From positions 27,901 through 91,900 of the forward strand of contig JBEKDI010000003.1 in assembly GCA_050014435.1 (NCBI GenBank): 64,000 nucleotides of DNA, written 5' to 3'. The DNA is from Verrucomicrobiota bacterium (GTDB lineage: Bacteria > Verrucomicrobiota > Verrucomicrobiia > Limisphaerales > Palsa-1400). The position numbers were made by a program, and so were the translations under genes. The notes below the pieces were generated by a model. That model was not told where the DNA came from and made no database searches. It saw only the letters and a list, made by a program, of their open reading frames with translations. Within the stretch, counting starts at the first letter, position 1. Each line of letters begins with the position of its first letter. Below, piece after piece: positions 1 through 64,000 of the stretch.

Positions 1-789
1 GTCGGCCAGGAAAATGCCGTCGGGCGAAGATTCGCCCAGGGAGCGGAACTTGGCCTCGCTTTGCTGCAAATGACCCTGGATGTGCTTGTACTTGATATTC
101 TCCTGGTGCAGGGCGTCGATATGCTCCGCCACTTCCCGTTCGATGGTTTCGTGCAGCAGCTGCTGTTCGGCTTGATTGAAGGCCATCCCGGAAGTCAGGC
201 GAAGACTTTCCCAAATCCACAGCGCCAAAATGGTGTCTTCAAACAGGACCCAGCCGGTGAAGGCGACCCAGTCCCAGGGCATGACCTCCACTGCTCCAAA
301 AACCGATTGGATCCATTGCATTCCGCCAAGAAAATGGTCCGCCGCCACCACCACCGTGGCCGAGAGCAGCACTTTGACGTCGCGATAAGAAGCCAGCGCA
401 GCCAGGGCGCCAAAGATAAAGAAATGGGTTTCAAAACCGCCCCCGGTCAGATGGATGAACAAACCAGGGGTCAACATCTGCCCAAGGGCAACGACATGAC
501 GGGTGTAGGCGCGGCCGGGGCTTCTAAGGGCAAAATAAAGCGGCAGGAGATAAATCAGCCCGGCCAGTTCCGCCGCGGTGCAAATAAGCTTCAGGGGCCT
601 TTCCGCCGGCCAAATCTGGGGGGAAATCAGGGAAGCCGAGGCCATGGCCGCCAGCCATTCAAAAACGATCAGCCAGGCGAACATCCGGTCGGTCAACTGG
701 TAAGTATTTTTCCTGAGGGCGTGGAATATCTTCCCGGCTCGCTCCCTGGCCGCATTCTCGAATGTTCTTTTCTGCTCAACGGAGGTCAC
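1..789 (-). CDS. Membrane sensor / signal-transduction protein, N-terminal part (gene runs off the left window edge)
   Basis: Absent from the ORF track because the frame is open at nt 1. Manual minus-strand translation gives an uninterrupted frame: (V)TSVEQKRTFENAARERAGKIFHALRKNTYQLTDRMFAWLIVFEWLAAMASASLISPQIW...HFFIFGALAALASYRD...WDWVAFTGWVLFEDTILALWIW, about six hydrophobic helices. This is followed by a coiled-coil-like linker ending ...QQSEAKFRSLGESSPDGIFLAD, typical of the entry into a PAS domain. The start is GTG 787-789 or ATG 682-684. Confidence 0.55.
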   Translation of the reverse strand, partial: MTSVEQKRTFENAARERAGKIFHALRKNTYQLTDRMFAWLIVFEWLAAMASASLISPQIWPAERPLKLICTAAELAGLIYLLPLYFALRSPGRAYTRHVVALGQMLTPGLFIHLTGGGFETHFFIFGALAALASYRDVKVLLSATVVVAADHFLGGMQWIQSVFGAVEVMPWDWVAFTGWVLFEDTILALWIWESLRLTSGMAFNQAEQQLLHETIEREVAEHIDALHQENIKYKHIQGHLQQSEAKFRSLGESSPDGIFLAD

Positions 790-1036
790 AACGATTTCAT
801 TGAGTCATGTTGCGTACAAATAGCAGCCCCCGGGCCTAATTGCAATACGTTTACAAAACGCTGATTTGGAACAACTTGCACATTCCAATCATTGAGAATC
901 AAACGAGGGACGGATTCTCATGCGCCAATGCCTCCCATTGACGGCCTGAAATACGCATTCTTGCGAATGGCATGGCTCCTGCAAAGCAATGGCCTGGCAG
1001 TAGTGTGGCCACGCTCAGCCAGTTGCCGTGGCTCCA

Positions 1037-1056
1037 TTAAGAGTATTTAAGAGTAT
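1037..1056 (+). repeat. Perfect 10-bp tandem duplication TTAAGAGTAT x2 upstream of the LRR gene
   Basis: Read directly: ttaagagtat (1037-1046) and ttaagagtat (1047-1056), followed by aaat. The second copy contributes a TATAAA box about 60 nt upstream of ATG 1115. Confidence 0.9.
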
Positions 1057-1114
1057 AAATGTGAATAGCGAGAAAAACATTCCAGCCGTGAAATCCCCAG
1101 GATTTTCCACCGGC

Positions 1115-4100
1115 ATGAAGAGGGCACTCTCCGCCCTTGCGGTTTTGCTGCTCTTTGCGGCGCCGGCTGCGGTGCAAGCCCAATACGGTTACCAAACCAA
1201 TCTCGACGGCAGCGTCTATACTTACAGCACAAACACGGACGGCAGCATCTCCTTCGATGGTTACGCGGGCCCCCCGTGGGACGTGACCATTCCAACCAAC
1301 ATCAACGGCCTGCTGGTGACCCGCATCGGGGATTCTGCGTTCATTAATCGCATCAGCCTGACTAACCTCACAATTCCCGGAAGCGTTACCAGCATCGGGG
1401 ACGGTGCGTTTGAATTCTGCCTCAATCTGACCAGCGTCACGATTAGCAACGGCGTCACCGACATCGGCAACGATGCGTTCGAATTCTGCAGCAGCCTGGC
1501 CGGCGTTATGATTCCCGCCAGCGTCACCAACATCGGGGCGGATGTCTTCAGTTACTGCCAAAGCCTGACCGCAATAACGGTGGATACAAATAATTCGTTT
1601 TATAGCAGCGCGGATGGCGTGTTGTTCGACGTGAGCCAAGGCACGCTTGTTGAGTATCCGGACGGCCTGGCCGGAAGTTACACGATTCCGGATGGCGTCA
1701 CCAACATCGCGGAAGACGCGTTCGAATACTGCGGCGGCCTGACCCGCGTGACGATCGCCGACGATGTCACCAGCATCGGGGACAGTGCGTTCGAATACTG
1801 CGCCAGTCTGACGAACGTGATGATCCCCGCCAGCGTCACCAACTTCGGACTGGATGTTTTCGATTACTGCCCGAGTCTGACCGCAATAACGGTGGACACA
1901 AATAATTTGTTTTATAGCAGTGTGGATGGGGTGTTGTTCGACGAGAGCCACAGCACGCTCGTTGTGTATCCGGGAGGCCTGGCCGGAAGCAACACGATTC
2001 CCGGCAGCGTCACCAGCATCGGAGATGGGGCATTCTACAGTTGCACCGGCTTGACCGGCGTCACGATTCCGGTTGGCGTCACCAACATCGGGAATGATGC
2101 GTTCTACGATTGCACCAGTCTGGCCAGCGTCGAGATCCCCGGCAGCGCCACCAGCATCGGGGATCATGTGTTCTTTAATTGCGCCAAGCTGGCCGGCGTC
2201 ACCATCGACAATGGTGTCACCAACATTGGGAGTTATATGTTCGACAATTGCACCAGTCTGACCAATGTGACGATTCCCGGCAGCGTCACCAGCATGGGGA
2301 TTTATGCGTTCGACAATTGCACCAGCCTGACCAATGTGACGATTCCCGGCAGCGTCACCAGCATGGGGGATTATGTGTTTTTCAACTGCACCAGTCTGAC
2401 CGGCGTCACCATTCCCGGCAGCGTCACCAGCATCGGGGACGGTTCATTCTATTTCTGCGCCAGTCTGGCCAGCGTGACGATCAACAACGGCGTCACCAAC
2501 ATCGGAGAAGCGGCGTTCGAATACTGCACCAGTCTGGCCGGAGTCGCCTTCCCCGCCAGCGTCACCAGCGTCGGGAACGATGCGTTCTTCAATTGCACCG
2601 ATCTCACGAACGTTATGATCCCCGCCAGCGTCACCACTATCGGACTGAATGTTTTCGGTTATTGCCCGAGCCTGACCGCAATAAAGGTGGACACAAATAA
2701 TTTGTTTTACAGCAGCGTGAATGGGGTGTTGTTCGACGAGAAGCAGTTCACGCTTGTTGAATATCCGGGCGGCCTGGGCGGAAGCTACACGATTCCCGGC
2801 ACCGTCACCACCGTGGGGGATTATGCGTTCGATGGATGCGGCAACCTGACCAACGTCACGATTCCGGGCAGCGTCGCCAGCATCGGGATTGGCGCGTTCT
2901 TAAACTGTGCCAGCCTGATTAACGTCACGATTTCCGGCAGCGTCACCAACATGGGAGATGGCGCTTTCGAAGAGTGCGCCAGCCTGGCCAGCGTCTATTT
3001 CATGGGTAACGCTCCTTCTGCCGTTGGTGTGAATGAGTTCTATGATGACAACAACGCGGCGGTCTATTATCTGCCTGGCGCCACCGGTTGGAGTTCCAAT
3101 TTTTGGGGTTTCCCGGCCGGTCCTCCAGCCGTGCTGTGGAACCCGCTGATTCAAGCCAGCGGCCCCCGCTTTGGCGTGCAGAGCAATCAATTCGGATTCA
3201 CCATCACCAACACGGCCAACGCCAATCTCACGGTCATGGTGGATGTCTGCACCAATCTGGTCAGCCCCATCTGGTTTCCGCTCCAGATCGTCACGCTCAC
3301 CAACGGTTTGTTCTATTTCAGCGAACCGGTGCAGACGTACAGTTCCGGTTACTTCTACAGTCTCAGTTGGCCCTTTGCGCAATGTGGCACTCTGCAAGTG
3401 ACAATCGCTCCCTCGGACGCTGCAAGCGCAGGAGCGGCGTGGCTGGCGGACGGCGGCCCCTGGCAGCCTGGCGGAGCCATGGTTGAGCTGCCGGCCGGCC
3501 CCCACACCGTCCAATTCAGCAACATCGCCGGATGGAATACGCCCTCAAACCTGGTCGTCACCATTACCAATGGATTTCTGACAACAGCAATGGGAAACTA
3601 CACGGGACAAGGTGGCACCCTGCAAGTGACGATCACTCCCCCGGACGCTGTGAGCGCAGGAGCAGAGTGGCAGGTGGACGGCGGCGCTTGGGAGACCAAC
3701 GGAGCAACGGCCGCTCTCTCGGCAGGCGCTCACACCCTCCAATACAGCAACATCGCCGGATGGAACACGCCCTCAAACCAAATCGTAACCATTACCAATG
3801 GGTATCTGACAATAGCTGCGGGAAACTACACGGGACAATCCAATTACCCATATGAGTACACAGCAAGCGCCGGGGTCATCACCATCACCGGCTACTCCGG
3901 ATCCCGCGGCTTTGTCGCCATTCCACCAACCATCAACGGCCTGCCGGTCACCGGCATTGGACAATACGCGTTCTCAAGCCGCTCCAACCTGACCTGGATC
4001 ACGATTCCCGCCACCATCACAGCCATCGGGAGCCATGCGTTCTCTGACTGCGCCAGCCTGGCAGGCGTTTATTTCTACGGCGGCGCCCCTAGTGTTGATG

Positions 4101-4435
4101 CGACCGTGTTCTCCGGCGACAACAATGTGACCGCCTATTATTTGCCTGGCACGACCGGCTGGCACGACTTCTCCGCTGACACCGGCCTCCCCACCGCGCC
4201 GTGGGTGCCGCAGATTCAGACCAGCGGCGCCCATTTTGGCGTGCAGAGCAATCAATTCGGATTCGACATTACTTGGGCCAACGGCATGGTCGTTGAAGTG
4301 GAAGTCTGCACCAATTTTGACAGCCCCGTTTGGACTACCTTACAGACCGTCATGCTTACCAACGATTTGTTCTTTTTCAGCGAGCCATTCCAAACGAACA
4401 GTTCCGGCCGTTTCTACCGGCTCGTCTCGCCTTGA
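1115..4435 (+). CDS. Secreted BspA-type leucine-rich-repeat surface protein (1,106 aa) with duplicated C-terminal beta-rich modules
   Basis: The track ORF 1028..4435 starts at GTG. ATG 1115 gives the signal peptide MKRALSALAVLLLFAAPAAVQAQ. Roughly two dozen ~23-aa units of the form IP.SVT.IG..AF..C..LT.V are present, plus three long variants (MIPASVT..G..VF.YC.SLTAI.VDTNN.FYSS.DGVLFD). Two ~75-aa tandem repeats (GTLQVTI.P.DA.SAGA.W...) follow. A ~77-aa module (W.P.IQ.SG..FGVQSNQFGF...FYRL) occurs twice. Confidence 0.85.
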   Translation: MKRALSALAVLLLFAAPAAVQAQYGYQTNLDGSVYTYSTNTDGSISFDGYAGPPWDVTIPTNINGLLVTRIGDSAFINRISLTNLTIPGSVTSIGDGAFEFCLNLTSVTISNGVTDIGNDAFEFCSSLAGVMIPASVTNIGADVFSYCQSLTAITVDTNNSFYSSADGVLFDVSQGTLVEYPDGLAGSYTIPDGVTNIAEDAFEYCGGLTRVTIADDVTSIGDSAFEYCASLTNVMIPASVTNFGLDVFDYCPSLTAITVDTNNLFYSSVDGVLFDESHSTLVVYPGGLAGSNTIPGSVTSIGDGAFYSCTGLTGVTIPVGVTNIGNDAFYDCTSLASVEIPGSATSIGDHVFFNCAKLAGVTIDNGVTNIGSYMFDNCTSLTNVTIPGSVTSMGIYAFDNCTSLTNVTIPGSVTSMGDYVFFNCTSLTGVTIPGSVTSIGDGSFYFCASLASVTINNGVTNIGEAAFEYCTSLAGVAFPASVTSVGNDAFFNCTDLTNVMIPASVTTIGLNVFGYCPSLTAIKVDTNNLFYSSVNGVLFDEKQFTLVEYPGGLGGSYTIPGTVTTVGDYAFDGCGNLTNVTIPGSVASIGIGAFLNCASLINVTISGSVTNMGDGAFEECASLASVYFMGNAPSAVGVNEFYDDNNAAVYYLPGATGWSSNFWGFPAGPPAVLWNPLIQASGPRFGVQSNQFGFTITNTANANLTVMVDVCTNLVSPIWFPLQIVTLTNGLFYFSEPVQTYSSGYFYSLSWPFAQCGTLQVTIAPSDAASAGAAWLADGGPWQPGGAMVELPAGPHTVQFSNIAGWNTPSNLVVTITNGFLTTAMGNYTGQGGTLQVTITPPDAVSAGAEWQVDGGAWETNGATAALSAGAHTLQYSNIAGWNTPSNQIVTITNGYLTIAAGNYTGQSNYPYEYTASAGVITITGYSGSRGFVAIPPTINGLPVTGIGQYAFSSRSNLTWITIPATITAIGSHAFSDCASLAGVYFYGGAPSVDATVFSGDNNVTAYYLPGTTGWHDFSADTGLPTAPWVPQIQTSGAHFGVQSNQFGFDITWANGMVVEVEVCTNFDSPVWTTLQTVMLTNDLFFFSEPFQTNSSGRFYRLVSP
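2240..2377 (+). repeat. 69-bp x2 near-identical tandem duplication inside the LRR array
   Basis: Copy A (2240-2308) and copy B (2309-2377) differ at 4 of 69 positions by hand alignment. Each encodes one 23-aa LRR unit (FDNCTSLTNVTIPGSVTSMG.YA/V). Confidence 0.9.
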
Positions 4436-4667
4436 AGCTTGGGCAAGAACGTGCGGGGACCGGCCGCCGCCGCTGTTTTCACCGCGAGAATTTTCCGCAT
4501 TGCTCTGCGGCATTTTCTGGAATTCCGCGCAAACCCGGACATGACCAATCCTGCGCCATCGTGCCTTTCGTTAACAACTTCGGTCCTGGGTATGTCGTGT
4601 TAGGCCCTTGGATGCATACCCTATTTCTTGATTGAACATTCTTTTTGAATGCGCTTTCAAATAAGGC

Positions 4668-5222
4668 ATGCAACGGTGCGTGGAAAAAGCGCGTCTGCCA
4701 CAAGTTTTGGCAATCCTTGTCCTTTGCGCTTTGGCTGTTGGCTGCGACGGCAGTGCGGGGCGGATTTACAGCCCTCCGGCACAGGGCAACCCGGCGCATC
4801 CACCGGCTGTACTCATATTTGCGCCAGGCCATGGCGCGAAATTCCATGCCTGCGCGGACATTCGCCTGCTGGTCCTCGCCACACCTTACGGCACCAGCTT
4901 GGGGCCGGTTGAGGACGCGGGCCAACGTTTTGCCGACACAGCCAAATGGAATTTGATGCAAGACCCGGTAAACACGGTGTCGGTCGAATTCCTTGCCGGC
5001 ACTAACAGTCTCGGTTTCAGGACAAGCGGCGTAGTTTCGGCGAGGGTGCGGTCGAAGCACGGAGAAGCCACGCCGATGATCGCGACGCTGGTGGGATATC
5101 CGGCGGTGGAATTGATCTGGAGCAACGCGCCTGTAGGCAGCCATACATTGGTGGCCCGCGCGATCAACAAAAACGGCCTCACCACCATCTCAACTCCCGT
5201 CAGCATCACTGTCCTCCCATAA
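4668..5222 (+). CDS. Small lipoprotein of unknown function, possible Ig-like C-terminal domain
   Basis: ATG start preceded by aagg. N-terminus MQRCVEKARLPQVLAILVLCALAVGC carries a lipobox (LAVG-C). The C-terminal VGSHTLVARAINKNGLTTISTPVSITVLP resembles bacterial Ig-like folds. The overlapping minus-strand ORF 4479..5144 is Arg-rich and judged spurious. Confidence 0.6.
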   Translation: MQRCVEKARLPQVLAILVLCALAVGCDGSAGRIYSPPAQGNPAHPPAVLIFAPGHGAKFHACADIRLLVLATPYGTSLGPVEDAGQRFADTAKWNLMQDPVNTVSVEFLAGTNSLGFRTSGVVSARVRSKHGEATPMIATLVGYPAVELIWSNAPVGSHTLVARAINKNGLTTISTPVSITVLP

Positions 5223-5295
5223 ACCGGTAGTGATTCGTCAGCCGGATCCTTTATGGCGTTGCATCCGCCAAGGGGGCGATCCCGCGTGTACAATC

Positions 5296-5326
5296 AAAAA
5301 GGCAGGACATCCTGTCCTGCCTTTTT
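5296..5326. terminator. Bidirectional rho-independent terminator between convergent genes
   Basis: AAAAA-GGCAGGACA-tcc-TGTCCTGCC-TTTTT: a perfect 9-bp GC-rich stem (5301-5321) flanked by an A5 and a T5 tract. It sits between the plus-strand lipoprotein stop (5222) and the minus-strand PEP-CTERM gene stop (5355). Confidence 0.8.
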
Positions 5327-5354
5327 GAAGTGAAAACAAACAATAAGTGGCAGC

Positions 5355-5963
5355 TTATTTCAGCTTGCCAAGCTTGGAACGAGCCAAGACCATCGCGGTC
5401 ATCGCGCCACCGAGCAGCGCAACCGTCAGGCCGCCATCCGGAACCCCACCAGCACCAGTATTGGAAGCGGCGAATCCGAACGTCGCCTGGCCGCTATTCC
5501 CACCACTTGAATCGGTAATGGTCAAAGTGAAATTCCCGGGCGTGGCAGTAAATCCGGCAGCACTATCAGTAAGCGTGCCAAGACCCATCAACTCCGCCGT
5601 AGTATTCCCACCGATGACGGTATAGGAAGTGATGGACGCCAGATTAAAGGCGAAAGTGTCACCCGCGCCGGAAAAGGACCAAAGAGGAGTATGGACTTGC
5701 GCCCCAGTGGCAAACAATAACGGCGTGGCCCATGTAACTGTCTGACCATACGTCGGCCCCAGTATCGAGTACGTGCCAGTGCCGCTTGCTACTGTGGTAG
5801 TGCCAAAAGCGGTGATTTCGGTCGCAGAAGTCAAACTTGTAGTATTCAACGTTGCTGTTCCGTTAAAATTGACTTCGCCTGTGATTGAAGTCGCTTGTGC
5901 TTGCTGCACGGCCAGAGCGCAGATCGCCGCTGACAACATCGAAATGGCTATTTTTATTTTCAT
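5355..5963 (-). CDS. Small secreted protein with VPD-type PEP-CTERM sorting signal (putative exosortase substrate)
   Basis: Internal ATG 5963 (preceded by taaggac) gives signal peptide MKIKIAISMLSAAICALAVQQAQA. The body is rich in T/S/G. The C-terminus GGVPDGGLTVALLGGAMTAMVLARSKLGKLK has the layout motif + TM helix + basic tail, which is the PEP-CTERM architecture and is closest to the VPDSG-CTERM variant. Confidence 0.8.
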   Translation of the reverse strand: MKIKIAISMLSAAICALAVQQAQATSITGEVNFNGTATLNTTSLTSATEITAFGTTTVASGTGTYSILGPTYGQTVTWATPLLFATGAQVHTPLWSFSGAGDTFAFNLASITSYTVIGGNTTAELMGLGTLTDSAAGFTATPGNFTLTITDSSGGNSGQATFGFAASNTGAGGVPDGGLTVALLGGAMTAMVLARSKLGKLK

Positions 5964-6037
5964 ATTTTTGTCCTTATAGTTTCTTGTTTTCACTTGCCTT
6001 TTTTCGTTTACCCGCTTCATTACGGTTACCTCCTATT

Positions 6038-6054
6038 AGCGATTTCTATGCCAA
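6038..6054 (-). promoter_or_regulatory. Candidate sigma54 (-24/-12) promoter upstream of the PEP-CTERM protein gene
   Basis: The minus strand reads TTGGCATAGAAATCGCT, i.e. TGGCAT-N5-TCGC. The GG-to-GC spacing is exactly that of the consensus TGGCAC-N5-TTGC. It lies ~75 nt upstream of ATG 5963. Confidence 0.35.
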
Positions 6055-6377
6055 CGATATTATTTGGTGGGCAAAAGCACCTTAACCCACTTATTATCAA
6101 TTGTTTGGGCATGGTGCTTACAAATTGTGGCAACCCCCCATCCAAGCAACTCTGTAAGGTTTATCGACGAGTTTACGCCGTTCAAAGGAGCGCTTGATAA
6201 GTAACATATTGAAACACAGACACTTGCACATATTTTAGCCTTCTGTAAGGCCAACCGACATAGCCAAGGGCGTTCTAAGGCTCGTCAAAAGGGCAATCAA
6301 ACGCAATCGTAATTGTTTGCAACTCGCTTAAATACAGGGACATACGGCATCGCCTCGCCACCCTGCCGGCCTTGCAA

Positions 6378-7088
6378 TCAATACCAACTGAACCGCATGG
6401 GAACGTTGATGACGTCGTCGGGCTTTAAGGTGAAGTTCGGCAGTTGCCCGCCATGAATCCCCTTGTAAAGGTTCAGAGTGGTTTTTGTCGTGACGCCCGC
6501 GCTGTCGGTCCGGATGATTTGGACGGATTTCAGATTCGACCTGGTAGTATCGATCCCCGCCTCGATCACCGCTTGCAAAGGGGTCAGAGGCCGCTCCGAA
6601 ATGAGTTTCCCGGGTTTCATGACCGCCCCCATGACATAAACCACAAATGCGGCCGATTGGACTGTGACCGAAGCCTCGCTGTTGACAAGCTGCGAACCGT
6701 AGAGTTTCTTCAGGTCCGCCTCCACTGCCGCCGGAGTTTTGCCGGCGGCTTCGTATTCGCCGATCATTTGCAAAGTGATCATGCCGTCCACTCGAATGCT
6801 CTCGATGGTGTCCAGGTTGGGCGCGCCCGGGAAAACGATCTTAATGGTGTCTCCCGCCTGTAACACAATGGATTTGTTCGCATTGGTCAATACATTGCCT
6901 GTCGCGCCTGGCAAAGCCAGGGCCGCCGGCGGCGGCGCGTTGGTGGAATGCGCGGGCGCACCGGCGGAGTGGGGGGATTGCGTCTGGCAGCCGACCGCCG
7001 CGGCCAACATTCCCAGCGCGAGCAGCCCCGCTTTCCTGTCCTTCGCGCAAGTTATCAATTTAACAAGTTTCATCATATCATTTGCCAT
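6378..7088 (-). CDS. Short outer-membrane polysaccharide export (OPX, Wza-family) lipoprotein
   Basis: Lipobox LGMLAAAVGC. The Poly_export-like segment VLQAGDTIKIVFPGAPNLDTIESIRVDGMITLQMIGEYEAAGKTPAAVEADLKKLY is followed by one SLBB-like segment. At 236 aa it has no room for the C-terminal Wza helix domain. Confidence 0.8.
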   Translation of the reverse strand: MANDMMKLVKLITCAKDRKAGLLALGMLAAAVGCQTQSPHSAGAPAHSTNAPPPAALALPGATGNVLTNANKSIVLQAGDTIKIVFPGAPNLDTIESIRVDGMITLQMIGEYEAAGKTPAAVEADLKKLYGSQLVNSEASVTVQSAAFVVYVMGAVMKPGKLISERPLTPLQAVIEAGIDTTRSNLKSVQIIRTDSAGVTTKTTLNLYKGIHGGQLPNFTLKPDDVINVPMRFSWY

Positions 7089-7208
7089 AATGACCTCCGG
7101 AATGCGCCGGGAATCCGGCGCGGTTGATTTTTACAACGTCATGGGAACCAGTCAAGAAAGCTTTGTCGAAATCTTTCAAAGAATTCGCATCGAAAAGCGG
7201 CGCCGGAA

Positions 7209-10200
7209 CTACTTCACTTCAGCCAGAATCCGTTTGGCCTCGGCAGCCAGCTTATCAGTAATTCCAAGGGCGAGCGCCCGTTCCAGAGCCTGCTTGCTTT
7301 CCTTGCTCCGTTTGAGTCGATATTCGTCCAGCCCCAGATAGCAATACAGTTCCCCATCTTTTTTCGATTGGGAGAGGGTCTCGCCCAGGAGTTCGGCTGA
7401 CCTGGCATAATTACCCTTATAGAAACTCAAAATACCCAGGCTTTTGGCCACTGCAGGGTCATCCGGATAAGCGGTGCGCGCCTGTTCGGCCAGGGCGTAG
7501 CCGTGGTCGTCGTCGGTGAAGTGTTCCGCATCCAGGATGGCCAATTGCCGCGCCGCCGGCGCGAACTGGGGGAAAACCTCCAGCGCCTGGCCATAACTTT
7601 CCCGGGCCCCCTTGAGATCGCCCCCACTCTCCTGCGCCGCGCCGGAGACCATGAGCGCCGGAACGTACTTTGCCTCCGCTTGCAGAATCCGGCGCGCTTG
7701 TCCGGCTGCGGCCTGGACCCCGCCAGCGCTGCCCAAGGCGTCGGTCAGGGCCACAAATCGTTTGGCAGCATCACTTTCAGCGAACCCGACGCCGCTCTGC
7801 AGCGCCTTTTGCATGGCAGTGTGGGCCTCGGGAACACGGCCCACGGCATAGTAGGCCCATGCCAGATCGTAGAGCAACTCAGGCTGGTTGGGCTGGCGGT
7901 CCGCCGCGCTTTCCAGCAGACTCAAGGCCCAGGCGTAATCGCCGTTGTGATAAACCAGCCGGCCGAGAATGGCGGAAACCCCGGCATTATCCGGCGCCAA
8001 CTTGTGCGCCGCCGTGGCCAGTCTCAACGCTTTGTCCGGCTGGCTCAGCCGCGTCGCATATAATCCCGCAAGTTTTGCCATGATTGGGACCGCCTCCCCG
8101 TTCTTCTGCAGGGCGGCTTCGTAGGCCGCGGCCGCTTTTTCAAACGCGCCCTGGCGCTCTTCCACCGTGCCGATGCGATTGAGGATCACAGGGTCGCCGG
8201 GATAGTCCTGCAGGGCCTTTTCCAGCCCGGCCATAACCTTGGCGGCGGGCCCGGCGGTGTCCGCGTCGAGCAGGGCAAGCCGGCTGCGCGCCTCGTCCTT
8301 GGTTGCGTAGTCCTCCGGTGAAGCCACAGCGCGTTGCAACGCCACGCGGGCGTCGGCCTCGTCGTCCATCATGCAGTAGGTGATGCCGAGATGGAACTGG
8401 ATCTCGGCGCTGGCAGGGTCCTTTTCCGAGCTGTCCTGGAGAATGCTCAAAGCGTGGGAATAATCGCCTTTCTTAAATAGGATCCAGCCGAGGGTGTCCC
8501 CGACGTTGGGATTGTTCGGCGCCAGGTCCCGCGCTTTTTGGGCCAGTTCGAAAGCCTTGTCGATTTTGTTCAGCCGCACTGAGTAGAGGTAGGCCAGATT
8601 GTTCAGCACGGGAACCGAGTTGGAGCCCACGGACAGGGCTTTCTCGTAAGCCTCGCCCGCCGCGTCGAATTGCTTCAGTTTCTCGTGGATGGCGCCGATC
8701 TGCAAAAAGGCCGCCACATCGTTGGTCCGGGCAACGAAGCCATTCAATTTCTGCAATGCCTCCTCATATTTGCCCGTGGCGCAATACACGTCGGCGACCA
8801 ATAAGTAGGGGCTTGGCAAATCCGGATTCAATTGAATCGCATTGAGCAAATCCGTTTCAGCGTGAGCCGCGTTGGTTTGCGCCAGATCAATCTTGGCCAT
8901 AATCTCCCACGGTTCCGCAGCCTTGGGCGACTTGTCGATTTGCTCCCGGGCCAACGCCGCCGCCTCCTTGTAGTTGCGCCCGGCCAGGTCCAGATTAATC
9001 AACTGCTCCGCCGCCGGCAGATAAGCCGGCGCGATTTGCAGGGATTTTTCAAAAGCAAGACGGGCCTCCGCGTAATTGTGCTGGCCGGCTTGCACTACTC
9101 CGATGACGAACTGGATTTGCGGATCCGCCGGCATGGCCTCGGCCAGATCACGATAGACGGCAATCGCCGCGTCAGGCCTTTGCTGCGCCAGATAGGCCTC
9201 GGCCAGCAATGTACGCGCCTCGACAACGTTGGGCGCTTTTTTCAGAAGCCGCGTCAGCAAAACGACGGCTGAGGCAGGGTCGCCGCCCCGGATGTCCAGT
9301 CGCGCCTGAAGCAGGATCGCCTTGCCAAAGAACGGATCCAAGGCCAGGGCCTGATCCAAATGAGCCATGCCCTTGATCTTGTCTTGAGCCATCAAATAGC
9401 CCACGGCAAGCTCGTATTTGACTTCGGGACTTTTTTTGTAGAGCGAGTCCATGTGTTCAAGACTCTCCAGTGCCTTGGCCGCCTCCCCCCTGGCCAGGTA
9501 GACGCTGCCACGGCACAACAACGCATCGTAATTCATTGGGTCGCGTTCCAGGACCGTGTCGGCGCATTTGGCGGCCTCATCGTATTCCTTCCCGCTTAGG
9601 GCCAGATTCATCAGGCCGATCCAGCCCGGAATGAAATCCGGGACTTTTTGGGTTGTTTCCACCAGGAGCTTCCGGGCATCTTCGGCCGCTCCGCGCTGCG
9701 CCAGGTAATCAGCATAGCGGGTGCGGATGATGGAGCGCATCGGGGCGAACTCCGCCGCCATTTTAAAGTCCCTGGCCGCCTCCGCTTCGTTCTTCTCGAG
9801 GATAGAGAGCTCCGCCATGAAAAAATATGTTTGACTCGAATTGGGCCTGGCGGCCAGGGCCAGGCCCAATTCGTTGCCGGCCTCGTCCAAACTCCGCTGG
9901 CGCATCGCCAGCACGCCCAGGGCCAGGTGATAAGCGGGATTCTCCGCGGCGCGCGGCAGGGTCTCCACTTCCAGTTGGGTTTGCTTTGCGTTGCGGGAAC
10001 TGTCCACCAAAAGGATCAACGCCTCCTCATTGGTCGGCTGCGCCGAGAGAATGCGGCGGGCGATCATGGCGGCATTGGTGTCACGAAATGACAAATCGAC
10101 CTGCCCGAGCGCCAACTGGAAGGCAAGGCTGTTGGGCAGCAGTTCCACTGCCTTGCGCAGGCAAACACGGGCGTCGGCCAACCTGCCTTCCTTGGCATAG

Positions 10201-10418
10201 AGCCGGCCCAGTTGCCCGATGGCCATTGGATTCATCACGCCCAGATGCAGCACATCTTTATACTCCAGTTCGGCGTTGTCATATTTCTCGGCGGCGAAAT
10301 AGTCATTCCCCGCTTTGAGGTGCCGGTGGACACGGGCTTGTTTGGTGCAACCGCCGGCTGTGCCCAGAAGCAGAGCCAACAACAGGACCGGACCAATGCA
10401 ATGACATAATCTTTTCAT
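7209..10418 (-). CDS. PrsT-like TPR-repeat lipoprotein (PEP-CTERM system associated)
   Basis: 1,069 aa counted from ATG 10418 (MKRLCHCIGPVLLLALLLGTAGGC, lipobox). Essentially the whole protein is tandem TPR-like A/L/Y-rich helical repeats. It lies 8 nt downstream of the exosortase stop. Confidence 0.8.
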   Translation of the reverse strand: MKRLCHCIGPVLLLALLLGTAGGCTKQARVHRHLKAGNDYFAAEKYDNAELEYKDVLHLGVMNPMAIGQLGRLYAKEGRLADARVCLRKAVELLPNSLAFQLALGQVDLSFRDTNAAMIARRILSAQPTNEEALILLVDSSRNAKQTQLEVETLPRAAENPAYHLALGVLAMRQRSLDEAGNELGLALAARPNSSQTYFFMAELSILEKNEAEAARDFKMAAEFAPMRSIIRTRYADYLAQRGAAEDARKLLVETTQKVPDFIPGWIGLMNLALSGKEYDEAAKCADTVLERDPMNYDALLCRGSVYLARGEAAKALESLEHMDSLYKKSPEVKYELAVGYLMAQDKIKGMAHLDQALALDPFFGKAILLQARLDIRGGDPASAVVLLTRLLKKAPNVVEARTLLAEAYLAQQRPDAAIAVYRDLAEAMPADPQIQFVIGVVQAGQHNYAEARLAFEKSLQIAPAYLPAAEQLINLDLAGRNYKEAAALAREQIDKSPKAAEPWEIMAKIDLAQTNAAHAETDLLNAIQLNPDLPSPYLLVADVYCATGKYEEALQKLNGFVARTNDVAAFLQIGAIHEKLKQFDAAGEAYEKALSVGSNSVPVLNNLAYLYSVRLNKIDKAFELAQKARDLAPNNPNVGDTLGWILFKKGDYSHALSILQDSSEKDPASAEIQFHLGITYCMMDDEADARVALQRAVASPEDYATKDEARSRLALLDADTAGPAAKVMAGLEKALQDYPGDPVILNRIGTVEERQGAFEKAAAAYEAALQKNGEAVPIMAKLAGLYATRLSQPDKALRLATAAHKLAPDNAGVSAILGRLVYHNGDYAWALSLLESAADRQPNQPELLYDLAWAYYAVGRVPEAHTAMQKALQSGVGFAESDAAKRFVALTDALGSAGGVQAAAGQARRILQAEAKYVPALMVSGAAQESGGDLKGARESYGQALEVFPQFAPAARQLAILDAEHFTDDDHGYALAEQARTAYPDDPAVAKSLGILSFYKGNYARSAELLGETLSQSKKDGELYCYLGLDEYRLKRSKESKQALERALALGITDKLAAEAKRILAEVK

Positions 10419-10425
10419 AATCGGT

Positions 10426-11445
10426 TTAGGATTTTGCTGTGGCATTGACGGTTTTTGAACCGGGAAGTTCGGATTTTCGCAGCAACAAGAGCAGCGCGAA
10501 GAAAGGAATCAAGGAGAGGATGAAGAAAATCGGGCCGCCCTTGCGGTGGATGGGCGAATTGATCATGTCCCGGCTGATGCGGACACACAACTCACCGATG
10601 ACGAAGACGCGAAAGCCGTTGCGCAGGATCGCCAGAGGGACCACCACAGTGACCAGCAGGGCGCGCTTCCATCCGGAACGCAAAAACAGCTGACCCGCCA
10701 GAAAACTGGTGATGAGCAACACCATGGTGGAATGGATCCCGCTGCATTCCGGAGCGATTAGCAATGAAAAGCCAGGCAGGTGGAGGATCAGACCCTGGCG
10801 GTCCACCGGCATCATTGCCGCCGTGAGGAACCCGCTGGCGGTGACCGCCGACGTTATCTGGAAGAATGACATCGTCCAATCAAGCATGGCGGACGGGATC
10901 GGGACCATGAAGGCCAGGAACGCTATGGGAAAGGCCAGCAGCCGGGACATTGCGGTCCCAAAAAACGTCAGACAACCCGCCACCACAAACAGCAAATAGG
11001 AAGCGGCCGTAAAGGTCAGATAATCTTCCAGTTGGGATTTCCAGGCGGGATGCGCCGCCCACCTCCAGCCGCCTGGAAAAGCCTCACTCATGAGCACGTC
11101 CCTCGCCGCCCAATAGCGCAGGCAATAGCCGGAATGGGAGGCCCAAGTCCAGCCGATCAGGACCGCAATCCCGCCCAACGCAGCCGCCGCCCCCCATTTC
11201 CAGGACATCCCCGCCTGCCGCGGCAATTCCGGCCGTTTCAACCAGAATAAGTAAAGGCTGATGATCGGAATTAACGGGATGTAGGAGAAAAATTCGTCAT
11301 GCAGCGAATATTGCCCAAGAGCGTAGAGGGGGCGGGCAAAGCAGGCTGACAAAGCCAGGACAAAAAGAATAAATCCCATTGTCCGACGGCGCAACGCGGT
11401 TTCGCCGACGCGCTCGAGCGGAAGTGTCGATGCGGCGGTGGGCAT
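10426..11445 (-). CDS. Exosortase (EpsH/Xrt family)
   Basis: Polytopic membrane protein. The catalytic-Cys motif is LLIAPECSGIHSTMVLL, the conserved Arg motif is LAILRNGFRVFVIG, and the distal His is INSPIHRKGGPIFF. ATG 11445 begins 3 nt after the upstream gene's stop (11448-11450); the longer track ORF would overlap that gene. Confidence 0.85.
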   Translation of the reverse strand: MPTAASTLPLERVGETALRRRTMGFILFVLALSACFARPLYALGQYSLHDEFFSYIPLIPIISLYLFWLKRPELPRQAGMSWKWGAAAALGGIAVLIGWTWASHSGYCLRYWAARDVLMSEAFPGGWRWAAHPAWKSQLEDYLTFTAASYLLFVVAGCLTFFGTAMSRLLAFPIAFLAFMVPIPSAMLDWTMSFFQITSAVTASGFLTAAMMPVDRQGLILHLPGFSLLIAPECSGIHSTMVLLITSFLAGQLFLRSGWKRALLVTVVVPLAILRNGFRVFVIGELCVRISRDMINSPIHRKGGPIFFILSLIPFFALLLLLRKSELPGSKTVNATAKS

Positions 11446-11447
11446 AA

Positions 11448-12734
11448 TCAGGCTTTGAAGACCTGCCCGGGACGGGTCTTGATTGATGCCATGGCATTGC
11501 GGGTATCCACGATGCAGGACGCCCATTTCGCCAGTTCGTTATAGTCGATGCTCTGGTGTTTGGTGGCGATGACCACGAGATCAAAGCTCTTGAGGATCGT
11601 TGCGTCCCACGGCACCGACTTCACTCCAGCCCAGTGCGGATGTTCGCGCGTCGGTTTGATGACCGGGACATAGGGATCGTAATACGAAACCTCCGCCCCG
11701 CGCTCCTTGAACAAGTTCATCAGCACGTAGCTGGGAGACTCGCGGTCATCGTCCACGTCCGCCTTGTAAGCCAGGCCGAGAATCAGGACTTTGGAGCCGT
11801 TGACCGATTTGCGTACGGTGTTGAGGGCGGCCACGCCTTGCAGGACAACATAATCGGGCATGGCGGTGTTGATTTCGCCGGCCAGTTCGATGAACCGCGT
11901 GTTTTGCGCGTACTCGCGCGCCTTCCAGGTGAGATAGAACGGATCGATGGGAATGCAATGCCCGCCCAGGCCGGGCCCGGGATAAAACGGCATGAAACCA
12001 AAGGGCTTCGTCCTGGCCGCGTCGATCACTTCCCAGACATCGATGCCCATGGCGCTGTAAACTACTTTCAATTCGTTCACCAGGGCGATATTGACGCTGC
12101 GGAAGATGTTCTCGGTCAGTTTGGTGGCTTCGGCCACGCGGCAGGAAGAGACCGGCACCAGGGTCTTGATGGCGCGGCCATAGACGGCCTTGGCGCGTTC
12201 CAAACAAGCGGGCGTCAACCCGCCAATGACTTTGGGAATCATCGCCACCTTGCTCTGCGGATTGCCCGGATCCTCGCGTTCCGGAGAAAAGGCCAGATGA
12301 AAATCAACCCCGGCTTTCATGCCTGACCCGGCCTCCAGCACGCCGCGCAAATCCTCGTCCGTTGTCCCCGGGTAGGTCGTGGATTCCAGCACCACCAGCG
12401 TCCCCTTGCGCAGGTGCGGCGCCAGGCTCCGCCCGGTGTCCAGGATGTAGGAAATGTCCGGCTCGCGGTTTTTGTTCAGGGGCGTCGGCACGCAAATGAT
12501 GACCGCCTCCACCTCCTTGACCCGGCTGAAATCAGTCGAGGCGGAAAACTTGCCGCCGTTGACTTCCCGGGCAATGGCCGCAGCTTCGATGTGCTTGATG
12601 TAACTCCTGCCGGCGTTGATGGCTGTGACCTTGGCTTCGTCCACGTCCAGTCCCAGGACCGTGGTGTCGGACCGCGCGAATTGCAAAGACAGCGGCAGTC
12701 CAACGTATCCCAGTCCAACAATCGCAATATTCAT
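11448..12734 (-). CDS. Nucleotide-sugar 6-dehydrogenase (UDP-GlcNAc / UDP-ManNAc dehydrogenase family, WbpA/TviB-like)
   Basis: N-terminal Rossmann motif MNIAIVGLGYVGLPLSLQFA. Family-typical GGHCIPIDP catalytic Cys segment. 428 aa. Confidence 0.85.
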   Translation of the reverse strand: MNIAIVGLGYVGLPLSLQFARSDTTVLGLDVDEAKVTAINAGRSYIKHIEAAAIAREVNGGKFSASTDFSRVKEVEAVIICVPTPLNKNREPDISYILDTGRSLAPHLRKGTLVVLESTTYPGTTDEDLRGVLEAGSGMKAGVDFHLAFSPEREDPGNPQSKVAMIPKVIGGLTPACLERAKAVYGRAIKTLVPVSSCRVAEATKLTENIFRSVNIALVNELKVVYSAMGIDVWEVIDAARTKPFGFMPFYPGPGLGGHCIPIDPFYLTWKAREYAQNTRFIELAGEINTAMPDYVVLQGVAALNTVRKSVNGSKVLILGLAYKADVDDDRESPSYVLMNLFKERGAEVSYYDPYVPVIKPTREHPHWAGVKSVPWDATILKSFDLVVIATKHQSIDYNELAKWASCIVDTRNAMASIKTRPGQVFKA

Positions 12735-12795
12735 ATTCTTGTATATGTCAATTATATGTTTCTTGGTTGTCTTTCCATCAACTTTTTTCCATTTT

Positions 12796-13815
12796 TCACT
12801 TTTTTTCGCTTTTTTTCACTTTTCCGACCCAATCCCGGTTGCTCAAGTACCATTGCACCGTCTCGCGAATGCCAGTCTCGAAAGTGTGCGCGGGGGTCCA
12901 GCCCAATTCCCTTTGTATCTTGCCAGCGTCGATGGCGTAGCGGCGGTCATGGCCGGGCCGGTCCTTGACATAACTGATGAGCCGGCGCGAGTTGCCGCCC
13001 AAGCGCGGGGCCAGCTCGTCCATCAGGTCGCAAATCAGCTCCACGATGCGAATATTGGCCCATTCGTTATGGCCGCCGATGTTGTAGGTCTCGCCGTCGC
13101 GTCCCCGGTTCAGCACCTGCCAGAGGGCCTCGGCGTGGTCGCCGACGTAAAGCCAGTCGCGCACGTTCATGCCGTCGCCATAAACGGGGATGGGCTTGCG
13201 CTGGCACACGCTCTCGATGATGACCGGGATGAGCTTCTCCGGAAACTGGCGGGGGCCGTAATTATTGGAACAATTGGTGGTGACCACGGGCAGGCCGTAA
13301 GTGTGATAATACGAGCGCACCAGCAGATCGCTCGACGCCTTGCTCGCGGAATAGGGCGAATTCGGCGCATACGGCGTGCTTTCGGTAAAGAAGCCCGACG
13401 GCCCCAGGCTGCCGTAGACCTCGTCGGTCGAAACGTGATGGAACCGTTTTCCGGCGAAGTTATTGCCCCATGCGCCGCGCACGGCCTCCAATAGATGGAA
13501 CGTGCCGACGATGTTGGTCTGGATAAAATCGCCCGGCCCGGCGATGGACCGGTCCACATGGGATTCCGCGGCCAAATGCAGCACATGAGTGATGGCTTGC
13601 CGTTGCACCACCTCGCAGATGGCGTCCTTGTCGCGCAGGTCCGTCTTCTCGAAGACATATTTCGCATGGCCGGCCAGCCCCTCGAGATTCTCCAGATGCC
13701 CCGCATAGGTCAGGCAATCCACATTGACCAGCCGCTGGATGCCGGCATTGCCAATAATATGATGGATCAGGTTCGACCCGATGAATCCGGCTCCCCCTGT
13801 GACAAGCAAGTTCAT
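12796..13815 (-). CDS. rfbB: dTDP-glucose 4,6-dehydratase
   Basis: [16 protein letters not shown]..., [15 protein letters not shown] (YxxxK), [17 protein letters not shown] 13815 overlaps the upstream stop in an ATGA arrangement. Confidence 0.9.
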
Positions 13816-14762
13816 TTTAAATTCACCCAGTTCTTCAGCGAATCCACCAGGGCATCCTCGACGGGACGGATGGCGACCCCGGCGGACAGCAGTTTGGTTG
13901 CGTCCAGTATGCAATTGGACCGCGGCGTTTTCGCGGCCACCTTGTAAAACTCCGCGTCATCGCTCCAAAACTCGAAGGAGCGCGCCGGACGCAGGATTTT
14001 TTGCATCATCTCCACCACCTGCCGGGTGGTGACGAAGCCGGGATTGGTGACATTGTAGGTCCCGAAGGGGGCCCGCTTCTGCCAGAGATCGAGGCAGGCG
14101 GCCGTGAAATCCCCGCGATGCGACAGGGAGTTGACGTTCTGATAGACTTTGGCGTAGTTGCGCAACTTGCTCAGGTAGTTGCGCGGATTGTCAAATCGAT
14201 CAAAGGGGATGCGCAAGCGCCAGATGTAACCCTGGCCGACGCCGCGCAAGGCCTCCTCGCCCAGCGCCTTGCTGCCGCTGTAAAAGCTGCACGGCGGACT
14301 GCGAAAAGTGAAATTCGGCTCATCCGCCTCGGTGAACCCCCGGAAGGCGGCGCGGTTTTTCTCCAACAAGGCCGGCAGGCCGTTCTTGTTCAAGTCTCTT
14401 TCGATGCGATCCCGTCCGCCCTCGACGACGCGGGCGCCGCTGAAAATGCAGCCGGACGACACATGGCCGTAGGGAATGCCCAGGCTGGCGCAGGCGTGGG
14501 CGGCCGCGGCGGGAAAAAGCGTGTTGCCCTGGAGTGTGTCGGCCCAGTGTTGCTCGCAGGCGTCCACGTTCGGTTTGCCGGTGTAGCCCGCCGCGTTGAT
14601 CAGGAATTCGGGCCGGATCTTTTCGAGGTAAGCGCGCAAGGCCGCGAATTGCCCGTAATCAATCTCCGAACGCAACGGAGCGGCAAATGGAATGCCGCGC
14701 TCCTGCAAAGTCCGGGCAAACTGCCCGCCGACATAACCGGTTCCGCCCAACAGAATAATCAT
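13812..14762 (-). CDS. NRS/ER-like dTDP(UDP)-4-keto-6-deoxyhexose reductase (RmlD superfamily, plant/giant-virus-like subtype)
   Basis: [13 protein letters not shown] Rossmann motif, [28 protein letters not shown] (YxxxK), and NPRNYLSKL...[18 protein letters not shown]...[12 protein letters not shown]. By recall these segments align with Arabidopsis NRS/ER (NPRNFITKI...FTNPGVVSHNEILEMY...PRSNNELDATKL) better than with E. coli RmlD. Confidence 0.7.
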
Positions 14763-14764
14763 AG

Positions 14765-15634
14765 TCAACGACTCGCTTCAGCCAGGACACGATAGAGATA
14801 ATCCCGATATTCGCAATGAGGCATTTGCGCCGCCAGTTTCTCCAGTTGGCTGCGCGTGATGAACTCCCGATGGAAAGCCGCTTCCTCGGGACAGCCGATT
14901 TTGATCCCCTGCCGCTTTTCAATCGTTTGCACGTAAGCGGAGGCCTCGTGCAGGCTGCTGCTGGTGCCGGCGTCCAGCCAGGCGAACCCCCGGCTCAACT
15001 GGAAGACCTGCAACTGCCCGAGGCGCAGATAGGCCACATTCACATCGGTGATTTCCAATTCTCCCCGCGGGGAGGGTTTAAGATTCCGGGTGATGCTCAC
15101 CACCTGGTTGTCATACAAATAAAGCCCCGGCACGGCATGATTGCTGCGCGGGGACTTCGGTTTCTCTTCAATCGAAATGGCCCGGCCCCCGGCGTCGAAT
15201 TCGACCACGCCATAACGTTCCGGGTCGGTCACGCGATAGCCAAAAATGGCCGCGCCGGTCTTGAATCCGGCGAAGGCCCGTTTAAAACCGTCCGCCCCGT
15301 AAAAAACGTTGTCGCCCAAAATGAGCGTCACCGGGTCCGCCCCGATAAAGGATTCGGCGATCAAGAACGCCTGGGCGATGCCGGCGGGCCTGGGCTGTTC
15401 GCGATAATCAATGGCCAGGCCCCAGGGTTTCCCGTCGCCCAGCAATTGCCGGAACCGCGGCAAATCCTGCGGCGTGGAAATCAGGCAGATTTCGCGGACG
15501 CCGTTTTCGATCAACGTCGTCAGCGGATAATAAATCATCGGCTTGTCATAAACCGGCTGCAACTGTTTGCTCGCCACCAGGGTGAGGGGGTACAAACGCG
15601 AACCGGCGCCGCCGGCGAGAATGATGCCTTTCAT
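14765..15634 (-). CDS. rfbA: Glucose-1-phosphate thymidylyltransferase
   Basis: MKGIILAGGAGSRLYPLT..., DKPMIYYPL, LGDNVFYG. The internal ATG 15634 is used because the longer track ORF overlaps the upstream gene. Confidence 0.9.
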   Translation of the reverse strand: MKGIILAGGAGSRLYPLTLVASKQLQPVYDKPMIYYPLTTLIENGVREICLISTPQDLPRFRQLLGDGKPWGLAIDYREQPRPAGIAQAFLIAESFIGADPVTLILGDNVFYGADGFKRAFAGFKTGAAIFGYRVTDPERYGVVEFDAGGRAISIEEKPKSPRSNHAVPGLYLYDNQVVSITRNLKPSPRGELEITDVNVAYLRLGQLQVFQLSRGFAWLDAGTSSSLHEASAYVQTIEKRQGIKIGCPEEAAFHREFITRSQLEKLAAQMPHCEYRDYLYRVLAEASR

Positions 15635-15638
15635 GGGG

Positions 15639-16694
15639 TCAGAGCGGGATTGGGGTTGGGATGGGGAGGCGTTTTTGCATGGCCACGTACCAGGACAGGG
15701 CCTCGTCAAGACCATTTTCGATTTTGTGGGTCGGGGCGTAGCCCAGCAACCGCCTGGCTCTGCTGATGTCAGCCCGCGAATGGCGCACGTCGCCCGGTTG
15801 AAAGTCGCGGTGAACCGGTTTCATCTCCCGCAAGTGCGGGTGGGCGTGCACCAACCGCTCGCGCAACATCTGGAACAGATTGGTGAGAGTTGTTTCTTCG
15901 CCCAGGGCAATGTTGCAGGCGGTGTTCAGCGCCTGCGGATTGGCGGTGGTCGCGGCCAGCAGGTTGGCCTGGACGACGTTGGCCACATAACAAAAATCGC
16001 GGCTGGTTGAGCCGTCGCCATTGATATAAACAGGATCGTTTTGGATCATGGCCGCAATCCACTTCGGAATCACAGCCGCGTACTGACCGTTCGGATCCTG
16101 GCGCGGGCCGAAGACGTTGAAGTAGCGCAAGCCGATGCTGCCCATGCCGTAGCACCGGGCGAAGACGTCGGCGTAGAGTTCATTGACCCGTTTGGAAACC
16201 GCGTAAGGGGAAAGGCAATTACCGATGTTCTCCTCGACCTGCGGCAGGGCGGCGGCATCGCCATAGACCGAACTGCTGGACGCAAAGACAAATCGCTGGA
16301 CGCCTCCCTCCCTCGCCGCCCATAACATGTTCAGAAATCCGGTGACGTTGTTGGCATTGGTTTCGGTTGGACGGGCCACGGAACGCGGCACCGAGCCTAT
16401 GGCGGCTTGGTGCAGGACGTAATGCGCCCCCTTCACGGCATCACGGCAGGTGGCGGCGTCCTGGGTGTCCCCTTTGATCCAGGTAAAATTCTTCCAGCGC
16501 TCCGGTCCGACGGCGGCTTGGACCTGGGCCAGATTGCCGGCGTGGCCGGTGGACAGGTTGTCCAATCCCACCACGCGCTGGTTCAAGCGCAACAAAGCCT
16601 CCAACAAATTCGAGCCGATGAAGCCCGCGACGCCGGTGACTGCCCACACTTTGGGCGACGTCTTCAACTCTGCCTGTGTTTCCTCAAATTTCAT
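15639..16694 (-). CDS. NAD-dependent UDP-HexNAc 4-epimerase (WbpP/TviC-like SDR)
   Basis: [30 protein letters not shown] (YxxxK). The extended-SDR layout resembles WbpP/TviC. Confidence 0.75.
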
Positions 16695-16705
16695 TGGTGG
16701 TCCAG

Positions 16706-17110
16706 TTACTTGCGATTACGGAGAAGCCGGCGCAATCGCGCCGTAGTTTTCTCCCGATCCAGGGCACCCGATGCAACATCCAGAGTCAACCGCTCCCAGG
16801 CATCCGTGTCCAGTTTTTCCCCCGGCAGCAAGCCGTTTTCGCTCAGGAACACCAGACACGTCGCCAGCGCCGTCCGCTTGTTGCCGTCCACAAACGGATG
16901 ATTGGAACATAGATAAAACAGATAGGCCGCGGCAATCTCCATGGGATTTGAAAACATTGCCTTGCCCATCATGGTCGCTTGTGGCGCTGCCACAGCCGAT
17001 TCCAGCAGCGCCTGGTCGCGCAAGCCCGCCAAACCGCCGTGCGCCGCCAGCACTTCGGCGTGAATGGCCATGACCGCCGCCACCGTGGGATGAGCCAATG
17101 GCCCGCTCAT
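16706..17110 (-). CDS. doc: Doc (death-on-curing) family toxin, Fic fold
   Basis: Contains [11 protein letters not shown], the Doc-type Fic motif H.F.[DE]GNKR. 134 aa. Its start overlaps the antitoxin stop (ATGA at 17107-17110). Confidence 0.85.
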
Positions 17111-17334
17111 GCCAGACGCCGGAAAAGCTCTGAATTCTTGGAAATGAGTCGGGCCGCCGTGGTCGCGGCCTTCTTCGGCTCGATGCTCCGGCGCAGCGGC
17201 GTGAGGGTGATAACGCCCCCCTCATGCAGTTCGACATTGACGAGATCACCCCTCTTCAAACGGGCCAGATCCATCATTGCTGCGTCGAATATGATGCCAT
17301 TGGAATTGCCGACTTTTGCAATGGTCTTCGTCAT
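17107..17334 (-). CDS. AbrB/MazE/SpoVT-type antitoxin
   Basis: 75 aa, MTKTIAKVGNSNGIIFDAAMMDLARLKRGDLVNVELHEGGVITLTP (swapped-hairpin AbrB-like motif). It lies directly upstream of doc and is translationally coupled to it. Confidence 0.75.
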   Translation of the reverse strand: MTKTIAKVGNSNGIIFDAAMMDLARLKRGDLVNVELHEGGVITLTPLRRSIEPKKAATTAARLISKNSELFRRLA

Positions 17335-17383
17335 GATGTAATACTACGTTTTACGCAGCGGGATGTCAAACCAGCCAGCCGGA

Positions 17384-19312
17384 TTAGATGCCTTCGCCGT
17401 AATCCGCCGATAAGGCGTGCGGTTTTTCGTGCATCCGCAAATACTCGATGATCCGCGCCACCGATTCGGCGACTGTCAACTGGTCGGTCGGCAGCTCAAT
17501 TTCCGGGCGCTCGGGCGCTTCGTAAGGAGCGGAGATGCCGGTGAATTCCTTGATCTGATTGGCGCGGGCCTTGACGTAAAGGCCCTTGGGGTCGCGGCTC
17601 TCGCAAACCTCGAGCGGCGCGTTGACATAGACCTCGACAAACATCCCCGGCTCCGTGATGCGCCGCACCAGATCGCGGTCCGACCGGTAGGGCGAAATAA
17701 AGGCCGTGACGCAAATGATGCCGGCCTCGGCGAATAGCTTGGCCGTTTCGCCTATGCGCCGGATGTTCTCCTTGCGGTCCTCGGGCGAGAAGCCCAAGTC
17801 GGAGCAAAGCCCGTGGCGCATGTTGTCGCCGTCCAGCACATAGACATGCTGGCCCAGCCGGAACAGTTCCCGCTCCAGTTCCGTGGCAATGGTGGATTTG
17901 CCGGAAGCGGACAGCCCCGTCAGCCAAACAACACGGCCGCTGTGGCCGTTGCGCGCCGCGCGCTGCACCGGCGTGACTTTGCCCTGGCTCCAATAAATAT
18001 TATGGCTTTTTTGCAGGCTGTCGGAGGAGCGCTTGGGATAATTGTCCGCGGCAATGATCCCGCCACCCGCGACCTCAAATCCATCCACAATGACAAAGCG
18101 GCCCGTGGCGATGATGGCCGCGTGAACGTCGAAAGCGACCGGGCGCTTTGTGCGCAGGGTCAATTCCGCCACTTCGTTGCGGCCCACAAAAGTTTCCGGG
18201 CGGGAAATCGTTCCCAGCGTGGCGGAGTCGATGATCCGCTCGATGGAATCGACGGAGCATTCCACCTCCTGGGTGGCCAGTTTGAGCTTGTAGGCCTTGC
18301 CCGCGGCAAAGGGAGCGCGCCCCAGCCAAAACACGCGCGCCTTGAACCGCGTCAGTTCGTAAGGCGGGTCCGTTTCCAACGCCGCAATCTCGCCGCGCTG
18401 GACAAAAATCTGTTCGGTCAACGTGATGCCGATGGATTCGCCCGCCTCGGCCCGTTCGGCGGGCGGAGCGTTCCAGCGTTCGATGGTCTTGACAGCGCTG
18501 GTTTTGTTGCCGGGCACGAAGACCAGGCGGTCGCCAACCTTGAGCGCGCCGGACTCGATGCGCCCGGCCAGGATGCGGCGCGAGTCGAAACGGTAAATAT
18601 CCTGGATGGGAAACCGCAAAGGTTGCAGAGTGGGAGGATCGGCCAGCCGGAAATTGTCCAGCGACTCCAGCACGGTCTGCCCCTTCCACCACGGCATGTT
18701 GGGGCTGCGCGAAGCAATGTTGTCGCCCAGCTTGGCGGACATGGGAATGAAACAAGTCGGTTCCACGCCCATCGTTTTCAGGAAGGCGCGGAATTCGGTT
18801 TCGATCTCATTGAAACGCGCCTCGGCATAGCTTTCCAGATCCATTTTATTGACAAGAACGGCAATCTGCCGGATGCCCAGGAGATTGAGCAGGTAGCCGT
18901 GCCGGCGCGATTGTTCCTGCACGCCTTCATGGGCGTCGATAAGCAGCAAGGCGGCCTCGGCGTTGGCGGCGCCCGTGATCATGTTTTTGAGAAATTCCTT
19001 GTGGCCCGGCGCGTCGATGATCACGTACTGGCGCTTCTTGCTCCGAAACCAGATTTGCGCCGTGTCGATGGTGATGTTTTGGTCGCGTTCCGCTTGCAGG
19101 GCGTCCATGAGATTGGCCCACTCGAACGGCACGCCGCGGCGCGCCGCCACGGCCTGCAATTGCTCGAACTTGCCTTCCGGAAGGGAATCAGTGTCGTGCA
19201 AAAGCCGGCCGACAAAGGTGGATTTGCCGTGATCGACGTGGCCGACGATGACAATCTTCAGTTGTTCCCCGGGAGGCGCTGAGATGTTCTGCATAAAGGT
19301 GGGCTGGCTCAC
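17384..19312 (-). CDS. cysNC: Bifunctional sulfate adenylyltransferase subunit 1 / adenylyl-sulfate kinase (CysN-CysC fusion, NodQ-like)
   Basis: GTPase motifs [14 protein letters not shown] and NKMD in the N-terminal half. APS-kinase P-loop [11 protein letters not shown] in the C-terminal ~200 aa. The start is either GTG 19312 (GTGA overlap with the cysD stop) or ATG 19294. Confidence 0.9.
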
Positions 19313-20121
19313 ATGTACCCGTCGCGCCGCAATTTCTCGAAGGCGTCTTCGCTCTCCTTGTCCTGGGCCCGACCGGCGCGTTCGGGGGTGCGGGTATGGC
19401 GGAGTTCTTCAATGATTTCCTGCACGGTGCGCGCGTTGGATTTGATGGGAAAGGTGCAGGGCGCGCATCCCAGGCTGCGGTAACGTTCCCCCTTTTCATT
19501 GGCGAAATAGAGCGGGATGACCGGAATGTTCTCGCGACCGATGTACTCCCAAATGTTCAACTCCGTCCAGTGGAGCAGCGGATGGATGCGGATATGCGTC
19601 CCCTTTTCATAATCGGTTTTGAACTGGTCCCACAACTCCGGCGGCTGGTCTTCCACGTTCCATTCCATGTTCTTGTCGCGCGGGCTGAAATAGCGTTCCT
19701 TGGCGCGGGTCGGCTCCTCGTCCCGCCGCACCCCCACGATCACCCCGGTATAATGGTGCTTGTCCAGCACGGCCTTGAGCGCGTCCTTCTTCAACGTCCC
19801 GCAGCATTCCACGCGCGTGGCGCGGCCATTGGGATACGTCACGCCGCTCTTGAGCACGGCTTCGTTCTTCCCCACCACCAGTTTCAGCTTCCACTCCCGC
19901 ACCAACTGGTCGCGATACTCGATCATGCTCGGGATTTTGTAGGTGGTGTCCACGTGGACGAGCGGGAAAGGCACATGGCCCAAAAACGCCTTGCGCGCCA
20001 GCCACAACATGGCGGTCGAATCCTTGCCGATGCTCCAGAGCATGGCGAGGTTCTCAAATTTATTGAAAGCCTCCCGCATGATGTAAATGCTTTGGTTCTC
20101 GAGTTTGGAAAGGTAATCCAT
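19309..20121 (-). CDS. cysD: Sulfate adenylyltransferase subunit 2
   Basis: [18 protein letters not shown]..., [12 protein letters not shown] (PAPS-reductase/ATP-PPase fold). Internal ATG 20121 is used. Confidence 0.9.
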
Positions 20122-20128
20122 GGAATTT

Positions 20129-20707
20129 TCAGCTAATTTCAGCTTTTGCCCTGTCGCGCGAGGCGGCGGAAAACGCGATGAGGAGGCTGCCGCAGAGTTC
20201 CAGCAGCCAGGCCCAGCGGTCATCCTTCAATTCGACGCCAAACAACTCGTTGGCATGGTTGATGGTTGAAGCTCGCAACACGACAAATAACAGGAGAACA
20301 AGGACTCCCAAAAAGGCAAGACGATTCCGCGCGACGAAGAGCCTGGCGCGGGTGGCAAAGATCCCCAGAAAACAAAGCCCGAGCAGGCCGAAAGCGGCGG
20401 CGAAGACGGCCTGGGCCAACCGCCGGCGTTCGTACCAGCCGCCGGCCACGGCGGCGCGGCGTCCCAGGACAATCAAAAGAGTCTGGAGATTGAGTTGCTT
20501 GTTGATGCCAAGGAACAGCAAGCCAACGGCCAGCAACCACCAGATCCTGTTTCCTTCGGTCCCCTCTTTGTCCGCTTTGAACGCCGCCCAACAGCAAGCC
20601 GCCGCGGCCAGCAAATAAACCACCACCACGGTCCAACCCAACAAAGTCGGATTATCGAGTTGAGGGTGCCAGTTCGTCCCCGGCATGGAGGTGACGGACC
20701 TATCCAT
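20129..20707 (-). CDS. Hypothetical integral membrane protein (about 5 TM helices)
   Basis: 192 aa with hydrophobic segments such as [36 protein letters not shown] and [14 protein letters not shown]. No recognisable motif. It is wedged tightly between the aminotransferase (8-nt overlap) and cysD (7-nt gap). Confidence 0.5.
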
Positions 20708-21875
20708 TCAGAAACTTCGCAATGCAGTCCACCACGTACTGCGCTTGCGCGTCTGACAATTCCGGGTAAACAGGCAGGGCAAGCGTTTCCTCCGACGCGA
20801 GCTCGCTGACGGGAAAATCTCCCCGATGACAGCCCAGATAACGAAAGCACTCCTGCAAATGCAACGGCAGGGGATAGTAAACCTCCGTGTTGATGCCGGC
20901 CTTTTTGAGCCATGCCTTCAGTTCGTCGCGCCGCGGCACGCGAATAACAAATTGATTGAAAATGTGGCGTCCACCCACAATGGCAGGCACGACGACGCAT
21001 CTTCCCCCTTTGTTGAGCACGGCATTTTGCCAGCGCGCGGGCTGGTATTCCCTGGACGTGAGCACTTGCAGGCCAGACTGGCAGAGCAGCGCCTCGTAAC
21101 GCGCCGCATTGTTCTGGCGGGCCAGCGTCCATTTGTCCAAGTGCTGAAGTTTGACCGTCACGACGGCGGCTTGGAGGGCGTGCAGGCGGAAGTTGCCGCC
21201 AATCCACTTGTGGTAATACTTGTCCTTCGCGCCATGCACCCGCAAGCAGGCTAGTTTTTCGGCGCGGGCGGGGTCGTTCATCACCACCATGCCGCCGTCG
21301 CCCGCAGCGCCCAAGTTTTTGGATGGGAAGAAGGAAAAACAGCCGTAATGGCCCAGCGACCCGGCGCGCCGGCCCTTGTCTTCCGCCCCGATCGCCTGGG
21401 CCGCATCCTCAATGACTACCAACCGATGCTTGCTGGCAAGGGCCATAATCGGATCCATGTCGGCCATTTGGCCGTAGAGGTGGACCGGCATGATGGCGCG
21501 GGTCCTAGGGGTGATTTTCGATTCGATCTGATCCACAGCCAGGTTGTAGGTCGCGGCATCGATATCGACGAAAACAGGTTTGGCGCCCAGCCGGGCAATC
21601 GAGCCGGCAGTGGCAAAAAAAGTGAATGGCGTGGTGATGACTTCATCGCCTGGGCCGATATCCTCGGCCATGAGCGACGCCAGCAGCGCATCGGTTCCCG
21701 AAGAGACGCCTACCGCGAAAGCGCAATTGGAATACCTGGCAATGGCGGCTTCGCACTCGTCGACTTTGGGACCAAGGATGAAGTGCTGGCTTTGCAGCAC
21801 CTCCTGGACAGCCTGGTCAATGGCAGGCTTGATGGAAGCGTATTGCGCCTTTAAATCCAGCAGGGGGACATTCAT
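20700..21875 (-). CDS. DegT/DnrJ/EryC1/StrS-family PLP-dependent sugar aminotransferase
   Basis: MNVPLLDLKAQY..., GSGTDAL-type motif (SSGTDALL), SFFPSKNLG (PLP lysine). Internal ATG 21875 is used. Confidence 0.85.
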   Translation of the reverse strand: MNVPLLDLKAQYASIKPAIDQAVQEVLQSQHFILGPKVDECEAAIARYSNCAFAVGVSSGTDALLASLMAEDIGPGDEVITTPFTFFATAGSIARLGAKPVFVDIDAATYNLAVDQIESKITPRTRAIMPVHLYGQMADMDPIMALASKHRLVVIEDAAQAIGAEDKGRRAGSLGHYGCFSFFPSKNLGAAGDGGMVVMNDPARAEKLACLRVHGAKDKYYHKWIGGNFRLHALQAAVVTVKLQHLDKWTLARQNNAARYEALLCQSGLQVLTSREYQPARWQNAVLNKGGRCVVVPAIVGGRHIFNQFVIRVPRRDELKAWLKKAGINTEVYYPLPLHLQECFRYLGCHRGDFPVSELASEETLALPVYPELSDAQAQYVVDCIAKFLNG

Positions 21876-21891
21876 GGGAAACAGGCTTGCT

Positions 21892-23400
21892 TCAGTATCT
21901 ATAGTTGATGGAGAACCCAACCTGGGTGCTCGAGTATCCGAAATTGGACTGGCCGGATGAAGTATCATTGACTGAGTAAAAGACCGCGAAAGCGCCCTGC
22001 GCCACAACGGCGTAGGACAGGCTCACGCTGAAGGAGGTGGAGTTCTGCGGCTCGTTCTCGGTGAGAAAGGTGGTCGGCGCGCGGCCCAGGAAATATTTCG
22101 GCTGCGGCGCCGGCACAATGGAGGTCAGCGGCTCCGTCGAATAGCCGCCATTCACGGCCAGGGACAGCTTTGGGGAAAGCTGCTGCCTGATCGAGGCGCT
22201 GACCGCGGTGTTCACCAGGACTTCATTGCCAAAGAAGGAGGGAGTCACGGTGCGGGAACCGCCCACAGAGACTGAGGTGTTGCGGAAAAGCTGGTATTGC
22301 AGCGTTCCGGAAAAAATCGGGGTGATCAAGGCCGGGGCGCTGGGATTGACAAACTGCATTTCCTCAGCTCCCCCGCTCAGGCTCAAGGTCAGCTTTTCAC
22401 GCGGACGAAAGTTGATCGTCGCCTGGACTGACTCGAATGGCATGCTGGACCCCTGACTTACATCATTGTACCCGCCGGACAGTGAAAGCCCGGCCCCGAA
22501 TTGCGGCATGAACTGGTAATTCAGCCCGGTGTTCCCCGTCCATGACTCGACGTTGTTAAACTGGGACGCATAACGCAGGTCCTGCGCGGCTCCCAATTGC
22601 AGAGAAAGCTGGCTGCCCATTTGATACACGGCAGCCAAGGCGGTGCCATAGTCTTCCTGGCTCGTTTGTGTGCCGGTTTCGATGAGGGGGTCGTCAGTCT
22701 TGACATAGGTCTGTGAGAGACTGAAGGCCCAATCTTCAAAAGTCGCCCCGCCGCTCAACGCCACGGATTGGGCCAAGTTGTCGCGGAATGCCGGGTTGGC
22801 ATAGATGGTGTAATAGGGGCTGTAATTCAGCTTCCAATTGCTTCCCAAATCGAAGAGGAGTCCAACGCCGACGGTTTGAACGATGAGATTCTTTTGCTGG
22901 CCGGGTTCGGAGTCAATGCCGTTTCCCTCAGTCAGCGTGTAGGAAAAGCTGGGGTGGACGTCGATTGGCCCCCACAGGGGAATTCCCAGGCCAAGCGGAA
23001 TCATTTGGCCTGCCGCGCCGGGCGGAGCTGCCAGAACCGCTGTCCCTGCCAGAGGCGCGGCCGGCTGTTCCGCCCCCAGCGCTGCGGGTCCCAACATCAG
23101 CGGCGGGTTGGGCGTCACTCCGATTTGGTAAATTAAGGAGTTCTGCGTCTGAAATCCGTTCGTAAAACCGATTGGCTCCTGGAATGTGTTGGTCAGGGAG
23201 GCCGTCGCTGCATTGGTGGAAGCGGCCTGGGTCTGCGGCTGGTTCGTCGCGGTGTTGCCGCCCGTGTCCTGGCCCGCCGCCCCGGCCAGAAAGACGAAAA
23301 TGGAAGCGACCGACAGGCGCCGCTGAAGTTCTCGCGCGCCGCCCGAACGCCAGCGGGATGGCTGTTTTCCTTTTAAAGTGAACACCGGGATTAGCTTCAA
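21892..23400 (-). CDS. Outer-membrane beta-barrel protein (EPS/PEP-CTERM-locus associated)
   Basis: Signal-like RRLSVASIFVFLAGAAGQ, then a Q/T/A/P-rich low-complexity ~100 aa. Long alternating beta-strand-like sequence follows, ending ...GFSINYRY with a terminal aromatic. The start codon is non-ATG (TTG 23400 or GTG 23385). Confidence 0.65.
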   Translation of the reverse strand: MKLIPVFTLKGKQPSRWRSGGARELQRRLSVASIFVFLAGAAGQDTGGNTATNQPQTQAASTNAATASLTNTFQEPIGFTNGFQTQNSLIYQIGVTPNPPLMLGPAALGAEQPAAPLAGTAVLAAPPGAAGQMIPLGLGIPLWGPIDVHPSFSYTLTEGNGIDSEPGQQKNLIVQTVGVGLLFDLGSNWKLNYSPYYTIYANPAFRDNLAQSVALSGGATFEDWAFSLSQTYVKTDDPLIETGTQTSQEDYGTALAAVYQMGSQLSLQLGAAQDLRYASQFNNVESWTGNTGLNYQFMPQFGAGLSLSGGYNDVSQGSSMPFESVQATINFRPREKLTLSLSGGAEEMQFVNPSAPALITPIFSGTLQYQLFRNTSVSVGGSRTVTPSFFGNEVLVNTAVSASIRQQLSPKLSLAVNGGYSTEPLTSIVPAPQPKYFLGRAPTTFLTENEPQNSTSFSVSLSYAVVAQGAFAVFYSVNDTSSGQSNFGYSSTQVGFSINYRY

Positions 23401-23466
23401 CTATTTAAAATCACCTTAAACGATACTGGTTGATTGGCAAAGTATAAATTCGCCAGCGGTGGCCCC

Positions 23467-24471
23467 CTATTTTTTCAAAACAGAGGCCCAGCTCGGAGGC
23501 AGATTTTTCGTGATTTCTATTCCCTCGAAAACACAGGCCGCCCGGGAGCCATGGGACTTCACCCAATCCGCCATGGCCTGAATCCCCTGCTTGAGCGGCG
23601 TCTTTTTGTTTTGGCCGAAAACGCGCTCCGCCTTGCTGTGATCGGAAAAGGCGAGCTTGACCTCGTTGCGGGCCGTCAGATGCCGCACCTGGCATTCGCG
23701 GCTCATGGCTTCGGCAACAACTTTCGCCAGTTCATTGACGGTAAAGGGAACATCGGCGCCCAGGTTGAAGATCTGATTGAGGGCGCCCGGGACGTTGACC
23801 GCGTTGGCAATGACCGGCGCGACGTCGTTGATATGGGTAAAGGCCCGTTCCTGCAGACCGTCGCCAAAAATGGTCATGGGCTGGCCGCTCAGAAGCTGGT
23901 TCATGAAAATGCCGACCACATTGCGATAGCGGTCGCCAATGTTCTGGCCCTCGCCATAAACATTGTGTGGCCTGAAGATGACGTAATTCAGCCCGAACAT
24001 CTCATGCGTCACCCGCAATTCCTGTTCAATCGCCAGCTTGGCGATGCCGTAGGAGTCTTCCGGCACGGGCGTCATTTCCTCGGTCATCGGGGTCTGGCCC
24101 GCGCCATAGACCGCAATGGACGAGGTGAAAACGAAGCATTTGACCTGATGATTGACGGCGGCGTTGATCAAGTTGACCGAGCCGACAACATTGTTGGTGT
24201 AGTTGAACCGTTTGATGAAATGGCTCAGGCCCTCCGCAGCGTAGGCGGCCAGGTGATAGACGTGATCGAATTTGTGCCGCTGAAACAGGGACTCGATCAA
24301 GGGATGGTCCAGAATGGATCCTTTGACAAAGACGACCCCGTCAGGGACATTGTCCGTGAACCCGCCGCTCAAGTCATCCAGCACCACGACCTTCGCGCCG
24401 GATGCCAGCAGATGCCTTGCGACATGAGAGCCGATAAATCCCGCTCCGCCAGTAACTAAAGATGTTGCCAT
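23467..24471 (-). CDS. NAD-dependent epimerase/dehydratase (extended SDR)
   Basis: [17 protein letters not shown]..., SYGIAKLAIEQ (YxxxK). Internal ATG 24471 is used. Confidence 0.8.
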   Translation of the reverse strand: MATSLVTGGAGFIGSHVARHLLASGAKVVVLDDLSGGFTDNVPDGVVFVKGSILDHPLIESLFQRHKFDHVYHLAAYAAEGLSHFIKRFNYTNNVVGSVNLINAAVNHQVKCFVFTSSIAVYGAGQTPMTEEMTPVPEDSYGIAKLAIEQELRVTHEMFGLNYVIFRPHNVYGEGQNIGDRYRNVVGIFMNQLLSGQPMTIFGDGLQERAFTHINDVAPVIANAVNVPGALNQIFNLGADVPFTVNELAKVVAEAMSRECQVRHLTARNEVKLAFSDHSKAERVFGQNKKTPLKQGIQAMADWVKSHGSRAACVFEGIEITKNLPPSWASVLKK

Positions 24472-24573
24472 GATTCGATTTCCGATTTTCGTTTGGTGAA
24501 TATTATTGCCCGGCACAGCGGGTTTTTGCAAGCAGGGCTTGCGGAAGGCCGATGACAAATTTCCGCAGGCGTG

Positions 24574-25632
24574 TCAGCCAAAATTCCTGGCGAGCAGTTC
24601 CACATAAGCCTCGGACGTGAACAGGCGAAAGGCCGGGCTATGCAGAAAATCAGCGGCCGCCTCGAGATAGCCGTTGTATTCGCCCTCGGACATGGTGGAT
24701 AGGTAGCGATACAACTCTTCGTAAGTAAAATTGCGCTTGTCAATGAATGTGTTGGCCGGAACGTAGTCCGTGACGTTGGGCGCGCCGAGGTAAACCGGCA
24801 CGCAGCCGGCATTGAAACAATCCCAAAGCTTCTCTGAAACCCAATCCTTCTCCACTGCGTTCTCATAGCCAATGCTGAACCGGTAATCCATCAGGGTCAG
24901 GTGCTTGTTCTTGACGTTGGGGCCGATGCAGGAGGGGAACTGGCGGAATTTGAACACGTCCAAGAGCCGCACCCTCCGATAGGCGGCGCGCAGGGCAAAG
25001 TTCAGGAATGAAAGCCGGCCCGGCAACAAAGGCCGGTCCCAATCCACGCCTATCAAATCGAAGTCCTGCGGCGTGTTGGCCTCAAACCAGCGGATGGCAC
25101 GGATGCGCTCGGAAAACAATTCGCCGGGATGGTTCGCCACCATGTAACTTTGGATCAGACAGCACAGTTTACGTCGGCCAAACGGCGGCCGCTCCGTGCC
25201 CGGCTCCACGTGCGGCGGCGGCGGGACCGGATAGTGGTAAAGCACGTATTTGGACGGATCCGCCGCCACCAGGTCCTTTTTGTAGGTGATGACCTTCCGA
25301 AACGGCTTGTGGAGTTTGGTATTGTAATTGTCCGGCCGCACCACGGCCGGCTCGCCCAGAATGAGGTTCATGTCCGGATGCCCAGCCTTGAGCAAGGCGT
25401 GAAAATAGCGGTTGCGGTGAATGTAGTAATCGGGGTAATCGCCAAAGAACACCCGGTCGAACCATTCCAGCGGCTTCATATCCAGCGTGGCCACCTGATG
25501 CCCCATGGACTGCAGGGTCTTGCCCAGCAACCGCGAGGTGTAGCACCAATCATGCCCCTGCTGATCAACCGATGCGGTAAACATCCGGTTCTGGTTGTAA
25601 GCGTTGTAGAAACTCCAAAAGCCGAGGTTCAT
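24574..25632 (-). CDS. GT10-like glycosyltransferase (alpha-1,3/4-fucosyltransferase family fold)
   Basis: C-terminal FSIGYENAVEKDWVSEKLWDCFNAGCVPVYLGAPNVTDYVPANTFID matches the GT10 signature (F.FENS...DYVTEK......G.VP.Y.G). ATG 25632 avoids overlap with the upstream gene. Confidence 0.6.
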   Translation of the reverse strand: MNLGFWSFYNAYNQNRMFTASVDQQGHDWCYTSRLLGKTLQSMGHQVATLDMKPLEWFDRVFFGDYPDYYIHRNRYFHALLKAGHPDMNLILGEPAVVRPDNYNTKLHKPFRKVITYKKDLVAADPSKYVLYHYPVPPPPHVEPGTERPPFGRRKLCCLIQSYMVANHPGELFSERIRAIRWFEANTPQDFDLIGVDWDRPLLPGRLSFLNFALRAAYRRVRLLDVFKFRQFPSCIGPNVKNKHLTLMDYRFSIGYENAVEKDWVSEKLWDCFNAGCVPVYLGAPNVTDYVPANTFIDKRNFTYEELYRYLSTMSEGEYNGYLEAAADFLHSPAFRLFTSEAYVELLARNFG

Positions 25633-25768
25633 GAAAGAGGGCGCCCGGTCGGGGAGCCGGGCCGGGAACGGCGGTGGACAGCGGGACTTGTATTTGACAA
25701 CACGATCATTCTTGAAGGGGCGAAGGCTGGCCCCGGGGCGCCGTTTTGTCAAATTCGTATTTAATTGC

Positions 25769-26488
25769 TCAACGCCGGCGAAAGAGTGCCAGCGCCGAAA
25801 GCCCAAGTCCGAGCAGCGCGAGGGAATTGGCTTCGTCGGGCACAGCCGTCACCGCCAGGGCATCCACGTCCCATGAATAGTAATAGGTGTCGTCACTCGT
25901 GGCGTCACGAAGATCTGTTCCCGAGACCACGGAAACCCCTTGCCCCGCAGAAAACGAATCCAGAGAAGCTTCACTAAAGGTCAGCGATGTCGGCCCGACG
26001 GCATCAATCGTAAGATAATTCTGAATGTCAATGTCCCAATTTCCCGTAAACGCGCGCCCATCATAGACGCCAGAGGCACTGATAGGAACAAGCATTGTCG
26101 TCCCGGTTTCTGGACCGCCCAAACTAACGCCGGTAAATATGTCGTCAAACGAAACACTGCCGTTATTACCGACCGTCAGAGTGGCTGATCCCTCGCCCGG
26201 CGCAAAGATAGACCCCTGAATGTTGACGGGTGCGCTGGATGAGTTGACCGTCACAGAACCCACTTGCTCGAGGGTTCCAGCCGTCGGATTGTAATACAAT
26301 GTCTCGGAAAGCGCGCCGAACGTCGCTTCGAATCCTCCTGCACCAAGACCCGATGGACTCAAATCCACATCAGCCCAGCCATTAACCGCGCCGGAATAAT
26401 GATAAGTCTGAATTTGGGCAAGCCCGCCTATTGGCACAAGCCCTATGACGAGCGTCGCCATTATCCGCAAAACCTCAGTGATTTTCAT
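25769..26488 (-). CDS. Secreted protein with PEP-CTERM-type (VPDE) sorting signal
   Basis: N-terminal hydrophobic signal MKITEVLRIMATLVIGLVPIGGLAQ. The C-terminus TAVPDEANSLALLGLGLSALALFRRR has the layout motif + TM + Arg cluster. Confidence 0.8.
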   Translation of the reverse strand: MKITEVLRIMATLVIGLVPIGGLAQIQTYHYSGAVNGWADVDLSPSGLGAGGFEATFGALSETLYYNPTAGTLEQVGSVTVNSSSAPVNIQGSIFAPGEGSATLTVGNNGSVSFDDIFTGVSLGGPETGTTMLVPISASGVYDGRAFTGNWDIDIQNYLTIDAVGPTSLTFSEASLDSFSAGQGVSVVSGTDLRDATSDDTYYYSWDVDALAVTAVPDEANSLALLGLGLSALALFRRR

Positions 26489-26633
26489 GATGTTGCCTCA
26501 TGTTTTCATTTGGGCTGTTCCGAGCCTTCCGAGTATCCGGCCGTCGCCGGGAACATATCACAAGCCCGGATTCAAATCAATGCCCATTTGCGGGCATCTC
26601 ATATTCCCGCGAGATCCGCAGGCCGAGTGCGCT

Positions 26634-27311
26634 TCATTTTCCGGGGATTGAAAATGGTAAGAGCTTCGCTGAATCTCCACTCCATAAGACGAGTGTTTTT
26701 CCAAAAAGGCGGAATTTGGATGCAAGGCCGAGAGCGACAAAGGGCGTTCGCTTCAAGGAAGACAACTGGGGGGAATTCCATTCCGCGGCTTCAATGAAAG
26801 CCCGGGGCCGCATCTCGCGGCTCAGTGATTTCAAGATGTGGTTGACCAGCCGCGGATTGATCCGCTGACCGCGGTATTGGGGAACTACATAAAAATCAAA
26901 TAAATGCGCATCATCGCTCCCCAATGGGAAGAAATGCGGCTCGACTGTCCGTCCCACGAGAGTCCAGCCAAAACCGGCCAGCTTGCCGTCCACTTTGAAT
27001 AACCACAGCGAAGCGCCTTGAGCGAATCGCTGAGAAAAGCGGCGACGAGCAATCGTTGAATTGCCGATGCTTGTAATTTGCAGCATATCATTGGCATCGA
27101 CTTCGCTTTCGACGTTTTTGCGTTCCACTGTTGCGTTGTTGGCGGCTTCGAATGCCAGCGGCACGGAAGCGCGAAGGTCGCAGAAAAAGATTACCATGCG
27201 ATTTCCTGTCCACAGGCGCCTAAAGGAAATCCATAAGCGGCCGAGAGCGGCTCGGAAGCCGTGACGCCGCGCATAATTGAAAAGACGGTTAATAGAACCT
27301 CGTGCCGGCAT
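26634..27311 (-). CDS. GNAT-family N-acetyltransferase (putative)
   Basis: LFDFYVVPQYRGQRINPRLVNHIL resembles GNAT motif A (Q/R-x-x-G-x-G/A-like). 225 aa. Confidence 0.45.
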   Translation of the reverse strand: MPARGSINRLFNYARRHGFRAALGRLWISFRRLWTGNRMVIFFCDLRASVPLAFEAANNATVERKNVESEVDANDMLQITSIGNSTIARRRFSQRFAQGASLWLFKVDGKLAGFGWTLVGRTVEPHFFPLGSDDAHLFDFYVVPQYRGQRINPRLVNHILKSLSREMRPRAFIEAAEWNSPQLSSLKRTPFVALGLASKFRLFGKTLVLWSGDSAKLLPFSIPGK

Positions 27312-27350
27312 ATTCCGCGCCGCGTCGCATTCGCGATGGTCAAGCCACGC

Positions 27351-28304
27351 CTAGGAGTTTTCGCCGGCATTCGGCGAGACAAGCGCCTTGAGACAGGCAG
27401 CCGCCACTCGCATTTTCACGCTGCTGTCCTGGCGTTTCGCCCTGACTGTCACGAATTTGAAAAGGGCCGCGCTCCATCGGAGAACCAGGCGCATGAAGAT
27501 GATACAGGCAATGCCGAAGCGTCCCGCTGGTCCATGGTGTTTTTTCCAATAGCGCAGGACAGAGCGTTGCTGTGTTAACGCAAACCGCACAGGGTCCTTT
27601 TTGGTGGTACTGGCGCCGCGGTAATGGATGGCGCAGGCGTTTGGATAAAAAACAACACGCCAGCCAGCTTTCCAGCACCGCTTGCACCAATCAACGTCCT
27701 CTGCGTAGATAAAAAACCCTTCGTCCAGAAGTCCGAATTCGTCGAGAGCCGCGCGGCGGGCGACCCAGAAACAACCCACCAGGACATCCACATCCATCTG
27801 ACGGTCTCCCTTGAAGGCAAGCATGTGTTCGCCGCTGAAGAGGCGCGAACCCGGAAATGCCGTGGCCAGCCCCGAGGCGGAACAAAAATTATTCCACAAT
27901 GTCGGGAACCATCGACAAGAGCTTTGATGAGTCTTGTCCCCGTTAAGAATCTTCGGCCCGCAAAAGCCGACTTTGGGATTTTGATCCATAAAATCAGCCA
28001 GGGAGTCCACGCATTCTTCAAGCACTTTAATATCCGAATTGAGTAAATAGACGTACTTCCCCTGGCTGGCCATTACCCCCATATTATTGCCTTTTGGAAA
28101 GCCCAGGTTCTCCTTGTTCCTGATCAACTTGACTGCCGGGAACTTTGCCTCCACCATTTCTGGCGAGCCGTCCGTCGAGGCATTGTCAACCACTATGATT
28201 TCCATGGTCCGCGATTTTGTCGAATTCGCCAGGCTTTCCAGGCATTCCTTCAGGTGGTCCTTGTCGTTCCAGCTCAGAATGACGACGGAAATATCTATAG
28301 TCAT
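27351..28304 (-). CDS. Family 2 glycosyltransferase
   Basis: ISVVILSWNDKDHLKECLESL, VVDNASTDGS, and a DxD-like LNSDI. Confidence 0.85.
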   Translation of the reverse strand: MTIDISVVILSWNDKDHLKECLESLANSTKSRTMEIIVVDNASTDGSPEMVEAKFPAVKLIRNKENLGFPKGNNMGVMASQGKYVYLLNSDIKVLEECVDSLADFMDQNPKVGFCGPKILNGDKTHQSSCRWFPTLWNNFCSASGLATAFPGSRLFSGEHMLAFKGDRQMDVDVLVGCFWVARRAALDEFGLLDEGFFIYAEDVDWCKRCWKAGWRVVFYPNACAIHYRGASTTKKDPVRFALTQQRSVLRYWKKHHGPAGRFGIACIIFMRLVLRWSAALFKFVTVRAKRQDSSVKMRVAAACLKALVSPNAGENS

Positions 28305-28394
28305 TATTGTTTGAAGTTTAAATTAATGCGGCTGATCCCCCAAGACACGTTTGCCTCGCAGGCGCGCCAGTGCAGCCGAAGCATCCCGGAGCAG

Positions 28395-29447
28395 TCAGCT
28401 GCTCCTCATGCGCAGACCGCCGCGAGCCAGATCCGCGCCTTTCATGCAGAGATAACTCAGTGAATTCTCGCAACACTCCAACGGCGCAAGCCGTGTTATA
28501 TCGTCCCCCGAAAACCCCTTCTTGAAATGATAAACACCCGGGTTTCCAACCGGATCAATTCCTCCAAGATCGTAGTATTTGCACCCGTTTTCCTTGAGCC
28601 ATTTGATCATGTCCCACTGCAAAAGATAGGCTCCTTTGCTGTTCAAACCAGCCTCGCTGGTCGCGCCGAGAAGATAGATTCCCATGTTGCCAATGCCCGA
28701 ACAAACGATGCCGCTGACTGGGACGCCCTTGTCCTGGCATATCAGAATTCGCAGCCTTAACCCTTCGGGCAAGTCCGCGCTAATCCGCCCAAATTCCTCC
28801 ACATCCACCGCAGTGTCAAACTTTTTCCGGCTCCGCATGTCCTGGTAAAGTTTAAGAAACATCTGGTAATGTTCAGGCCCGCCGCCCTCCAGAATGGCCA
28901 GGTTGTTTTTCTCGGCGCGATTGAGCTGGTTCCGCCATTTTTGGTCGAGCGCCTTGCGCAACTCCTCCAGCGCGGGCGCAAGGCTCAAGACAATCGTTCT
29001 ATCCGGGCCGGAGGGTCCGGACGCCCCCGTGGCAAATTGGGAAAAGGCCGCCTGAAAAATGTCCGCCCGCGCCGAACCGGCAAAAGCGTTGGGCAGAATG
29101 CGCAAGAAAAGGCGCCGTTTCCGGACATATTCGGCGCGCAGCGCCTCTGCCATGTGACGCAGCGTTCCCAACTCAAGCTCCTGTCCGCGCAACAGGCACA
29201 GCGGCCCCCATCTCATGTACGCGATGCCGCAGTTGAGAAAGCCCGAGCGAATGATCCGAAGCTGCGCCATGCCCGCCACCCCGTCCCCGCGGCGCAAAAT
29301 GAGATGACTCAAATTCTCCCGGCCCCAGCGAACGGCCCCATAGCTCCACGTTTGGTAGAGGTTTGCGTCCTCGAACCGCCCCAAAAGTTCCGACCACTCG
29401 GCAGCCGTGACGGTGTCAATATCGGCCCGGTAAAGTGGGTCAACCAT
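28395..29447 (-). CDS. FemAB-family protein (aminoacyl-tRNA-dependent transferase fold; PEP-CTERM-locus type)
   Basis: GAYLLQWDMIKWLKENGCKYYDLGGI and GVYHFKKGFSG are typical of the FemAB / lipid II glycyltransferase family C-terminus. ATG 29447 is used (the track start is TTG). Confidence 0.7.
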   Translation of the reverse strand: MVDPLYRADIDTVTAAEWSELLGRFEDANLYQTWSYGAVRWGRENLSHLILRRGDGVAGMAQLRIIRSGFLNCGIAYMRWGPLCLLRGQELELGTLRHMAEALRAEYVRKRRLFLRILPNAFAGSARADIFQAAFSQFATGASGPSGPDRTIVLSLAPALEELRKALDQKWRNQLNRAEKNNLAILEGGGPEHYQMFLKLYQDMRSRKKFDTAVDVEEFGRISADLPEGLRLRILICQDKGVPVSGIVCSGIGNMGIYLLGATSEAGLNSKGAYLLQWDMIKWLKENGCKYYDLGGIDPVGNPGVYHFKKGFSGDDITRLAPLECCENSLSYLCMKGADLARGGLRMRSS

Positions 29448-30297
29448 GAATGGAATCTTTCCTTGGAGCAGGGTCCCCAAACCATGAACGAACCTTTCTT
29501 TTCCAAGCGGATGCCCTTCTCACCCATCGATACGCCCCGCATATCTTCAACTTGAACTCGACGTCCCAATCAGTCGGTTGAACGTCCACCCGCCCGATCA
29601 GACCTTCACCCATGGTTGAGAACATCTGTTGTGGAATTGAATCAAAAAAAAATCTGTACCCGGCTTCACTGGCGAGCCGCAATTCCCTTGCGCCGTAGCT
29701 TCCATACGGAAAGCTGAACGCATTAATTTCGCGCCCGAGGATGGCTTCCAGTGATAATTTGGATTTCTGGAGTTCCTGCCTTGCTTCGGCTTCAGGCAGC
29801 AACGCGAGGTCGGCATGCATCACCCCGTGCGATCCGAAACCCACGTTGCCAAATTTGGCAATTCGCTTGAGGTCGTCTGCCGAAGCCACGGCTTCGCCGA
29901 CTTTGTTTTCCCCGCCATAATCATCCCAGGAAGAGTTTCGGCCCAAATAACCGGTGGGCGGGAACAGGGTTACAGGAATATTGCGCTGACACAATTCCGG
30001 CAGTCCGTTGGCCACGAAACTTTGGAATACATCGTCCACTGTGATGGCGACATAACGACGCCCCTTTTCCAGACGCAATTCCTTCCCCGCCGGGATGGGT
30101 TTGGCCAAGCGGAGAAGCGTGTCGAGTTGCCTGCAAAACCGTGATTTTGAATCGCTGAAAATAGAATGGTAATTGATGACGACACAAGCTCCGGCGGACT
30201 GGCGCGTTCCAGACAGCCTCCCAGCCAATCCATCCCACAATGCTACGCCGAGGCTGATTGCCAGTTTAATCAAACGGTCAATCATATCTTGCCACAC
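29440..30297 (-). CDS. Polysaccharide deacetylase (CE4/NodB-like) family protein with N-terminal TM helix
   Basis: YVAITVDDVFQSF (NodB motif 1-like TxDD) and GFGSHGVMH (His motif). The start is GTG 30297 or ATG 30285. Confidence 0.65.
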   Translation of the reverse strand: MWQDMIDRLIKLAISLGVALWDGLAGRLSGTRQSAGACVVINYHSIFSDSKSRFCRQLDTLLRLAKPIPAGKELRLEKGRRYVAITVDDVFQSFVANGLPELCQRNIPVTLFPPTGYLGRNSSWDDYGGENKVGEAVASADDLKRIAKFGNVGFGSHGVMHADLALLPEAEARQELQKSKLSLEAILGREINAFSFPYGSYGARELRLASEAGYRFFFDSIPQQMFSTMGEGLIGRVDVQPTDWDVEFKLKICGAYRWVRRASAWKRKVRSWFGDPAPRKDSIHG

Positions 30298-30333
30298 CCG
30301 GTTTTCTTAACGACCCAAGAAAGGCCGACGCTG

Positions 30334-31788
30334 CTATGCCGGTTTCCATCTGGAAACCCTACTGCTGACCACCTCACACGCTTCAGAGAAGGCAGACAAC
30401 CGGCAGACCCGGCAACCCAGAAAATAGACGATCATGCCGGTTGCGACCTCAGCCGCCAACCGGCTGAAATTTCCACCCCAGGGCGGCAGCCCGCCAGCCA
30501 GCCAAACGCACACTCCCATCAGTGCGGAGATTCCCAGATAAGGCAGCAAATCCAGGATTTGCTCCTCCCAGGAGTAGCCGATCAACCGAATAGAATAATA
30601 GCTGTTAAGATAACAGGAAATGATGGAAACCACGATATCCCCGATAAGCAGTCCTTTGACTCCGTGGCGAAATGACAACGCAACCGCCGCAACCACGAAC
30701 ATCTTTTTGATGATTTCAAGTCGCAAAAACAAATCGGAACGGCCCTGTGCGGCAAGCGCATTCAGATGAATGAGACTTAACGGGTAAAGCGCGCCGCCAA
30801 CACACAACAACTGAATGTAGGGAACACACGCTTCCCATTTCTTTGTCAGCAGTACCAGCACAAGCGGCCGGGCAGTCACGGCCAAACCAATCATCGCGGG
30901 AAAGTTTATCATAACCAGTCCCCGGGCGGCCTTTCTTACGCCGCGCTTTAACACCGTTTTGTCCTGCTGAACGGAGGCGAAAATAGGAAACGAGACCCGG
31001 CCGACGATGCTGCAAAGGTTATCCACCGGCAGTTGCTGCATTTGTTTGGCTCTCGTGAACAAGCCAAGCGCGGCGGGGGTGTAAATCCGGCCGATAACTA
31101 GCGAATAGATCTCCGTGAAAATGTTATTGAGCAGGTTGGATGCAAAAAGTCTCGATCCGTAAGGCAACAATTCCCGCAAAGACGAGAAGCTGAATGCCGC
31201 CGAAGGCCGCCAGTCATGCCACGCCCACAACAAGATCACCCGCAACACATCTCCAATGAGCGCCTGAAACGCGAGGCTCAGCACACCAAAGCCCTGGAGC
31301 GCCATCCCAACCGCGATTCCACCCGATATGACCGTGGAGACGACACTTACTTTTAACTGGGTCTTGAAATCTATTTCCTTGTTCAGAAGCATGGTCTGGA
31401 CAATGCCGAACGAATTGATGACGACATCCAGCGCCATGAGCCGCGCCAGGCTGGTCAGAATGGGTTGACGGTAGAAATTCGCAATCCAAGGAGCCGCAAC
31501 ATACAGCAAACAACCGGCGAACACCCCAAAAGCGATGTTAAAATAAAAAACGGAACATTCATCGCGGTGAGTCGCATTTTGTTTCTGAATCAAGCCTTCG
31601 CCAAACCCGCAATTCACGAATACCTGGGCGACCCCTATGAAAATTCCCAGCATCCCAATCAGGCCGAATTCCGCGGGCACGAGCAGGCGGGCGAGGATCA
31701 CGCCGATCGCAAACCGGATCAGTTGCCCGGAAAGCCGCTCCAGGCCGCTCCAGATCACGGCGTTAACGGCTTTGTGTTTGATGCTCAT
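30334..31788 (-). CDS. Wzx-type MOP-superfamily polysaccharide flippase
   Basis: 484 aa with ~12-14 TM helices. The N-terminus MSIKHKAVNAVIWSGLERLSGQLIRFAIGVILARLL is typical of polysaccharide biosynthesis (PST) flippases. Confidence 0.8.
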   Translation of the reverse strand: MSIKHKAVNAVIWSGLERLSGQLIRFAIGVILARLLVPAEFGLIGMLGIFIGVAQVFVNCGFGEGLIQKQNATHRDECSVFYFNIAFGVFAGCLLYVAAPWIANFYRQPILTSLARLMALDVVINSFGIVQTMLLNKEIDFKTQLKVSVVSTVISGGIAVGMALQGFGVLSLAFQALIGDVLRVILLWAWHDWRPSAAFSFSSLRELLPYGSRLFASNLLNNIFTEIYSLVIGRIYTPAALGLFTRAKQMQQLPVDNLCSIVGRVSFPIFASVQQDKTVLKRGVRKAARGLVMINFPAMIGLAVTARPLVLVLLTKKWEACVPYIQLLCVGGALYPLSLIHLNALAAQGRSDLFLRLEIIKKMFVVAAVALSFRHGVKGLLIGDIVVSIISCYLNSYYSIRLIGYSWEEQILDLLPYLGISALMGVCVWLAGGLPPWGGNFSRLAAEVATGMIVYFLGCRVCRLSAFSEACEVVSSRVSRWKPA

Positions 31789-31848
31789 TACTGATTTCGA
31801 GGGGCGGCATCCATGTCCTGGCCGCTCACTGTGTTGGCATGTTTATTT

Positions 31849-33168
31849 TCAGACATAATCTTCAAAGAGCAAGTCGATCATGGATGGGTCAAGGGTGACA
31901 ATTCCCGTTTTATCATGAACCGCCTTTCTTTCAGCAAAGCTGTCGTCAATAAATATCGCATCTTTTTCTTTGATAAAACCTGCTTTGGATTCTGTTGTCC
32001 CCAAGTGCACGATCTCATCAAAAAGATTATCCAGGCGCCACCGGCGCAATTCGGGTTTCAAATCGCCATCGTGTCTGGTTAGCAGAACCAGCCGGCATCC
32101 GCGATTTAACCCCTGGTAAAGCAATTTTATAAGTTCGACGTTCAATCTTCCGCGAATGACAAGCGTGTCGTCATAATCCACATACAATGTTTGGTAACGG
32201 ATGTTGTGGCGATAGCGGTTTATTAATGCACGGTCGATTTCGACCTGATAACTCCCGGGCAGAATCTGCACAGACAACCGTTCCGCTTCGTACAAGCTCA
32301 ACAGCGGCAGATTTACGCCATGCACCCGACTTAAAGCCGATGTGCCCCCTATGCGGGGGGCGACTTCCAGTACTTTTAATTCGCCATGCCCGTCGCCCTT
32401 GACCTGAAAAAACCACGCGCCGCGCAGCTCAATTACCGTGGAAATCTTTTCCGCATATTCCCCGAACCGTTTGTCATCGACCACCATGGAATCCATGGCA
32501 ATGCCTGAGCGAATTCTCCGCCGTTGCCGCCCGCACGCATATTGCAAACCGCGCTCCCGGTCGGAAAAACAGTCCACCGTGAATTCCGGTCCTTCAAGGT
32601 ATTCAAGGATAATTCGATCGGAATCCTGTGCCAGTAATGCTGCGAGCTCACCGGGGGTTTTTGCCACGGCAGTGCGTTGCGAACCTTGTCCGCGGTCTGG
32701 CTTTAAGAAAACCGGCCACAGCTTGATCTGCTCTGTTCTCTGAAATAACTCTGGAACGGGAACAATACCGGACAATCGCTGCAGCGTCGCGGTTTTTGAT
32801 CGCGTAAGCCGGCATGTTTCCAAGGTAGACGTGATAATTTTTGCCTTTAGTTTGAGGGCGTTTTCCGATAAGGCCAGCAGTGCATCGTCATGCGCCGGGA
32901 AAATGTGGGTGATTTGATTTTCCTCCACCAAGGCAGACAGTTCATCCAACCATTCGGCCTGGCTGATTTCTGGAATTATGAAATGACGGGCAAATACGTA
33001 CGGTGCGTGATTTGAAACACTGCTGCCGGCCGAAAAAAGCATAATCTCCTTGCAGCACCCCAACGCTTGACGCAATTCCAATGCAAGTTCGGTGGCTCCA
33101 GGGAATACAAGAACCCGCCATCGGATACCTTTGCCCGGCTGGTTCGAAGTTTCGGAAGCTTCTGTCAT
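31849..33168 (-). CDS. ATP-grasp ligase fused to a C-terminal HAD-like phosphatase domain
   Basis: aa ~15-320 are ATP-grasp-like (PVFLKPDRGQGSQ, ILEYLEGPEFTVDC, LEVAPRIGGT). aa 327-439 carry HAD motifs I DYDDT (DxDxT), II VLLTRH and IV IFIDDS. Confidence 0.7.
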   Translation of the reverse strand: MTEASETSNQPGKGIRWRVLVFPGATELALELRQALGCCKEIMLFSAGSSVSNHAPYVFARHFIIPEISQAEWLDELSALVEENQITHIFPAHDDALLALSENALKLKAKIITSTLETCRLTRSKTATLQRLSGIVPVPELFQRTEQIKLWPVFLKPDRGQGSQRTAVAKTPGELAALLAQDSDRIILEYLEGPEFTVDCFSDRERGLQYACGRQRRRIRSGIAMDSMVVDDKRFGEYAEKISTVIELRGAWFFQVKGDGHGELKVLEVAPRIGGTSALSRVHGVNLPLLSLYEAERLSVQILPGSYQVEIDRALINRYRHNIRYQTLYVDYDDTLVIRGRLNVELIKLLYQGLNRGCRLVLLTRHDGDLKPELRRWRLDNLFDEIVHLGTTESKAGFIKEKDAIFIDDSFAERKAVHDKTGIVTLDPSMIDLLFEDYV

Positions 33169-33173
33169 AGTAC

Positions 33174-34379
33174 TTACAAAGCTACCAGGTGGGCCGGCCA
33201 GCCGTCATCGGTGGAGTGCGGCGTCTTCTTTGATGCGGCTCCCGGACGGTTTAGGCAAAGATGCGCAATTATGTCGCAAATTCGATCTGCGTCTTCCGAC
33301 CCGAGAGAGTCGTAAATGGGCAAGGTCAGAATGCGCCCGGCGATTCTTCGCGCATTCGTCAGCAGATCCTTGATCGAGAGGCCGCGGTAACAGGCGAATT
33401 CAGGCACCAATGGATAAAAGTAGCGGCGGGTGAATACATTATATCGTTGCAGTGCGGAGTAAAGCTGATTGCGATCCATGCCAAATTGTTCCGCGTCTAT
33501 CTCCACTGGAAAATAAGAATAATTGAATTCTACGTCGGCGGAAGGCAGTCGAGGAATGTGAATACCTGGAATCTCCTTGAGCCGTGTGCGGTAGAGCGCG
33601 TCGATCTGTTGCCGCCGCGAAATGATTCCGCCCATGTGCCCCAGGATTTGTGAACCCATTAACGCCTGGAACTCGTTCATTTTCGCATTCGTGCCGGGCA
33701 TAACCACTTCCGTCTCGCCATCGAACCCGAAGTTTTTCAGATAATCGAATACCTTCATCCGTCCCGGGTCGGAAAACATCAACATGCCACCCTCGATCGA
33801 GTGAAACAGTTTGGTGGCGTGGAAACTGAACATGCTCAAGTCCCCGTAGTGGCCGATGGAACGCCCGTCCACCGTCACGCCGAACGCGTGGGCGGCATCA
33901 TAAAGCAGGAGCAGCTTGTGACGCCGCGCTATCTCCGCCAGTTCTTTCAGTCGGCAGGGGTAACCATAGACATGCACGGCCAGAATCGCGGTTGTCCAGG
34001 GAGTAATCGCTTCTTCGACCCGCGCCGGATCGAGGGTGTAATGTTCCGGCTCAATATCCACAAACACGGGGCGAATTTTGTTCCAATACAGCGCGTGGGT
34101 GGTGGCGACGAAGGTGAACGGCGTGGTGACGACCTCGCCCGACAACTGCAGTCCTTGCAGCGCGATTTGCAGCGCCAGGGTTCCGTTGTTGAAAAGGCAA
34201 AGATTGTCCGTCTTGAAGTAGCGGCACAGCTCCTTTTGGAATCGTTGCAACGCCGGCCCATTGTTGGTCAGCCACTTGTTGCTCCAAATCTCCTGAAGCC
34301 CACTGGTGAAATCGGCAAGCGGCGGGAGAAATGGCCGCGTGACATAAATCGGTTTTTCAAATGGCTCAGGCATAATCAT
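33174..34379 (-). CDS. DegT-family PLP-dependent aminotransferase
   Basis: FNNGTLAL, FVATTHAL, YDAAHAFG, SFHATKLF (PLP lysine). 401 aa. Confidence 0.85.
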   Translation of the reverse strand: MIMPEPFEKPIYVTRPFLPPLADFTSGLQEIWSNKWLTNNGPALQRFQKELCRYFKTDNLCLFNNGTLALQIALQGLQLSGEVVTTPFTFVATTHALYWNKIRPVFVDIEPEHYTLDPARVEEAITPWTTAILAVHVYGYPCRLKELAEIARRHKLLLLYDAAHAFGVTVDGRSIGHYGDLSMFSFHATKLFHSIEGGMLMFSDPGRMKVFDYLKNFGFDGETEVVMPGTNAKMNEFQALMGSQILGHMGGIISRRQQIDALYRTRLKEIPGIHIPRLPSADVEFNYSYFPVEIDAEQFGMDRNQLYSALQRYNVFTRRYFYPLVPEFACYRGLSIKDLLTNARRIAGRILTLPIYDSLGSEDADRICDIIAHLCLNRPGAASKKTPHSTDDGWPAHLVAL

Positions 34380-34388
34380 AACATATCT

Positions 34389-35510
34389 TCAGAACTTCCT
34401 TGCGTTCCAGCGGTTTCGCATCCCTTGTGCGTGGGGAAGGAGCAGAGATTCGAGGGCACGCCACCGGAGTTGCCCGCGATCGGGCGCGGATGACCGGTTG
34501 CGGGCGATTTCGGACAGGTTTGTCCTGAAACATCTCAAAGCCGGACCATATTTGCCAGTCTTGCTGAAGGCTCCCGTCAACATGGCAAGCGTCCGAGAGA
34601 CGCCAATGGCACAAGCTGACTGCAGGCTGGGCGGAAGGATTGACTCAAGGCATTTCCACAGCTCCACGTTCCATTGCAGCCGGGCTTCACCCGAATTTGG
34701 GCTGAAAACGCCGCCGGCATGGATTCGGTACATACTCCAAATCCGAGGCATGGTCCGCGCTGTTCCCTGGAGCATGGCGCAGACTATGATCGGGTAATCT
34801 CCAAAACGGGACGACCTGAACTTTTCCCATGGCATTGGTTTTCCCCGGCGCAGAAGCCAAGTGGAGGTATGGATGTTTCCAACGTCTCTTCTCAATATGG
34901 CGTCGATCGTGAACGATTCAACCGGCTGGGTGGGAGTGACACTGATGATCCAGGGTTTTTCCTCCTGCAGACAGGCAGCGTAGTGACACGAGGCAGCAAG
35001 ACCTGAATCAGCCTCAAGTTGATTGACCTGCGTTTGCAATTTATGGGGGTTGAGCCAGTAATCATCCCCCTCCAAAAGGGCGATATACTTTCCCCGACAT
35101 GCATCAAACGTCGAAGCCGTATTGAACATGTAAGGGGCTGCGAAGTTGTTGCGGGCGGGATTCGAACGATTCCTCAGGAAAAGACGGATTTTGTCCGGAT
35201 GCTTCCGGGCATATTCAATGCATATCTCGCGCGTGCCATCGGTCGACCCGTCTTCGCCTATACAAATCTCGTATGGGAAATCAACATTCTGCATCAGCAC
35301 ACTGTCAATCGCCTCCTTGATGAATGAAGCATGTTGATAGGTGATCATAAAAACGCTCACCAAAGGTTCCGCTGGAAGCTTGGAATGGTCACTGTATTCA
35401 ACATCGCCGCCCGATGCCGCGGAGAGAGGCATGCTTTCAAGCTGGTTCATGGAATTCGCCACGGGCATGTCCTGCGGATCGGCGGCAACGGGGGGCCAAG
35501 CCACAATCAT
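34389..35510 (-). CDS. Family 2 glycosyltransferase
   Basis: VSVFMITYQHASFIKEAIDSVLMQ, ICIGEDGSTDGT, LEGDDYW (DxD). Confidence 0.85.
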   Translation of the reverse strand: MIVAWPPVAADPQDMPVANSMNQLESMPLSAASGGDVEYSDHSKLPAEPLVSVFMITYQHASFIKEAIDSVLMQNVDFPYEICIGEDGSTDGTREICIEYARKHPDKIRLFLRNRSNPARNNFAAPYMFNTASTFDACRGKYIALLEGDDYWLNPHKLQTQVNQLEADSGLAASCHYAACLQEEKPWIISVTPTQPVESFTIDAILRRDVGNIHTSTWLLRRGKPMPWEKFRSSRFGDYPIIVCAMLQGTARTMPRIWSMYRIHAGGVFSPNSGEARLQWNVELWKCLESILPPSLQSACAIGVSRTLAMLTGAFSKTGKYGPALRCFRTNLSEIARNRSSAPDRGQLRWRALESLLLPHAQGMRNRWNARKF

Positions 35511-35513
35511 CTT

Positions 35514-36176
35514 TCAGCGCTGAATACTTCCTGGTTCTAAAGAAACCCGTTCCCAGGCGCCAGTCTCCCGATTATACCGTTTGACCACTCGCGCGGGCGC
35601 GCCAACCGCCACGGAAAAGTCAGGAATGGACGAATTAACAACAGAATTGGCTCCAATAACACAGTGTTCCCCGATGGTTGCGCCCGGCAGCACGACGACG
35701 TTCTGTCCCAGCCAGGAGTTCCGGCCAATGGAGACGGGTGCGATGCCTTTGATGCCTTGATGCATAATCGGTAACTCAATGTTTTCAAAGGCATGGGCGT
35801 GGTCCGAGATATAAACATTGCGGGCCAAAAGGACATGGTCACCGATCGCCACTTTGCAAGCCGCCGAAATAGATGCGCCCATGCCGATGCCGGCATAGGA
35901 CCCGATAACGAGCTTGGTCTCGTTATTGTGTTTGCCATCAGGAACGGTTTGAATCCAGCAATCCCGCTCAATCTGAGCGCCTTGGCCGAGGACGATTTCG
36001 TTTAGACCGTGGAACCGAAATGGGGGCGAGATTCTTGATCCCAAACCCGCCTCCTTGAATTGTGTTGAGAGCAGGAGAGTGAAAAGCCGAGTTCGGATTT
36101 TCGAACACAAATACAATACCCCTTCTATCGCTCCGATGGTCATAAGAAGGTTTTTAATCAGCTCTCTGGTTTCCAT
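35514..36176 (-). CDS. Hexapeptide-repeat (LbH) O-/N-acetyltransferase
   Basis: Left-handed beta-helix repeats: IGDHVLLARNVYISD, IGRNSWLGQNVVVLPGATIGEHCVIGANSVVNSSIPDFSVAVGAPARVV. Confidence 0.8.
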   Translation of the reverse strand: METRELIKNLLMTIGAIEGVLYLCSKIRTRLFTLLLSTQFKEAGLGSRISPPFRFHGLNEIVLGQGAQIERDCWIQTVPDGKHNNETKLVIGSYAGIGMGASISAACKVAIGDHVLLARNVYISDHAHAFENIELPIMHQGIKGIAPVSIGRNSWLGQNVVVLPGATIGEHCVIGANSVVNSSIPDFSVAVGAPARVVKRYNRETGAWERVSLEPGSIQR

Positions 36177-36239
36177 CCAAATTCGAGCCTCATTACCTCG
36201 GCTGGCACTCGAACGAAAACAGACGTTTTTTTCCGGCAG

Positions 36240-38669
36240 CTAAGGTCCTGCGCCAACCACATGGAGGTTCAGGGGCGCCGCCAGAATGGTTGCCGCGACG
36301 TCATCCGGGCCGTTTGAGGCCAGGATTGAAATTTCGGATCCAGACAAAACCCGATTGAAAACTCTAAAATCCTCAACGCAGCCGTTCATGCCGAGAAAAG
36401 CGCCGCCCCGATTGCCAATAGTCAAATATGATATATTGACATTGGCAAGAACTCCTGCAGTATTCGTGCCGCCATTCAAGTAAAGTTGATAATTCGTTCC
36501 CATCGATTTGCTGACGGCAATAAAATACCATGCATAGGCGCCTAAAGCTGAAGAGCCGCTTAAAAGCGTTGACCCATCGTAAAATCCCCATGATGACGGA
36601 CCGACCAGAATGCCAGTGCCCGACGAAATTGTGGCTGCATAATTGGCAGCACCGGGAAGAGAATTATTCCAAACCCAAATGGTCATCGTCCAGTCGCCGC
36701 TGTAAGTGATGGGAGATGAAGCAATTCCATCCGCGCTTCCAGAAGCCCCGTCATTACTCGGGAAAAAGACTGCCTTGGTTCCGGCCATACCATTTGTCCA
36801 TCCGGCATTTCCTTGTAATGTTCCGTTGTAGCCGTTGCCGCTGGAATCCGTTGCAACGGTTCCGCTGGTTTGATCCAATTTGTACTGGACGAGCAACCCG
36901 TTCGTAATGTCACTGCCGGCGCCACCGGCAACGAAATTGGTAATGCCTCCACCACTGGGCACAATGATAGGCGCACTGACAGGTCCACCGGCCGGTCCAC
37001 TGCTGGGGATGGTATTGGTGCCATTTGTCGTGATTTGATACGCCCCAATCGTCCAGTTGCCCGCGGCCGGGCGAGGGTTGCCCGCGTAATCATCAGTAAT
37101 GCCCCAAGCCGTCAGGTTCGTGCCTTGACCGACGGCGACGGTGTCAATCGAGAGCGGCATAAAGCCTGGGCTAAGTAAAACACTCCCTGTAGGATTTTTA
37201 TTCCAAAACGGGGCCGTCGGCCAAAAGTTGCTTGCGCCTGTCGCCGAAGGAATAGCCCCTGTGGAGGAATAAAGAGGGTTGAAGTTTGGATCGTGAACAA
37301 ACAGTGCAAAGCCGTTGTTCTGAACCATGCCAGTCGTCTGCGAGTTGTAAACGTTATAGGCTGCGACGTCTGACAAATAGGTAAAGGCACATCCCGCTGC
37401 TCGGGCATTGTTCGTCCAATAATTGGTTGGGAATGGAAACGCCGCCGCTTGCAAACCGCAACTTGAACAGATAATGTTGTTAAACGCATAGTTGCTTGCG
37501 CCGGACAGATAGAGAAACGAAGGCCCGCCTCCATAAGTGCCGTTGTTTTGCCACGAAACTATAGTGTTGTTGGCCACCAGCATGTCCATGCCGCAGAAGG
37601 CCTCTCCCGAAACGCCCAATGGATAGGCTGTTGTCTCGATGTTGTTGTAGATTCGCACATGTTGGGGAAATCCATTTTGAAACGACAACAAACTGGAACC
37701 TCCAGACGTGGTTTGAGGATGAAATCCCACATTAAAAAAATTATAGGCGATTACAATGTTGGACGGGGCATAATTTACCAAGTCATCCGCTGCCAAGTTA
37801 AACATGATAATCCCGTTGCGATGAAAACCCAGGTCGAGACTTGGGGCTGTTTCATACATGTCACCACCTTGAAGGATATTGTGGGTAATAAAAACGCCGT
37901 AAAAGGCGGCGTTGGTAACGCCGGTTGCAAACTCAATGCCCCAATTGTAATTACTGAGGGTGCAGGCGGTTATTATAAAATTAGAACTGCCCTCCGCTTG
38001 AAAAGTGCCCACAATCGCATTCTGGCTGTTGACGACCGTGCAATTGGAAATTGTCCAGCAATTTGGCGAACCACCTTCACTGTCAATAATACCGATACCG
38101 CAGGAGTTGCCATTGGGGCCTTGGGGTGGTTCCGTATTTGTTTGACGATTATAAAGGTTGCTAATTGTTACATTTTGAATAGTAACATATTTGGTAGGCA
38201 ATGCTGATGATATTCCAGAAAGACCGGTGTGGCCGTAATCGCATGTTCCGCCGTTTGCAGGCACAGTGCCGTTATCGGTCAATTGTAAAAGGCCGTTTAC
38301 GCCGCCGTCCACCACTAAATTACTCACCAGGTTGATGTTAATCCATGCGGAATTATTTGGTAAAGTTGGGGCGCTGAACATGGCATTTGATTCAAAATAG
38401 ATCGTAACTGGATTGCCAACGGCGCCGCCAAGCACACCGCAAATGTTTAAGGTGTTGGTCAGCGTTCCCAGCAAATGCACCGTTGTTCCCGGACCCACAT
38501 GATTGGCCCCTGCCCCCCAATTGCCAGAGGCATTGAGCCACGCCAACGAATGGGCATCTGCCGCATCCAGTCCCGTATCTTGACCTTGGGCGTTTTGCGC
38601 AACATAAATGCTCTGGGCCTGCGTGAGGCAAGCGAAGAGAAAAAAAACAAGCGCTGCAATTACTTTCAT
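36240..38669 (-). CDS. Secreted right-handed beta-helix protein with C-terminal LamG/concanavalin-like domain
   Basis: Signal peptide MKVIAALVFFLFACLTQAQS. The N/G/T-rich body has repeated I.NN / N.I motifs (ISNCTVVNSQNAIVG, ITHNILQGG, IYNNIETT, VANNTIVS). The C-terminal ~200 aa (DSSGNGYNGTLQGNAGWTNG...FRVFNRVLSGSEI) match the LamG pattern. Confidence 0.65.
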   Translation of the reverse strand: MKVIAALVFFLFACLTQAQSIYVAQNAQGQDTGLDAADAHSLAWLNASGNWGAGANHVGPGTTVHLLGTLTNTLNICGVLGGAVGNPVTIYFESNAMFSAPTLPNNSAWININLVSNLVVDGGVNGLLQLTDNGTVPANGGTCDYGHTGLSGISSALPTKYVTIQNVTISNLYNRQTNTEPPQGPNGNSCGIGIIDSEGGSPNCWTISNCTVVNSQNAIVGTFQAEGSSNFIITACTLSNYNWGIEFATGVTNAAFYGVFITHNILQGGDMYETAPSLDLGFHRNGIIMFNLAADDLVNYAPSNIVIAYNFFNVGFHPQTTSGGSSLLSFQNGFPQHVRIYNNIETTAYPLGVSGEAFCGMDMLVANNTIVSWQNNGTYGGGPSFLYLSGASNYAFNNIICSSCGLQAAAFPFPTNYWTNNARAAGCAFTYLSDVAAYNVYNSQTTGMVQNNGFALFVHDPNFNPLYSSTGAIPSATGASNFWPTAPFWNKNPTGSVLLSPGFMPLSIDTVAVGQGTNLTAWGITDDYAGNPRPAAGNWTIGAYQITTNGTNTIPSSGPAGGPVSAPIIVPSGGGITNFVAGGAGSDITNGLLVQYKLDQTSGTVATDSSGNGYNGTLQGNAGWTNGMAGTKAVFFPSNDGASGSADGIASSPITYSGDWTMTIWVWNNSLPGAANYAATISSGTGILVGPSSWGFYDGSTLLSGSSALGAYAWYFIAVSKSMGTNYQLYLNGGTNTAGVLANVNISYLTIGNRGGAFLGMNGCVEDFRVFNRVLSGSEISILASNGPDDVAATILAAPLNLHVVGAGP

Positions 38670-38753
38670 ATTAATAGTTTAACAATTAGAGTCGGCCATT
38701 ATTGCCACGGAGGTCAAACCTCCTCAGGCGTGGCAAGTCCCTCAGCGATGCAA

Positions 38754-38769
38754 AGCAATATTCATGCCT
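38754..38769 (-). promoter_or_regulatory. Candidate sigma54 (-24/-12) promoter upstream of the beta-helix/LamG gene
   Basis: The minus strand reads AGGCATGAATATTGCT, i.e. GGCAT-N5-TTGC with exact consensus spacing. It lies ~85 nt upstream of ATG 38669 inside a 363-bp intergenic gap. Confidence 0.3.
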
Positions 38770-39032
38770 TATTTGCCCGCAATGGCGATAACGATCCGGT
38801 TTTCTCCAAATCGGATTTTGGTCGCATGCCGAGGCTGCTTTCCGTGGCCCGCAAACTTTGCCCCCCCCTTACATACTTCGCTTGAATGCATCACCCTGAT
38901 CAAAGATGCGTGAATTTAGTCATGGGATCGCGATTCCGCTCACCAGTTTTTGGCAATCCTTTGGCAAAAATCGTGCATAGTAAATGCCGTCTTAAAGTGA
39001 GACACGACCAAATGGGCTTGTCTGGATTCTTT

Positions 39033-40337
39033 TCAGGCAGGAATTTCCTCCTCGTGAGTTTCAACTTCGCTTTCACTGGTTGCGGCTGCAAAGGGCTGCG
39101 CAAGAATGGACGAGGTTACGCTTGAAATCATGGCCAGAAAACCCCACCAGATCACGAAGAACTGGTCCCAATATGTGATTGAAAACAGCGTGCAAACATG
39201 CGCAAAAAGAACGCAGCCACAACACCAGAGCAACCCTTCGTTCTCTGACAAACTCACCCTTGCCGCGTTGAGGGCACGGCCCAGATACTGGAAACACCAG
39301 ACGAGAACAAGGACAAAGCAAACCAGGCATGCCAGTCCTCCTGTTGCGGCGCAGGCCACATAAATGTTGCACAAGTCAGCACCGCCCCAAGGCATAAGCG
39401 CCGCCGCCCAGCCAGAAGTGTCGTCGGTCCCAGTCAGCCACCAATCGGAAAAATGGTTGAAACACTGTTCCATTAGATAAGATCGATACCAGCCGTCACC
39501 TCCCGTTACGTCACTGACTTTTGCCAGAATATACCAGATCGGCGCCTTCATGACGAGAGCCAGGACGACCAGCGCGGCAACAATTCCCCGCCGCACTCGC
39601 CGCATGTCCTTGCGCAAGGGCCAGAACGCCAGGCCAATCAAGCCGCTCAAATAGGCCATCAGCGGTCCGCTGGAATTTGCAGTGAAGGTAATGGCGGTGG
39701 CGGCGAGTAATCCGGCCACCGCAATCCGGCGCTGGCCGGGTCTAAAAAACCACCATACAAACAGTGGCATTAACGTGGCCCCAAATACTCCTGCCGTATG
39801 GGGACCCCGGAAGCCCCCCATGCACCGATAGCGTCCTTCCCGCAGCCATTCTGCTCCCTGCCCGCCCATCACATTAAAAACATTGGATCCGGTTCGGGAT
39901 TCGTAAATCATGCACAGCGCCAATGGAATAATGAGAATGGCCAATCTTGGCAATAAGTCCTGAATATCTTCCCAACTGGTGATGAGGCAGCGAAACACAA
40001 AATAAGATAACAAAGTGTCGTAACAACCCCCCACTTGCTGCTGCCAGACTCCAGTTCGCATCCCCGGCACAACAGTCGAAATAATCGCAAGCGCCAAAAT
40101 CGCCCAATCAATTTTATTAAGCTTGAGGCGCTTCAGCTCCCCGCGCGTCAATATCCTGATAAAACCGGCCAGCAGGACAATCCGCTGGGCAAAAAAATTG
40201 AAGCCACCCACATTGAATCCCTGACCCTGGGTGATATAGCAGACCGCCGCGAAAACTGCCAGCACCGCAAAGCGCCTTGGCAGGAACATTAGTGCCGCGC
40301 AGAACAGCGCGGTGAAAGTTATGCCGATAAAATTCAT
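39033..40337 (-). CDS. O-antigen ligase/polymerase-like (Wzy-type) membrane protein
   Basis: 434 aa with ~10-12 TM helices and a large loop containing RYRCMGGFRGPHTAGVFGA (Wzy_C/O-antigen-ligase-like). Low GC. Confidence 0.65.
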   Translation of the reverse strand: MNFIGITFTALFCAALMFLPRRFAVLAVFAAVCYITQGQGFNVGGFNFFAQRIVLLAGFIRILTRGELKRLKLNKIDWAILALAIISTVVPGMRTGVWQQQVGGCYDTLLSYFVFRCLITSWEDIQDLLPRLAILIIPLALCMIYESRTGSNVFNVMGGQGAEWLREGRYRCMGGFRGPHTAGVFGATLMPLFVWWFFRPGQRRIAVAGLLAATAITFTANSSGPLMAYLSGLIGLAFWPLRKDMRRVRRGIVAALVVLALVMKAPIWYILAKVSDVTGGDGWYRSYLMEQCFNHFSDWWLTGTDDTSGWAAALMPWGGADLCNIYVACAATGGLACLVCFVLVLVWCFQYLGRALNAARVSLSENEGLLWCCGCVLFAHVCTLFSITYWDQFFVIWWGFLAMISSVTSSILAQPFAAATSESEVETHEEEIPA

Positions 40338-40371
40338 TTAATCGGTTCTCAAACGAGGTTTTCCATTCCTC

Positions 40372-41586
40372 TCATCGCTGGGGTCGAATTTTGGATTTAT
40401 CGCTTTTGTGCTTCGCTATGACTTCGCGGTAGACATCCAGCAACTTCACGCCCGCGGCATCCCACGTCACGCCGGGGGCAAAGCGCAGGCCCGCCTCGCG
40501 CAGTCTTTGAAGAAGGGCGTGGTCCTCGTGAAGCAGGGTGATATGCTGCGCGAGAGCCCTCACATCGGCGATCTTATGCACCATCGAGTTCTCCATGTGG
40601 CGGCAAAGCTCCGTGCAAGCCTCGGAGACCAACGGGACACAACCGCTGGCCATTGCTTCCGTGCAAACCAAGCCGAATCCTTCTTCGATGCTGGACAACA
40701 CCAGGATGTCACTCTTGCGCATCAGCTCCGGCACATCGTTGCGATGGCCCAGAACCTTGACGCTCGGATGGGCCAACAGCGGGGCCAGTTTCGCCCGGTA
40801 AGCGGGCAAGAACTCGCCCGCAATCAAAAAAGTTCCCTTCTGTGAAGCCGGTGATCGCAGCCATGCCCCCAACGCAAAGTGCAAGCCCTTCCGCACCGCA
40901 CAAACCCCGACGGAGATCATGGTGAGTCCCCGTTTGGAGTCTCGCGCCTGCAGATCAGGATAAAACGCCTTCTCGTCGAAGCCGTAAATATGGCGCACCA
41001 GCTTATCCTTCGGAAAACCCTTGTCCAAGAATGTCCGCACCACAAATTCGGAGGGACACAAGAGCCGGTAGGCTAGGTCGTATTCCTCCTCCTCCCTCGC
41101 AAGGATTTCGGGATTGTAGGCATGTTCATGGCCGCGAGGCAGCGGCACACCCAAACGGTCGCATTCCTTGTTCACAACCTCGTAGGCGAACCGGGTATGG
41201 GCGTTGCATCGTTCCAACACGGTAGGAATACCGAGACAGGCGGCGGCTTGCAACGTGTGCCTTGAACCCAACGGCCAAGCGTGAATGATGTCCACTTGGC
41301 CGGCTATGCTCTCAAGGCGGCGCGCGACCACCCGGTCATGGGCCTCTCCGTAGCAGAGACGGCCCAGCAAGCGGTTCGGAACGCGCACCTTCCCCCACGC
41401 CAGTGTCGGTTTGACTTTAACCTGCGGCTGCACAGGCCGGATGATGGAGGCTGGAAAGACCGTAATTTCGGCCCCAGCAGTGGCCAAACCATCCACCTGA
41501 TACCAAGCGGTCGTGCAGATTCTATCGGCACCCAATTTCAATGGGAAGCTGTATAAGACACGCACCGGTTGTTTGCTTTTCTGCAT
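40372..41586 (-). CDS. Family 4 (GT-B) glycosyltransferase
   Basis: C-terminal EEGFGLVCTEAMASGCVPLVS (the E.......E motif of GT4). ATG 41586 is used (the track start is GTG). Confidence 0.85.
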   Translation of the reverse strand: MQKSKQPVRVLYSFPLKLGADRICTTAWYQVDGLATAGAEITVFPASIIRPVQPQVKVKPTLAWGKVRVPNRLLGRLCYGEAHDRVVARRLESIAGQVDIIHAWPLGSRHTLQAAACLGIPTVLERCNAHTRFAYEVVNKECDRLGVPLPRGHEHAYNPEILAREEEEYDLAYRLLCPSEFVVRTFLDKGFPKDKLVRHIYGFDEKAFYPDLQARDSKRGLTMISVGVCAVRKGLHFALGAWLRSPASQKGTFLIAGEFLPAYRAKLAPLLAHPSVKVLGHRNDVPELMRKSDILVLSSIEEGFGLVCTEAMASGCVPLVSEACTELCRHMENSMVHKIADVRALAQHITLLHEDHALLQRLREAGLRFAPGVTWDAAGVKLLDVYREVIAKHKSDKSKIRPQR

Positions 41587-41647
41587 GGAGTGGAATGTGG
41601 CAAGGCGATCAGCTTGCCTCACCTGCTTTTATCGCCACCCACCCTTT

Positions 41648-42298
41648 TCATTTCTTGCGGGCGAGCAAAAGCATTTGGCTTCCAAGGAACTCCTTGCAAG
41701 CGCCCATCGTAAGCCGGTTGAAAAGCTCTTGTTTCGGACCAATTGCGATTCGCATGTCCTCGCGCTCGACCACGAAGGAGGCGTCTGTCAGCATCCTCTT
41801 GAATGACTTGGTTGTAAAGAAGCGCAAGTGCGTTTGATCCATGATGCCTTGAGAAGTGTACTTCCAATCCCCCTTGAAAACAAGGTCGCGCCATACTCTC
41901 CAATACCGAACATTCGGGACACAACACAATACCCGCCCGCCATCCTTGAGCCAGCCGTGGATTTGCCGAAGAACTTTGCCCGGATCCTTCAAGTGCTCCA
42001 ACACGTCTCCACAAATCACCAAGTCAAAATACTTGTCATAGCTCAAGCTCATCTCTTCAACATCCCCAACATGAACCTGTTTGTAATGCTTCCTCGCCGT
42101 CGCCGCTGCCGGTTCAAAAATCTCCACCCCGGTCATTTCAACCGCCCTTTTCGATTCCAACAGCGCCTTTCCAACCGCTCCTGCGCCACAGCCCACATCC
42201 ATCACCACACTCGGTCCATCTGGCACCAGGTGAAATAGAAATCGCTTCTCCTGGTTGTAATAATCACCTCTTGGGTCTTCAAAAGCGTTGTTTTTCAT
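41648..42298 (-). CDS. Class I SAM-dependent methyltransferase
   Basis: VMDVGCGAGAVG (motif I), DLVICGDVLEHL, LKDGGRVL. Internal ATG 42298 is used. Confidence 0.8.
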   Translation of the reverse strand: MKNNAFEDPRGDYYNQEKRFLFHLVPDGPSVVMDVGCGAGAVGKALLESKRAVEMTGVEIFEPAAATARKHYKQVHVGDVEEMSLSYDKYFDLVICGDVLEHLKDPGKVLRQIHGWLKDGGRVLCCVPNVRYWRVWRDLVFKGDWKYTSQGIMDQTHLRFFTTKSFKRMLTDASFVVEREDMRIAIGPKQELFNRLTMGACKEFLGSQMLLLARKK

Positions 42299-43271
42299 TT
42301 TTTGGGTTTTGATGGATGAAATTCTGGAGCAAACGCTCTCCCTCCGGCCACCGGGGTTGCAACGCGCGGGGAAGCAATGTGCAAAAATATAGCCCGACGG
42401 ATTTGACTGCCGAATCTGGCCTCTTGCACAAACGAATGGCTGCCTTGAATTGTTGCCGGGCATCCTGGGTCTTTGCCGCCCACATTAGGTACTTGCCGCA
42501 ATTGCGCCTTCGTGAGGCATGGACCGCCCTAAATGCATGGTACAAATCGGGGCTGGCCTTCGCCTTGTATATTTCATCCAGTATTTTGAAAACGTCCACC
42601 ACCAGGACCGACATCCTCAGCCGGTTTGATGACAACGTGGATTCGCCGATTCTATACGCGGCGAGCCTTGCAGTTGTATGGGCGACAGGACCCAGAAGAG
42701 GAAGCGAGTTGTGGAAAAACGTGTCGTCCGCAATGGTGACCCGGAAGGGTTCGGGGCCGAGTTGCGACATCACACTTTTCCGAACGCAACAGCAACTCAT
42801 TTGAAAACTCAATGGAGTTTCATTGTATCGCGTGACGAAAATCGCCGGCTGAATCAATTCACCATTGCTCGGTTGGGATCCCGCCCCTTTTGGCCACTCG
42901 AAATCGCCAAGTCCCACGATATTCTCGTGCTCTGTGAACCAGGCGACAGCGTCCGGATATTCTTGAATCATTTTCTCCTGCGCCTCCAAATAGGCGGGAT
43001 GCCAAACGTCGTCCGCATCGAGAAACGCCAGAACGTCTCCCTGAGCCTGTTGGCACAAGAAATTTCGCGCATAGGCAACCCCGTGGTTTGCGTTCTGGAA
43101 TACACGGACGCGGGGTTTGTACGCTTCCAGAACGACGGAAGTCTCATCCGTGCTTCCATCTTCAAATAGCAAAATCTCGCTTGGTTGCGCCGTTTGTGAG
43201 AGAACCGAATCGAGCGTCGCCTTGATGGTCGCCGCGGCATTATAGGCAGGGATAAGGACGCTGATTTTCAT
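42279..43271 (-). CDS. Family 2 glycosyltransferase (paralog A)
   Basis: MKISVLIPAYNAAATIKATLDSV, FEDGSTDET, LDADDVWHP. ATG 43271 overlaps the upstream stop (ATGA). Confidence 0.85.
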   Translation of the reverse strand: MKISVLIPAYNAAATIKATLDSVLSQTAQPSEILLFEDGSTDETSVVLEAYKPRVRVFQNANHGVAYARNFLCQQAQGDVLAFLDADDVWHPAYLEAQEKMIQEYPDAVAWFTEHENIVGLGDFEWPKGAGSQPSNGELIQPAIFVTRYNETPLSFQMSCCCVRKSVMSQLGPEPFRVTIADDTFFHNSLPLLGPVAHTTARLAAYRIGESTLSSNRLRMSVLVVDVFKILDEIYKAKASPDLYHAFRAVHASRRRNCGKYLMWAAKTQDARQQFKAAIRLCKRPDSAVKSVGLYFCTLLPRALQPRWPEGERLLQNFIHQNPKNEKQRF

Positions 43272-44272
43272 GCTTTGCCACGGCCAACCGCAGGCGAAGA
43301 CGTCTGCAGAGAGCCGGCGAATTTGGCCGTGTTGCGCGCGGATGAGGGCCATCTGGGCTGAAGGAACGACGGAAGCCAGCTTGCAGCCCATATTGTCAAT
43401 GATTTGCCGACAGACGAGGGTTGGCGACAGTTCGCAATGGATCGGAGCAACTGATACCTAGCCTCCTCAGCCCTGCCTGCGCTTAAAAGCGCCTTTGCAT
43501 AACGTCGGCGCTTGACCGCATAAGCTGCCGGGAACGCTTTGCGCAGTCCTCTGATACCGCATTTTTGAAACGCCGGCTCCAGTTTCTCAAACGCCTTCAT
43601 CCACTGTGAAAGCATCTGGAACGGATTGGCGGAGAAGGACCCCTCGCTCATCCTGTAGGCCACCAAAGGCGACTTGAAAAACACAATCCCGCCAAGCAGC
43701 GAGACCTGATAGAAAAGATAGGAATCATCAACGCCACTGAATTGAAACGGCTCCGGCCCCAGCCGGTTCATGGCGGACTTCCGAACACAGGCAAAGCTCA
43801 TCGATCCAAACAGGCCGGTCGTGACGTTATACCTCTTGAAGAAATCCACCTGGTTGATCCATTCCGCGTTGGCGCGATCCGTATCCGGCTCCTTGTTCCA
43901 CACATAGTCCGCGCCTGTGAAATCAACGTGGTTAGAAACAGAAGCCAGGGCTTCCGGATACTCTCGCATAAGCGTTCGCTGCACTTCGAGATATTTCGGG
44001 TGCCAGAGGTCATCATTGTCCAGGAACGCGAGGATTTCCCCCTTCGCCATTTCCACCAACCGGTTGCGGGTGAATGCCACGCCGTGGTTTTCCTGGCGCA
44101 CAATCGTGATGCGGTCGTTAAACCGCTCGATCCTGTCCAGTGTGTCGTCCGTGCCGCCATCCCATAGAACGATGATTTCATCCGGTTGGACCGTCTGCCG
44201 GAACACAGAGGTCAGCGTGGCCTCAATCGTCCTGGCGGCATTATACGTCGGAACAAGAACACTGATTGTCAT
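43268..44272 (-). CDS. Family 2 glycosyltransferase (paralog B)
   Basis: MTISVLVPTYNAARTIEATLTSV, WDGGTDDT, LDNDDLWHP. It is collinear with the neighbouring GT2 over its full length. Confidence 0.85.
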   Translation of the reverse strand: MTISVLVPTYNAARTIEATLTSVFRQTVQPDEIIVLWDGGTDDTLDRIERFNDRITIVRQENHGVAFTRNRLVEMAKGEILAFLDNDDLWHPKYLEVQRTLMREYPEALASVSNHVDFTGADYVWNKEPDTDRANAEWINQVDFFKRYNVTTGLFGSMSFACVRKSAMNRLGPEPFQFSGVDDSYLFYQVSLLGGIVFFKSPLVAYRMSEGSFSANPFQMLSQWMKAFEKLEPAFQKCGIRGLRKAFPAAYAVKRRRYAKALLSAGRAEEARYQLLRSIANCRQPSSVGKSLTIWAASWLPSFLQPRWPSSARNTAKFAGSLQTSSPAVGRGKA

Positions 44273-44289
44273 GGCTGATTAGTGAATGA

Positions 44290-46221
44290 TCATGATACGC
44301 AAGCACAGATCTCCGACATTTTAAAAATACCCTTTGGCTCGTCAATAAATTGACGATGCCACAATTCCAAAACCAGCAGTGAGAAAACCTCCTTGGCGAA
44401 CTTGCCGTCGCGGGAATTCGCTTCCAGCAAGCGGATTATTCCCACCTTTTCAAAATAACCGCGGGACAAACAACGATCGGAAAGCAGCACATCCCCAACC
44501 CGCGGCTTGAGTTGGGAGCGCAACCACGATTCGTAAGGCACCGGGAATCCCGCCTTTTTCCGCCGGATGACCTCGGGCGGAAGCACCCCGGCAAAGGCGC
44601 TTTTCAAAATGCGTTTGGTCTCCCGCCCGCGCACCTTGAAATCGGGCGGCAAAGACGCGGCAAATTCCAGCACGACATGGTCCAGCAGCGGCACGCGGAG
44701 TTCAAGGGAGTTGGCCATGGTCATTTTATCGGCCTTGACCAGCAGATCGTCCGGCAGCCAGGTCTTGGTGTCCACATACAACATCTGGTTGAGCAGGGAT
44801 TCATCGTTGACGTTCCGCGTCAGGTTCAGGATGAATCCCGCCGCGGCGACGGATGCGGTGTTGTTCAGAAATTCAGGAGTGAATAACTGCCGGGCGTGGC
44901 GATTGAAAAAAAAAGTCGGACCTGAAGTGCGGCTAAAATACTGTGAGGCTAGGGTTTGGCCCAAGGCATTGCCGTAGCGTTCGACCCGCCTGTCCCCGGA
45001 AAGGCGGCCTGCCAGCGCCGCCCCGGCCCCCGCCATCCGGGCAAAAGGACCTGCTGTGGCGCCGATTTGCTCCAAGCGCAGCATGTTTGGGTAGTTTGAA
45101 TAACCGGCGAAGGCCTCATCACCGCCTTCCCCTGACAACAAGACCTTGACATGGTTGCGCGCCAATTTTGAAACATAATAAAGAGCCACTGCAGGCGGTT
45201 CGCACACCGGTTCTTCCATGTGACTCACGTAAGCAGGCAGAAAGTTCCAGAAATCCTCCGGAGTAATGCTGATATCGAAATGCTCGGCGCCAAATTTTTG
45301 GGCCGCCAAGCGCGCATAGGGCCGTTCGTCCACGACTTGGTCGCCATCAAATCCCACCGTAAAAGTTTTGATCCGCTTGGCCGTGCCTTGAACGGCAAAG
45401 CTCAACACCGCCGACGAATCCATCCCGCCGCTGAGCAAAATACCGACAGGGACATCCGCCATCATGTGGTCGCGCACGGTCGAGGCAAGCAGGCTGCGCA
45501 ATTCTTCAACGGCGGTGTCAAAAGGCTGGGACCATCGCTCCTTGGTGAACCGCAAATCCCAGTACTGGCCGATGGTGGCCTGGCCGTTCTCCACAACCAG
45601 ACTGTGCCCGGGGAGGAGCTTTTTGATTGACCGGAATAAAGTGTCTTCACCGGGAATATAGTAAAAGGAGAGAAACTCACGGATGGCCGCAGGATCAACC
45701 ACGCGAGGCACGGCGGCGTCCGCAATGATCGCCTTGAGTTCCGATGCGAAATAGAATGCCTGGCCGGTCTGGCAGTAATAAACCGGCTTGATACCCACGC
45801 GGTCCCGGGACAGGAACAGCCGCCGGCGGTTGGCATCCCAGATGGCAAACGCAAACATCCCGCGAAGCTCACGAACACATTCCTCCCCCAAGTCCTCGTA
45901 CAAATGAATAATGACCTCGGTATCGCAATGAGAGCGGAAGATGTGTCCCTTTGCCAGGAGGCGGTCGCGCAATTCCTTGTAATTATAAATCTCCCCGTTG
46001 AAAACGATCCAAACGGTTTCATCCTCGTTGCACATCGGTTGCGAGCCGGTCCCCAGATCGATGATGGACAAGCGACAGTGGCCCAAGCCGATGTTGCCAT
46101 GCAAATGGATTCCCTGTCCATCTGGACCACGGTGGGCAATGGGATTGAGCATCGCTTGAATATCGGATCGTTGGATCCGGGCATCCGGAGCGAAGAGTAA
46201 CTTGCCGGCAATACCGCACAT
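44290..46221 (-). CDS. asnB: Asparagine synthase (glutamine-hydrolysing)-type amidotransferase
   Basis: N-terminal MCGIAG (Ntn catalytic Cys2) and SGGMDSS (PP-loop). 643 aa counted from ATG 46221. Confidence 0.85.
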   Translation of the reverse strand: MCGIAGKLLFAPDARIQRSDIQAMLNPIAHRGPDGQGIHLHGNIGLGHCRLSIIDLGTGSQPMCNEDETVWIVFNGEIYNYKELRDRLLAKGHIFRSHCDTEVIIHLYEDLGEECVRELRGMFAFAIWDANRRRLFLSRDRVGIKPVYYCQTGQAFYFASELKAIIADAAVPRVVDPAAIREFLSFYYIPGEDTLFRSIKKLLPGHSLVVENGQATIGQYWDLRFTKERWSQPFDTAVEELRSLLASTVRDHMMADVPVGILLSGGMDSSAVLSFAVQGTAKRIKTFTVGFDGDQVVDERPYARLAAQKFGAEHFDISITPEDFWNFLPAYVSHMEEPVCEPPAVALYYVSKLARNHVKVLLSGEGGDEAFAGYSNYPNMLRLEQIGATAGPFARMAGAGAALAGRLSGDRRVERYGNALGQTLASQYFSRTSGPTFFFNRHARQLFTPEFLNNTASVAAAGFILNLTRNVNDESLLNQMLYVDTKTWLPDDLLVKADKMTMANSLELRVPLLDHVVLEFAASLPPDFKVRGRETKRILKSAFAGVLPPEVIRRKKAGFPVPYESWLRSQLKPRVGDVLLSDRCLSRGYFEKVGIIRLLEANSRDGKFAKEVFSLLVLELWHRQFIDEPKGIFKMSEICACVS

Positions 46222-46253
46222 ATTAGAGTTCTTCGTCGATTTTTGACACCTGC

Positions 46254-47141
46254 CTAATTGCTCCTGATTGTCCACAAACTGCTGCGCAGGGTCAATCGGC
46301 GGATTTGTTGCTCCTGAAAGTACCTTATAAACTCCTCGTCCTCAACTTGGGGGACTCTCTTGATATAGCCACTCAAGAACCCCGCCATCAACCCTATTGA
46401 ACTAATCGCGTACGGCTTGCAGATGAAGCGGCGGATGCACTTGAAAAACATAAAGAGGGGATGATAGCCAGCGGTGTAATTGGCAAGTCCATTTTTAAAC
46501 CAGTCCTTCCACACGCCCTGAGCCTGGCCGGCCGGGCGGTGGTGGTGGATCCGAATATCCGGAAAGCTATAGGTGACCCAGCCAAGCATGTTGGCCTTGA
46601 CCTCGTCCACCGTGTCCCAGCCAGGAGCGCGAATCAGCCCGCCAATTTGCTCCCAGCATCGCTTCCGATAAATCTTTGTGGCACCCCTCACGTGGAAGGC
46701 TGGGTCAACGGTTGACTCCGGAATAAGCTGTCCGCTAACTTCTTTGCAAACCGTTCCGCCTCCGATGCCAAGCTTTGGATCCTTCTCAAAGCGGGCGAAG
46801 CATCGTTCGAAGTAATCTGGGGAAAACGACAGGTCGCCATCCAGTTTGATAACAAATTCCCATTCGGCCACACCGATTTCAGTAAAGCCGTCGTAAAAGG
46901 CGTCGATGACGCCGCCGCCAGGCTTGCGATAACCGCGATCTGCTCGATCCACTATGCGTATCCAGTCAGATTGAGCGGCAGCCTTTTTCGCAACCTGACC
47001 AGTTCCATCGGTGGAGCCATCATTGACGATTACCATAATCGTCGGGCGCAGCGTCTGGCTGCGGACCGATTCAATGGTAAAGTCCAGAAAATCCTCTTCG
47101 TTGCGAACTGGACAAATGATGACATAAGGGAATGTGCTCAC
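46254..47141 (-). CDS. Family 2 glycosyltransferase
   Basis: VIICPVRNEEDFLDFTIESV, VNDGSTDGT, KLDGDLSF (DxD). GTG start overlaps the upstream stop (GTGA at 47138-47141). Confidence 0.8.
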   Translation of the reverse strand: MSTFPYVIICPVRNEEDFLDFTIESVRSQTLRPTIMVIVNDGSTDGTGQVAKKAAAQSDWIRIVDRADRGYRKPGGGVIDAFYDGFTEIGVAEWEFVIKLDGDLSFSPDYFERCFARFEKDPKLGIGGGTVCKEVSGQLIPESTVDPAFHVRGATKIYRKRCWEQIGGLIRAPGWDTVDEVKANMLGWVTYSFPDIRIHHHRPAGQAQGVWKDWFKNGLANYTAGYHPLFMFFKCIRRFICKPYAISSIGLMAGFLSGYIKRVPQVEDEEFIRYFQEQQIRRLTLRSSLWTIRSN

Positions 47142-48280
47142 TTGCTTGGACGGCTACCAATGGTTAGCAGGGTGCCAAGGGTGTTGCGATCAGCCAGGAA
47201 GGACTGATGCTCAATTTTTTCCTGGAAGAAACCGAAGGTCCCAAATCCAAACCGGTCCTTGTTTTGCGCGACAAACTCCAAAAAAGGGCGAAGGCTTCTC
47301 TCGTTGAGTGAATTGAAGAGTTTGGAGTGGCCGATCAAAATGAAAGGCAAATCGTCGGTCATGCCCGTGGTCTTGCGCTCCGCCCGATGCAGCGCGCGGA
47401 TCAATTGCCTGCCGGTGCATTGATTAAAATCCGCCTTCCATGCGTGTTTTCTTGTGACCTGAGACAATCTGCCGGCCAAACCGGACGGACGAACCGGGCT
47501 TGTCAGGCCGAAGGAGGCATGGCCCGAAGGCGGGTGGTCAACACGATGCCGCGCGCTTTGCGCGAGCCGGTAAACTCGATTGGGCGCAAGAAACGCCCCG
47601 ATCCAACGCTTCTCTGAATAAATGGGGAATTCCCATAATCGGCTCCGATTATCCTGCAAGCACAGGTCCTCTTCGCTCGCCAGCCAGGGAACAATCTCGC
47701 TCTGGGCCTTGGAATAATCGAACGTCACCAACCCGGTGCGGCGGCCATATTTGAATATGGAGGTGTCAATTTCAATCTCGTTGTCCACAAGGGCCTTCAC
47801 CACGTTTTGGGACGGGCTGACGGACCAATTGGCCGCGCGAAACGCGATGCAACGATAGGCGGAATTGACCGGCTTGAGAATGGATTCCAGGAACTCCCTG
47901 CCTTCCTTGATCATCCCGGACATTCGATCCAGACTGAGCCGCGCGAAATCGTATTCCCCCCAGTCCTGGACCCATTGGCGCCCGTTATGGGTCGCATTGA
48001 AGTAGGAGGAATGAATGTGCAATTGCACATCATGCCCGCGCGCAACGGCCTCTTGCAATTGGGAGACAATATCCTGGTAGTGGTAATCATCCCTTTTCTG
48101 CTTTTCGGCGTATTCCTTGAATTTTAGAATTTCCGCAATGTCAGCCATGATCGTCAGTTTGGCCCCGTAATTGTCAAACAACCGCAGCAGGCGCCCCGTC
48201 GGCTCAGTCATCAGCTCGCGCGGGCAGCCTTCCCCGTTCCCATGGATCTCATAATCGAGAGTGAAGATGACTTTTAACAT
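47138..48280 (-). CDS. Hypothetical protein, possibly carbohydrate esterase/deacetylase-like
   Basis: MLKVIFTLDYEIHGNGEG... and HDVQLHIHS suggest a metal-dependent (beta/alpha) barrel esterase, but this is weak. ATG 48280 was chosen to avoid overlap with wecB. Confidence 0.35.
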   Translation of the reverse strand: MLKVIFTLDYEIHGNGEGCPRELMTEPTGRLLRLFDNYGAKLTIMADIAEILKFKEYAEKQKRDDYHYQDIVSQLQEAVARGHDVQLHIHSSYFNATHNGRQWVQDWGEYDFARLSLDRMSGMIKEGREFLESILKPVNSAYRCIAFRAANWSVSPSQNVVKALVDNEIEIDTSIFKYGRRTGLVTFDYSKAQSEIVPWLASEEDLCLQDNRSRLWEFPIYSEKRWIGAFLAPNRVYRLAQSARHRVDHPPSGHASFGLTSPVRPSGLAGRLSQVTRKHAWKADFNQCTGRQLIRALHRAERKTTGMTDDLPFILIGHSKLFNSLNERSLRPFLEFVAQNKDRFGFGTFGFFQEKIEHQSFLADRNTLGTLLTIGSRPSK

Positions 48281-48293
48281 GCCTGTCGGTGAA

Positions 48294-49442
48294 TCAGGAG
48301 AGGTGGCGCTGACGGATGATCTGATCTTGCTCAATAAGAGCCTCAATAATTCTTGCCGAGGCATTTCCGTCCCAGAGGGGAGGAATCCGGCCCTTCTCCT
48401 TCCCGGCGCTGAGAATCTCTTCAATATCGGCCGACAGCCGGCTCAACTGCGTCAGCCGGTTACTGCCCAGGGTGATCGTGACCGGTCGTTCGGTGTTCGG
48501 GCGCAAAGTCAGGCAGGGCGTCTTGAAAAACGTGCTCTCCTCCTGAAGCCCGCCGGAGTCGGTGAGGATCAACCGGGCGTTTTGCGTCAGGCAAATCGAA
48601 TCGTAGTAACCGATGGGCTCGAGCACCTTGAACATGCCGTTGCTGGCCGGCATAATTCCGAATTGCGCGAGCATTTTTCGCGTCCGCGGGTGCATGGGGA
48701 ACACCACAGGCAACCGATGCGCCAGCTTCTCCAAATTAACAATAATTTCGCCCAGGCTGTCCTTGTCATCCACGTTTGCAGGGCGGTGCAGGGTCACATA
48801 AGCAAAGAATTTGCTGTGCAATCCGAGATCCTTCATAATGGGACTGCTCTCCGCCTTGGCCAAATTGGCGGAAAGGGTGTCTATCATGACATTTCCAACC
48901 AGCTTGATTTTCGACTCCGCAACCCCTTCGCGCTTGAGGTTTTCGTCCGCATCGGAGGACGGCGTCAGGAGAAGGTCGGCCAGGGCGTCTGTCACAATGC
49001 GGTTTATCTCCTCGGGCATCGTCCGGTCATAACTGCGGAGTCCTGCTTCGACATGGGCAACCTTGATGCCCATCTTTGCGCAAACCAGCGTGCAAGCCAT
49101 CGTGGAATTGACATCACCCACCACGATGACCCAATCGGGAGCCTGCGCCAGGCAGACCTCTTCAAATTTGCACATGACATTGGCTGTTTGCAGGGCGTGG
49201 GAGCCTGAACCTATGCCCAAATTGATGTGCGGGGCTGGAATGCCCAGCTCCTGAAAAAATATATCGGACATTTTCTGGTCGTAGTGTTGTCCGGTGTGAA
49301 CCAACTGCCAATCCAGATAGACCCCGCCCTTGCCGCGACCGGCATTGTGGGCTTCGGCCGCTTTGATCAACGGGGCCACCTTCATGAAATTCGGCCTGGC
49401 CCCGGCAATGACGAGCAATTTGATGGCAGGCGATTGGGTCAT
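48294..49442 (-). CDS. wecB: UDP-N-acetylglucosamine 2-epimerase (non-hydrolysing; WecB/WbpI-like)
   Basis: KLLVIAGARPNFMKVAPL, HTGQHYD, VGDVNST, HVEAGLRS, TDSGGLQEE. Confidence 0.9.
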   Translation of the reverse strand: MTQSPAIKLLVIAGARPNFMKVAPLIKAAEAHNAGRGKGGVYLDWQLVHTGQHYDQKMSDIFFQELGIPAPHINLGIGSGSHALQTANVMCKFEEVCLAQAPDWVIVVGDVNSTMACTLVCAKMGIKVAHVEAGLRSYDRTMPEEINRIVTDALADLLLTPSSDADENLKREGVAESKIKLVGNVMIDTLSANLAKAESSPIMKDLGLHSKFFAYVTLHRPANVDDKDSLGEIIVNLEKLAHRLPVVFPMHPRTRKMLAQFGIMPASNGMFKVLEPIGYYDSICLTQNARLILTDSGGLQEESTFFKTPCLTLRPNTERPVTITLGSNRLTQLSRLSADIEEILSAGKEKGRIPPLWDGNASARIIEALIEQDQIIRQRHLS

Positions 49443-49471
49443 GATGAATAAGCCTGGTATTTGGCCCCGAC

Positions 49472-52400
49472 TCAATTATACCCCCGCATGATTGCGGCGC
49501 TGCCCGCCAGGTCCTCAATGGTGTTGACAATATGGCGGAGGGTCTCGCTGGACTGCCCGTTGGAGTTGGCCGGCGGCGGACGTTTTTCCAACCGGATTTT
49601 CACGGCAAGTTCCGCCGCGGATTTAATCAGAATCAAGCGGCCCGTTTGCTCGAGGTGCCGGTCAATCGCCCCGATGGCGCCCAGAAAGATACTGTACACT
49701 GGAACCCCGAGGGCGGTTGCCTCCCGATTCATCGTGCCACCGCCGCTGACCAACAGGTCGGAATGCCAGATCAAATTCAGGCCGCCCACAACGGCAGGTG
49801 GAATCACCGTTTTATTGTTCTCGAACCAACGGGGCCAATGGCTGCGAATGAACTCGCTTTGATGCTGATTTCGAGGAAGGAGTACGAGCCGGGTCTTGGG
49901 GGATTGGCAGGCGTAATCCATAAAACTGGTAAAGAGTTTTTCGCTCTCAGGGTTGTGATAATGCGCCTCCGTCGCGGGTGGGCGAACGGTGACAATCACA
50001 TCCGATTGGCTCAAACCCAATTCCTGCAAGATGCTGTGATTCGGGTGGAACTTCCAGACATAGGCATCCTCTTTTATTCCCGGATAGCGGAAAATGTGCT
50101 GGTGATCACGGCATAGCACCTCGTCTGGTATGACCGAGGGCACCATCTCCCAGGTTGGGCGCATCAAGGGCGGGTATTTGGCATACTCATAATCGGCCAA
50201 AAGGAGGCTGGGAATGCCCAAGGCATTGCTGATAATAATTTGTGAGCGCGCGCCGTGAGAAAGGCTCAAGGCCGGCTTCTCCCGCAAAGCGAACGGAGCC
50301 AATTGCATCGCCCGGATCAGCAGCCCGGCCACCTTCAACCCCGGATTCTTGCCGTAGTGCCGGCCCACTCGCGTGTAAGAGAGCTTCATTTGATCGGCAA
50401 GTTCGCACACCTGAAAAGCGTCCCGCGCCGTTACGAACACAGGATAGCCCCGTGACCGCAATTCATCCATAATCGGCTCGAAAAAAACAACGTGCGGCGT
50501 GTTGTCCAAGTCGATCCAAATTTTCGGCTTTGCTTTGACGACGGCCTTGTTAAGTCGTTCAACGCCAGCCATGTCCATCCCGCGCGGCTGGTCACGTGCC
50601 AGGGATGACGGCGCGGCGATTTTCTTTTCGAGAAGGTTTTGCACCAGCCCGCCGAAATGAACTTCTTCCAAGTCCCAGCAATGTTTTTTGTACACTTCCC
50701 GTCCCCGCTCCATTATTTGTTGCAATGGCGCTGGATGTTGAGCGGCCCACTCTATTTTTGCGGCCAGATCGTCGACGTTCCCCGCCTCAAAACACAAAAT
50801 ATTTTCGTCAGTAAAATAGTCCTTGATGCCTTTTGTCCGGGGCACAAGCACCGGCTTGTTCATGGCCAGACATTCAAAGATGCGCGTCGGCATATTGATC
50901 TGCGTGAATGGACTCAAGCGGTTGGGAATCAAGCCCAAATCTATCGTGGTCAGGGCTTGGGCAATTGCCTGCAAAGACTTAAAACCCTTGTACTGCACGG
51001 CATCTTGCAATCCCAGGTCCCGCACGACTCTCATCACACCATCCATGTAATCCGACGGACTGCCGTAAATATGCAATTGAATGCCAGGCACCTTCTCAAC
51101 AACCTTGGCCATGGCATGAACCGCCAAATCCAATCCGTGACGCTCCACCAGGAGACCATGATACATCAGGGTGAACGATTTCTCCCTGGCTATTTGTGGC
51201 TGGAAAACGCATGTCTCAGGATTGAAAAACCTCTGGCTCGGCGAGTTCATGACGATGTCAGTCTTCTGCGGCGGGCAACCTCGGGAAATGAAAAGGTCCC
51301 TGAAGGCTGTGTTTGGCGTCAGCACAAGATCAGCAAAGGCGATGCTCCGTCTTTCCATGAACTTGAGCCATCGCAACAGCCAATGATCTTCAGCAAGGCC
51401 ATAAATGGTGCGGAACAACTCCGGCATGGGATCATGCAGATCCAGGATCACCTTGGCCCCGCGCAGGCGCGGCAGCCAGGCGCTGAACACCAGGCAATCC
51501 GGCATGTTATGCACATGCACCAGCCGATAGCGCCTTCTCAGGGCCAGGGTTGACAAAAGAAGAAACGAAGCGGTCCAAAACCAAGCGTATTGAAAGGCAT
51601 AGACAATCTTCCCGGACCTGCGCCGGCGCAATGGGATTTTGTAAACATTGACCCCGTCGATTTTTTCGCTGAGCTTGGAGCCCCTCTCCTCACCGATGGA
51701 GATGACATCAACCTCCATGCCCCGCTTGACCAGGGCTTCAGCCTCTTCTCTCGGCCGCGCGTCTGAAGCATAATCGCCGTACAAAATGACCGCCGCCCGC
51801 ATCGACTTAAACGGCTGTTTGGCGGGCGATGCCGGCATGAAGCACTGATCCACAAAGGCACATTTCTGCGCCGGTCTTTCCGCGACCGGCGCGTGCTTGT
51901 TCCGATGCCAGGCAGCCAGATCCTTCGGCAACACATGCCAATATGCCCCGGGATATCGCTCGGCCACGTGCTTCAGAAAGCTTTCATAAAACTCCACCGG
52001 ATAAGTGCGCTTTGTGGCCCGTTCCCCCGCAAAGCAAAGGTAGTCCGGATGCACATCGATCAGAGCCATGCCCCGGTTCCGGGCGATCCAATCCAGTTTC
52101 TGAAACCAGATGTTGGGCGAAGTCTCTCCGAGCAATAGGAACAGTGTCGAATCTTGTGGCAGTGTATAAGGCAGTTCCAGATAGCCTTTACCCGCCCCCT
52201 GGGAAACCCAAAAAGGAAAGATCGTCCCTATATTGTCGGGCTGGGGCTCATAGGGATCGGTGTCGAAAGTCGAAGCGTCATATTGGATGTCAAGATCATG
52301 CAGCCATTCCAAGTTATGCAGCATGAAGCCGGAACGAAAACCCACCGCGCCCCACTCTTTGAGGTGCTGATTAATCTGAAGGGCCTTCTGGGTGAATGCC

Positions 52401-52807
52401 AGTCGGCTTTGATAAAGCCTCCCGTCGTGATGCAAATCATGGATGCCGGTTTCAAATCCATTGCGAGTCAGACACTCCCTCAATTCACGACCGATCCGAT
52501 AGTCTCCTTCCGGGATGAAATTGAATGAGGAACGAAAACCGTATTTCATTTCCAATTGCATCAATTGCCGGCACTTGCCAACCCCCGTTGGCCCCTCCAC
52601 GTCATGCGTCAGGACAAAAGCGAATTGCTTGTCGTGTGGCCAGCCGGGCCAGCCGTCTGGCGGCCGTTCCGAGCCGGGCAGAATCGGCCAAATGTCCCCC
52701 GAATGCCTGCGTTGCCGCCGGGCAATCCACTTGCGTACAATCTGCCGCGCCCCCGCAGGGATCAGAGGCTTGAGATCGTAATAGAGTCTGTTTCGAAACC
52801 CGGGCAT
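49472..52807 (-). CDS. 1,111-aa three-domain fusion: esterase/deacetylase-like + GT4 glycosyltransferase + DUF354-like GT-B domain
   Basis: aa ~60-260: FAFVLTHDVEGPTG...IHDLHHDG...DVHPDY (deacetylase-like metal motifs). aa ~336-715: GT4-like (VHVHNMP, ILDLHDP, MYHGLL, FECLAMNKPVLVP). aa ~760-1111: KIWIDLDNTPHVVFFEPIMDELRSRGYPVFVTARD...GGGTMNREATALGVPVYS, which resembles DUF354. Confidence 0.7.
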   Translation of the reverse strand: MPGFRNRLYYDLKPLIPAGARQIVRKWIARRQRRHSGDIWPILPGSERPPDGWPGWPHDKQFAFVLTHDVEGPTGVGKCRQLMQLEMKYGFRSSFNFIPEGDYRIGRELRECLTRNGFETGIHDLHHDGRLYQSRLAFTQKALQINQHLKEWGAVGFRSGFMLHNLEWLHDLDIQYDASTFDTDPYEPQPDNIGTIFPFWVSQGAGKGYLELPYTLPQDSTLFLLLGETSPNIWFQKLDWIARNRGMALIDVHPDYLCFAGERATKRTYPVEFYESFLKHVAERYPGAYWHVLPKDLAAWHRNKHAPVAERPAQKCAFVDQCFMPASPAKQPFKSMRAAVILYGDYASDARPREEAEALVKRGMEVDVISIGEERGSKLSEKIDGVNVYKIPLRRRRSGKIVYAFQYAWFWTASFLLLSTLALRRRYRLVHVHNMPDCLVFSAWLPRLRGAKVILDLHDPMPELFRTIYGLAEDHWLLRWLKFMERRSIAFADLVLTPNTAFRDLFISRGCPPQKTDIVMNSPSQRFFNPETCVFQPQIAREKSFTLMYHGLLVERHGLDLAVHAMAKVVEKVPGIQLHIYGSPSDYMDGVMRVVRDLGLQDAVQYKGFKSLQAIAQALTTIDLGLIPNRLSPFTQINMPTRIFECLAMNKPVLVPRTKGIKDYFTDENILCFEAGNVDDLAAKIEWAAQHPAPLQQIMERGREVYKKHCWDLEEVHFGGLVQNLLEKKIAAPSSLARDQPRGMDMAGVERLNKAVVKAKPKIWIDLDNTPHVVFFEPIMDELRSRGYPVFVTARDAFQVCELADQMKLSYTRVGRHYGKNPGLKVAGLLIRAMQLAPFALREKPALSLSHGARSQIIISNALGIPSLLLADYEYAKYPPLMRPTWEMVPSVIPDEVLCRDHQHIFRYPGIKEDAYVWKFHPNHSILQELGLSQSDVIVTVRPPATEAHYHNPESEKLFTSFMDYACQSPKTRLVLLPRNQHQSEFIRSHWPRWFENNKTVIPPAVVGGLNLIWHSDLLVSGGGTMNREATALGVPVYSIFLGAIGAIDRHLEQTGRLILIKSAAELAVKIRLEKRPPPANSNGQSSETLRHIVNTIEDLAGSAAIMRGYN

Positions 52808-52822
52808 GGCAGGGCTATCGTG

Positions 52823-55075
52823 CTAAAGCTCCTGGTGAAGCCGTCGCGGCAGGTAAGAACGGTTTTTGTTCAGGACGATTCCCACGTTCGTTTTCGTCTC
52901 CGAGAGCATGGATGCGGCGCGTTTGGCAACCTCGCGATCGGTCTTCTCAGACTCCACCACCAGCAGCACCATATCCATGAACCGGGCCAGCTTGGGCGTG
53001 ATGCTGATCTGGCTGACGGGCGGCATGTCGAAAATAATGTAATCGAAATCGCTGGCCTTCATCTTGGGCAGCAAATGATTGAAGCGTTTGGGCAGGATGC
53101 GGGGCAGATTGGAGTCGTTTTCCTGCTCCTTGGCCACGTAGAGATTGTCCTGCACCATGGCGCCCTCGCGCTTCTCCTTTTCCAACACCTCATCCAGGCC
53201 GCAAGCCAGCTTCCCCTTGTAGAAGTGATGGGCCTCGCCCTCGCGAACGTTCATATTGACAAGCAATACATTGCCTTCGCCCGTTTCGGAAAGGCTTGAA
53301 GCCAGGCCGACGGCCGTGCTGGTGACACCGGCGCCCGCGCCACAGCTTGTCACCGCCACCAATTTGGGCTTGTGCGTCAGGTTAATCATCTCAAAGTAGG
53401 TCATCAGCCGGTCGCGCAGGGTTTCGTAAAAAGGCTGCAAGGCGTGGCTTTTCTCCCACACCGCAAGCGCGCTGCCCGCGGGCGGCGCGGCCTGCGCGTC
53501 GCCCGCTTCTCCGGCCTTGCCGGGCGGAAGCGCCCTCTTTTTTTCCTCCCTCCGGGCCTGGCGTCCGCCCGTTCCGTTTGTGGCGGGAATAGAGATGAAA
53601 AAGGGCAGGCCGAGCGTGGCCTGGACCTCCAACGGATGCTTGAGCGAGCGATCCAGATACAGCTCAATCAGGAACGGCAGCCCAAAAGCAAAGGCAAGAC
53701 CTCCAAACAAAATCCCCGCAACCATTTTCATGAGTTTGACCGTGTTCTGTGCCGGGGGAGTGGGGTATTCCACCACGTTGATATTGGAATTGCCCAGTGC
53801 CTCATTGGCGCGGCTTTCTTCCAGCCGTCTCGAATAGTAGGAAAATTCGGCCGACCGCAACTCCTTGTCCCGCTGCAATTGCGAAATAGTGCCTTCCTGT
53901 CCGCTCATCAGCTCGGCGTTGCTCCGCACCTCGGCCAGTTCATTGGTGAGAACCTTGATCTTCGCCGCCAGGGCGTCTGCTTTCCTGATTTCCTCGTTCA
54001 GCGCAACCATCGGATCCTCGGCGGAGGTGGCCTGCGTTCCCGTTGCCCTCCTCTCGATGGATTTCATGGCCGCGAGGCCGGGATATTTGGTCTCCAACTG
54101 CCTCTTCAGAGCCTCAGCGCGGGCGACTTCACCCTGCTTGGTTTGAACAAGGGAATTGTTGGTGGTATAGCGCAAAAGCAGCTCCTGCTCCTGCGATTGA
54201 AAGTCCCTCAATTGTTGGCAAATCTTCTGGTAAGCATCAACGCTGTCGGGGGGGGGCGGCGCCGCCAGATCGGCGGAAGCCGCGGCGTTGGTGGCAACGG
54301 CTGTGGCTGCTTTGGGAAGAAGATTCTGCATGTCGCGTATCGTTTGCTGGGAGCCGGCCCATTCCGCTTCGGCGTCGTATATCTGCTGCTGGATTCTTGC
54401 TGTCATGTCTCCCAATGATTTTTTACTGTCATCAAGCGATATGATGTTGGCCCTGAATTTTGCCTCGCGCAATTGGGTTTCGGTGTCCTCCAATTTATGT
54501 TTGACATCATCGGTTGCCCGCATCAAAAACTCGTTCCACTCCGGGCGGTGGATCTCGTTGTGCCTTTTTAGATAAGTCTCAATGATCTGCCCCAGGATCG
54601 GTTGCACCATGTCCGGATCCGGGTGAAAGAAGATGAGAGTAATCACGTCGCTGCTTTTTCCCACCTCAGGCATCAGGCCCTTTCTAACCAGGCTGGCGGC
54701 CTGGGTCCGGTTGGTCCCGCCCCCCGCTCTGGCCAGTATCTTGGCGGGGGTCAGAACATCCGCCACGGTATTGGCCAGGTCCAGGCTGGTCAGAATCTCC
54801 ACCTCGGAATTAATGATGGTCTCCCCGCGCGATTCCGTGGAGGTCGATTGAGACTCATTTGCAGTTTGGTCCGGCGGTTTGGTTTCTTTGACATACTTGA
54901 TGAGCAACTTGGCTTCCGACTGGTAGGGCACGGGGTAGAGGAACCGCGTACAGATGGCGGCCGCGACCGCCACCAGCGACAAAATAAGGATGAGCCATTT
55001 GTGCCGAAAGAGAATGTAATAGACATCGCCCAAGGTAAGGCTGGGCGATGGCGGGGGGGCTTGCTTTGGAGTCAT
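52823..55075 (-). CDS. Wzc/GumC-like polysaccharide co-polymerase (PCP-2a layout) with degenerate BY-kinase-like C-terminal domain
   Basis: Wzz-type N-terminus (TM1 WLILILSLVAVAAAI, then YQSEAKLLIKY), a long coiled-coil periplasmic region, and TM2 (VAGILFGGLAFAFGLPFLI). The C-terminal P-loop-like domain reads VAVTSCGAGAGVTST...VLLVNMNVRE...YIIFDMPP. Confidence 0.8.
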   Translation of the reverse strand: MTPKQAPPPSPSLTLGDVYYILFRHKWLILILSLVAVAAAICTRFLYPVPYQSEAKLLIKYVKETKPPDQTANESQSTSTESRGETIINSEVEILTSLDLANTVADVLTPAKILARAGGGTNRTQAASLVRKGLMPEVGKSSDVITLIFFHPDPDMVQPILGQIIETYLKRHNEIHRPEWNEFLMRATDDVKHKLEDTETQLREAKFRANIISLDDSKKSLGDMTARIQQQIYDAEAEWAGSQQTIRDMQNLLPKAATAVATNAAASADLAAPPPPDSVDAYQKICQQLRDFQSQEQELLLRYTTNNSLVQTKQGEVARAEALKRQLETKYPGLAAMKSIERRATGTQATSAEDPMVALNEEIRKADALAAKIKVLTNELAEVRSNAELMSGQEGTISQLQRDKELRSAEFSYYSRRLEESRANEALGNSNINVVEYPTPPAQNTVKLMKMVAGILFGGLAFAFGLPFLIELYLDRSLKHPLEVQATLGLPFFISIPATNGTGGRQARREEKKRALPPGKAGEAGDAQAAPPAGSALAVWEKSHALQPFYETLRDRLMTYFEMINLTHKPKLVAVTSCGAGAGVTSTAVGLASSLSETGEGNVLLVNMNVREGEAHHFYKGKLACGLDEVLEKEKREGAMVQDNLYVAKEQENDSNLPRILPKRFNHLLPKMKASDFDYIIFDMPPVSQISITPKLARFMDMVLLVVESEKTDREVAKRAASMLSETKTNVGIVLNKNRSYLPRRLHQEL

Positions 55076-55080
55076 ACGTT

Positions 55081-55217
55081 ATAAAATGGAATATTTCACG
55101 ATAAATGGAATATTTCACGATAAATGGAATATTTCACGATAAATGGAATATTTCACGATAAATGGAATATTTCAGGAAATTTCAGGATATTTCAGGATAT
55201 TTCACGATAAATGGGGG
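55081..55217. repeat. AT-rich tandem repeat array: 19-bp unit x5 plus three 10-bp half-units
   Basis: Plus-strand unit ATAAATGGAATATTTCACG. Copies: 55081-55100 (one extra A), 55101-55119, 55120-55138 and 55139-55157 (all three perfect), and 55158-55176 (1 mismatch). Half-units aaatttcagg, atatttcagg and atatttcacg span 55177-55206, and a truncated unit starts at 55207. The array fills the whole intergenic gap. The upstream stop codon (55202-55204) is inside it and the Wzc-like ATG (55073-55075) is 5 nt from it. Confidence 0.95.
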
Positions 55218-56293
55218 TATAGAATCCGGCCGGCCAGACGCAGCAGCGGCGGCGGCAGCAGCGCAAAAACCCGGTTAAACCAGCCTTCCGCGCGGTCCGC
55301 GTCGCGGACAAATTGCCCCGCTGAGAAATCATACCGGCAATATGCCACGGTTTCCTCGGATGCACCCAACGAAAGTTTAAAACGCCGCAGACCTTCGTTG
55401 GCCAAGGAAGTGCGGCCCAAGTGCAATTCCGCAGCCCCCCGATCCGCATAGTGCTTCATGGCGGCCCACATCATCAGGTTGTTCGGCCTCATTTGTTGAA
55501 AGGAGTAGTCAGACGCTCCAAATTTGTAGAGCGCCCGCCGGTCATGACAAAAAAAAACCCCCGCCGCCAGCGGCTGGTCCTTCAACCGCGCGGTTGCAAC
55601 AAATCCCTGGCCCCCCTCGATGATGTGGCGCTGAATGCTCCGGAAAAATCGGAACGGTTGCGGCGGCAGCCCGTGACGGCGGCGCGTCCGGCAATGCAGC
55701 GCGTAAAAAGTTTCCATCGCCTCCAAACTGCCGCTGAAATCGACCCGCAAGCCCGCTGCCTCGGCTTTGCGGATACCGCGCCGGATGGCGCTGTCCAGCC
55801 GGTTAAAAAGCCCGTCGGCTCCGGCGGAGAGATCGATCACATGGGCATAAAACCCCAGTGAAGGTGACGCGCCAACCCAACCTTCACCCGGGCTTCGGCA
55901 CTCAAAATATTTCCATCGTCGTTCATGGCCCGAGTCCATGCCCGCCTCATACAGAGACCTGGCGTCCAGCTTCCCACTATTGAGCGCGGGACAGAAATCC
56001 GTGAAAGGCAGTGAAACACCGCGGCGCCCTGTCCACGGGCTGGAGACTTCCATGATGGGAACCAACCCTGCGAGTTGCCGGCCTTCGAAACGGCAGATAT
56101 AAACCGGCCTGTGTCCGTAAGTTTGCTGAAGCACGCGCGCCCAGCCGCTTCCATGGAAAATGGATGCCCGCGGATGGGCCGCCAACAGCGAATCCCATTC
56201 CGGGCATTGCAAGGGATCAACCACGACGGGCGCCCCAGAGGGGCACGGGTCGGAGGTTCGCCTGGCTTTTTCATCTTGGGCCGGCGAAATCAT
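55202..56293 (-). CDS. FemAB-related / BioF2-like acetyltransferase-fold protein (second copy in locus)
   Basis: RPNNLMMWAAMKHYADRGAAELHLGRTSLANEGLRRFKLSLGA is typical of the FemAB-related, PEP-CTERM-locus family. ATG 56293 overlaps the upstream stop (ATGA). Confidence 0.65.
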   Translation of the reverse strand: MISPAQDEKARRTSDPCPSGAPVVVDPLQCPEWDSLLAAHPRASIFHGSGWARVLQQTYGHRPVYICRFEGRQLAGLVPIMEVSSPWTGRRGVSLPFTDFCPALNSGKLDARSLYEAGMDSGHERRWKYFECRSPGEGWVGASPSLGFYAHVIDLSAGADGLFNRLDSAIRRGIRKAEAAGLRVDFSGSLEAMETFYALHCRTRRRHGLPPQPFRFFRSIQRHIIEGGQGFVATARLKDQPLAAGVFFCHDRRALYKFGASDYSFQQMRPNNLMMWAAMKHYADRGAAELHLGRTSLANEGLRRFKLSLGASEETVAYCRYDFSAGQFVRDADRAEGWFNRVFALLPPPLLRLAGRILYPHLS

Positions 56294-57423
56294 TTTAAAC
56301 AATTGCTGACCGGCCTTCGGCCGCTGATGCACATCTTCAACTCATCCGCCACCGCGTGGATTTGCGCGTGGCTCAACTCGGGAAACATGGGCAGCGAGAG
56401 AAATTCCTCCGCGCATGTTTCCGCAATCGGGAAGGAACCTTTTTTGCAACCCAGGAAACTGTAGGCCTCCTGCAAATGCACCGGGATCGGGTAATGAATG
56501 GCGCAGGTGATGCCCTTGTCGGCCATGGCTTGAAGAACCTGATCGCGGTTCTGGACCCGCACGGCATAGACGTGATAGACATGGCGTCCCTCAGGCGACT
56601 CGAACGGAGTGATGATTTCCTCCGCGCCGCCCAGCAACTGATCGTAACGCAGGGCGTGCGAATGACGCTTGACGTTGCCCACGTCCAAATGCTTGAGCTT
56701 GACACTCAGAACGGCACCTTGAATTCCGTCCATCCTGGCGTTCCACCCGATTTTTGAATGATGGTATTTGCGGTGCTGGCCGTGATCGCGCAAAACCCGG
56801 ATCTTTTCGGCTAATTCCGGGTCGCCGGTCACAACGGCGCCCGCTTCCCCAAACGCGCCCAGGTTTTTGCCGGGATAAAAGCTGAAACAGCCGGCCACCC
56901 CCATGCTGCCGGCTTTGCGCCCCTTGTAGAGCGCGCCGTGCGCCTGGCAGGCGTCCTCCACGACCGGGATGCGGCGCCGGGCGGCGATTTCAAGAATCGG
57001 ATCCATGTCGGCGCACTGGCCAAAGAGCTGAACGGGAATAATGGCTTTGGTTCGGGGTGTAATGGCGGCCTCGAGCAAGTCCGGATCGAGGGTGTAAGTT
57101 CGCTCGTCAATATCCACGAACATCGGTTCCGCCCCGCAGAAACTGATGGCTTCCGCCGTGGCCATGAAAGTGCTGGGCACGGTGATGACTTCATCACCCG
57201 GGCCGACGCCCAGCGCCAGCAAACTGAGCCAAAGAGCATCCGTGCCGTTGCCAACCCCGACGGCAAAGGCCGAACCACAGTATTGGGCAAAATCCCGCTC
57301 GAACGCGGCCACAAAAGGGCCGCCGGCAAAGGCATTGCTGTCAATGACGTCGCGGATGGCGGCGTCGAGTTGTGCGCGCAAGGGTTGGTGGTGGGCCTTG
57401 AGGTCCAGGAATGGAACTTTCAT
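56290..57423 (-). CDS. wbpE: DegT-family aminotransferase, WbpE/WlbC-like (UDP-2-acetamido-2-deoxy-3-oxo-glucuronate aminotransferase)
   Basis: MKVPFLDLKAHH..., NGTDAL, SFYPGKNLGA (PLP lysine). It follows the oxidoreductase and acetyltransferase in WlbA-B-C order. Confidence 0.7.
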   Translation of the reverse strand: MKVPFLDLKAHHQPLRAQLDAAIRDVIDSNAFAGGPFVAAFERDFAQYCGSAFAVGVGNGTDALWLSLLALGVGPGDEVITVPSTFMATAEAISFCGAEPMFVDIDERTYTLDPDLLEAAITPRTKAIIPVQLFGQCADMDPILEIAARRRIPVVEDACQAHGALYKGRKAGSMGVAGCFSFYPGKNLGAFGEAGAVVTGDPELAEKIRVLRDHGQHRKYHHSKIGWNARMDGIQGAVLSVKLKHLDVGNVKRHSHALRYDQLLGGAEEIITPFESPEGRHVYHVYAVRVQNRDQVLQAMADKGITCAIHYPIPVHLQEAYSFLGCKKGSFPIAETCAEEFLSLPMFPELSHAQIHAVADELKMCISGRRPVSNCLK

Positions 57424-57434
57424 AAAAAACAGAC

Positions 57435-57932
57435 TTAGACGGCGACCGGCCCGGCCTTTTTCAGGACGCGGGCGGGATTACCCGCCACGACCGCGCCGGC
57501 GGGAACGTCCCGGGTCACAACGCTGCCGGCGCCGATCATGGCGCCAGGCCCAACGGTGATGCCGCATAACAGTGTCACACCGGAACCGATCGACGCGCCC
57601 CGTTTGACGTGAGTCGGAATGCACTTCCAATCGGCCTCGGTTTGCAAGGCGCCATCGTCATTGGTGGCCCGGGGATAAAGGTCATTAATAAAAGTGACAT
57701 TATGCCCGACAAATACATCATCCTCCAAAATCACCCCTTCACAGATGAAAGTGTGGCTGGAGATTTTGCAGCGGGAGCCAATGCGGGCGCCTTTTTGAAT
57801 CTCAACAAAGGAGCCTATTTTCACGTCATCCCCGATCTCGCAGCCGTAAAGATTGGCGAAGGCGAAGACACGGACGCCCCTGCCCATTTTCACATCGGGA
57901 GCAATCCGCTGGTAGAGCGGGAGTTGAGACAT
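57435..57932 (-). CDS. wbpD: Hexapeptide-repeat N-acetyltransferase, WbpD/WlbB-like
   Basis: LbH repeats (IGDDVKIGSFVEIQKGARIGSRCKISSHTFI, IGSGVTLLCGITVGPGAMIGAGSVVTRDVPAGAVVAGNPA). Internal ATG 57932 is used. Confidence 0.7.
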   Translation of the reverse strand: MSQLPLYQRIAPDVKMGRGVRVFAFANLYGCEIGDDVKIGSFVEIQKGARIGSRCKISSHTFICEGVILEDDVFVGHNVTFINDLYPRATNDDGALQTEADWKCIPTHVKRGASIGSGVTLLCGITVGPGAMIGAGSVVTRDVPAGAVVAGNPARVLKKAGPVAV

Positions 57933-57946
57933 GATGCCGGACGCGC

Positions 57947-59086
57947 CTAGAGACCGATGCGGGTAGCCGGCTGCGTGGCCGGGATGGGCCACTTGGAGGT
58001 TCTTTGCTTGCCGTTCCTGCCGTTGGAATGAGGCAGGCCGTCAGCGGGGGCGGGTAGGGAGGAGGGATAAGGAGTCAGTTCCACAGGACTGCCGCCCAAC
58101 TTCAAGGATTCGGAGGAAACCTCCAGGATCCTGACCAATTCCAGCCCTTTTTCCCCGCTGGTCAATGGTTCTTTGCCGTTCTGGATGCAGTCCAGGAAAT
58201 GCTGACACTCGGTTTTGAGGGGTTCTTCCTGCTTGAGGTAAGGGGCGTATGTATCACCGTAATGATACGCGTAATGAAACTCCGCAAAGGTATCGTAGTG
58301 CGGCGGCCGCTCGACGCGCGCGTCAAAAATCCTGATCTTTTCCTGCTGGGCCACATCGTCATAAACGACCATGCGCTTGCTGCCCACGATGGTCATTTCC
58401 CGGACTTTGCGCGGATCAAGCCAACTGCTGTGAATGATGGCCGAGCGGTCTTTGCGAAAACTCAGGCTCATGGAAGTAACGTCTTCCACGCCGGGAGTGA
58501 CGTGAGCGCTGCCGCGGCAGTTGACGCTGTAAGGCTGTTCTCCGAGCAAATGCAAAATGATGGAAATGTCGTGCGGGGCCAAATCCCAAGCGACGTTGAT
58601 GTCCTTTTGGAACAGGCCGAGGTTAAGGCGGCGGGCGCAAATGTAACGCACCTCGCCCAGTTCGCCGCGATCCACGATCTCCTTGATCTTCCGAACGGCG
58701 GGCGAATAAAGGAAAGTGTGCCCCACCATGAGAACGACGCCCTGCTTTCGGGCCAGTTCCACCAATTCGGCGCACTGCGCCGAGGAGGCCGCCATGGGCT
58801 TCTCAATCAGGGTATGTTTCCCCGCCAGCAGGCTGGCTTTGGCCATGGGAAAATGCAGCTTGACCGAGGTGGCAATGGCAACGGCATCGATCCCGACGCC
58901 GTTGAGCATGTGGCCGTAATCCTTTTCGCCCTTGACTTCGGGATACAATGAAGAGAGGTGTTTGAGGCGGTCGTGGCTCAGGTCGCACATCATGTGCAGG
59001 TCGCAGTCTGGCAAAGACCGGAAATTGCGCACCAGGTTTGGACCCCAGTAGCCACAGCCAACCACTCCAACTTTGATTCGTTTCAT
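57947..59086 (-). CDS. wbpB: Gfo/Idh/MocA-family oxidoreductase, WbpB/WlbA-like (UDP-GlcNAcA 3-dehydrogenase)
   Basis: MKRIKVGVVGCGYWGPNLVRNF (Rossmann) and EKPMA motif (LIEKPMAAS). Genomic context with WbpD/WbpE-like genes. Confidence 0.7.
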   Translation of the reverse strand: MKRIKVGVVGCGYWGPNLVRNFRSLPDCDLHMMCDLSHDRLKHLSSLYPEVKGEKDYGHMLNGVGIDAVAIATSVKLHFPMAKASLLAGKHTLIEKPMAASSAQCAELVELARKQGVVLMVGHTFLYSPAVRKIKEIVDRGELGEVRYICARRLNLGLFQKDINVAWDLAPHDISIILHLLGEQPYSVNCRGSAHVTPGVEDVTSMSLSFRKDRSAIIHSSWLDPRKVREMTIVGSKRMVVYDDVAQQEKIRIFDARVERPPHYDTFAEFHYAYHYGDTYAPYLKQEEPLKTECQHFLDCIQNGKEPLTSGEKGLELVRILEVSSESLKLGGSPVELTPYPSSLPAPADGLPHSNGRNGKQRTSKWPIPATQPATRIGL

Positions 59087-59166
59087 ATATTCTCGAATTT
59101 GCGAATTCCCGAACTATTTGACAGCAAGCAGGAAGCATGCCTTCCGCCCTGGCACGGGCTGAGTAT

Positions 59167-59925
59167 TCACGGGGCAACTTTCACGCGCTTCTCGGAGTGA
59201 ATAGGGTTCGTTTTGGCGCCGCCTATTTTCATTTCCCACACCAGGAGCAGGATGGCCGGAATCGTCAGGGCCATGATCTTGAGGTCGAGCCAGAGCGACT
59301 TGTTTTCCACATAGTAGAGATCCAAATTGATCTGCTGCTCGAAGGTCGTTTTGTTCTTGCCGCTGACCTGCCACAAGCCAGTCAGACCGGGCGGGGCTTC
59401 GCAGCGGCGTCTATGGCGGGGCAGGAACAAGTCGAACTCAAACGGCGTGCAAGGCCGGGGGCCGACCAAGCTCATTTCGCCGCGCAAAACGTTGATCAAT
59501 TGAGGCAGTTCGTCCAAGCCAAGGGATCGGAGAAGCAGACCGCCGAAAATCAACCGCTTGTCACCGCTGCAATCCAGTTTCTTGGTGGGGTGGTTGGAAG
59601 TGATCAATTGTTTGAGATGGTCCTGGTGAACGGTGGTGTCCGCATCGATTTTCATGGTGCGGAATTTCAAACACATAAAGCGCTTGCCGAACGCGCCGAC
59701 GCGCTGCTGACGGAAAAAGGCCGGGCCAGGTGAAACCAGCTTGATGAACAGCGCAATAAGCACGCCCAAGGGCACGATCAGGGGTAGGGCCAGCAGGATG
59801 CACAGGACATCCAGAGTGCGCTTCCACGACGGAAACGGCTTTTGCGCGGCAAGGGGCAACGAGCCTTGCTCCCCTTCGCGTATGGGATAGCTGATCCCGA
59901 TTGAAGCCTCGTTTGGCTTTAGCAT
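59167..59925 (-). CDS. Polyprenyl-phosphate sugar-phosphate transferase (bacterial sugar transferase, WbaP C-terminal/EpsL-like; priming enzyme)
   Basis: One N-terminal TM helix (VLCILLALPLIVPLGVLIALFI). GKRFMCLKFRTM, LDELPQLINVLRGEMSLVGPRP, PGLTGLWQVSG. Confidence 0.9.
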   Translation of the reverse strand: MLKPNEASIGISYPIREGEQGSLPLAAQKPFPSWKRTLDVLCILLALPLIVPLGVLIALFIKLVSPGPAFFRQQRVGAFGKRFMCLKFRTMKIDADTTVHQDHLKQLITSNHPTKKLDCSGDKRLIFGGLLLRSLGLDELPQLINVLRGEMSLVGPRPCTPFEFDLFLPRHRRRCEAPPGLTGLWQVSGKNKTTFEQQINLDLYYVENKSLWLDLKIMALTIPAILLLVWEMKIGGAKTNPIHSEKRVKVAP

Positions 59926-60147
59926 GTTAATTCGAAATAAACGGCCGAACCCAAAAACAGGCCCAGCCAGGGCCGCTCAAATCTCGCGTGCAAAGATTAA
60001 ACTGCTCAATTGCATCCACTCTATCATCCTTCTTGCCTGATGTCCACTATTAACTCCAAAGCTCCGCACATGATGGTCGATGTCATTTCGCCATCTTTTT
60101 TCACTACTTTCCCCTTTTCCCATAAATCACTATCTTGATGAGACAGA

Positions 60148-60726
60148 CTAACTCGCGGCGGCAACGTCCGCCGGGTCGCTCGTTGCCAGCAAAGGCAGAA
60201 GGTCGGCCACCCGCCGGTTCTCCAGCTTCAACGATTTTCGATCCACTTCTGTCAAAGTTACCCTGCCCAAGAAATCCAGCAGTATTTGTACCCTTTGCCC
60301 CGCTGATAATGCCCGCACCACCATTCCTGAGAATCCCAGGAAAGCCCCCTCGACAATGGTCACTTCAGCCCCAGGCACAACACCGTCTTGCACAATCATA
60401 GGCTGCTCAGACTCAAACCATTGCCTCAATTCATCTATCGCGCTGTCCGGCACCGCCGGAATCTTCTTCCCGAAATGCACCAGGCTGCTAATCCCCGTGA
60501 CGTGGCGGATGTCATCCACCCCATTCTCAAGAATGCAACGAACAAAAATGTAACAGGGGAAAAGCGGTTCGACAACCCGCATCACGCCCCGCCGCGTGGC
60601 CCGCTCCAATCGCAAACGGGGATGGAAAACTTCCAAGCCCAAATTCTTGGTGATATTGGCCGCCGCGATATGCTCGTGCTTCGGCTTGGTTCTTGCGCAA
60701 TACCATGCTGGATTTGAAATATGCAT
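60148..60726 (-). CDS. RfaH/NusG-paralog transcription antiterminator (UpxY-like position at head of the locus)
   Basis: WYCARTKPKHEHIAAANI, EPLFPCYIFVRC, GISSLVHFG..PAVPDSAIDELR, and the KOW-like PGAEVTIVEGAFLGFSGMV parallel E. coli RfaH segment by segment. ATG 60726 is used (the track start is TTG 60741). Confidence 0.8.
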   Translation of the reverse strand: MHISNPAWYCARTKPKHEHIAAANITKNLGLEVFHPRLRLERATRRGVMRVVEPLFPCYIFVRCILENGVDDIRHVTGISSLVHFGKKIPAVPDSAIDELRQWFESEQPMIVQDGVVPGAEVTIVEGAFLGFSGMVVRALSAGQRVQILLDFLGRVTLTEVDRKSLKLENRRVADLLPLLATSDPADVAAAS

Positions 60727-60962
60727 CAATTCGTAAGGCAAATCCGACTTGTGCCAATACTAGTTTTTAACTGAGCCCGCACCCGCCCGTTGTCCCTCAT
60801 CCCCCGTCCGGCCGCTCTGAAGCCACGTGGCACCTCTGTCGCAATTCATAACAATTTTGCTACACAGCAACATTAATAGCCATAATGACTACAGTATATA
60901 AAACTGCTCGTCAAGTGCTTTTTGCACTGTTCCGTTCGAATTATTCCAACAATCGACACAGT

Positions 60963-60991
60963 AATTTACAGCAGCATCCATACCATGTCAA
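60963..60991 (-). promoter_or_regulatory. Candidate sigma70-type promoter for the EPS locus
   Basis: The minus strand reads TTGACA (60991-60986), a 17-nt spacer, then TAAATT (60968-60963). It begins 6 nt after the gnd stop and ~235 nt upstream of the RfaH-like ATG. Confidence 0.3.
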
Positions 60992-60996
60992 TAGAC

Positions 60997-62022
60997 TTAA
61001 TCTTTTTTCTCCAAGTGCCCGCCAAAGCCAAACCGCATCGCTGACAACACCTTGTCCTGAAAATCCGCATTGCCGCGCGACATAAACCGTTCGTAAAGCG
61101 CCGTGGTCAGCACCGGAACCGGCACCCCTTCGTCGATGGCGGCCTTGATTGTCCACCGGCCTTCGCCCGAATCCGAGACGCGGCCGGCAAACTGGGTGAG
61201 CTTGGGATTTCCTGCCAGGGCCTCTGCTGTCAAATCGAGCAACCACGATGCGATTACGCTGCCACGCCGCCACACCTCGGTGATGTCGGCCAGATTGAGG
61301 TCGTATTGGTAATTGCCCGGATTGCGCAACGGGGTTGTTTCCGCGTCCGATTCGCTTTGTGTTTTTCCGATATTGGCATCGCGCAGCACGCCCAATCCTT
61401 CCGCGTAAGCGGCCATGAGGCCATATTCAATGCCGTTATGGACCATCTTGACGAAATGCCCGGCGCCATTCGGCCCGCAATGCAGATAGCCTTGCTCGGC
61501 CGTGCTGCCGGACTTGCCCCGCCCGGGCGTGCGGGGAATGTCGCCGATTCCCGGCGCCAGCGCGGCGAAAATGGGATCCAGGCGTTGAACCACTGCCTCC
61601 TCCCCGCCAATCATCATGCAATAGCCGCGCTCCAAGCCCCAGACGCCGCCGCTGGTCCCGACATCGACGTAATGGATTTTTTTCGACGCCAGTTCCCTGG
61701 CGCGACGGAGGTCATCCACGTAATAGGAATTACCACCGTCAATAAGAATACCCCCCGGGGAAAGGGAGGGGAGAATCCCGGCGATAGTCTGGTCTACCAC
61801 TCCCGCCGGCACCATCAGCCAGACCGCGCGCGGTTTGGAGAGTTTCTTGGCCAAGTCGGCGAGCGAAGCGGCGCCAATGGCCTTTTCCCTGGCCAGGGCC
61901 TTCACGGCCTGGGGCGACCGGTCATAGACCACGCATTGATGGCCCTGTTTCATAAGACGCCGCACCATGTTGGCGCCCATCCGGCCCAGGCCGACCATTC
62001 CGAGTTGCATGATTGATTTCAT
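60997..62022 (-). CDS. gnd: 6-phosphogluconate dehydrogenase, decarboxylating (short-chain Gnd/YqeC-like form)
   Basis: [45 protein letters not shown] 62022 overlaps the pgi stop (ATGA). Confidence 0.85.
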
Positions 62023-63665
62023 GGCGTTCCTTTCCATTTCCGATAGCGTCGGATCAGGTTGTTCGTTGAGTCGTCATGTTTCAAGCGGGGTGGAGTCTTG
62101 CTTTCCAGTTCCGGAATGATGCGCTGGGCGAGCACCTTGCCCAGCTCGACACCCCACTGGTCGAAAGAATCGATGTTCCAAATCACCCCCTGCGTGAAAA
62201 CGCTGTGTTCGTAAAGCGCGACGAGCTGGCCGAGCGTCGCCGGCGTGAGGCGCTCCGCCAGGATCATGTTCGACGGCCGGTTGCCCTCAAAAACGCGGTG
62301 GGGCACAAGCCAATCCGGCGTGCCCTCGGCTTTGACTTGATCGGCGGTCTTGCCGAAAGCCAGCGCCTCGGCCTGGGCGAAGACGTTGGCCATGAGGATG
62401 TCATGGTGGCGTCCCAACGGGGTGAGCGCATGGGCAAACGCCAGAAAGTCGCACGGCACAAGCCGCGTGCCCTGATGAATCAATTGATAGAAGGAATGCT
62501 GGCCGTTGGTGCCGGGTTCACCCCAGTAGATCGGGCCGGTCTGGTAATCCACGGTCCTCCCGTCGAGCGTGACATGTTTCCCGTTGCTCTCCATGGTCAA
62601 CTGTTGCAGGTAGGCCGGGAAGCGTTTCAGGTATTGTTCGTAGGGTAGAACGGCCACCGTTTCCGCTCCCAGAAACTCATTGTTCCAGACCGCCAGCAGG
62701 GCCATCAGCACCGGCAGGTTTTTTTCAAACGGCGCAGTGCGGAAATGCTCGTCCATGGCATGAAATCCTTCCAGCATGGCGCGGAAGTGGTCCCGGCCGA
62801 TGGCCAGCATCGTGGAAAGGCCGATGGCCGAATCCATCGAGTAACGCCCGCCCACCCAGTCCCAGAATCCGAACATGTTGGCCGTGTCAATGCCGAAGGC
62901 CGACACCTTGGCGGCGTTGGTCGAGACGGCCACGAAATGCCGGGCCACAGCACGCGCGTTCCCGCCCAATCCCTTGAGCAGCCAATCGCGCGCGCTTTCG
63001 GCATTGGTCATTGTCTCCAGCGTGGTGAAAGTTTTGGACGACACAATGAAGAGCGTTTCCGCCGGATCGAGGTCGCGGGTCGCTTCCACGAAATCGATGC
63101 CATCCACGTTGGAAACAAAACGGAACGTCAAACTCCGTTCGCTGTAATGGCGCAGCGCTTCATAAGCCATCACCGGGCCGAGGTCGGAACCGCCAATGCC
63201 GATATTGACAATATTGCGAATGCGTTTGCCGGTGTGGCCCTTCCATCCGCCGGAGCGGACGCGGTTGCAGAAGCCGGCCATCTTGTCCAGCACTGCATGG
63301 ACTTCCGGCACGACGTTTTTGCCGTCCACCATAATGCTGGACCCCTTTGGCGCGCGCAGCGCGACATGCAACACCGCGCGATTTTCCGTAATATTGATCT
63401 TCTCGCCACTGAACATGGCATCGATGGCCGCCCGCAAGCCGGATTCCCCGGCCAACTCAAAGAGCAGCCGGAGCGTTTCGTTGGAGACACGATTCTTGGA
63501 ATAGTCGAGAAACAGGCCCGCAGCCTGGGCGGTCATGCGCTGGCCGCGTTTGGGGTCGGCGGTGAACAGCTTGCGCAGATGCGCCGTCTTGATTTTTTTG
63601 CAATGAGACGCGAGCGCCTTCCAGGCGCTGCGTGTGGCGAGGGGTTTGACTGTGGGTTTCATCAT
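62019..63665 (-). CDS. pgi: Glucose-6-phosphate isomerase
   Basis: 548 aa. [29 protein letters not shown], and [18 protein letters not shown] are classic PGI signatures. Confidence 0.95.
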
Positions 63666-64000
63666 GGGATTCTCTTGCCGGACGTGTCAGACATTCTCCG
63701 CTGACTCCGCGCTCCGTAAAGTTTCTCTGTAAATCCTCCGCTGTCAAGGAACGCCCGGCCCTGGCTTTCTAACTGGCGCTTCAGCAGGTAGGCGGCCTGG
63801 TTCACGGCACAGAGCATCGCGTTGCCGGCCAACTCCGGCGCGGCTTGCTCCACAAACTCGCTCAACCCGGCCAGCCCTTTCAACCGCACGCCGCCTGCCT
63901 TCGCAGGTGGCAGATTGGGCGCTTGGTCTTTCTCCAGACGCGCCCTCATGGCCAGCGCCTCGCGCGAGTCTTTGGGCCACACCCGCAAGGCGTTCTGCCT
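63662..64000 (-). CDS. Hypothetical protein, 3' part (frame open to the right window edge); possibly four-helix-bundle family
   Basis: The frame has no stop up to nt 64000, so the TTG start in the track is arbitrary. The C-terminal [35 protein letters not shown] is reminiscent of the four-helix-bundle suffix domain by recall only. The stop overlaps the pgi ATG (ATGA). Confidence 0.3.

Follow-up and report, generated by a model that had tools for sequence, protein, structure and literature searches.

A stretch of 64,000 nucleotides (hereafter the window) from an uncultured peat/soil verrucomicrobium carries ~55 kb of genes that all face the same way. The question raised by this block is whether it is one functional system or several neighbouring ones. 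From gene content, gene order, conservation, motifs and covariation, we consider it probable that the block is an XrtC/VPDSG-CTERM exosortase-associated surface-polysaccharide locus of the Limisphaerales (Verrucomicrobiota), forming one system whose transcription would be kept processive by a NusG paralog. The features are presented in Table 1.

Table 1. Features of the locus in order of transcription (scores in bits, model cut-offs in brackets)
Position	Strand	Feature	Evidence
60910-60991	-	putative promoter region of NusG-paralog gene	TTGACA-17-TAAATT at 60991..60963
60148-60726	-	specialised NusG paralog, 192 aa	NGN domain, KOW-like C-terminus; first gene of locus
60061-60095	-	ops-like leader element	hairpin, then ATG-TGCGGAGC
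59942-59969	-	terminator-like hairpin, then UUUAUUU	17 nt before first biosynthetic gene
59167-59925	-	priming polyprenyl-phosphate sugar-phosphate transferase, small monotopic, 252 aa	PF02397 193.9
57947-59086	-	WbpB-like oxidoreductase	family match; 64/66 genomes
57435-57992	-	hexapeptide acetyltransferase (WbpD)	family match; 62/66 genomes
56290-57423	-	DegT aminotransferase	family match; at least 37/66 genomes
55202-56293	-	FemAB-like protein 1	TIGR03019 109.9 (260.35); Pfam Acetyltransf_6 81, FemAB 46
52823-55075	-	polysaccharide co-polymerase (PCP), 750 aa	Wzz domain 34.4
49472-52807	-	1111-aa protein: N-terminal region without assignment, GT4, DUF354	family match
48294-49475	-	WecB 2-epimerase	family match
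47138-48280	-	predicted deacetylase-fold protein	AlphaFold model, pLDDT 76.6; matches CE4 and GH57 structures
46254-47141	-	GT2	family match
44290-46275	-	AsnB amidotransferase	family match
42279-44272	-	two GT2	family matches
41648-42298	-	methyltransferase	family match
40372-41622	-	GT4	family match
39033-40337	-	polytopic Wzy candidate	at least ~8 hydrophobic segments
36240-38669	-	secreted 809-aa protein, Laminin_G_3 domain	family match
35514-36176	-	acetyltransferase	family match
34389-35510	-	GT2	family match
33174-34379	-	DesI-like aminotransferase	family match
31849-33168	-	ATP-grasp	family match
30334-31788	-	Wzx flippase	PF13440 306
29440-30297	-	CE4 deacetylase	family match
28395-29447	-	FemAB-like protein 2	family match
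27351-28304	-	GT2	family match
26634-27311	-	GNAT	family match
25769-26488	-	cargo 2	TIGR03778 22.4 (22); PF18205 23.5 (25)
24574-25806	-	GT10-like	family match
23467-24471	-	GalE-like	family match
21892-23400	-	candidate outer-membrane beta-barrel, ~500 aa	without hydrophobic helices; Ser-, Gly-, Thr-rich; ends ...SINYRY
20700-21875	-	DegT aminotransferase	block 17384-21875
20129-20707	-	192-aa membrane protein	block 17384-21875
19309-20121	-	CysD	369.5 (195)
17384-19312	-	CysN/APS-kinase fusion	CysN 350 (336); APS kinase 254 (138.7)
17107-17334	-	AbrB/MazE-like antitoxin	weak family match
16706-17110	-	Doc toxin	TIGR01550 41.4 (38.65)
11448-16694	-	TviC-like epimerase, RmlA, divergent RmlD-like reductase, RmlB, NDP-sugar 6-dehydrogenase	family matches
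10426-11445	-	exosortase, XrtC-like, 339 aa	PF09721 132
7209-10445	-	PrsT-type TPR lipoprotein, ~1070 aa	TIGR02917 332.5 (312.2); lipobox ..AGGC
6378-7088	-	short OPX lipoprotein, 236 aa	Pfam Poly_export 51.8, one SLBB 34.0; lipobox ..AVGC
6038-6053	-	sigma-54-type -24/-12 promoter motif	TGGCATAGAAATCGCT
5355-6020	-	cargo 1, small secreted Thr/Ser/Gly-rich protein	PF18205 18.8 (25); end ..GGVPDGGLTVALLGGAMTAMVLARSKLGKLK
5296-5326	.	bidirectional intrinsic terminator closing locus	A-run, 9-bp G+C stem, T-run

The NusG paralog and its leader element

The NusG paralog (Pfam NusG 56.9 bits) had RfaH as its closest family in both NCBIfam and the PDB (best PDB relative, E = 1.6e-9), in agreement with the RfaH-like gene that a preliminary description had placed at the head of the locus. 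The curated NCBIfam cut-offs for RfaH (82.1, cut-off 144.5), UpxY (71.8, cut-off 100) and LoaP (53.5, cut-off 125) were not reached, nor was that for NusG (44.3, cut-off 135.7). Identity among relatives was 75-96%, and a relative was found in 364 GTDB species representatives. Upstream of the gene, the TTGACA-17-TAAATT sequence scored 10/12 in a consensus scan and is followed by a second TTGAC (60914..60910) with an A-run before it, both invariant in an alignment of four divergent loci; a promoter function is predicted for this region.

The ops-like element consists of a hairpin (arms 60095-60088 and 60080-60072) and a core at 60068-60061. Hairpin and TGCGGAGC motif together were recovered in 69 of 73 related spacers between NusG paralog and transferase genes, and TGCGGAGC was invariant in 75 distinct leader sequences. 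By itself this 8-mer occurs at chance frequency in the window, and its significance derives wholly from cross-genome conservation; of the 70 occurrences of the element's 10-mer in 1.48 Mb of loci, 65 were at the leader position. With respect to the hairpin, 75% of cells paired versus 30-56% with the partner slid, and the covariation score of 0.315, compared with at most 0.21, was reached by none of 500 shuffles. Many of the pairs in the covarying hairpin are G-U.

The sequences and architecture of opsX of Bacteroides and ops of E. coli have been published (PMC11685472). The leader element resembles ops and reproduces the opsX design of an upstream hairpin with a GCG-N-AGC core, and it is likely the site at which the NusG paralog is recruited. 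Alternatively, it may be a promoter or operator of the biosynthetic operon, the binding site of another factor, a small RNA or an attenuator, as it sits in an intergenic spacer, the expected place for a promoter, carries a 5' arm (GTTGGCG) resembling a -35 hexamer, and is matched by no Rfam family. This alternative we consider unlikely, since an invariant 8-mer beside a covarying, G-U-rich hairpin is unlike a sigma-70 promoter, core and hairpin follow the published opsX design (PMC11685472), and the element is always linked to the NusG-paralog gene, lying after it or, in loci L045 and L079, before it. The proposed antiterminator role of the paralog gains support from this conserved element. 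If it is a recruitment site, RNA polymerase would pause there, just 3' of the NusG-paralog gene, and the paralog, by analogy with RfaH at ops and UpxY at opsX, would load onto the polymerase and keep it processive over the ~54 kb that follow the leader, up to the terminal terminator.

The terminator-like hairpin further along the leader (-21.6 kcal/mol, z = -2.15) was present at this position in 2 of 69 loci. As it is kept in the closest relatives only, it is a lineage-specific feature at most.

Architecture and conservation of the locus

ORF listing and start-site inspection showed minus-strand genes tiling the window without a break from 5355 to its right edge, and the JGI gene calls on the source contig concur. 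In reverse complement the window matches the 109-kb JGI metagenome contig from which these calls come, and its exosortase is identical to one filed under a Verrucomicrobiota MAG. The tiling comprises the 46 genes of the locus, from the NusG paralog down to cargo 1, with a coding density of 96% (5355-60726), followed upstream by Gnd-like, Pgi and four-helix-bundle genes in the same orientation. All long plus-strand ORFs lie antisense to minus-strand ORFs with strong family matches, as for 14816-15766 opposite RmlA and 17813-19282 opposite CysNC. The preliminary description had put every credible coding sequence rightward of 5355 on the minus strand, with eleven overlaps, eight gaps exceeding 100 bp and a strong terminator at the locus end; all of this was borne out, with overlaps, gaps and terminator at the coordinates it gave. 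The eight 4-nt overlaps (13812-15, 17107-10, 19309-12, 43268-71, 47138-41, 56290-93, 62019-22 and 63662-65) are ATGA or GTGA on the minus strand, the two 8-nt overlaps (20700-07 and 29440-47) are ATGGATAG and ATGGTTGA, and the 20-nt overlap (42279-98) is ATGAAAAACAACGCTTTTGA. The gaps lie at 6021-6377, 7089-7208, 24472-24573, 26489-26633, 38670-39032, 55076-55201, 59926-60147 and 60727-60996. The terminator (-25.5 kcal/mol, z = -7.2; none of 200 shuffles folded equally well) has the locus on one side and a convergent plus-strand gene (4668-5222) on the other.

With 49 genes in a row facing the same way, the run greatly exceeds what random orientation would give. General strand bias accounts for part of it, as the upstream housekeeping genes have this orientation too and cumulative GC skew declines steadily along the window. 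The locus is also not a single clean transcription unit: a conserved sigma-54-type promoter motif of its own precedes the last cargo gene, and a promoter-like site (17369..17341) lies before the toxin-antitoxin pair. This pair, missing from the corresponding place in L007, L008 and L011, is a lineage-specific insertion.

These features raise the alternative that the block is a row of independent polysaccharide loci neighbouring one another on the leading strand, such as a cluster for O-antigen or capsule, one for nucleotide sugars and a small module with the exosortase. Internal promoters could sit in six gaps (100-363 bp) within the proposed operon, the block has promoter-like sites along its length, and the shared orientation of the housekeeping genes would fit such a reading. 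Gene content past the PCP differs among the 66 genomes compared, a few of which have tail genes immediately 5' of the NusG paralog, and one relative has ABC-transporter (Wzm/Wzt) genes in the middle instead. The synteny search proposed in the preliminary description nevertheless found head and tail modules conserved around the variable middle: at least four other genomes have NusG paralog and XrtC on one contig and strand, 43-52 kb apart, although exosortase identities are only 47-88%, and tail synteny holds in relatives with exosortases 88, 70, 50, 47 and 44% identical. As the block also has a single priming transferase, Wzx, PCP and OPX, and one strong terminator only, at its end, independent loci are distinctly unlikely.

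Head module and variable middle

The priming transferase (TIGR03025 245, below its cut-off of 295.55) is kept 3' of the NusG paralog in 60 of 66 genomes. The three genes that follow (56290-59086) would jointly make a 2,3-diacetamido sugar, judging from the known Wbp pathway. FemAB-like protein 1 is conserved in 47 and the PCP in 58 of the 66 genomes. The PCP scored below cut-off with TIGR03007 (59) and TIGR03018 (64); its C-terminal domain is P-loop-like or kinase-like and degenerate, and motif inspection found neither a GxxxxGK[ST] (Walker A) motif nor a tyrosine-rich tail. Together with the NusG paralog, this head module would start a lipid-linked repeat unit.

The middle encodes about ten glycosyltransferases with amino-, acetyl-, methyl-, amido- and deacetyl-modifying enzymes, one of them assigned a deacetylase fold from its structural model (47138-48280). 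With Wzx and the probable Wzy, these would complete, flip and polymerise the repeat unit. No HMM matched the Wzy candidate and HMM scans gave no family match for the candidate beta-barrel; both calls follow from topology, composition and conserved position, a 497-504-aa protein occupying the place of the predicted barrel in L007 and L011. Of the complete Wzx/Wzy pathway claimed initially, HMM annotation thus upheld the priming transferase, Wzx, PCP and OPX but not Wzy or the beta-barrel, and it supported the calls of the exosortase, PrsT, both FemAB-like proteins, the CE4 deacetylase, AsnB, the NusG paralog and both cargo genes.

Tail module, exosortase and cargo

The order of the nucleotide-sugar genes is the same in loci L007-L012, L096 and L098; RmlC was not found in the locus. 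CysD and the CysN/APS-kinase fusion, by their family scores, make up a PAPS-synthesis module, within a block (17384-21875) also present in relatives with exosortases 88% and 50% identical. These genes hint at sulfation, and family searches found no sulfotransferase in the locus. The tail would supply dTDP-6-deoxyhexose, a uronic-acid dehydrogenase and PAPS, along with predicted hardware for export and sorting (probable beta-barrel, XrtC, PrsT, short OPX and the PDGG-CTERM cargo itself).

The exosortase carries the APECSG cysteine motif and scored 238.1 with TIGR04151 (XrtC; below its cut-off of 300) versus 107.6 with XrtA; JGI annotates its relatives at 44-71% identity as exosortase C. It is, on these matches, XrtC-like, of the VPDSG-CTERM class with VPDSG/PDGG-type signals, and assignment as XrtA was rejected. 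Most products of the PEP-CTERM hallmark genes described earlier fall below XrtA-system equivalog cut-offs. PrsT lies directly 3' of the exosortase in 8/8 related loci examined; the OPX scored 66 with TIGR03027 (cut-off 180) and 53 with EpsY (cut-off 320).

Both proposed cargo genes have VPD-type C-terminal sorting signals. Cargo 2 ends in VPDEANSLALLGLGLSALALFRRR, and the ending of cargo 1 (PDGG, helix, basic signal) is shared by relatives' terminal genes. The true start of cargo 1 is likely the ATG at 5963, as this start only gives a signal peptide. An equivalent of its sigma-54 motif was found upstream of the terminal cargo gene in L007, L009, L011, L012 and L097 (6/6 loci including this one). 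In L097 a histidine kinase and sigma-54 activator (a PrsK/PrsR-like pair) are adjacent; no PrsK/PrsR pair is present in the window. The motif and the adjacent pair of L097 agree with classical PEP-CTERM systems (Haft 2006), in which cargo is likewise under separate sigma-54 control, and the last cargo gene would be driven separately by this promoter.

That the main role of the glycan is glycosylation of the sorted PDGG-CTERM proteins, rather than that of a free exopolysaccharide or capsule, is very doubtful: published models do propose PEP-CTERM proteins as glycosylated, the flippase scored best in NCBIfam with an O-glycosylation flippase model (326 bits, under the cut-off of that model), the locus pairs a small, PglC-like priming transferase with a diacetamido-sugar pathway, and the cargo is Ser-, Thr- and Gly-rich, but PCP, OPX and probable porin point to polymer export, and no oligosaccharyltransferase was recognised in the block, where the polytopic 39033-40337 protein could be ligase-like rather than Wzy. 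Polysaccharide export and protein glycosylation are not mutually exclusive.

Proposed function

The locus type, presented initially as probably undescribed, was not described in the literature searched; its parts are known to standard pipelines, and the class (TIGR04151, TIGR03778) is catalogued but never studied. We propose that the locus directs synthesis and export of a complex sugar polymer for the cell surface, with a glycan chemistry as predicted from its enzymes, and the sorting of small secreted proteins.

Organization of the Locus

The preliminary description had claimed a one-strand exosortase/PEP-CTERM-type EPS locus of about 55 kb headed by an RfaH-like antiterminator. ORF listing and start-site inspection confirmed that minus-strand genes alone tile the DNA without breaks from 5355 to the right edge of the window, and the reported overlaps (eight ATGA/GTGA, two of 8 nt and one of 20 nt) and the eight gaps of more than 100 bp were all recovered in place. 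From the NusG paralog to the last cargo gene, 46 genes occupy 55.4 kb, with a coding density of 96% between 5355 and 60726. The window is the reverse complement of a 109-kb metagenome contig of JGI, whose gene calls agree with this tiling. The long ORFs on the plus strand are read as antisense shadows, since opposite them stand minus-strand genes with strong family matches. The terminator was likewise borne out as a perfect A-run, 9-bp G+C stem and T-run (-25.5 kcal/mol, z = -7.2) which sits between the locus and a convergent plus-strand gene.

Read along the minus strand, the locus starts with the NusG paralog, followed by a small Bac_transf priming transferase, a WbpB-like oxidoreductase, a hexapeptide acetyltransferase, a DegT aminotransferase, FemAB-like protein 1 and the PCP. 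Next come a 1111-aa protein, WecB, a 380-aa protein, a GT2, AsnB, two GT2, a methyltransferase, a GT4, a polytopic protein and an 809-aa protein, and then an acetyltransferase, a GT2, a DesI-like aminotransferase, an ATP-grasp protein, Wzx, a CE4 deacetylase, FemAB-like protein 2, a GT2 and a GNAT. Cargo 2, a GT10-like protein, a GalE-like epimerase, a candidate beta-barrel, a DegT, a 192-aa membrane protein, CysD and a CysN/APS-kinase fusion follow, succeeded by an AbrB-like antitoxin, a Doc toxin, a TviC-like epimerase, RmlA, a divergent RmlD-like reductase, RmlB and an NDP-sugar dehydrogenase. The exosortase, PrsT, a short OPX lipoprotein and cargo 1 end the series. A Pgi and a Gnd-like gene were excluded because no more than 2 and 1 of the 66 genomes, those of the closest relatives, have them next to the locus. 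The Pgi start shares 4 nt with a gene that runs off the window and encodes a four-helix-bundle "suffix domain" protein (23S rRNA intervening-sequence protein type); contig gene calls place a Ser/Thr kinase further upstream.

Coordinates of the features discussed, in window positions
Feature	Position	Strand
Four-helix-bundle "suffix domain" gene	63662-63988	-
NusG paralog	60148-60726	-
Ops-like element	60061-60095	-
Terminator-like hairpin in leader	59942-59969	
PCP (750 aa)	52823-55075	-
Deacetylase-fold gene (380 aa)	47138-48280	-
GT2 and deacetylase-fold genes	46254-48280	-
Polytopic protein (Wzy candidate)	39033-40337	-
Candidate beta-barrel (~500 aa)	21892-23400	-
PAPS module (CysD, CysN/APS-kinase fusion)	17384-20121	-
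Doc toxin and antitoxin	16706-17334	-
RmlA, RmlD-like reductase, RmlB	11448-16694	-
Sigma-54-type motif before cargo 1	6038-6053	-
Cargo 1	5355-6020	-
Terminator	5296-5326	
BspA-type leucine-rich-repeat gene (1135 aa)	1028-4435	+
Second sigma-54-like motif	968-983	+

Conservation across Related Genomes

Both ends of the locus held up in the synteny comparison. Eight related loci (exosortase identity 88-44%) kept the exosortase-PrsT block: nucleotide-sugar genes lead to the exosortase and a PrsT of ~1070 aa, a short OPX usually follows, and a small PDGG-CTERM protein closes the block. The two loci at 88% and 50% exosortase identity also carried the beta-barrel, DegT, CysD and CysNC as in the window. 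At the other end, the pairing of NusG paralog and priming transferase recurred in 60 of the 66 species-level genomes with enough flanking DNA around the paralog, and WbpB, WbpD, FemAB and the PCP were co-stranded with it in 64, 62, 47 and 58 of them, respectively. Gene content in these genomes diverged beyond ~7 kb from the paralog. At least four other genomes carry the NusG paralog and XrtC on one contig and in one orientation, separated by 43-52 kb. The middle of one of these (L097, contig CAZHXG010000003.1, 935-3062) holds not only Wzx/Wzy-type genes but genes of an ABC-transporter-dependent pathway, for an ABC2_membrane protein and an ABC_tran protein with Wzt_C (Wzm/Wzt). Since head and tail are kept while the middle differs, the architecture is one of conserved head, variable middle and conserved tail, as in capsule and O-antigen loci. 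Two closed MAG chromosomes (OY969416.1 and OY969763.1) also carry the system. Relatives of the NusG paralog were present in 364 species-level genomes, and the locus appears to be the main conserved surface-glycan and protein-sorting system of Limisphaerales and related Verrucomicrobiota.

The Doc toxin (TIGR01550 41.4, cut-off 38.65) is overlapped by 4 nt by a 75-aa AbrB/MazE-like ORF, and the two are predicted to form a type II toxin-antitoxin pair. The pair was missing at the same position in relatives, which marks it, on comparison of the sequences, as a local insertion. In related locus L096 (6857-7638) a Phd/PIN pair is inserted between RmlD and RmlB. Such insertions seem to be a recurring trait of these long loci.

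The NusG Paralog and an Ops-like Leader Element

We rate the ops-like element as the most interesting part of the locus. RfaH was the best match of the NusG paralog in both NCBIfam and the PDB, and all scores were under the curated NCBIfam cut-offs (RfaH 82.1, cut-off 144.5; UpxY 71.8, cut-off 100; LoaP 53.5, cut-off 125; housekeeping NusG 44.3, cut-off 135.7). With an NGN domain (PF02357 56.9), a position beside its putative target operon and a conserved leader element, the protein is classified from its sequence and setting as a specialized NusG paralog. It heads the locus in 60 to 64 of the 66 genomes, and its identity of 75-96% over many metagenome clusters is far above that of the rest of the locus. 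Residues 131-191 were modelled by AlphaFold as helices with pLDDT below 50, which is too uncertain for an RfaH-like fold switch to be read from the model.

Alignment of the spacers between NusG paralog and priming transferase revealed a conserved block. The sequence CAAGTGCGGAGCYTT was located 80-160 nt past the stop codon of the paralog in 69 of 73 related loci (among L013-L095), and its core TGCGGAGC was invariant among 75 distinct leader sequences. The core is preceded by a covarying hairpin of 7 bp in which 75% of cells pair as compared with 30-56% in slid controls, many of the pairs being G-U; its covariation score of 0.315 exceeded the controls (at most 0.21) and was reached by none of 500 shuffles. 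The 10-mer AGTGCGGAGC occurred 70 times in 1.48 Mb of related loci, 65 of these at the leader position, against ~3 expected by chance as estimated from sequence length. Within the window the 8-mer TGCGGAGC alone is at chance frequency, and its meaning derives only from positional conservation across genomes. Rfam gave no match in the window at gathering scores and none that was significant in the leader.

The layout resembles that of two described systems. In E. coli the ops hairpin is GCGGTAGC; in the opsX of Bacteroides a region that encodes a pause hairpin comes before YGCGNAGCR, as in ttggctgaga...tctcacccaaCTGCGAAGCATA (PMC11685472). As with UpxY/opsX (PMC11685472) and RfaH/ops, a long polysaccharide operon opens with the gene for a NusG paralog, and a hairpin-encoding region precedes a GCG-N-AGC core. 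The verrucomicrobial core fits YGCGNAGC, but the base following it is Y rather than R, and it has one T fewer than the E. coli sequence. The systems also differ in that the paralog described here scores under both the UpxY and the RfaH cut-offs, no UpxZ-like inhibitor gene is evident, a single locus per genome is found as far as visible rather than eight competing ones, and the element usually follows the paralog gene instead of preceding it. In two genomes (L045 and L079) the full element is upstream of the NusG-paralog gene, in the Bacteroides-like order, and L045 carries a second copy 2.1 kb downstream. Since layout and core are shared with opsX and ops, we propose that the ops-like element serves as a loading site for the NusG paralog.

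A terminator-like hairpin 17 nt before the priming transferase was considered as a conserved antitermination checkpoint and rejected; it is not a general feature of the leader, because only 2 of 69 related leaders, those of the closest relatives, carry one. No paper on RfaH-like factors in Verrucomicrobia was found in the literature searched.

Probable Separate Control of the Last Cargo Gene

The last cargo gene has its own conserved sigma-54-type motif. It follows a 357-bp spacer which holds TGGCATAGAAATCGCT, a -24/-12 motif, and TGGCAC/T-N5-NNGCW was present 58-100 nt from the start codon in the equivalent spacers of five other loci (L007, L009, L011, L012 and L097). The motif is thus upstream of the terminal PDGG-CTERM cargo gene in 6/6 loci, and the sites of two of the five relatives are near-perfect consensus. 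In the window by itself the pattern occurs at a chance-level count, and only its cross-genome position is meaningful. The motif argues that the locus, as judged from its sequence, is not one operon, and its position suggests that cargo 1 probably starts at the ATG at 5963, not 6020, which gives a normal signal peptide. The same sigma-54 arrangement upstream of proteobacterial PEP-CTERM genes was described by Haft et al. (PMC1569441). The PrsK histidine kinase and PrsR sigma-54 activator are absent from the 64-kb window; in L097 a histidine kinase and a sigma-54 activator directly follow the cargo gene, adjoining XrtC-PrsT. Just outside the locus a second sigma-54-like motif, TGGCATGGCTCCTGCA, is located 45 nt before a BspA-type leucine-rich-repeat gene.

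Exosortase and Sorting Class

The exosortase matched PF09721 with 132.1 bits (cut-off 25.7) and the signature model TIGR04178 with 49.9 (cut-off 23), and was slightly under the cut-off of TIGR02602 (98.7, cut-off 105.55). With ~8 hydrophobic segments and an APECSG motif containing the conserved Cys, the protein is a predicted member of the exosortase/EpsH family. Its best subfamily was, by a wide margin, XrtC (TIGR04151 238.1, under the cut-off of 300), followed by XrtW (130.8) and XrtA (107.6). NCBI lists the identical exosortase under a Verrucomicrobiota MAG, the nearest relatives are Limisphaerales MAGs, and relatives at 44-71% identity are automatically annotated as exosortase C. The cargo C-termini (GGVPDGGLTVALLGG...KLGKLK and AVPDEANSLALLGLG...FRRR) display VPDGG and VPDEA motifs, with a helix and then a basic tail behind each of them. 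Cargo 2 reached the TIGR03778 cut-off (22.4, cut-off 22), whereas on PF18205 (gathering score 25) both cargo 2 (23.5) and cargo 1 (18.8) were below. The XrtC/VPDSG-CTERM class, catalogued by NCBIfam (TIGR04151, TIGR03778) and Pfam (PF18205), is close by exosortase subfamily and by one cargo protein, although the exosortase (238 against 300) and both cargo proteins on the Pfam model fall short of it. No paper on this class was found in the literature searched, and hence no published locus architecture for comparison.

The PEP-CTERM hallmark set was upheld in part. Exosortase and PrsT (TIGR02917 332.5, cut-off 312.2, with a lipobox) stood, while the other accessory proteins are homologous but below the cut-offs of the XrtA system (score/cut-off: TIGR03027 66/180, TIGR03019 110/260, TIGR03108 553/817, TIGR03007 59/279, TIGR03018 64/231, TIGR03013 132/393), and on these scores are classed as homologues, not equivalogs, of the XrtA/PEP-CTERM set. 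The locus shares with the XrtA PEP-CTERM/EpsH system (PMC1569441; Zoogloea and Aquincola floc systems) an exosortase beside EPS genes, a PrsT that passes its curated threshold, homologues of the FemAB-like, deacetylase, AsnB, PCP and OPX proteins, and secreted cargo that is small, diverse and encoded by single genes behind a large spacer with a sigma-54 -24/-12 motif. It differs in its XrtC-like exosortase (238 vs 108 bits), in a sorting motif of VPD(G/S/E)G rather than PEP, in accessory proteins under the XrtA equivalog cut-offs, in a window without the PrsK/PrsR pair, and in the NusG paralog and ops-like leader at its head, which are absent from the described system. Given the low accessory scores and the XrtC-best exosortase, we place the locus beside the classical XrtA system, as its sister and not as a member of it.

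The preliminary description had also called the system probably undescribed. Each of its components falls in a known family, the databases already list the XrtC/VPDSG-CTERM class, and there is established precedent both for exosortase-linked EPS loci, with a 40-kb example in Haft et al. (2006, PMC1569441), and for polysaccharide operons that a NusG paralog heads. Against the literature searched, three points are new: an account of the genes around XrtC, the size of this neighbourhood and how far Limisphaerales conserve it, and the ops-like element.

Polymer Assembly and Glycan-Modifying Proteins

The complete Wzx/Wzy pathway claimed for the locus was supported for the priming transferase (PF02397 193.9), Wzx (PF13440 306.3), PCP (Wzz 34.4) and OPX (Poly_export 51.8), but the polytopic protein, the only Wzy candidate in the locus, had no Pfam or NCBIfam match; one relative's locus contains a Wzy_C protein. 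The PCP combines a Wzz domain with a degenerate P-loop domain that has no GxxxxGK[ST] and ends in ...NKNRSYLPRRLHQEL. Lacking both the Walker A motif and a C-terminal tyrosine cluster, it does not fall in the PCP-2a (Wzc-type) group, and its kinase-like C-terminal domain is probably a pseudo-kinase. The call of a beta-barrel did not hold at the family level, as no match was found for the candidate, which has no helices and ends ...SINYRY. The Wzx/Wzy EPS pathway of Myxococcus xanthus uses a short OPX, EpsY, and a separate beta-barrel. The locus is similar in having a short OPX lipoprotein without an outer-membrane-spanning domain and a separate candidate barrel gene; it differs in that the EpsY model gives only 53 bits (cut-off 320) and the barrel is without detectable homology to known porins.

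From the WbpB-like oxidoreductase, hexapeptide acetyltransferase and DegT we infer a 2,3-diacetamido sugar route. RmlA, RmlB and the divergent RmlD-like reductase are present in the tail but RmlC was not found in the locus, so the Rml product may be a dTDP-6-deoxy-D-hexose or amino-dideoxyhexose rather than L-rhamnose. The 1111-aa protein comprises an N-terminal region without assignment, a GT4 region and a DUF354 region, and the secreted 809-aa protein carries a Laminin_G_3 domain. The AlphaFold model (pLDDT 76.6) of the 380-aa protein, which is of no recognized family, matches CE4 deacetylases and GH57 barrels, and a CE4/GH57-type deacetylase or hydrolase barrel fold is thus predicted for it. 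Its gene overlaps that of the GT2 by 4 nt, and the two are fused, at ~650 aa, in some metagenome relatives (P0251, P0252). The two deacetylase-looking unknowns showed no similarity to each other.

CysD and the CysN/APS-kinase fusion scored above cut-off. PAPS-forming genes inside a polysaccharide locus are also found in the synechan cluster of Synechocystis (PMC13125312) and the cluster for the Vibrio sulfated capsule (PMC11641403), and their conservation here suggests sulfation of the glycan. Those clusters, however, contain recognizable sulfotransferases, whereas neither HMMs nor motifs nor fold revealed one here: Pfam and NCBIfam scans of the locus, including all unassigned proteins, detected none, a scan for PAPS-binding motifs found none, and PDB sequence searches with two unknowns returned nothing significant. 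The 380-aa protein, the best unknown, was rejected as a sulfotransferase on its modelled fold. In the absence of a recognizable sulfotransferase, sulfation is treated as hypothetical, and CysD and the CysN/APS-kinase fusion may instead have a housekeeping role; at the equivalent place in L012, a more distant relative, a CysQ-like inositol-phosphatase-family gene (4512-5243) replaces CysD/CysNC. If the PAPS genes do mean sulfation, the locus would add a rare bacterial route to sulfated polysaccharides.

Proposed Mechanism and Significance

Starting from the observed gene inventory and its conservation, and reasoning from what is known of Wzx/Wzy, Wbp, Rml and exosortase systems, we infer the following series of steps. 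The priming transferase would load a diacetamido sugar-phosphate onto the lipid carrier, and about ten glycosyltransferases together with the modifying enzymes would build a decorated repeat unit. Its likely constituents are a diacetamido-uronic acid, which AsnB may amidate, a hexose of the 6-deoxy or amino-dideoxy type, and substituents that include acetyl, methyl and perhaps aminoacyl groups. Wzx would flip the unit, the polytopic protein would polymerize it and the PCP would set chain length, after which the short OPX lipoprotein and candidate barrel would carry the polymer across the outer membrane. XrtC would cleave the PDGG-CTERM signal and may link cargo to the glycan.

A joint reading, which we regard as rather unlikely, would make the NusG paralog and the hairpin-TGCGGAGC leader an unrecognized, phylum-wide verrucomicrobial antitermination pair, bipartite (pause hairpin plus GCG-N-AGC non-template hairpin) as in UpxY/opsX and RfaH/ops, and driving a ~54-kb operon. 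Its product would be a sulfated, amidated diacetamido-uronic-acid glycan to which XrtC attaches PDGG-CTERM proteins, with sulfate added by a sulfotransferase unrecognizable by sequence. If the antitermination pair is real, the recognition mode shared with UpxY/opsX and RfaH/ops would be ancient or repeatedly reinvented.

The locus gives a concrete, testable pair of cis-element and factor for the study of processive antitermination outside Proteobacteria, Bacteroidota and Firmicutes, and it connects the XrtC exosortases, an uncharacterized class, with a defined genomic context. In peat, bog and soil, Limisphaerales and their verrucomicrobial relatives are abundant and nearly all uncultured, and the polymers on their surfaces probably influence aggregation, the retention of water and the turnover of carbon there.

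What the first reader, a model, noticed from the sequence alone, without database searches (positions are those of the whole stretch)
31849..34379. ATP-grasp ligase fused to a HAD phosphatase, paired with a PLP aminotransferase: candidate module for amide-linked decoration of a uronic acid
ORF 31849-33168 joins an ATP-grasp domain (about 32209-33126) to a C-terminal domain with complete HAD motifs (about 31852-32190). These are DYDDT (DxDxT), VLLTRH and IFIDDS. It is separated by 5 nt from a DegT-family aminotransferase (33174-34379). The locus makes at least one uronic acid, through a UDP-HexNAc 6-dehydrogenase and the WbpB/D/E block. In the Campylobacter jejuni HS:2 capsule, an ATP-grasp amidoligase, a HAD phosphatase and PLP enzymes together attach serinol or ethanolamine (as phosphates, later dephosphorylated) to glucuronate. 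A fused ligase-phosphatase here could perform an analogous ligate-then-dephosphorylate reaction. I am not aware of this fusion being characterised.
Basis: inference. Interest (0 to 1): 0.6.

Follow-up and report, generated by a model that had tools for sequence, protein, structure and literature searches.

The report
Fused ligase-phosphatase for amino-sugar acylation
A real and very widespread but uncharacterised two-domain enzyme (amide-forming ATP-grasp ligase fused to a small HAD phosphatase) that travels with a DesI-like sugar aminotransferase in surface-polysaccharide and flagellin-glycosylation loci, and most likely puts an acyl or aminoacyl group on a 4-amino-4,6-dideoxy sugar rather than decorating a uronic acid as first proposed.

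Summary
ORF 31849-33168 (-) is an ATP-grasp ligase fused to a capless HAD-fold domain whose four catalytic motifs are conserved, and it sits 5 nt after a DegT aminotransferase. The HAD part escapes Pfam, NCBIfam and PDB sequence searches. It shows up only through motif conservation and fold.

The fusion is a large family: about 919 clusters at 50% identity, in many bacterial phyla and in archaea. Its conserved partner is a DesI-like aminotransferase (near it in 70 of 80 loci; 61 of 65 partners DesI-like). A small methyltransferase (30 of 80 loci, sometimes fused) and a GT2 (28 of 80) often accompany it. About 14 of the 80 loci are flagellin glycosylation islands.

The C. jejuni HS:2 analogy fails on homology. 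All three C. jejuni components belong to other families, and uronic-acid dehydrogenases are almost never nearby (1 of 80).

One part of the idea survives. ATP-grasp enzymes of this clade pair with HAD hydrolases repeatedly, so a ligate-then-dephosphorylate step is plausible.

Best reading (about 0.5): DegT makes an NDP-4-amino-4,6-dideoxyhexose, the ligase N-acylates it with a phosphorylated acid, and the HAD domain removes the phosphate. The substrates are inferred, not shown.

The parts
31849..33168 (-). Bifunctional ATP-grasp::HAD protein, 439 aa (stop codon included)
   Evidence: ORF. Pfam ATP-grasp hits above cutoff. AlphaFold pLDDT 91.9. 100% identical protein in a Verrucomicrobiota MAG, with more than 2000 homologs.
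32209..33126 (-). ATP-grasp ligase domain (about residues 15-320)
   Evidence: PF15632 and PF02655. Foldseek 2pn1 4e-18. Family profile against PDB: 2pn1 2e-22, L-amino-acid ligase 3vot 1e-4, Ddl 0.007. Invariant K156, E195, E268 and R272.
31852..32190 (-). Capless (C0) HAD-fold phosphatase-like domain (about residues 327-439)
   Evidence: All four HAD motifs are conserved. Domain model pLDDT 92.1. Foldseek top hits are all C0 HAD phosphatases. No sequence-profile hit; weak HAD Pfam hits in some members.
33174..34379 (-). DesI-like DegT-family PLP aminotransferase, 5 nt upstream of the fusion gene
   Evidence: PF01041 3.6e-92. Best NCBIfam is TIGR04427 DesI at 306 bits, below the 650 cutoff. 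Best PDB hit is DesI 2po3 at 9e-71, 36% identity over 376 columns, with the SFHATK lysine conserved. Orthologous partner near the fusion gene in 70 of 80 loci.
34389..35510 (-). GT2 glycosyltransferase, ortholog of the GT2 that accompanies the cassette in 28 of 80 loci
   Evidence: PF00535. 40.6% identity, 1.8e-46 to the cluster-2 representative. Cluster statistics.
35514..36176 (-). Hexapeptide-repeat acyltransferase in the same gene string (not a conserved partner elsewhere)
   Evidence: PF00132. tblastn finds it in 0-1 of 80 loci depending on threshold.
30334..31788 (-). Wzx/MOP flippase directly downstream
   Evidence: PF13440 2.8e-91; NCBIfam Wzx models.
28395..29480 (-). FemAB-like (aminoacyl-transferase family) gene three genes downstream; possible contributor to an aminoacyl or peptidyl substituent
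   Evidence: PF02388 and PF13480. The gene set FemAB-like + ATP-grasp + DegT parallels the C. difficile type B flagellin locus. Not conserved near the cassette in other loci.
12796..13914 (-). RmlB, dTDP-glucose 4,6-dehydratase (likely supplier of the DegT substrate)
   Evidence: TIGR01181 471 bits, above the 365 cutoff.
14765..15715 (-). RmlA, glucose-1-phosphate thymidylyltransferase
   Evidence: TIGR01207 420 bits, above the 360 cutoff. No RmlC-like gene detected in the window.

Best explanation
The pair DegT (33174-34379) plus ATP-grasp::HAD (31849-33168), together with the adjacent GT2, is a portable sugar-tailoring cassette. Its product would be an N-acylated 4-amino-4,6-dideoxyhexose for a surface glycan.

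Proposed steps:
1. RmlA and RmlB supply dTDP-4-keto-6-deoxyglucose.
2. The DesI-like DegT converts it to the NDP-4-amino sugar.
3. The ATP-grasp domain activates the carboxylate of a small phosphorylated acid as an acyl-phosphate. Candidates are a phospho-hydroxy-acid such as 3-phosphoglycerate, or an O-phospho-amino acid. The sugar's 4-amine attacks to form the amide.
4. The fused capless HAD domain hydrolyses the remaining phosphate ester.
5. In many genomes an adjacent or fused methyltransferase then methylates the product, and the GT2 (or a TPR-GT41 enzyme in flagellar islands) transfers the finished sugar.

Shown: the domain identities, the conservation of catalytic residues, and the gene linkage and fusions. 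Inferred: the substrates, the order of steps, and the identity of the acid.
For: Partner identity:
- DegT is near the fusion gene in 70 of 80 loci from many phyla and archaea, mostly adjacent and co-oriented.
- 61 of 65 partners are DesI-like, and one sub-clade scores 356-412 bits against DesI itself.
- The window DegT is 36% identical to DesI with almost no gaps and keeps the catalytic lysine.
- The window has RmlA and RmlB above NCBIfam cutoffs and no RmlC-like gene.

Ligase:
- The nearest characterised relatives by profile are small-molecule carboxylate-amine ligases: L-amino-acid ligase 1e-4 and Ddl 0.007.

Phosphatase coupling:
- The HAD catalytic motifs are invariant or >=90% conserved, and the HAD fold is confirmed.
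- The HAD-like domain is almost always found at residues ~300-430 of ~430-aa proteins.
- HAD-less relatives in Roseibium and Palleronia are followed by a separate HAD gene. In Palleronia this sits in a cluster with an NDP-sugar 4,6-dehydratase and a DegT.

Fusions:
- ATP-grasp::HAD::methyltransferase, P0337, 5e-56 to the adjacent methyltransferases.
- ATP-grasp::HAD plus a second ATP-grasp, P0199.
- WbqC-like plus ATP-grasp::HAD, P0008.

Context:
- About 14 of 80 loci carry flagellin genes, with the fixed block [TPR-GT41][DegT][ATP-grasp::HAD][MT][rSAM][MT24]. FliD is adjacent in L044, and C. metallidurans CH34 has the same island.
- Other loci are O-polysaccharide clusters with Wzm/Wzt, for example Geomonas with Wzm-Wzt-[ATP-grasp::HAD-MT-DegT-GT2].

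Precedent:
- In C. difficile RT027, an ATP-grasp gene beside a DegT-family gene and a FemAB-like gene is required for the terminal peptidylamido-Fuc3N of the flagellin glycan.
Against: - No substrate was tested, and no member of this fused family has a published function in the literature held.
- The DegT falls below the DesI equivalog cutoff (306 vs 650 bits). DegT enzymes are known that act on non-nucleotide substrates, so the amine could be something else.
- RmlA or a true RmlB lies within 10 kb in only about 8 of 80 loci.
- The window also has a hexapeptide acyltransferase next to the GT2. It could N-acetylate the amino sugar directly and leave no free amine.
- Why a phosphorylated acyl donor would be used is a rationalisation, not an observation.
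- Homology between this ATP-grasp and C. difficile CDR20291_0245 could not be tested.
Confidence: 0.5

Rival explanations
1. First reader's model. This is a functional analogue of the C. jejuni HS:2 system. The aminotransferase makes an amine-phosphate such as serinol-P. The ATP-grasp ligates it to the C6 carboxylate of a uronic acid in the nascent glycan or nucleotide sugar. The fused HAD then removes the phosphate.
For: The ligate-then-dephosphorylate logic is experimentally established in C. jejuni with Cj1438C and Cj1435. The window encodes a uronic-acid pathway. The ATP-grasp/HAD pairing is recurrent.
Against: All three C. jejuni components belong to different families, with no detectable similarity. 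The partner aminotransferase is DesI-like. An NDP-sugar 6-dehydrogenase is near the cassette in 1 of 80 loci, whereas the C. jejuni locus L085 has Ugd beside the amidoligase. In the flagellar islands no uronic-acid dehydrogenase was detected.
Confidence: 0.13
2. The ATP-grasp ligates an ordinary, unphosphorylated amino acid to the DegT-made amino sugar, giving a peptidylamido-sugar as in C. difficile type B. The HAD domain serves another step. It might generate the acid from a phosphorylated precursor before ligation, or dephosphorylate a sugar-phosphate or lipid-linked intermediate.
For: The nearest characterised ATP-grasp relatives are amino-acid ligases. Supporting fusions and neighbours include a second ATP-grasp (P0199), a possible FemAB/GNAT-like domain (P0198, weak, E 0.056) and a FemAB-like gene in the window. 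There is also the C. difficile type B precedent.
Against: This does not explain why the phosphatase is physically fused to, or translationally coupled with, the ligase in nearly every member. Capless HADs usually need a partner domain to shape the substrate site, which suggests the two domains share a substrate.
Confidence: 0.22
3. Carboxyphosphate chemistry. This is the 'carbamoyl-phosphate-synthase-like' annotation taken literally. The ATP-grasp would carboxylate or carbamoylate an amine rather than ligate an organic acid.
For: Source annotations and the NCBIfam PRK12767 models call it CPS-like. After 2pn1, the next Foldseek hits are biotin carboxylases.
Against: All PRK12767 hits are far below cutoff, at 101 bits against 390. 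The structural hits share only 13-18% identity and the generic fold. No biotin-carrier, amidotransferase or carbamoyltransferase partner is conserved. A phosphatase has no obvious role.
Confidence: 0.05
4. The C-terminal domain is a degenerate, non-catalytic HAD-like module with a structural or regulatory role, and the protein is simply an ATP-grasp ligase.
For: No Pfam, NCBIfam or PDB sequence model recognises it. Foldseek E-values are modest, around 2e-4.
Against: The nucleophile Asp, the Asp+2, the motif II Thr, the motif III Lys and the motif IV DD are invariant or >=90% conserved over 55 sequences averaging 62% column identity. That pattern is typical of an active site. Independent pairing of related ligases with bona fide annotated HAD hydrolases also argues against it.
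Confidence: 0.07

Closest known systems
C. difficile RT027/RT023 type B flagellin-glycan locus (CDR20291_0244 FemAB-like, _0245 ATP-grasp 'CPS-like', _0246, _0247 FdtB-like DegT)
   Same: An ATP-grasp carboxylate-amine ligase sits next to a DegT-family sugar aminotransferase in a glycan locus. Genetically, the ATP-grasp is needed for a terminal amino sugar (Fuc3N) that carries an amide-linked peptidyl cap. The window also has a FemAB-like gene nearby. Related loci are flagellin glycosylation islands.
   Different: No HAD domain is reported there. The DegT there is FdtB-like (3-amino) rather than DesI-like (4-amino). Sequence homology of the two ATP-grasps was not tested. The C. difficile enzymology is itself unresolved.
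C. jejuni HS:2 glucuronamide system (Cj1438C amidoligase, Cj1435 HAD phosphatase, Cj1436/Cj1437 PLP enzymes)
   Same: The logic is the same: an ATP-grasp forms an amide with a phosphorylated partner, and a HAD phosphatase then removes the phosphate. This is demonstrated biochemically.
   Different: Every component belongs to a different family: TupA-like vs ATPgrasp_Ter/ATP-grasp_3 type, capped HAD-IB vs capless C0 HAD, and class I/II vs DegT aminotransferase. The proteins are separate there and fused here. The C. jejuni system acts on a uronic-acid carboxylate and has Ugd next door, whereas this family does not.
2pn1 / PRK12767 'carbamoyl-phosphate-synthase-like' ATP-grasp proteins
   Same: This is the closest relative by sequence (2e-22 with the family profile) and by fold (4e-18, TMt 0.74).
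   Different: 2pn1 is a structural-genomics protein of unknown function with no HAD domain. The window protein is far below all the PRK12767 equivalog cutoffs.
Modified-viosamine and anthrose-type terminal sugars (P. syringae vio island, B. anthracis ant operon)
   Same: A 4-aminotransferase, an N-acylation step, a methyltransferase and a dedicated glycosyltransferase together make a terminal N-acyl-4-amino-4,6-dideoxy-O-methyl-hexose on flagellin or a surface glycoprotein (for the P. syringae paper; the anthrose comparison is from my own knowledge).
   Different: Those systems acylate with CoA- or ACP-activated acids through acyltransferases. Here an ATP-grasp::HAD would use a free, probably phosphorylated, acid.

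Membership tests
ATP-grasp superfamily | Sequence match to ATP-grasp profile models above curated cutoffs | tested here: met
   PF15632 65.3 bits (cutoff 29.1) and PF02655 34.8 bits (cutoff 23.2).
ATP-grasp superfamily | Three-subdomain ATP-grasp fold | tested here: met
   AlphaFold pLDDT 91.9. 597 PDB matches with E<=1e-3, led by 2pn1, biotin carboxylases and an L-amino-acid ligase.
ATP-grasp superfamily | ATP-dependent carboxylate-amine ligation through an acyl-phosphate | not testable with these tools
   Only the conservation of K156, E195, E268 and R272 was seen.
HAD superfamily (phosphatase) | Motifs I (DxDxT), II (S/T), III (K) and IV (DD) in order | tested here: met
   D331, D333, D334, K395, D408 and S410 are invariant. 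T335, T364 and D409 are >=90% conserved in 55 homologs.
HAD superfamily (phosphatase) | Rossmannoid fold with a flap after strand 1 | tested here: met
   DSSP topology. Foldseek top hits are all C0 HAD phosphatases, 2e-4 to 1e-3, TM 0.60-0.67.
HAD superfamily (phosphatase) | Match to a curated HAD sequence model | tested here: not met
   No Pfam, NCBIfam or PDB sequence hit. Only sub-threshold hits (E about 0.02-0.03) to Hydrolase_6, Acid_phosphat_B and Hydrolase_3 in 5 of 24 members.
TupA-like amidoligases (Cj1438C type) | Match to PF14305 or homology to Cj1438C | tested here: not met
   Cj1438C hits PF14305 at 1.3e-36 and the window protein does not. hhalign of the family profile against Cj1438C gives probability 0.1%.
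Cj1435-type HAD-IB phosphatase | Match to PF12710 or homology to Cj1435 | tested here: not met
   Cj1435 hits PF12710 at 4.9e-19. hhalign of the C-terminal profile against Cj1435 gives probability 0.5%.
Cj1436/Cj1437-type PLP enzymes | Class I/II aminotransferase (PF00155), homologous to the C. jejuni enzymes | tested here: not met
   The C. jejuni genes carry PF00155. BLASTP of the window DegT against them finds nothing below E=1.
DegT/DnrJ/EryC1/StrS aminotransferases, DesI-like branch | PF01041 match and the PLP-binding lysine | tested here: met
   309.8 bits. SFHATK aligns with the same motif in DesI.
DegT/DnrJ/EryC1/StrS aminotransferases, DesI-like branch | Equivalog-level match to DesI (TIGR04427) | tested here: not met
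   306.7 bits against a cutoff of 650. DesI is still the best family and the best PDB hit, at 9e-71 and 36% identity.
DegT/DnrJ/EryC1/StrS aminotransferases, DesI-like branch | Activity on dTDP-4-keto-6-deoxyglucose | not testable with these tools
   Supported indirectly by RmlA and RmlB in the window.
C. difficile type B peptidylamido-sugar system | ATP-grasp homologous to CDR20291_0245 | not tested
   No sequence of CDR20291_0245 was available. Only the gene content is comparable.

The most novel reading that the evidence does not exclude
A previously unrecognised, very widespread bifunctional enzyme class that performs 'ligate, then dephosphorylate' (and, in fused or adjacent form, then methylate) on NDP-4-amino-4,6-dideoxyhexoses. 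It would use an abundant phosphorylated central metabolite, such as 3-phosphoglycerate or an O-phospho-amino acid, as the acyl donor. It would thereby create a new family of N-acyl caps on flagellin glycans and O-polysaccharides across bacteria and archaea.
Probability: 0.3. Interest if true: 0.72.

Novelty: new variant of a known kind. Interest (0 to 1): 0.55.

Why it matters
- **Glycan prediction:** Amide-linked non-sugar substituents on bacterial surface glycans shape antigenicity, phage and immune recognition, and flagellar function. The enzymes that install them are mostly unknown.
- **Scale:** This cassette is found in hundreds of species-level genomes, from Enterobacteriaceae and Pseudomonas to CPR bacteria and methanogens. 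Assigning its chemistry would annotate a large block of 'ATP-grasp domain-containing protein' entries and would predict a new sugar modification in many O-antigens and flagellins.
- **Enzymology:** It would give a second, independent example of the ligate-then-dephosphorylate strategy so far demonstrated only in C. jejuni, here compressed into one polypeptide.
- **Tractability:** Cupriavidus metallidurans CH34, Geomonas paludis and Pseudomonas silvicola carry the cassette and are culturable.

Tried and rejected
1. **Orthology with the C. jejuni HS:2 trio.** I obtained the Cj1438C and Cj1435 sequences from a paper supplement and the Cj1436/Cj1437-like genes from fetched C. jejuni contigs. No homology was found for any component.

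2. **C. difficile type A system (CD0241-0244).** I recalled it as containing an ATP-grasp. The literature shows CD0242 is a nucleotidyltransferase, so it is not a relative.

3. **Archaeal AglU / threonine-amide lead.** The literature search gave nothing usable.

4. **WbqC.** One homolog (P0008) is fused to a WbqC-like domain and one locus (L080) has a WbqC-like gene next door. WbqC is uncharacterised in the literature held and rare near the cassette, at about 2 of 80 loci.

5. **E. coli O-antigen route to a known structure.** No blastn match in 5,426 E. coli genomes.

6. **Sequence-profile detection of the HAD domain.** It failed against Pfam, NCBIfam and PDB.

7. **Stand-alone HADs next to HAD-less relatives.** They are not homologous to the fused domain beyond motif I.

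8. **Identity of the P0198 C-terminal domain.** Only a weak, in-register match to the window FemAB-like protein (E 0.056) and no PDB hit.

9. **Original 2021-22 C. jejuni papers.** Not held.

10. **Promoter and terminator scan of the gene string.** Matches are at chance level.


Full report
**1. Observation**

They are separated by 5 nt, reading TAA-gtact-ATG.

The N-terminal two thirds of the 439-aa protein is an ATP-grasp domain:
- Pfam PF15632 and PF02655 both score above their cutoffs.
- The AlphaFold model has pLDDT 91.9.
- The best structural match is the uncharacterised 2pn1 (4e-18), followed by generic ATP-grasp enzymes.

The C-terminal ~113 residues are not recognised by Pfam, NCBIfam or PDB sequence searches. 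The HAD claim therefore had to be tested in other ways:
- In an alignment of 55 full-length homologs (50-80% identity), the proposed catalytic residues are invariant or nearly so: D331, D333, D334 and T335 (motif I), T364 (II), K395 (III), and D408, D409 and S410 (IV).
- A separate high-confidence model of the domain (pLDDT 92.1) finds only capless HAD phosphatases at the top of a PDB fold search: KDN-9-P phosphatase, MDP-1, T4 PNKP phosphatase and YrbI.
- The only recurrent sub-threshold Pfam hits among family members are HAD families.

The DegT assignment is unambiguous (PF01041, 3.6e-92).

**2. The fusion is a family, not a curiosity**

- The protein is 100% identical to one from a Verrucomicrobiota MAG and has more than 2,000 homologs, nearly all ~430 aa long.
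- A scan of one genome per species found at least 578 relatives. They come from Verrucomicrobiota, Planctomycetota, Acidobacteriota, Cyanobacteria, Proteobacteria (including Citrobacter, Enterobacter, Phytobacter, Pseudomonas, Caballeronia and Polynucleobacter), Actinomycetota, CPR bacteria, and archaea such as Methanobacterium and Methanosarcina.
- An exhaustive profile search with the C-terminal domain alone finds 919 clusters at 50% identity. In essentially every full-length hit the domain sits at residues ~300-430 of a ~430-aa protein.

**3. Conserved partners**

An unbiased clustering of all ORFs within 6 kb of the gene in 80 loci gave these recurrent neighbours:

| Neighbour | Loci (of 80) | Note |
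|---|---|---|
| DegT aminotransferase | 63 | 70 by tblastn; mostly adjacent and co-oriented |
| SAM methyltransferases (two families, 16 + 14) | 30 | mostly directly downstream |
| GT2 glycosyltransferase | 28 | the window's 34389-35510 is its ortholog |
| Wzt ABC-transporter ATPase | 20 | |
| Wzm ABC-transporter permease | 13 | |
| Wzx flippase | 12 | |

In Geomonas paludis the block reads Wzm-Wzt-[ATP-grasp::HAD]-[MT]-[DegT]-[GT2].

The partner aminotransferase is consistently DesI-like:
- The window enzyme's best PDB hit is DesI (9e-71). It is 36% identical over 376 columns and keeps the catalytic SFHATK.
- 61 of 65 partner genes match DesI better than they match the window's other two DegT paralogs. 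One sub-clade reaches 356-412 bits against DesI.

**4. An unexpected context**

- tblastn with flagellin termini found flagellin genes within 10 kb in about 14 of the 80 loci.
- Those loci share a fixed island: [TPR-GT41 glycosyltransferase][DegT][ATP-grasp::HAD][MT][radical-SAM/SPASM][TylF-like MT].
- FliD lies beside the island in Caballeronia.
- Cupriavidus metallidurans CH34 has the same island on its second replicon.
- TPR-GT enzymes such as FlmG are established flagellin glycosyltransferases.

The cassette therefore serves both polysaccharide and flagellin glycans.

**5.

The C. jejuni HS:2 system does work by ligate-then-dephosphorylate. I retrieved the actual sequences: Cj1438C and Cj1435 from a supplement, and the adjacent aminotransferases from C. 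jejuni contigs.

| Component | C. jejuni | Result against the window family |
|---|---|---|
| Amidoligase Cj1438C | PF14305, TupA-like | hhalign probability 0.1% |
| Phosphatase Cj1435 | PF12710, capped HAD-IB | hhalign probability 0.5% |
| Aminotransferases Cj1436/Cj1437 | PF00155, class I/II | no BLAST similarity to the window DegT |

The genomic context also differs:
- An NDP-sugar 6-dehydrogenase is within 10 kb of the cassette in only 1 of 80 loci, and in none of the 51 loci longer than 18 kb.
- The C. jejuni locus L085 has Ugd next to the amidoligase.
- In the flagellar islands no uronic-acid dehydrogenase was detected.

The window does encode a uronic-acid pathway. It equally encodes RmlA and RmlB, with no RmlC-like gene detected. 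That is the route to the DesI substrate.

**6.

A phosphatase step appears to be intrinsic to this ligase chemistry:
- The fusion is near-universal within the family.
- More distant HAD-less ATP-grasp relatives on Roseibium and Palleronia plasmids are immediately followed by a separate annotated HAD hydrolase gene, with overlapping stop and start codons in Palleronia. That Palleronia cluster also contains an NDP-sugar 4,6-dehydratase and a DegT.
- Those HADs belong to a different, capped subfamily, so the pairing arose more than once.

**7. Further linkage from fusions**

- P0337 is ATP-grasp::HAD::methyltransferase. Its C-terminus is 42-45% identical to the adjacent small methyltransferases, E about 5e-56.
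- P0199 adds a second ATP-grasp of the Palleronia type, 1.7e-37.
- P0008 adds an N-terminal WbqC-like domain.
- P0198 adds a ~300-aa domain with only a weak, in-register resemblance to the window's FemAB-like protein.
- By profile, the nearest characterised ATP-grasp relatives are small-molecule ligases: L-amino-acid ligase 1e-4 and Ddl 0.007.

**8. Best explanation**

Together these points favour a cassette that builds an N-acylated 4-amino-4,6-dideoxyhexose:
1. DegT makes the amine.
2. The ATP-grasp activates a small acid and forms the amide.
3. The HAD domain removes a phosphate carried by that acid.
4. A methyltransferase often follows.
5. A dedicated GT2 or GT41 transfers the sugar.

The identity of the acid is open. 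A phospho-hydroxy-acid such as 3-phosphoglycerate, or an O-phospho-amino acid, would explain the need for a phosphatase. Either would also expose a group for the methyltransferase. This is inference.

The closest genetic precedent is the C. difficile type B flagellin locus. There, an ATP-grasp next to a DegT-family aminotransferase and a FemAB-like gene is required for a terminal peptidylamido-Fuc3N. Homology to that ATP-grasp could not be tested.

I put about 0.5 on the general model. The variant in which the acid is unphosphorylated and the HAD acts elsewhere gets about 0.22. Small weights go to carboxylation chemistry and to an inactive HAD-like domain.

**9. Novelty and interest**

Amide-forming ATP-grasp ligases in glycan tailoring are known, and so is the ligate-then-dephosphorylate strategy. 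This fused family, with its tight linkage to a DesI-like aminotransferase and its presence in flagellin glycosylation islands, appears undescribed in the literature I could search. Surveys of enterobacterial flagellin glycosylation islands list GT41, DegT and methyltransferases but not this gene.

I rate it a new variant of a known kind. It is of moderate-to-good interest because it is so widespread and is directly testable in culturable hosts.

Noticed in passing
window 10426-11526 (-) and 25769-26488 (-): An XrtC-type exosortase (TIGR04151, 238 bits, below the 300 cutoff) and a protein ending in a VPDSG-CTERM sorting signal. The whole 64-kb region looks like an exosortase-linked exopolysaccharide locus.
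   Followed up: no
window 17384-19312 (-) and 19309-20223 (-): A CysN/CysC fusion and a CysD-like PAPS-reductase-family gene sit inside the glycan locus. This suggests a local PAPS supply and a sulfated polysaccharide. I found no sulfotransferase.
   Followed up: no
window 28395-29480 (-) and 55202-56332 (-): There are two FemAB-like genes in the locus. One lies three genes downstream of the cassette. The same family sits beside the ATP-grasp and DegT genes in the C. difficile type B flagellin locus.
   Followed up: partly
window 36240-38669 (-): An 809-aa protein whose only recognisable domain is a C-terminal LamG/concanavalin-like domain heads the same tightly packed gene string (hexapeptide acyltransferase, GT2, DegT, ATP-grasp::HAD).
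   Followed up: no
window 30000-40000: GC content drops to 0.50-0.53 around the cassette, against 0.58-0.60 in the flanks. This is typical of a horizontally exchanged variable glycan region.
   Followed up: no
P0008 (691 aa); L080 11327-12007: A WbqC-like domain (PF08889, function unknown, named after the E. coli O121 O-antigen cluster) is fused to the N-terminus of one family member. It is also encoded directly downstream in one locus. This may be a lead to the function of WbqC.
   Followed up: partly
L041, L048, L057, L058, L060 (about 12.1-14.3 kb in the 21-kb loci L041, L057, L058; 5896-7035 in L048, 12097-13155 in L060); L086 10168-11226: Flagellar islands carry a radical-SAM/SPASM enzyme (five loci) and a TylF-like methyltransferase (three of them: L041, L057, L058) right after the cassette. 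The C. metallidurans CH34 island instead has a PhyH-type dioxygenase and an unknown protein shared with L080. These imply further, unknown modifications of the sugar.
   Followed up: no
L062 11253-12452; L067 11257-12462; L069 11275-12474: In the enterobacterial loci a soluble sulfatase/alkaline-phosphatase-superfamily protein is encoded directly downstream of ATP-grasp::HAD, overlapping its stop codon.
   Followed up: no
L087 8851-10602; L088 7952-10547: Roseibium and Palleronia plasmids carry a split version (an ATP-grasp followed by a separate capped HAD) in polysaccharide clusters with sulfotransferases. In Palleronia the pair is preceded by a formyltransferase-family gene.
   Followed up: partly
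window 13812-14768 (-): The ORF between RmlB and RmlA matches RmlD only weakly and only over its first ~110 residues (62 bits against a cutoff of 224). It may be a divergent reductase or a mis-called or degraded gene.
   Followed up: no

Follow-up and report, generated by a model that had tools for sequence, protein, structure and literature searches.

A strain-variable 19-bp tandem repeat, probably young and lineage-specific, in the spacer ahead of a polysaccharide co-polymerase gene of an uncultured Verrucomicrobium

MIRUs are intercistronic repeats found inside operons; they overlap both stop and start codons, vary between strains and are dispersed over about 40 loci in units of 46-101 bp. 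These mycobacterial MIRU-VNTR loci were reportedly described by Supply et al. in 1997/2000. Contingency loci, the phase-variable SSRs of Haemophilus, Neisseria and Campylobacter, are built from units of 1-9 bp in many copies and show proven high-frequency reversible switching. Functional precedents include promoter tandem repeats of Mycobacterium tuberculosis that vary in copy number (PMC12817950) and SSR-dependent phase variation in the 5'-UTR of Haemophilus genes (PMC12721329). In Planctomycetota, non-coding indels at intergenic tandem repeats were recorded in long-read MAGs from a lake and attributed to polymerase slippage (PMC9426551). Plasmid and phage iterons are direct repeats of 17-22 bp that occur in 4-5 copies in an AT-rich setting.

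Here we analyse a tandem array immediately upstream of a co-polymerase gene in a stretch of 64,000 nucleotides (64 kb, hereafter the window) from a Verrucomicrobiota bacterium. The array belongs to a known category, the bacterial intergenic VNTRs, and its closest anatomical analogy is the MIRU-VNTR: in both, head-to-tail units lie between co-oriented genes of an operon and overlap the upstream stop codon, and copies vary between strains while the flanks are conserved, presumably by slippage. The present array differs in that its unit is 19 bp long, sits at a single locus in the sequence searched, originates from its own flank and is found in one uncultured species. With the contingency loci it shares a repeat tract placed immediately 5' of a surface-polysaccharide gene, where copy number could alter expression post-transcriptionally via the 5' leader; here, however, units of 19 and 10 bp occur in 2-5 copies, and the organism lives in the environment and is not a pathogen. 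The Planctomycetota indels resemble it in coming from the related PVC superphylum, from natural populations and from intergenic tandem repeats, but they form a genome-wide statistic, whereas here one locus is resolved with the origin of its unit and two alleles. The likeness to iterons lies in unit length, copy number and AT-rich setting; unlike them, the array has no adjacent rep gene, lies in a conserved chromosomal operon, is missing from relatives and takes its unit from neighbouring coding sequence. A role as an iteron or replication origin was ruled out on the lack of a rep gene and on the operon context; it gave no meaningful match in plasmid or viral collections.

The operon is a polysaccharide operon of 18 genes on the minus strand (window 39472-62807). 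It begins with an RfaH/UpxY-like NusG paralogue, followed by Bac_transf, GFO/IDH/MocA oxidoreductase, hexapeptide acyltransferase, DegT aminotransferase and FemAB/GNAT genes, the array, the co-polymerase gene, and then glycosyltransferase and further genes. From the oxidoreductase gene on, and leaving the array aside, neighbouring genes overlap or are 12-61 nt apart; only two longer gaps, of about 80 and 220 nt, occur at the operon head, and a sigma70-like TTGACA-N17-TAAATT lies upstream of the NusG paralogue gene (about 60953-60981). The FemAB-family protein matches the XrtA/PEP-CTERM-associated FemAB model TIGR03019 at 1e-31, under the cutoff, and several operon proteins give sub-threshold matches to pepcterm_TyrKin, pepcterm_ChnLen and pepcterm_femAB (XrtA/PEP-CTERM-associated). 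An exosortase (EpsH) gene and a gene for a large TPR protein adjoin the UDP-glucose dehydrogenase gene (window 10426-12734, L173), and the window appears to encode a PEP-CTERM/exosortase-type EPS system. The host is a Limisphaerales-like uncultured soil or peat Verrucomicrobium (Limisphaerales/Verrucomicrobiae type); MAGs from peat and soil are the source of its relatives.

The Walker A motif of the co-polymerase, in its P-loop-like C-terminal domain, reads GAGAGVTS, without the lysine, and its C-terminus has a single Y and no tyrosine cluster; all matches to kinase/Wzc NCBIfam models are far under cutoff. Because the Walker A lysine and the C-terminal tyrosine cluster, the marks of PCP-2a, are both missing, the protein is GumC/ExoP-like rather than a bona fide Wzc kinase, contrary to the 'Wzc-like' label given to it in a first-pass annotation of the window, and to judge from its residues it is probably not an autokinase. 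One orthologue carries the name 'GumC family protein'. The ATG at 55075 is backed by conserved M-x-P-K-Q N-termini among relatives, and the JGI gene caller places the start 14 codons downstream, at a TTG (736 aa). A Shine-Dalgarno (SD) sequence was found upstream of none of the 18 operon genes (starts listed from L171), and it is also lacking in relatives without the array. The earlier remark that the array leaves no room for an RBS was thus right about the missing RBS and wrong about the array as its cause, and the argument is moot, since no operon gene has a Shine-Dalgarno sequence. The class of RfaH/UpxY-like NusG proteins supports SD-less operon expression in E. coli.

The array itself is real, on the agreement of TRF and a shuffle test, and it runs on the coding (minus) strand from a partial unit through the last unit over window positions 55076-55214 (Table 1). 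TRF reported a 19-bp repeat of 4.8 copies at 100% identity (55084-55174, score 182) and an overlapping 10-bp repeat of 4.3 copies at 90% identity (55167-55209). In the register used earlier, the 19-mer CGTGAAATATTCCATTTAT has five matches, three of them perfect, one with one mismatch and one with two, as had been described, against 0.03 expected from shuffles. In the same coding-strand layout the edge of the array lies 5 nt from the ATG of the co-polymerase gene and the stop codon of the FemAB-family gene lies within the first repeat, both as first noted; the TGA recurs in each repeat unit. Copies of a unit well over 10 bp long are thus arranged head to tail, as in a VNTR or minisatellite. The gap measures 126 bp at 26.2% GC, again in agreement with the first reading, and is the most AT-rich 120-bp stretch in the 64-kb window; the GC content of the locus, for which that reading gave spot counts of up to about 70%, is in fact 50-61% with a mean of 56%. 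Direct repeats recur at about 10- and 19-bp periodicity, the A/T tracts are phased at about 9.5-10 bp, and each unit holds the 6-bp palindromic core AATATT. A MIRU-style stop/start relay of small ORFs was considered and rejected: the only ORFs are GTG-initiated, of 6-19 codons, and form no consistent relay. In both alleles described below, the last of them (VKYSIL, then stop) stops 3 nt short of the ATG.

Table 1. Positions of the array, its flanking and operon-head genes (window coordinates), and of arrays in Opitutales-like loci (coordinates of each locus)
Feature	Position	Strand	Basis
First partial repeat CCATTTATCG, equal to the final FemAB-family codons (..P H L S)	55205..55214	-	sequence
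TGA stop of the upstream FemAB-family gene, inside the first repeat	55202..55204	-	ORF list and sequence
Three 10-bp half-units TGAAATATCC, TGAAATATCC, TGAAATTTCC	55175..55204	-	TRF 10 bp x 4.3
Four perfect 19-bp units TGAAATATTCCATTTATCG, the copy-number-variable part	55099..55174	-	TRF, allele comparison
Terminal degenerate unit TGAAATATTCCATTTTATAACGT, abutting the ATG (55075)	55076..55098	-	sequence, alignment with relatives' spacer
Co-polymerase, 750 aa, Wzz N-terminal domain and degenerate P-loop domain	52823..55075	-	Pfam, NCBIfam, translation
FemAB/GNAT (Acetyltransf_6) family protein, 363 aa	55202..56293	-	Pfam, NCBIfam, gene calls in L001/L171
RfaH/UpxY-like NusG paralogue, first gene of the operon	60148..60726	-	NCBIfam, gene calls
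Opitutales-like array, L058	5912-5984		
Opitutales-like array, L150 (= L152 958-1142)	2779-2963		
Opitutales-like array, L111	1529-1574		
Opitutales-like array, L117	1414-1448		
Opitutales-like array, L129	1-135		
Opitutales-like array, L036	5336-5746		
Opitutales-like array, L161	2764-2794		

The locus was recovered from further public assemblies through exact-protein look-ups, which gave two alleles in three full assemblies, with copy numbers taken from the assembled contigs. JGI 3300038619 Ga0427940_0000185 (109 kb; L166/L171) is 100% identical to the window, of which it is evidently the source, and has four full units and one terminal unit, and the same 5-unit structure is present in an independent sample, JGI 3300041415 Ga0439232_0005183 (L172). 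The ENA contig ERZ27249965 k141_1234380 (27.7 kb; L001/L167/L170) has one full and one terminal unit, while one flank agrees with the window at 100% identity for 7.7 kb and the other at 99.94% for 15.7 kb. The 57 bp (3 x 19) by which the 5-unit and 2-unit alleles differ are the sole indel in 23 kb, and shorten the spacer from 126 to 69 nt (126 - 69 = 57 = 3 x 19) by whole units; both alleles carry the same three 10-bp half-units. Copy number therefore differs while the flanks are conserved, as compared between assemblies, and the 'copy-number-variable' half of the slippage-prone switch proposed in the first-pass annotation finds direct support: five units in two JGI assemblies against two in the ENA assembly, in sequence otherwise 99.94-100% identical. 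Logan contigs (k=31) of SRR13021853 and SRR7027738 start or stop exactly at the branching 31-mers of the array. By de Bruijn graph logic these 31-mers would branch only if full units number two or more or if alleles are mixed; the breaks are compatible with mixed alleles inside a sample and are no proof thereof. The spacers of both alleles are multiples of three (window 55076-55201, 126 nt; L170 7664-7732, 69 nt), that of most relatives is 27 nt, and with a 19-bp unit the frame of the spacer is kept only by three-unit steps; chance could account for this (p about 1/3), as could a concealed constraint on frame.

The junction was read or aligned in about fifteen of 160 related loci fetched. The main set (L086, L175, L004, L005, L087, L091, L088, L035, L089, L006/L090, L007, L011 and L092) has co-polymerases 51-83% identical to that of the window, the closest being L086/L175 at 83%, L004 at 81% and L005/L087/L091 at 76%; L009 and L026, which are more divergent and have less securely estimated starts, were also included. 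At the main-set junctions the array is missing: the FemAB-family gene lies directly upstream, and the spacer is 18-27 nt long and without repeat. The FemAB-family gene is also upstream in L009 and L026, with a spacer nominally <18 nt and no repeat, and TRF found no array at the co-polymerase junction of any of these relatives. L008 keeps the gene order, but its spacer is longer, at about 120 nt, and free of repeats; in L065 another gene lies upstream of the co-polymerase. In the alignment (A1) the array is a pure insertion. The end of the FemAB-family gene ahead of it, CCCCCATTTATCGTGA, is essentially invariant in relatives, and the whole spacer of L086/L175, TAACCCATTATATCCCCT (TGA-ATAACCCATTATATCCCCT-ATG), aligns to the terminal degenerate unit of the window. 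Read as CCATTTATCGTGAAATATT, the 19-bp unit consists of the last codons of the FemAB-family gene, its stop and the first bases of the spacer, and it is bracketed by the microhomology CCATTTAT (gene end) / CCATTTTAT (spacer). From this we infer that the first partial repeat, CCATTTATCG, served as template for the repeat unit.

These comparisons suggest how the array may have arisen. In the ancestral junction a pair of short direct repeats would have stood at a distance of 19 bp, CCATTTAT at the end of the gene and CCATTTTAT in the spacer; slipped-strand mispairing or a microhomology-mediated duplication between them would have produced the 19-bp unit, which could then have expanded and contracted, and the 10-bp sub-repeat may have been born by the same kind of duplication. 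Expansion appears recent because the four units are perfectly identical. An intermediate relative (83-100% identity) with an intact junction, sought in order to date the array, was not found among the loci fetched; in P0033 (87% identity) the contig begins inside the gene and the junction is not covered. Because copy number varies, relatives lack the array and the unit is copied from the upstream gene end, we read it as a variable repeat of recent origin rather than a conserved control element: a lineage-specific, minisatellite-type VNTR made by slippage in the FemAB/co-polymerase intercistronic spacer and not conserved as a regulator or RNA element. We give this reading a probability of about 0.75.

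Other repeats occur in the window and in related loci. A second AT-rich array (12792-12823; 10 bp x 3.2, coding strand AAGTGAAAAA) sits in the 61-nt gap between the epimerase/dehydratase and UDP-glucose dehydrogenase genes, with TTGATG-N19-TATAAT following shortly after it; within the window it comes second in AT-richness, it has a GTGAAA core in common with the main array, and its gap is also 61 nt in JGI 3300041415, the one assembly compared. Elsewhere in the window (1382-2995 and 3380-3838) there are about nine in-frame copies of a 69-bp (23-aa) repeat with higher-order periods of 207/312 bp, and a 228-bp x 2 repeat; these repeats look like a gene for a leucine-rich-repeat/BspA-like surface protein. 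Many more distant, Opitutales-like loci have unrelated 7-8-bp tandem arrays in the intergenic DNA around wzc, which recall the STRR heptamers of cyanobacteria. Arrays reach the wzc ATG in L058 (TTTTCCGA x 9), L150/L152 (TTTCCCGA) and L111 (CACCGCT), lie just 3' of wzc in L017, L058, L111, L129, L157, L161 and L162, and have CCGCTCA, GCCTCCT, GGAGTCA and others as further units. The larger indels between the near-identical pairs L036/L136 and L161/L162 fall mostly in array-bearing regions. In the array nearest the wzc ATG, C exceeds G on the sense strand in 9/9 lineages, by raw counts uncorrected for background composition. Tandem arrays are thus common in the intergenic DNA of Verrucomicrobia polysaccharide loci, where they behave as VNTRs, and the present case is therefore less exceptional.

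That assemblers created the array or its copy-number difference is highly improbable. The sources are short-read metagenome assemblies, in which tandem repeats are error-prone, the Logan contigs do break within the array, and the 2-copy allele could in principle be an assembler's choice of path through a mixed population. An identical 5-unit structure was nevertheless obtained from two independent JGI samples, and the Logan contigs break at precisely the points where a genuine array of at least three units should break them. At 91 bp the periodic part fits inside the final k (141) of the ENA MEGAHIT contig, so that collapse is an unlikely origin of the 2-copy allele; 150-nt reads, too, exceed this length. 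Repeated binding sites for a regulator or nucleoid protein had been offered as another reading, to which we add bent UP-like DNA; either would create or modulate an internal wzc promoter. The direct repeats of about 10 and 19 bp, the AATATT core, the phased A/T tracts and the position at the most AT-rich spot of the window all lend this some colour; so does the array of AAGTGAAAAA near the TATAAT upstream of the UDP-glucose dehydrogenase gene, by which phased A-tract repeats upstream of genes recur in the genome. Against it, the orthologous junction of every relative examined lacks the array (the closest at 83% and 81%). The unit was copied from coding sequence and a stop, which accounts for its letters without a binding motif, and no -35/-10 pair is present: a sigma70 promoter scan of 54500-55800 returned no sites, and four terminator-like matches, all weak, lie outside the array. 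The tight ancestral operon junction also leaves no room for a promoter. We consider binding sites at such a promoter improbable, although given its AT-richness and phased tracts the array may have some role at the DNA level (bending, protein binding or a cryptic promoter). Nor was the motif met elsewhere: at up to three mismatches, scans of the 64-kb window, of a further 10 kb or so of flanking sequence and of 1.6 Mb from related loci yielded no further copy of the unit, an exact double unit gave no match in either the genome or the metagenome contig collection, and a single unit gave none in the viral contig collection. A plasmid blastn of the array gave one irrelevant 44-bp match, in Leptospira. 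The possibility that the 19-mer is a dispersed repeat, raised at the outset with a search of other sequence, thus found no copy beyond the array in the sequence fetched, and MIRU-like dispersal over many loci is not seen within what was searched. A mobile-element scar was ruled out, the unit being derived from the local flank. A structured RNA element, such as a riboregulator or processing site repeated along a polycistronic transcript, would agree with transcription of the array within the operon, as gene order and spacing imply, and with the short self-complementary core of each unit. The 186-nt sense RNA of the 5-copy allele, however, is no more stable when folded than its shuffles (MFE -15.9 kcal/mol, z = +0.56) and has an almost unpaired centroid, an Rfam search of the array gave no match at E <= 1, and no stable conserved fold or covariance-model match emerged; since the array is not conserved, no covariation can exist. 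This reading, also among those first proposed, is extremely improbable.

There is more to be said for a copy-number-dependent tuner of expression, a contingency locus or 'volume control' in which selected changes in unit number would set the amount of co-polymerase and so polysaccharide chain length or export. On the main VNTR reading as well, the array, transcribed inside the polycistronic mRNA, would replace a spacer of 18-27 nt by 69 or 126 nt of untranslated, unstructured, G-poor and AU-rich RNA, and any effect on the co-polymerase would be graded, via spacer length. Longer spacing could uncouple SD-independent initiation from termination of the upstream cistron, so that translational coupling by termination-reinitiation would be lost; the spacer could provide an unstructured standby region for SD-independent initiation; or the naked RNA that it presents could suffice for Rho loading and hence for polarity, which the RfaH/UpxY-like antiterminator encoded by the first gene of the operon would counter. 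For the tuner, tandem cryptic extended -10-like elements (TGaAATATT per unit) could be a further route. Copy number does vary among near-identical strains, and the array immediately precedes the start codon of a gene of dosage-sensitive type, in an SD-less operon whose first gene encodes an RfaH-like NusG paralogue. The RNA of the spacer is unstructured, with 9.5% G, 16.7% C, a C/G of 1.75 and 20 YC dimers, and its G fraction is the lowest among 78-nt windows of the operon; an untranslated length of 69-126 nt is within the range that Rho needs. Unrelated arrays abut the ATG of the wzc orthologue independently in other Verrucomicrobia lineages (L058, L150/L152, L111), and tuning of expression by repeat copy number is documented elsewhere (PMC12817950, PMC12721329). 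On the other side, there are two alleles only, sister species without the array manage with a spacer of 18-27 nt, at 17%, C is scarcer than expected of a Rho-loading site, the scan for sigma70-like promoters came up empty, and the arrays of other lineages occupy many intergenic positions and not that of wzc specifically. We therefore regard selected tuning as conceivable and unlikely. The array may be close to neutral, and because sister species do without it and two alleles are known, near-neutrality or a modest graded effect would be more likely than a dedicated switch. In its widest form the idea is that independently born, G-poor arrays abutting the co-polymerase ATG are recurrent, selectable and copy-number-tunable untranslated spacers in Verrucomicrobia polysaccharide operons, which would set initiation and/or Rho polarity in SD-less operons under RfaH/UpxY-like NusG paralogues; we hold this generalization to be quite doubtful.

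As a young, lineage-specific VNTR, the locus offers a clean, resolved case of the birth of a bacterial minisatellite, in which direct repeats around a stop codon appear to have led to the duplication of 19 bp and its expansion, and natural populations of this uncultured soil Verrucomicrobium supply two alleles. The array is usable as a strain marker for this population, and it explains trouble encountered by assemblers and gene callers alike, namely the breaks of the Logan contigs and the JGI co-polymerase start 14 codons late. If untranslated spacers are tunable in this way, the dosage of the co-polymerase, and hence the chain length of the polymer, would be heritable yet rapidly adjustable. 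Should spacer length indeed tune the co-polymerase, repeat-mediated 'volume control' of surface polysaccharides would extend from host-adapted pathogens to free-living PVC bacteria, and would there be tied to SD-independent translation and RfaH-type antitermination.
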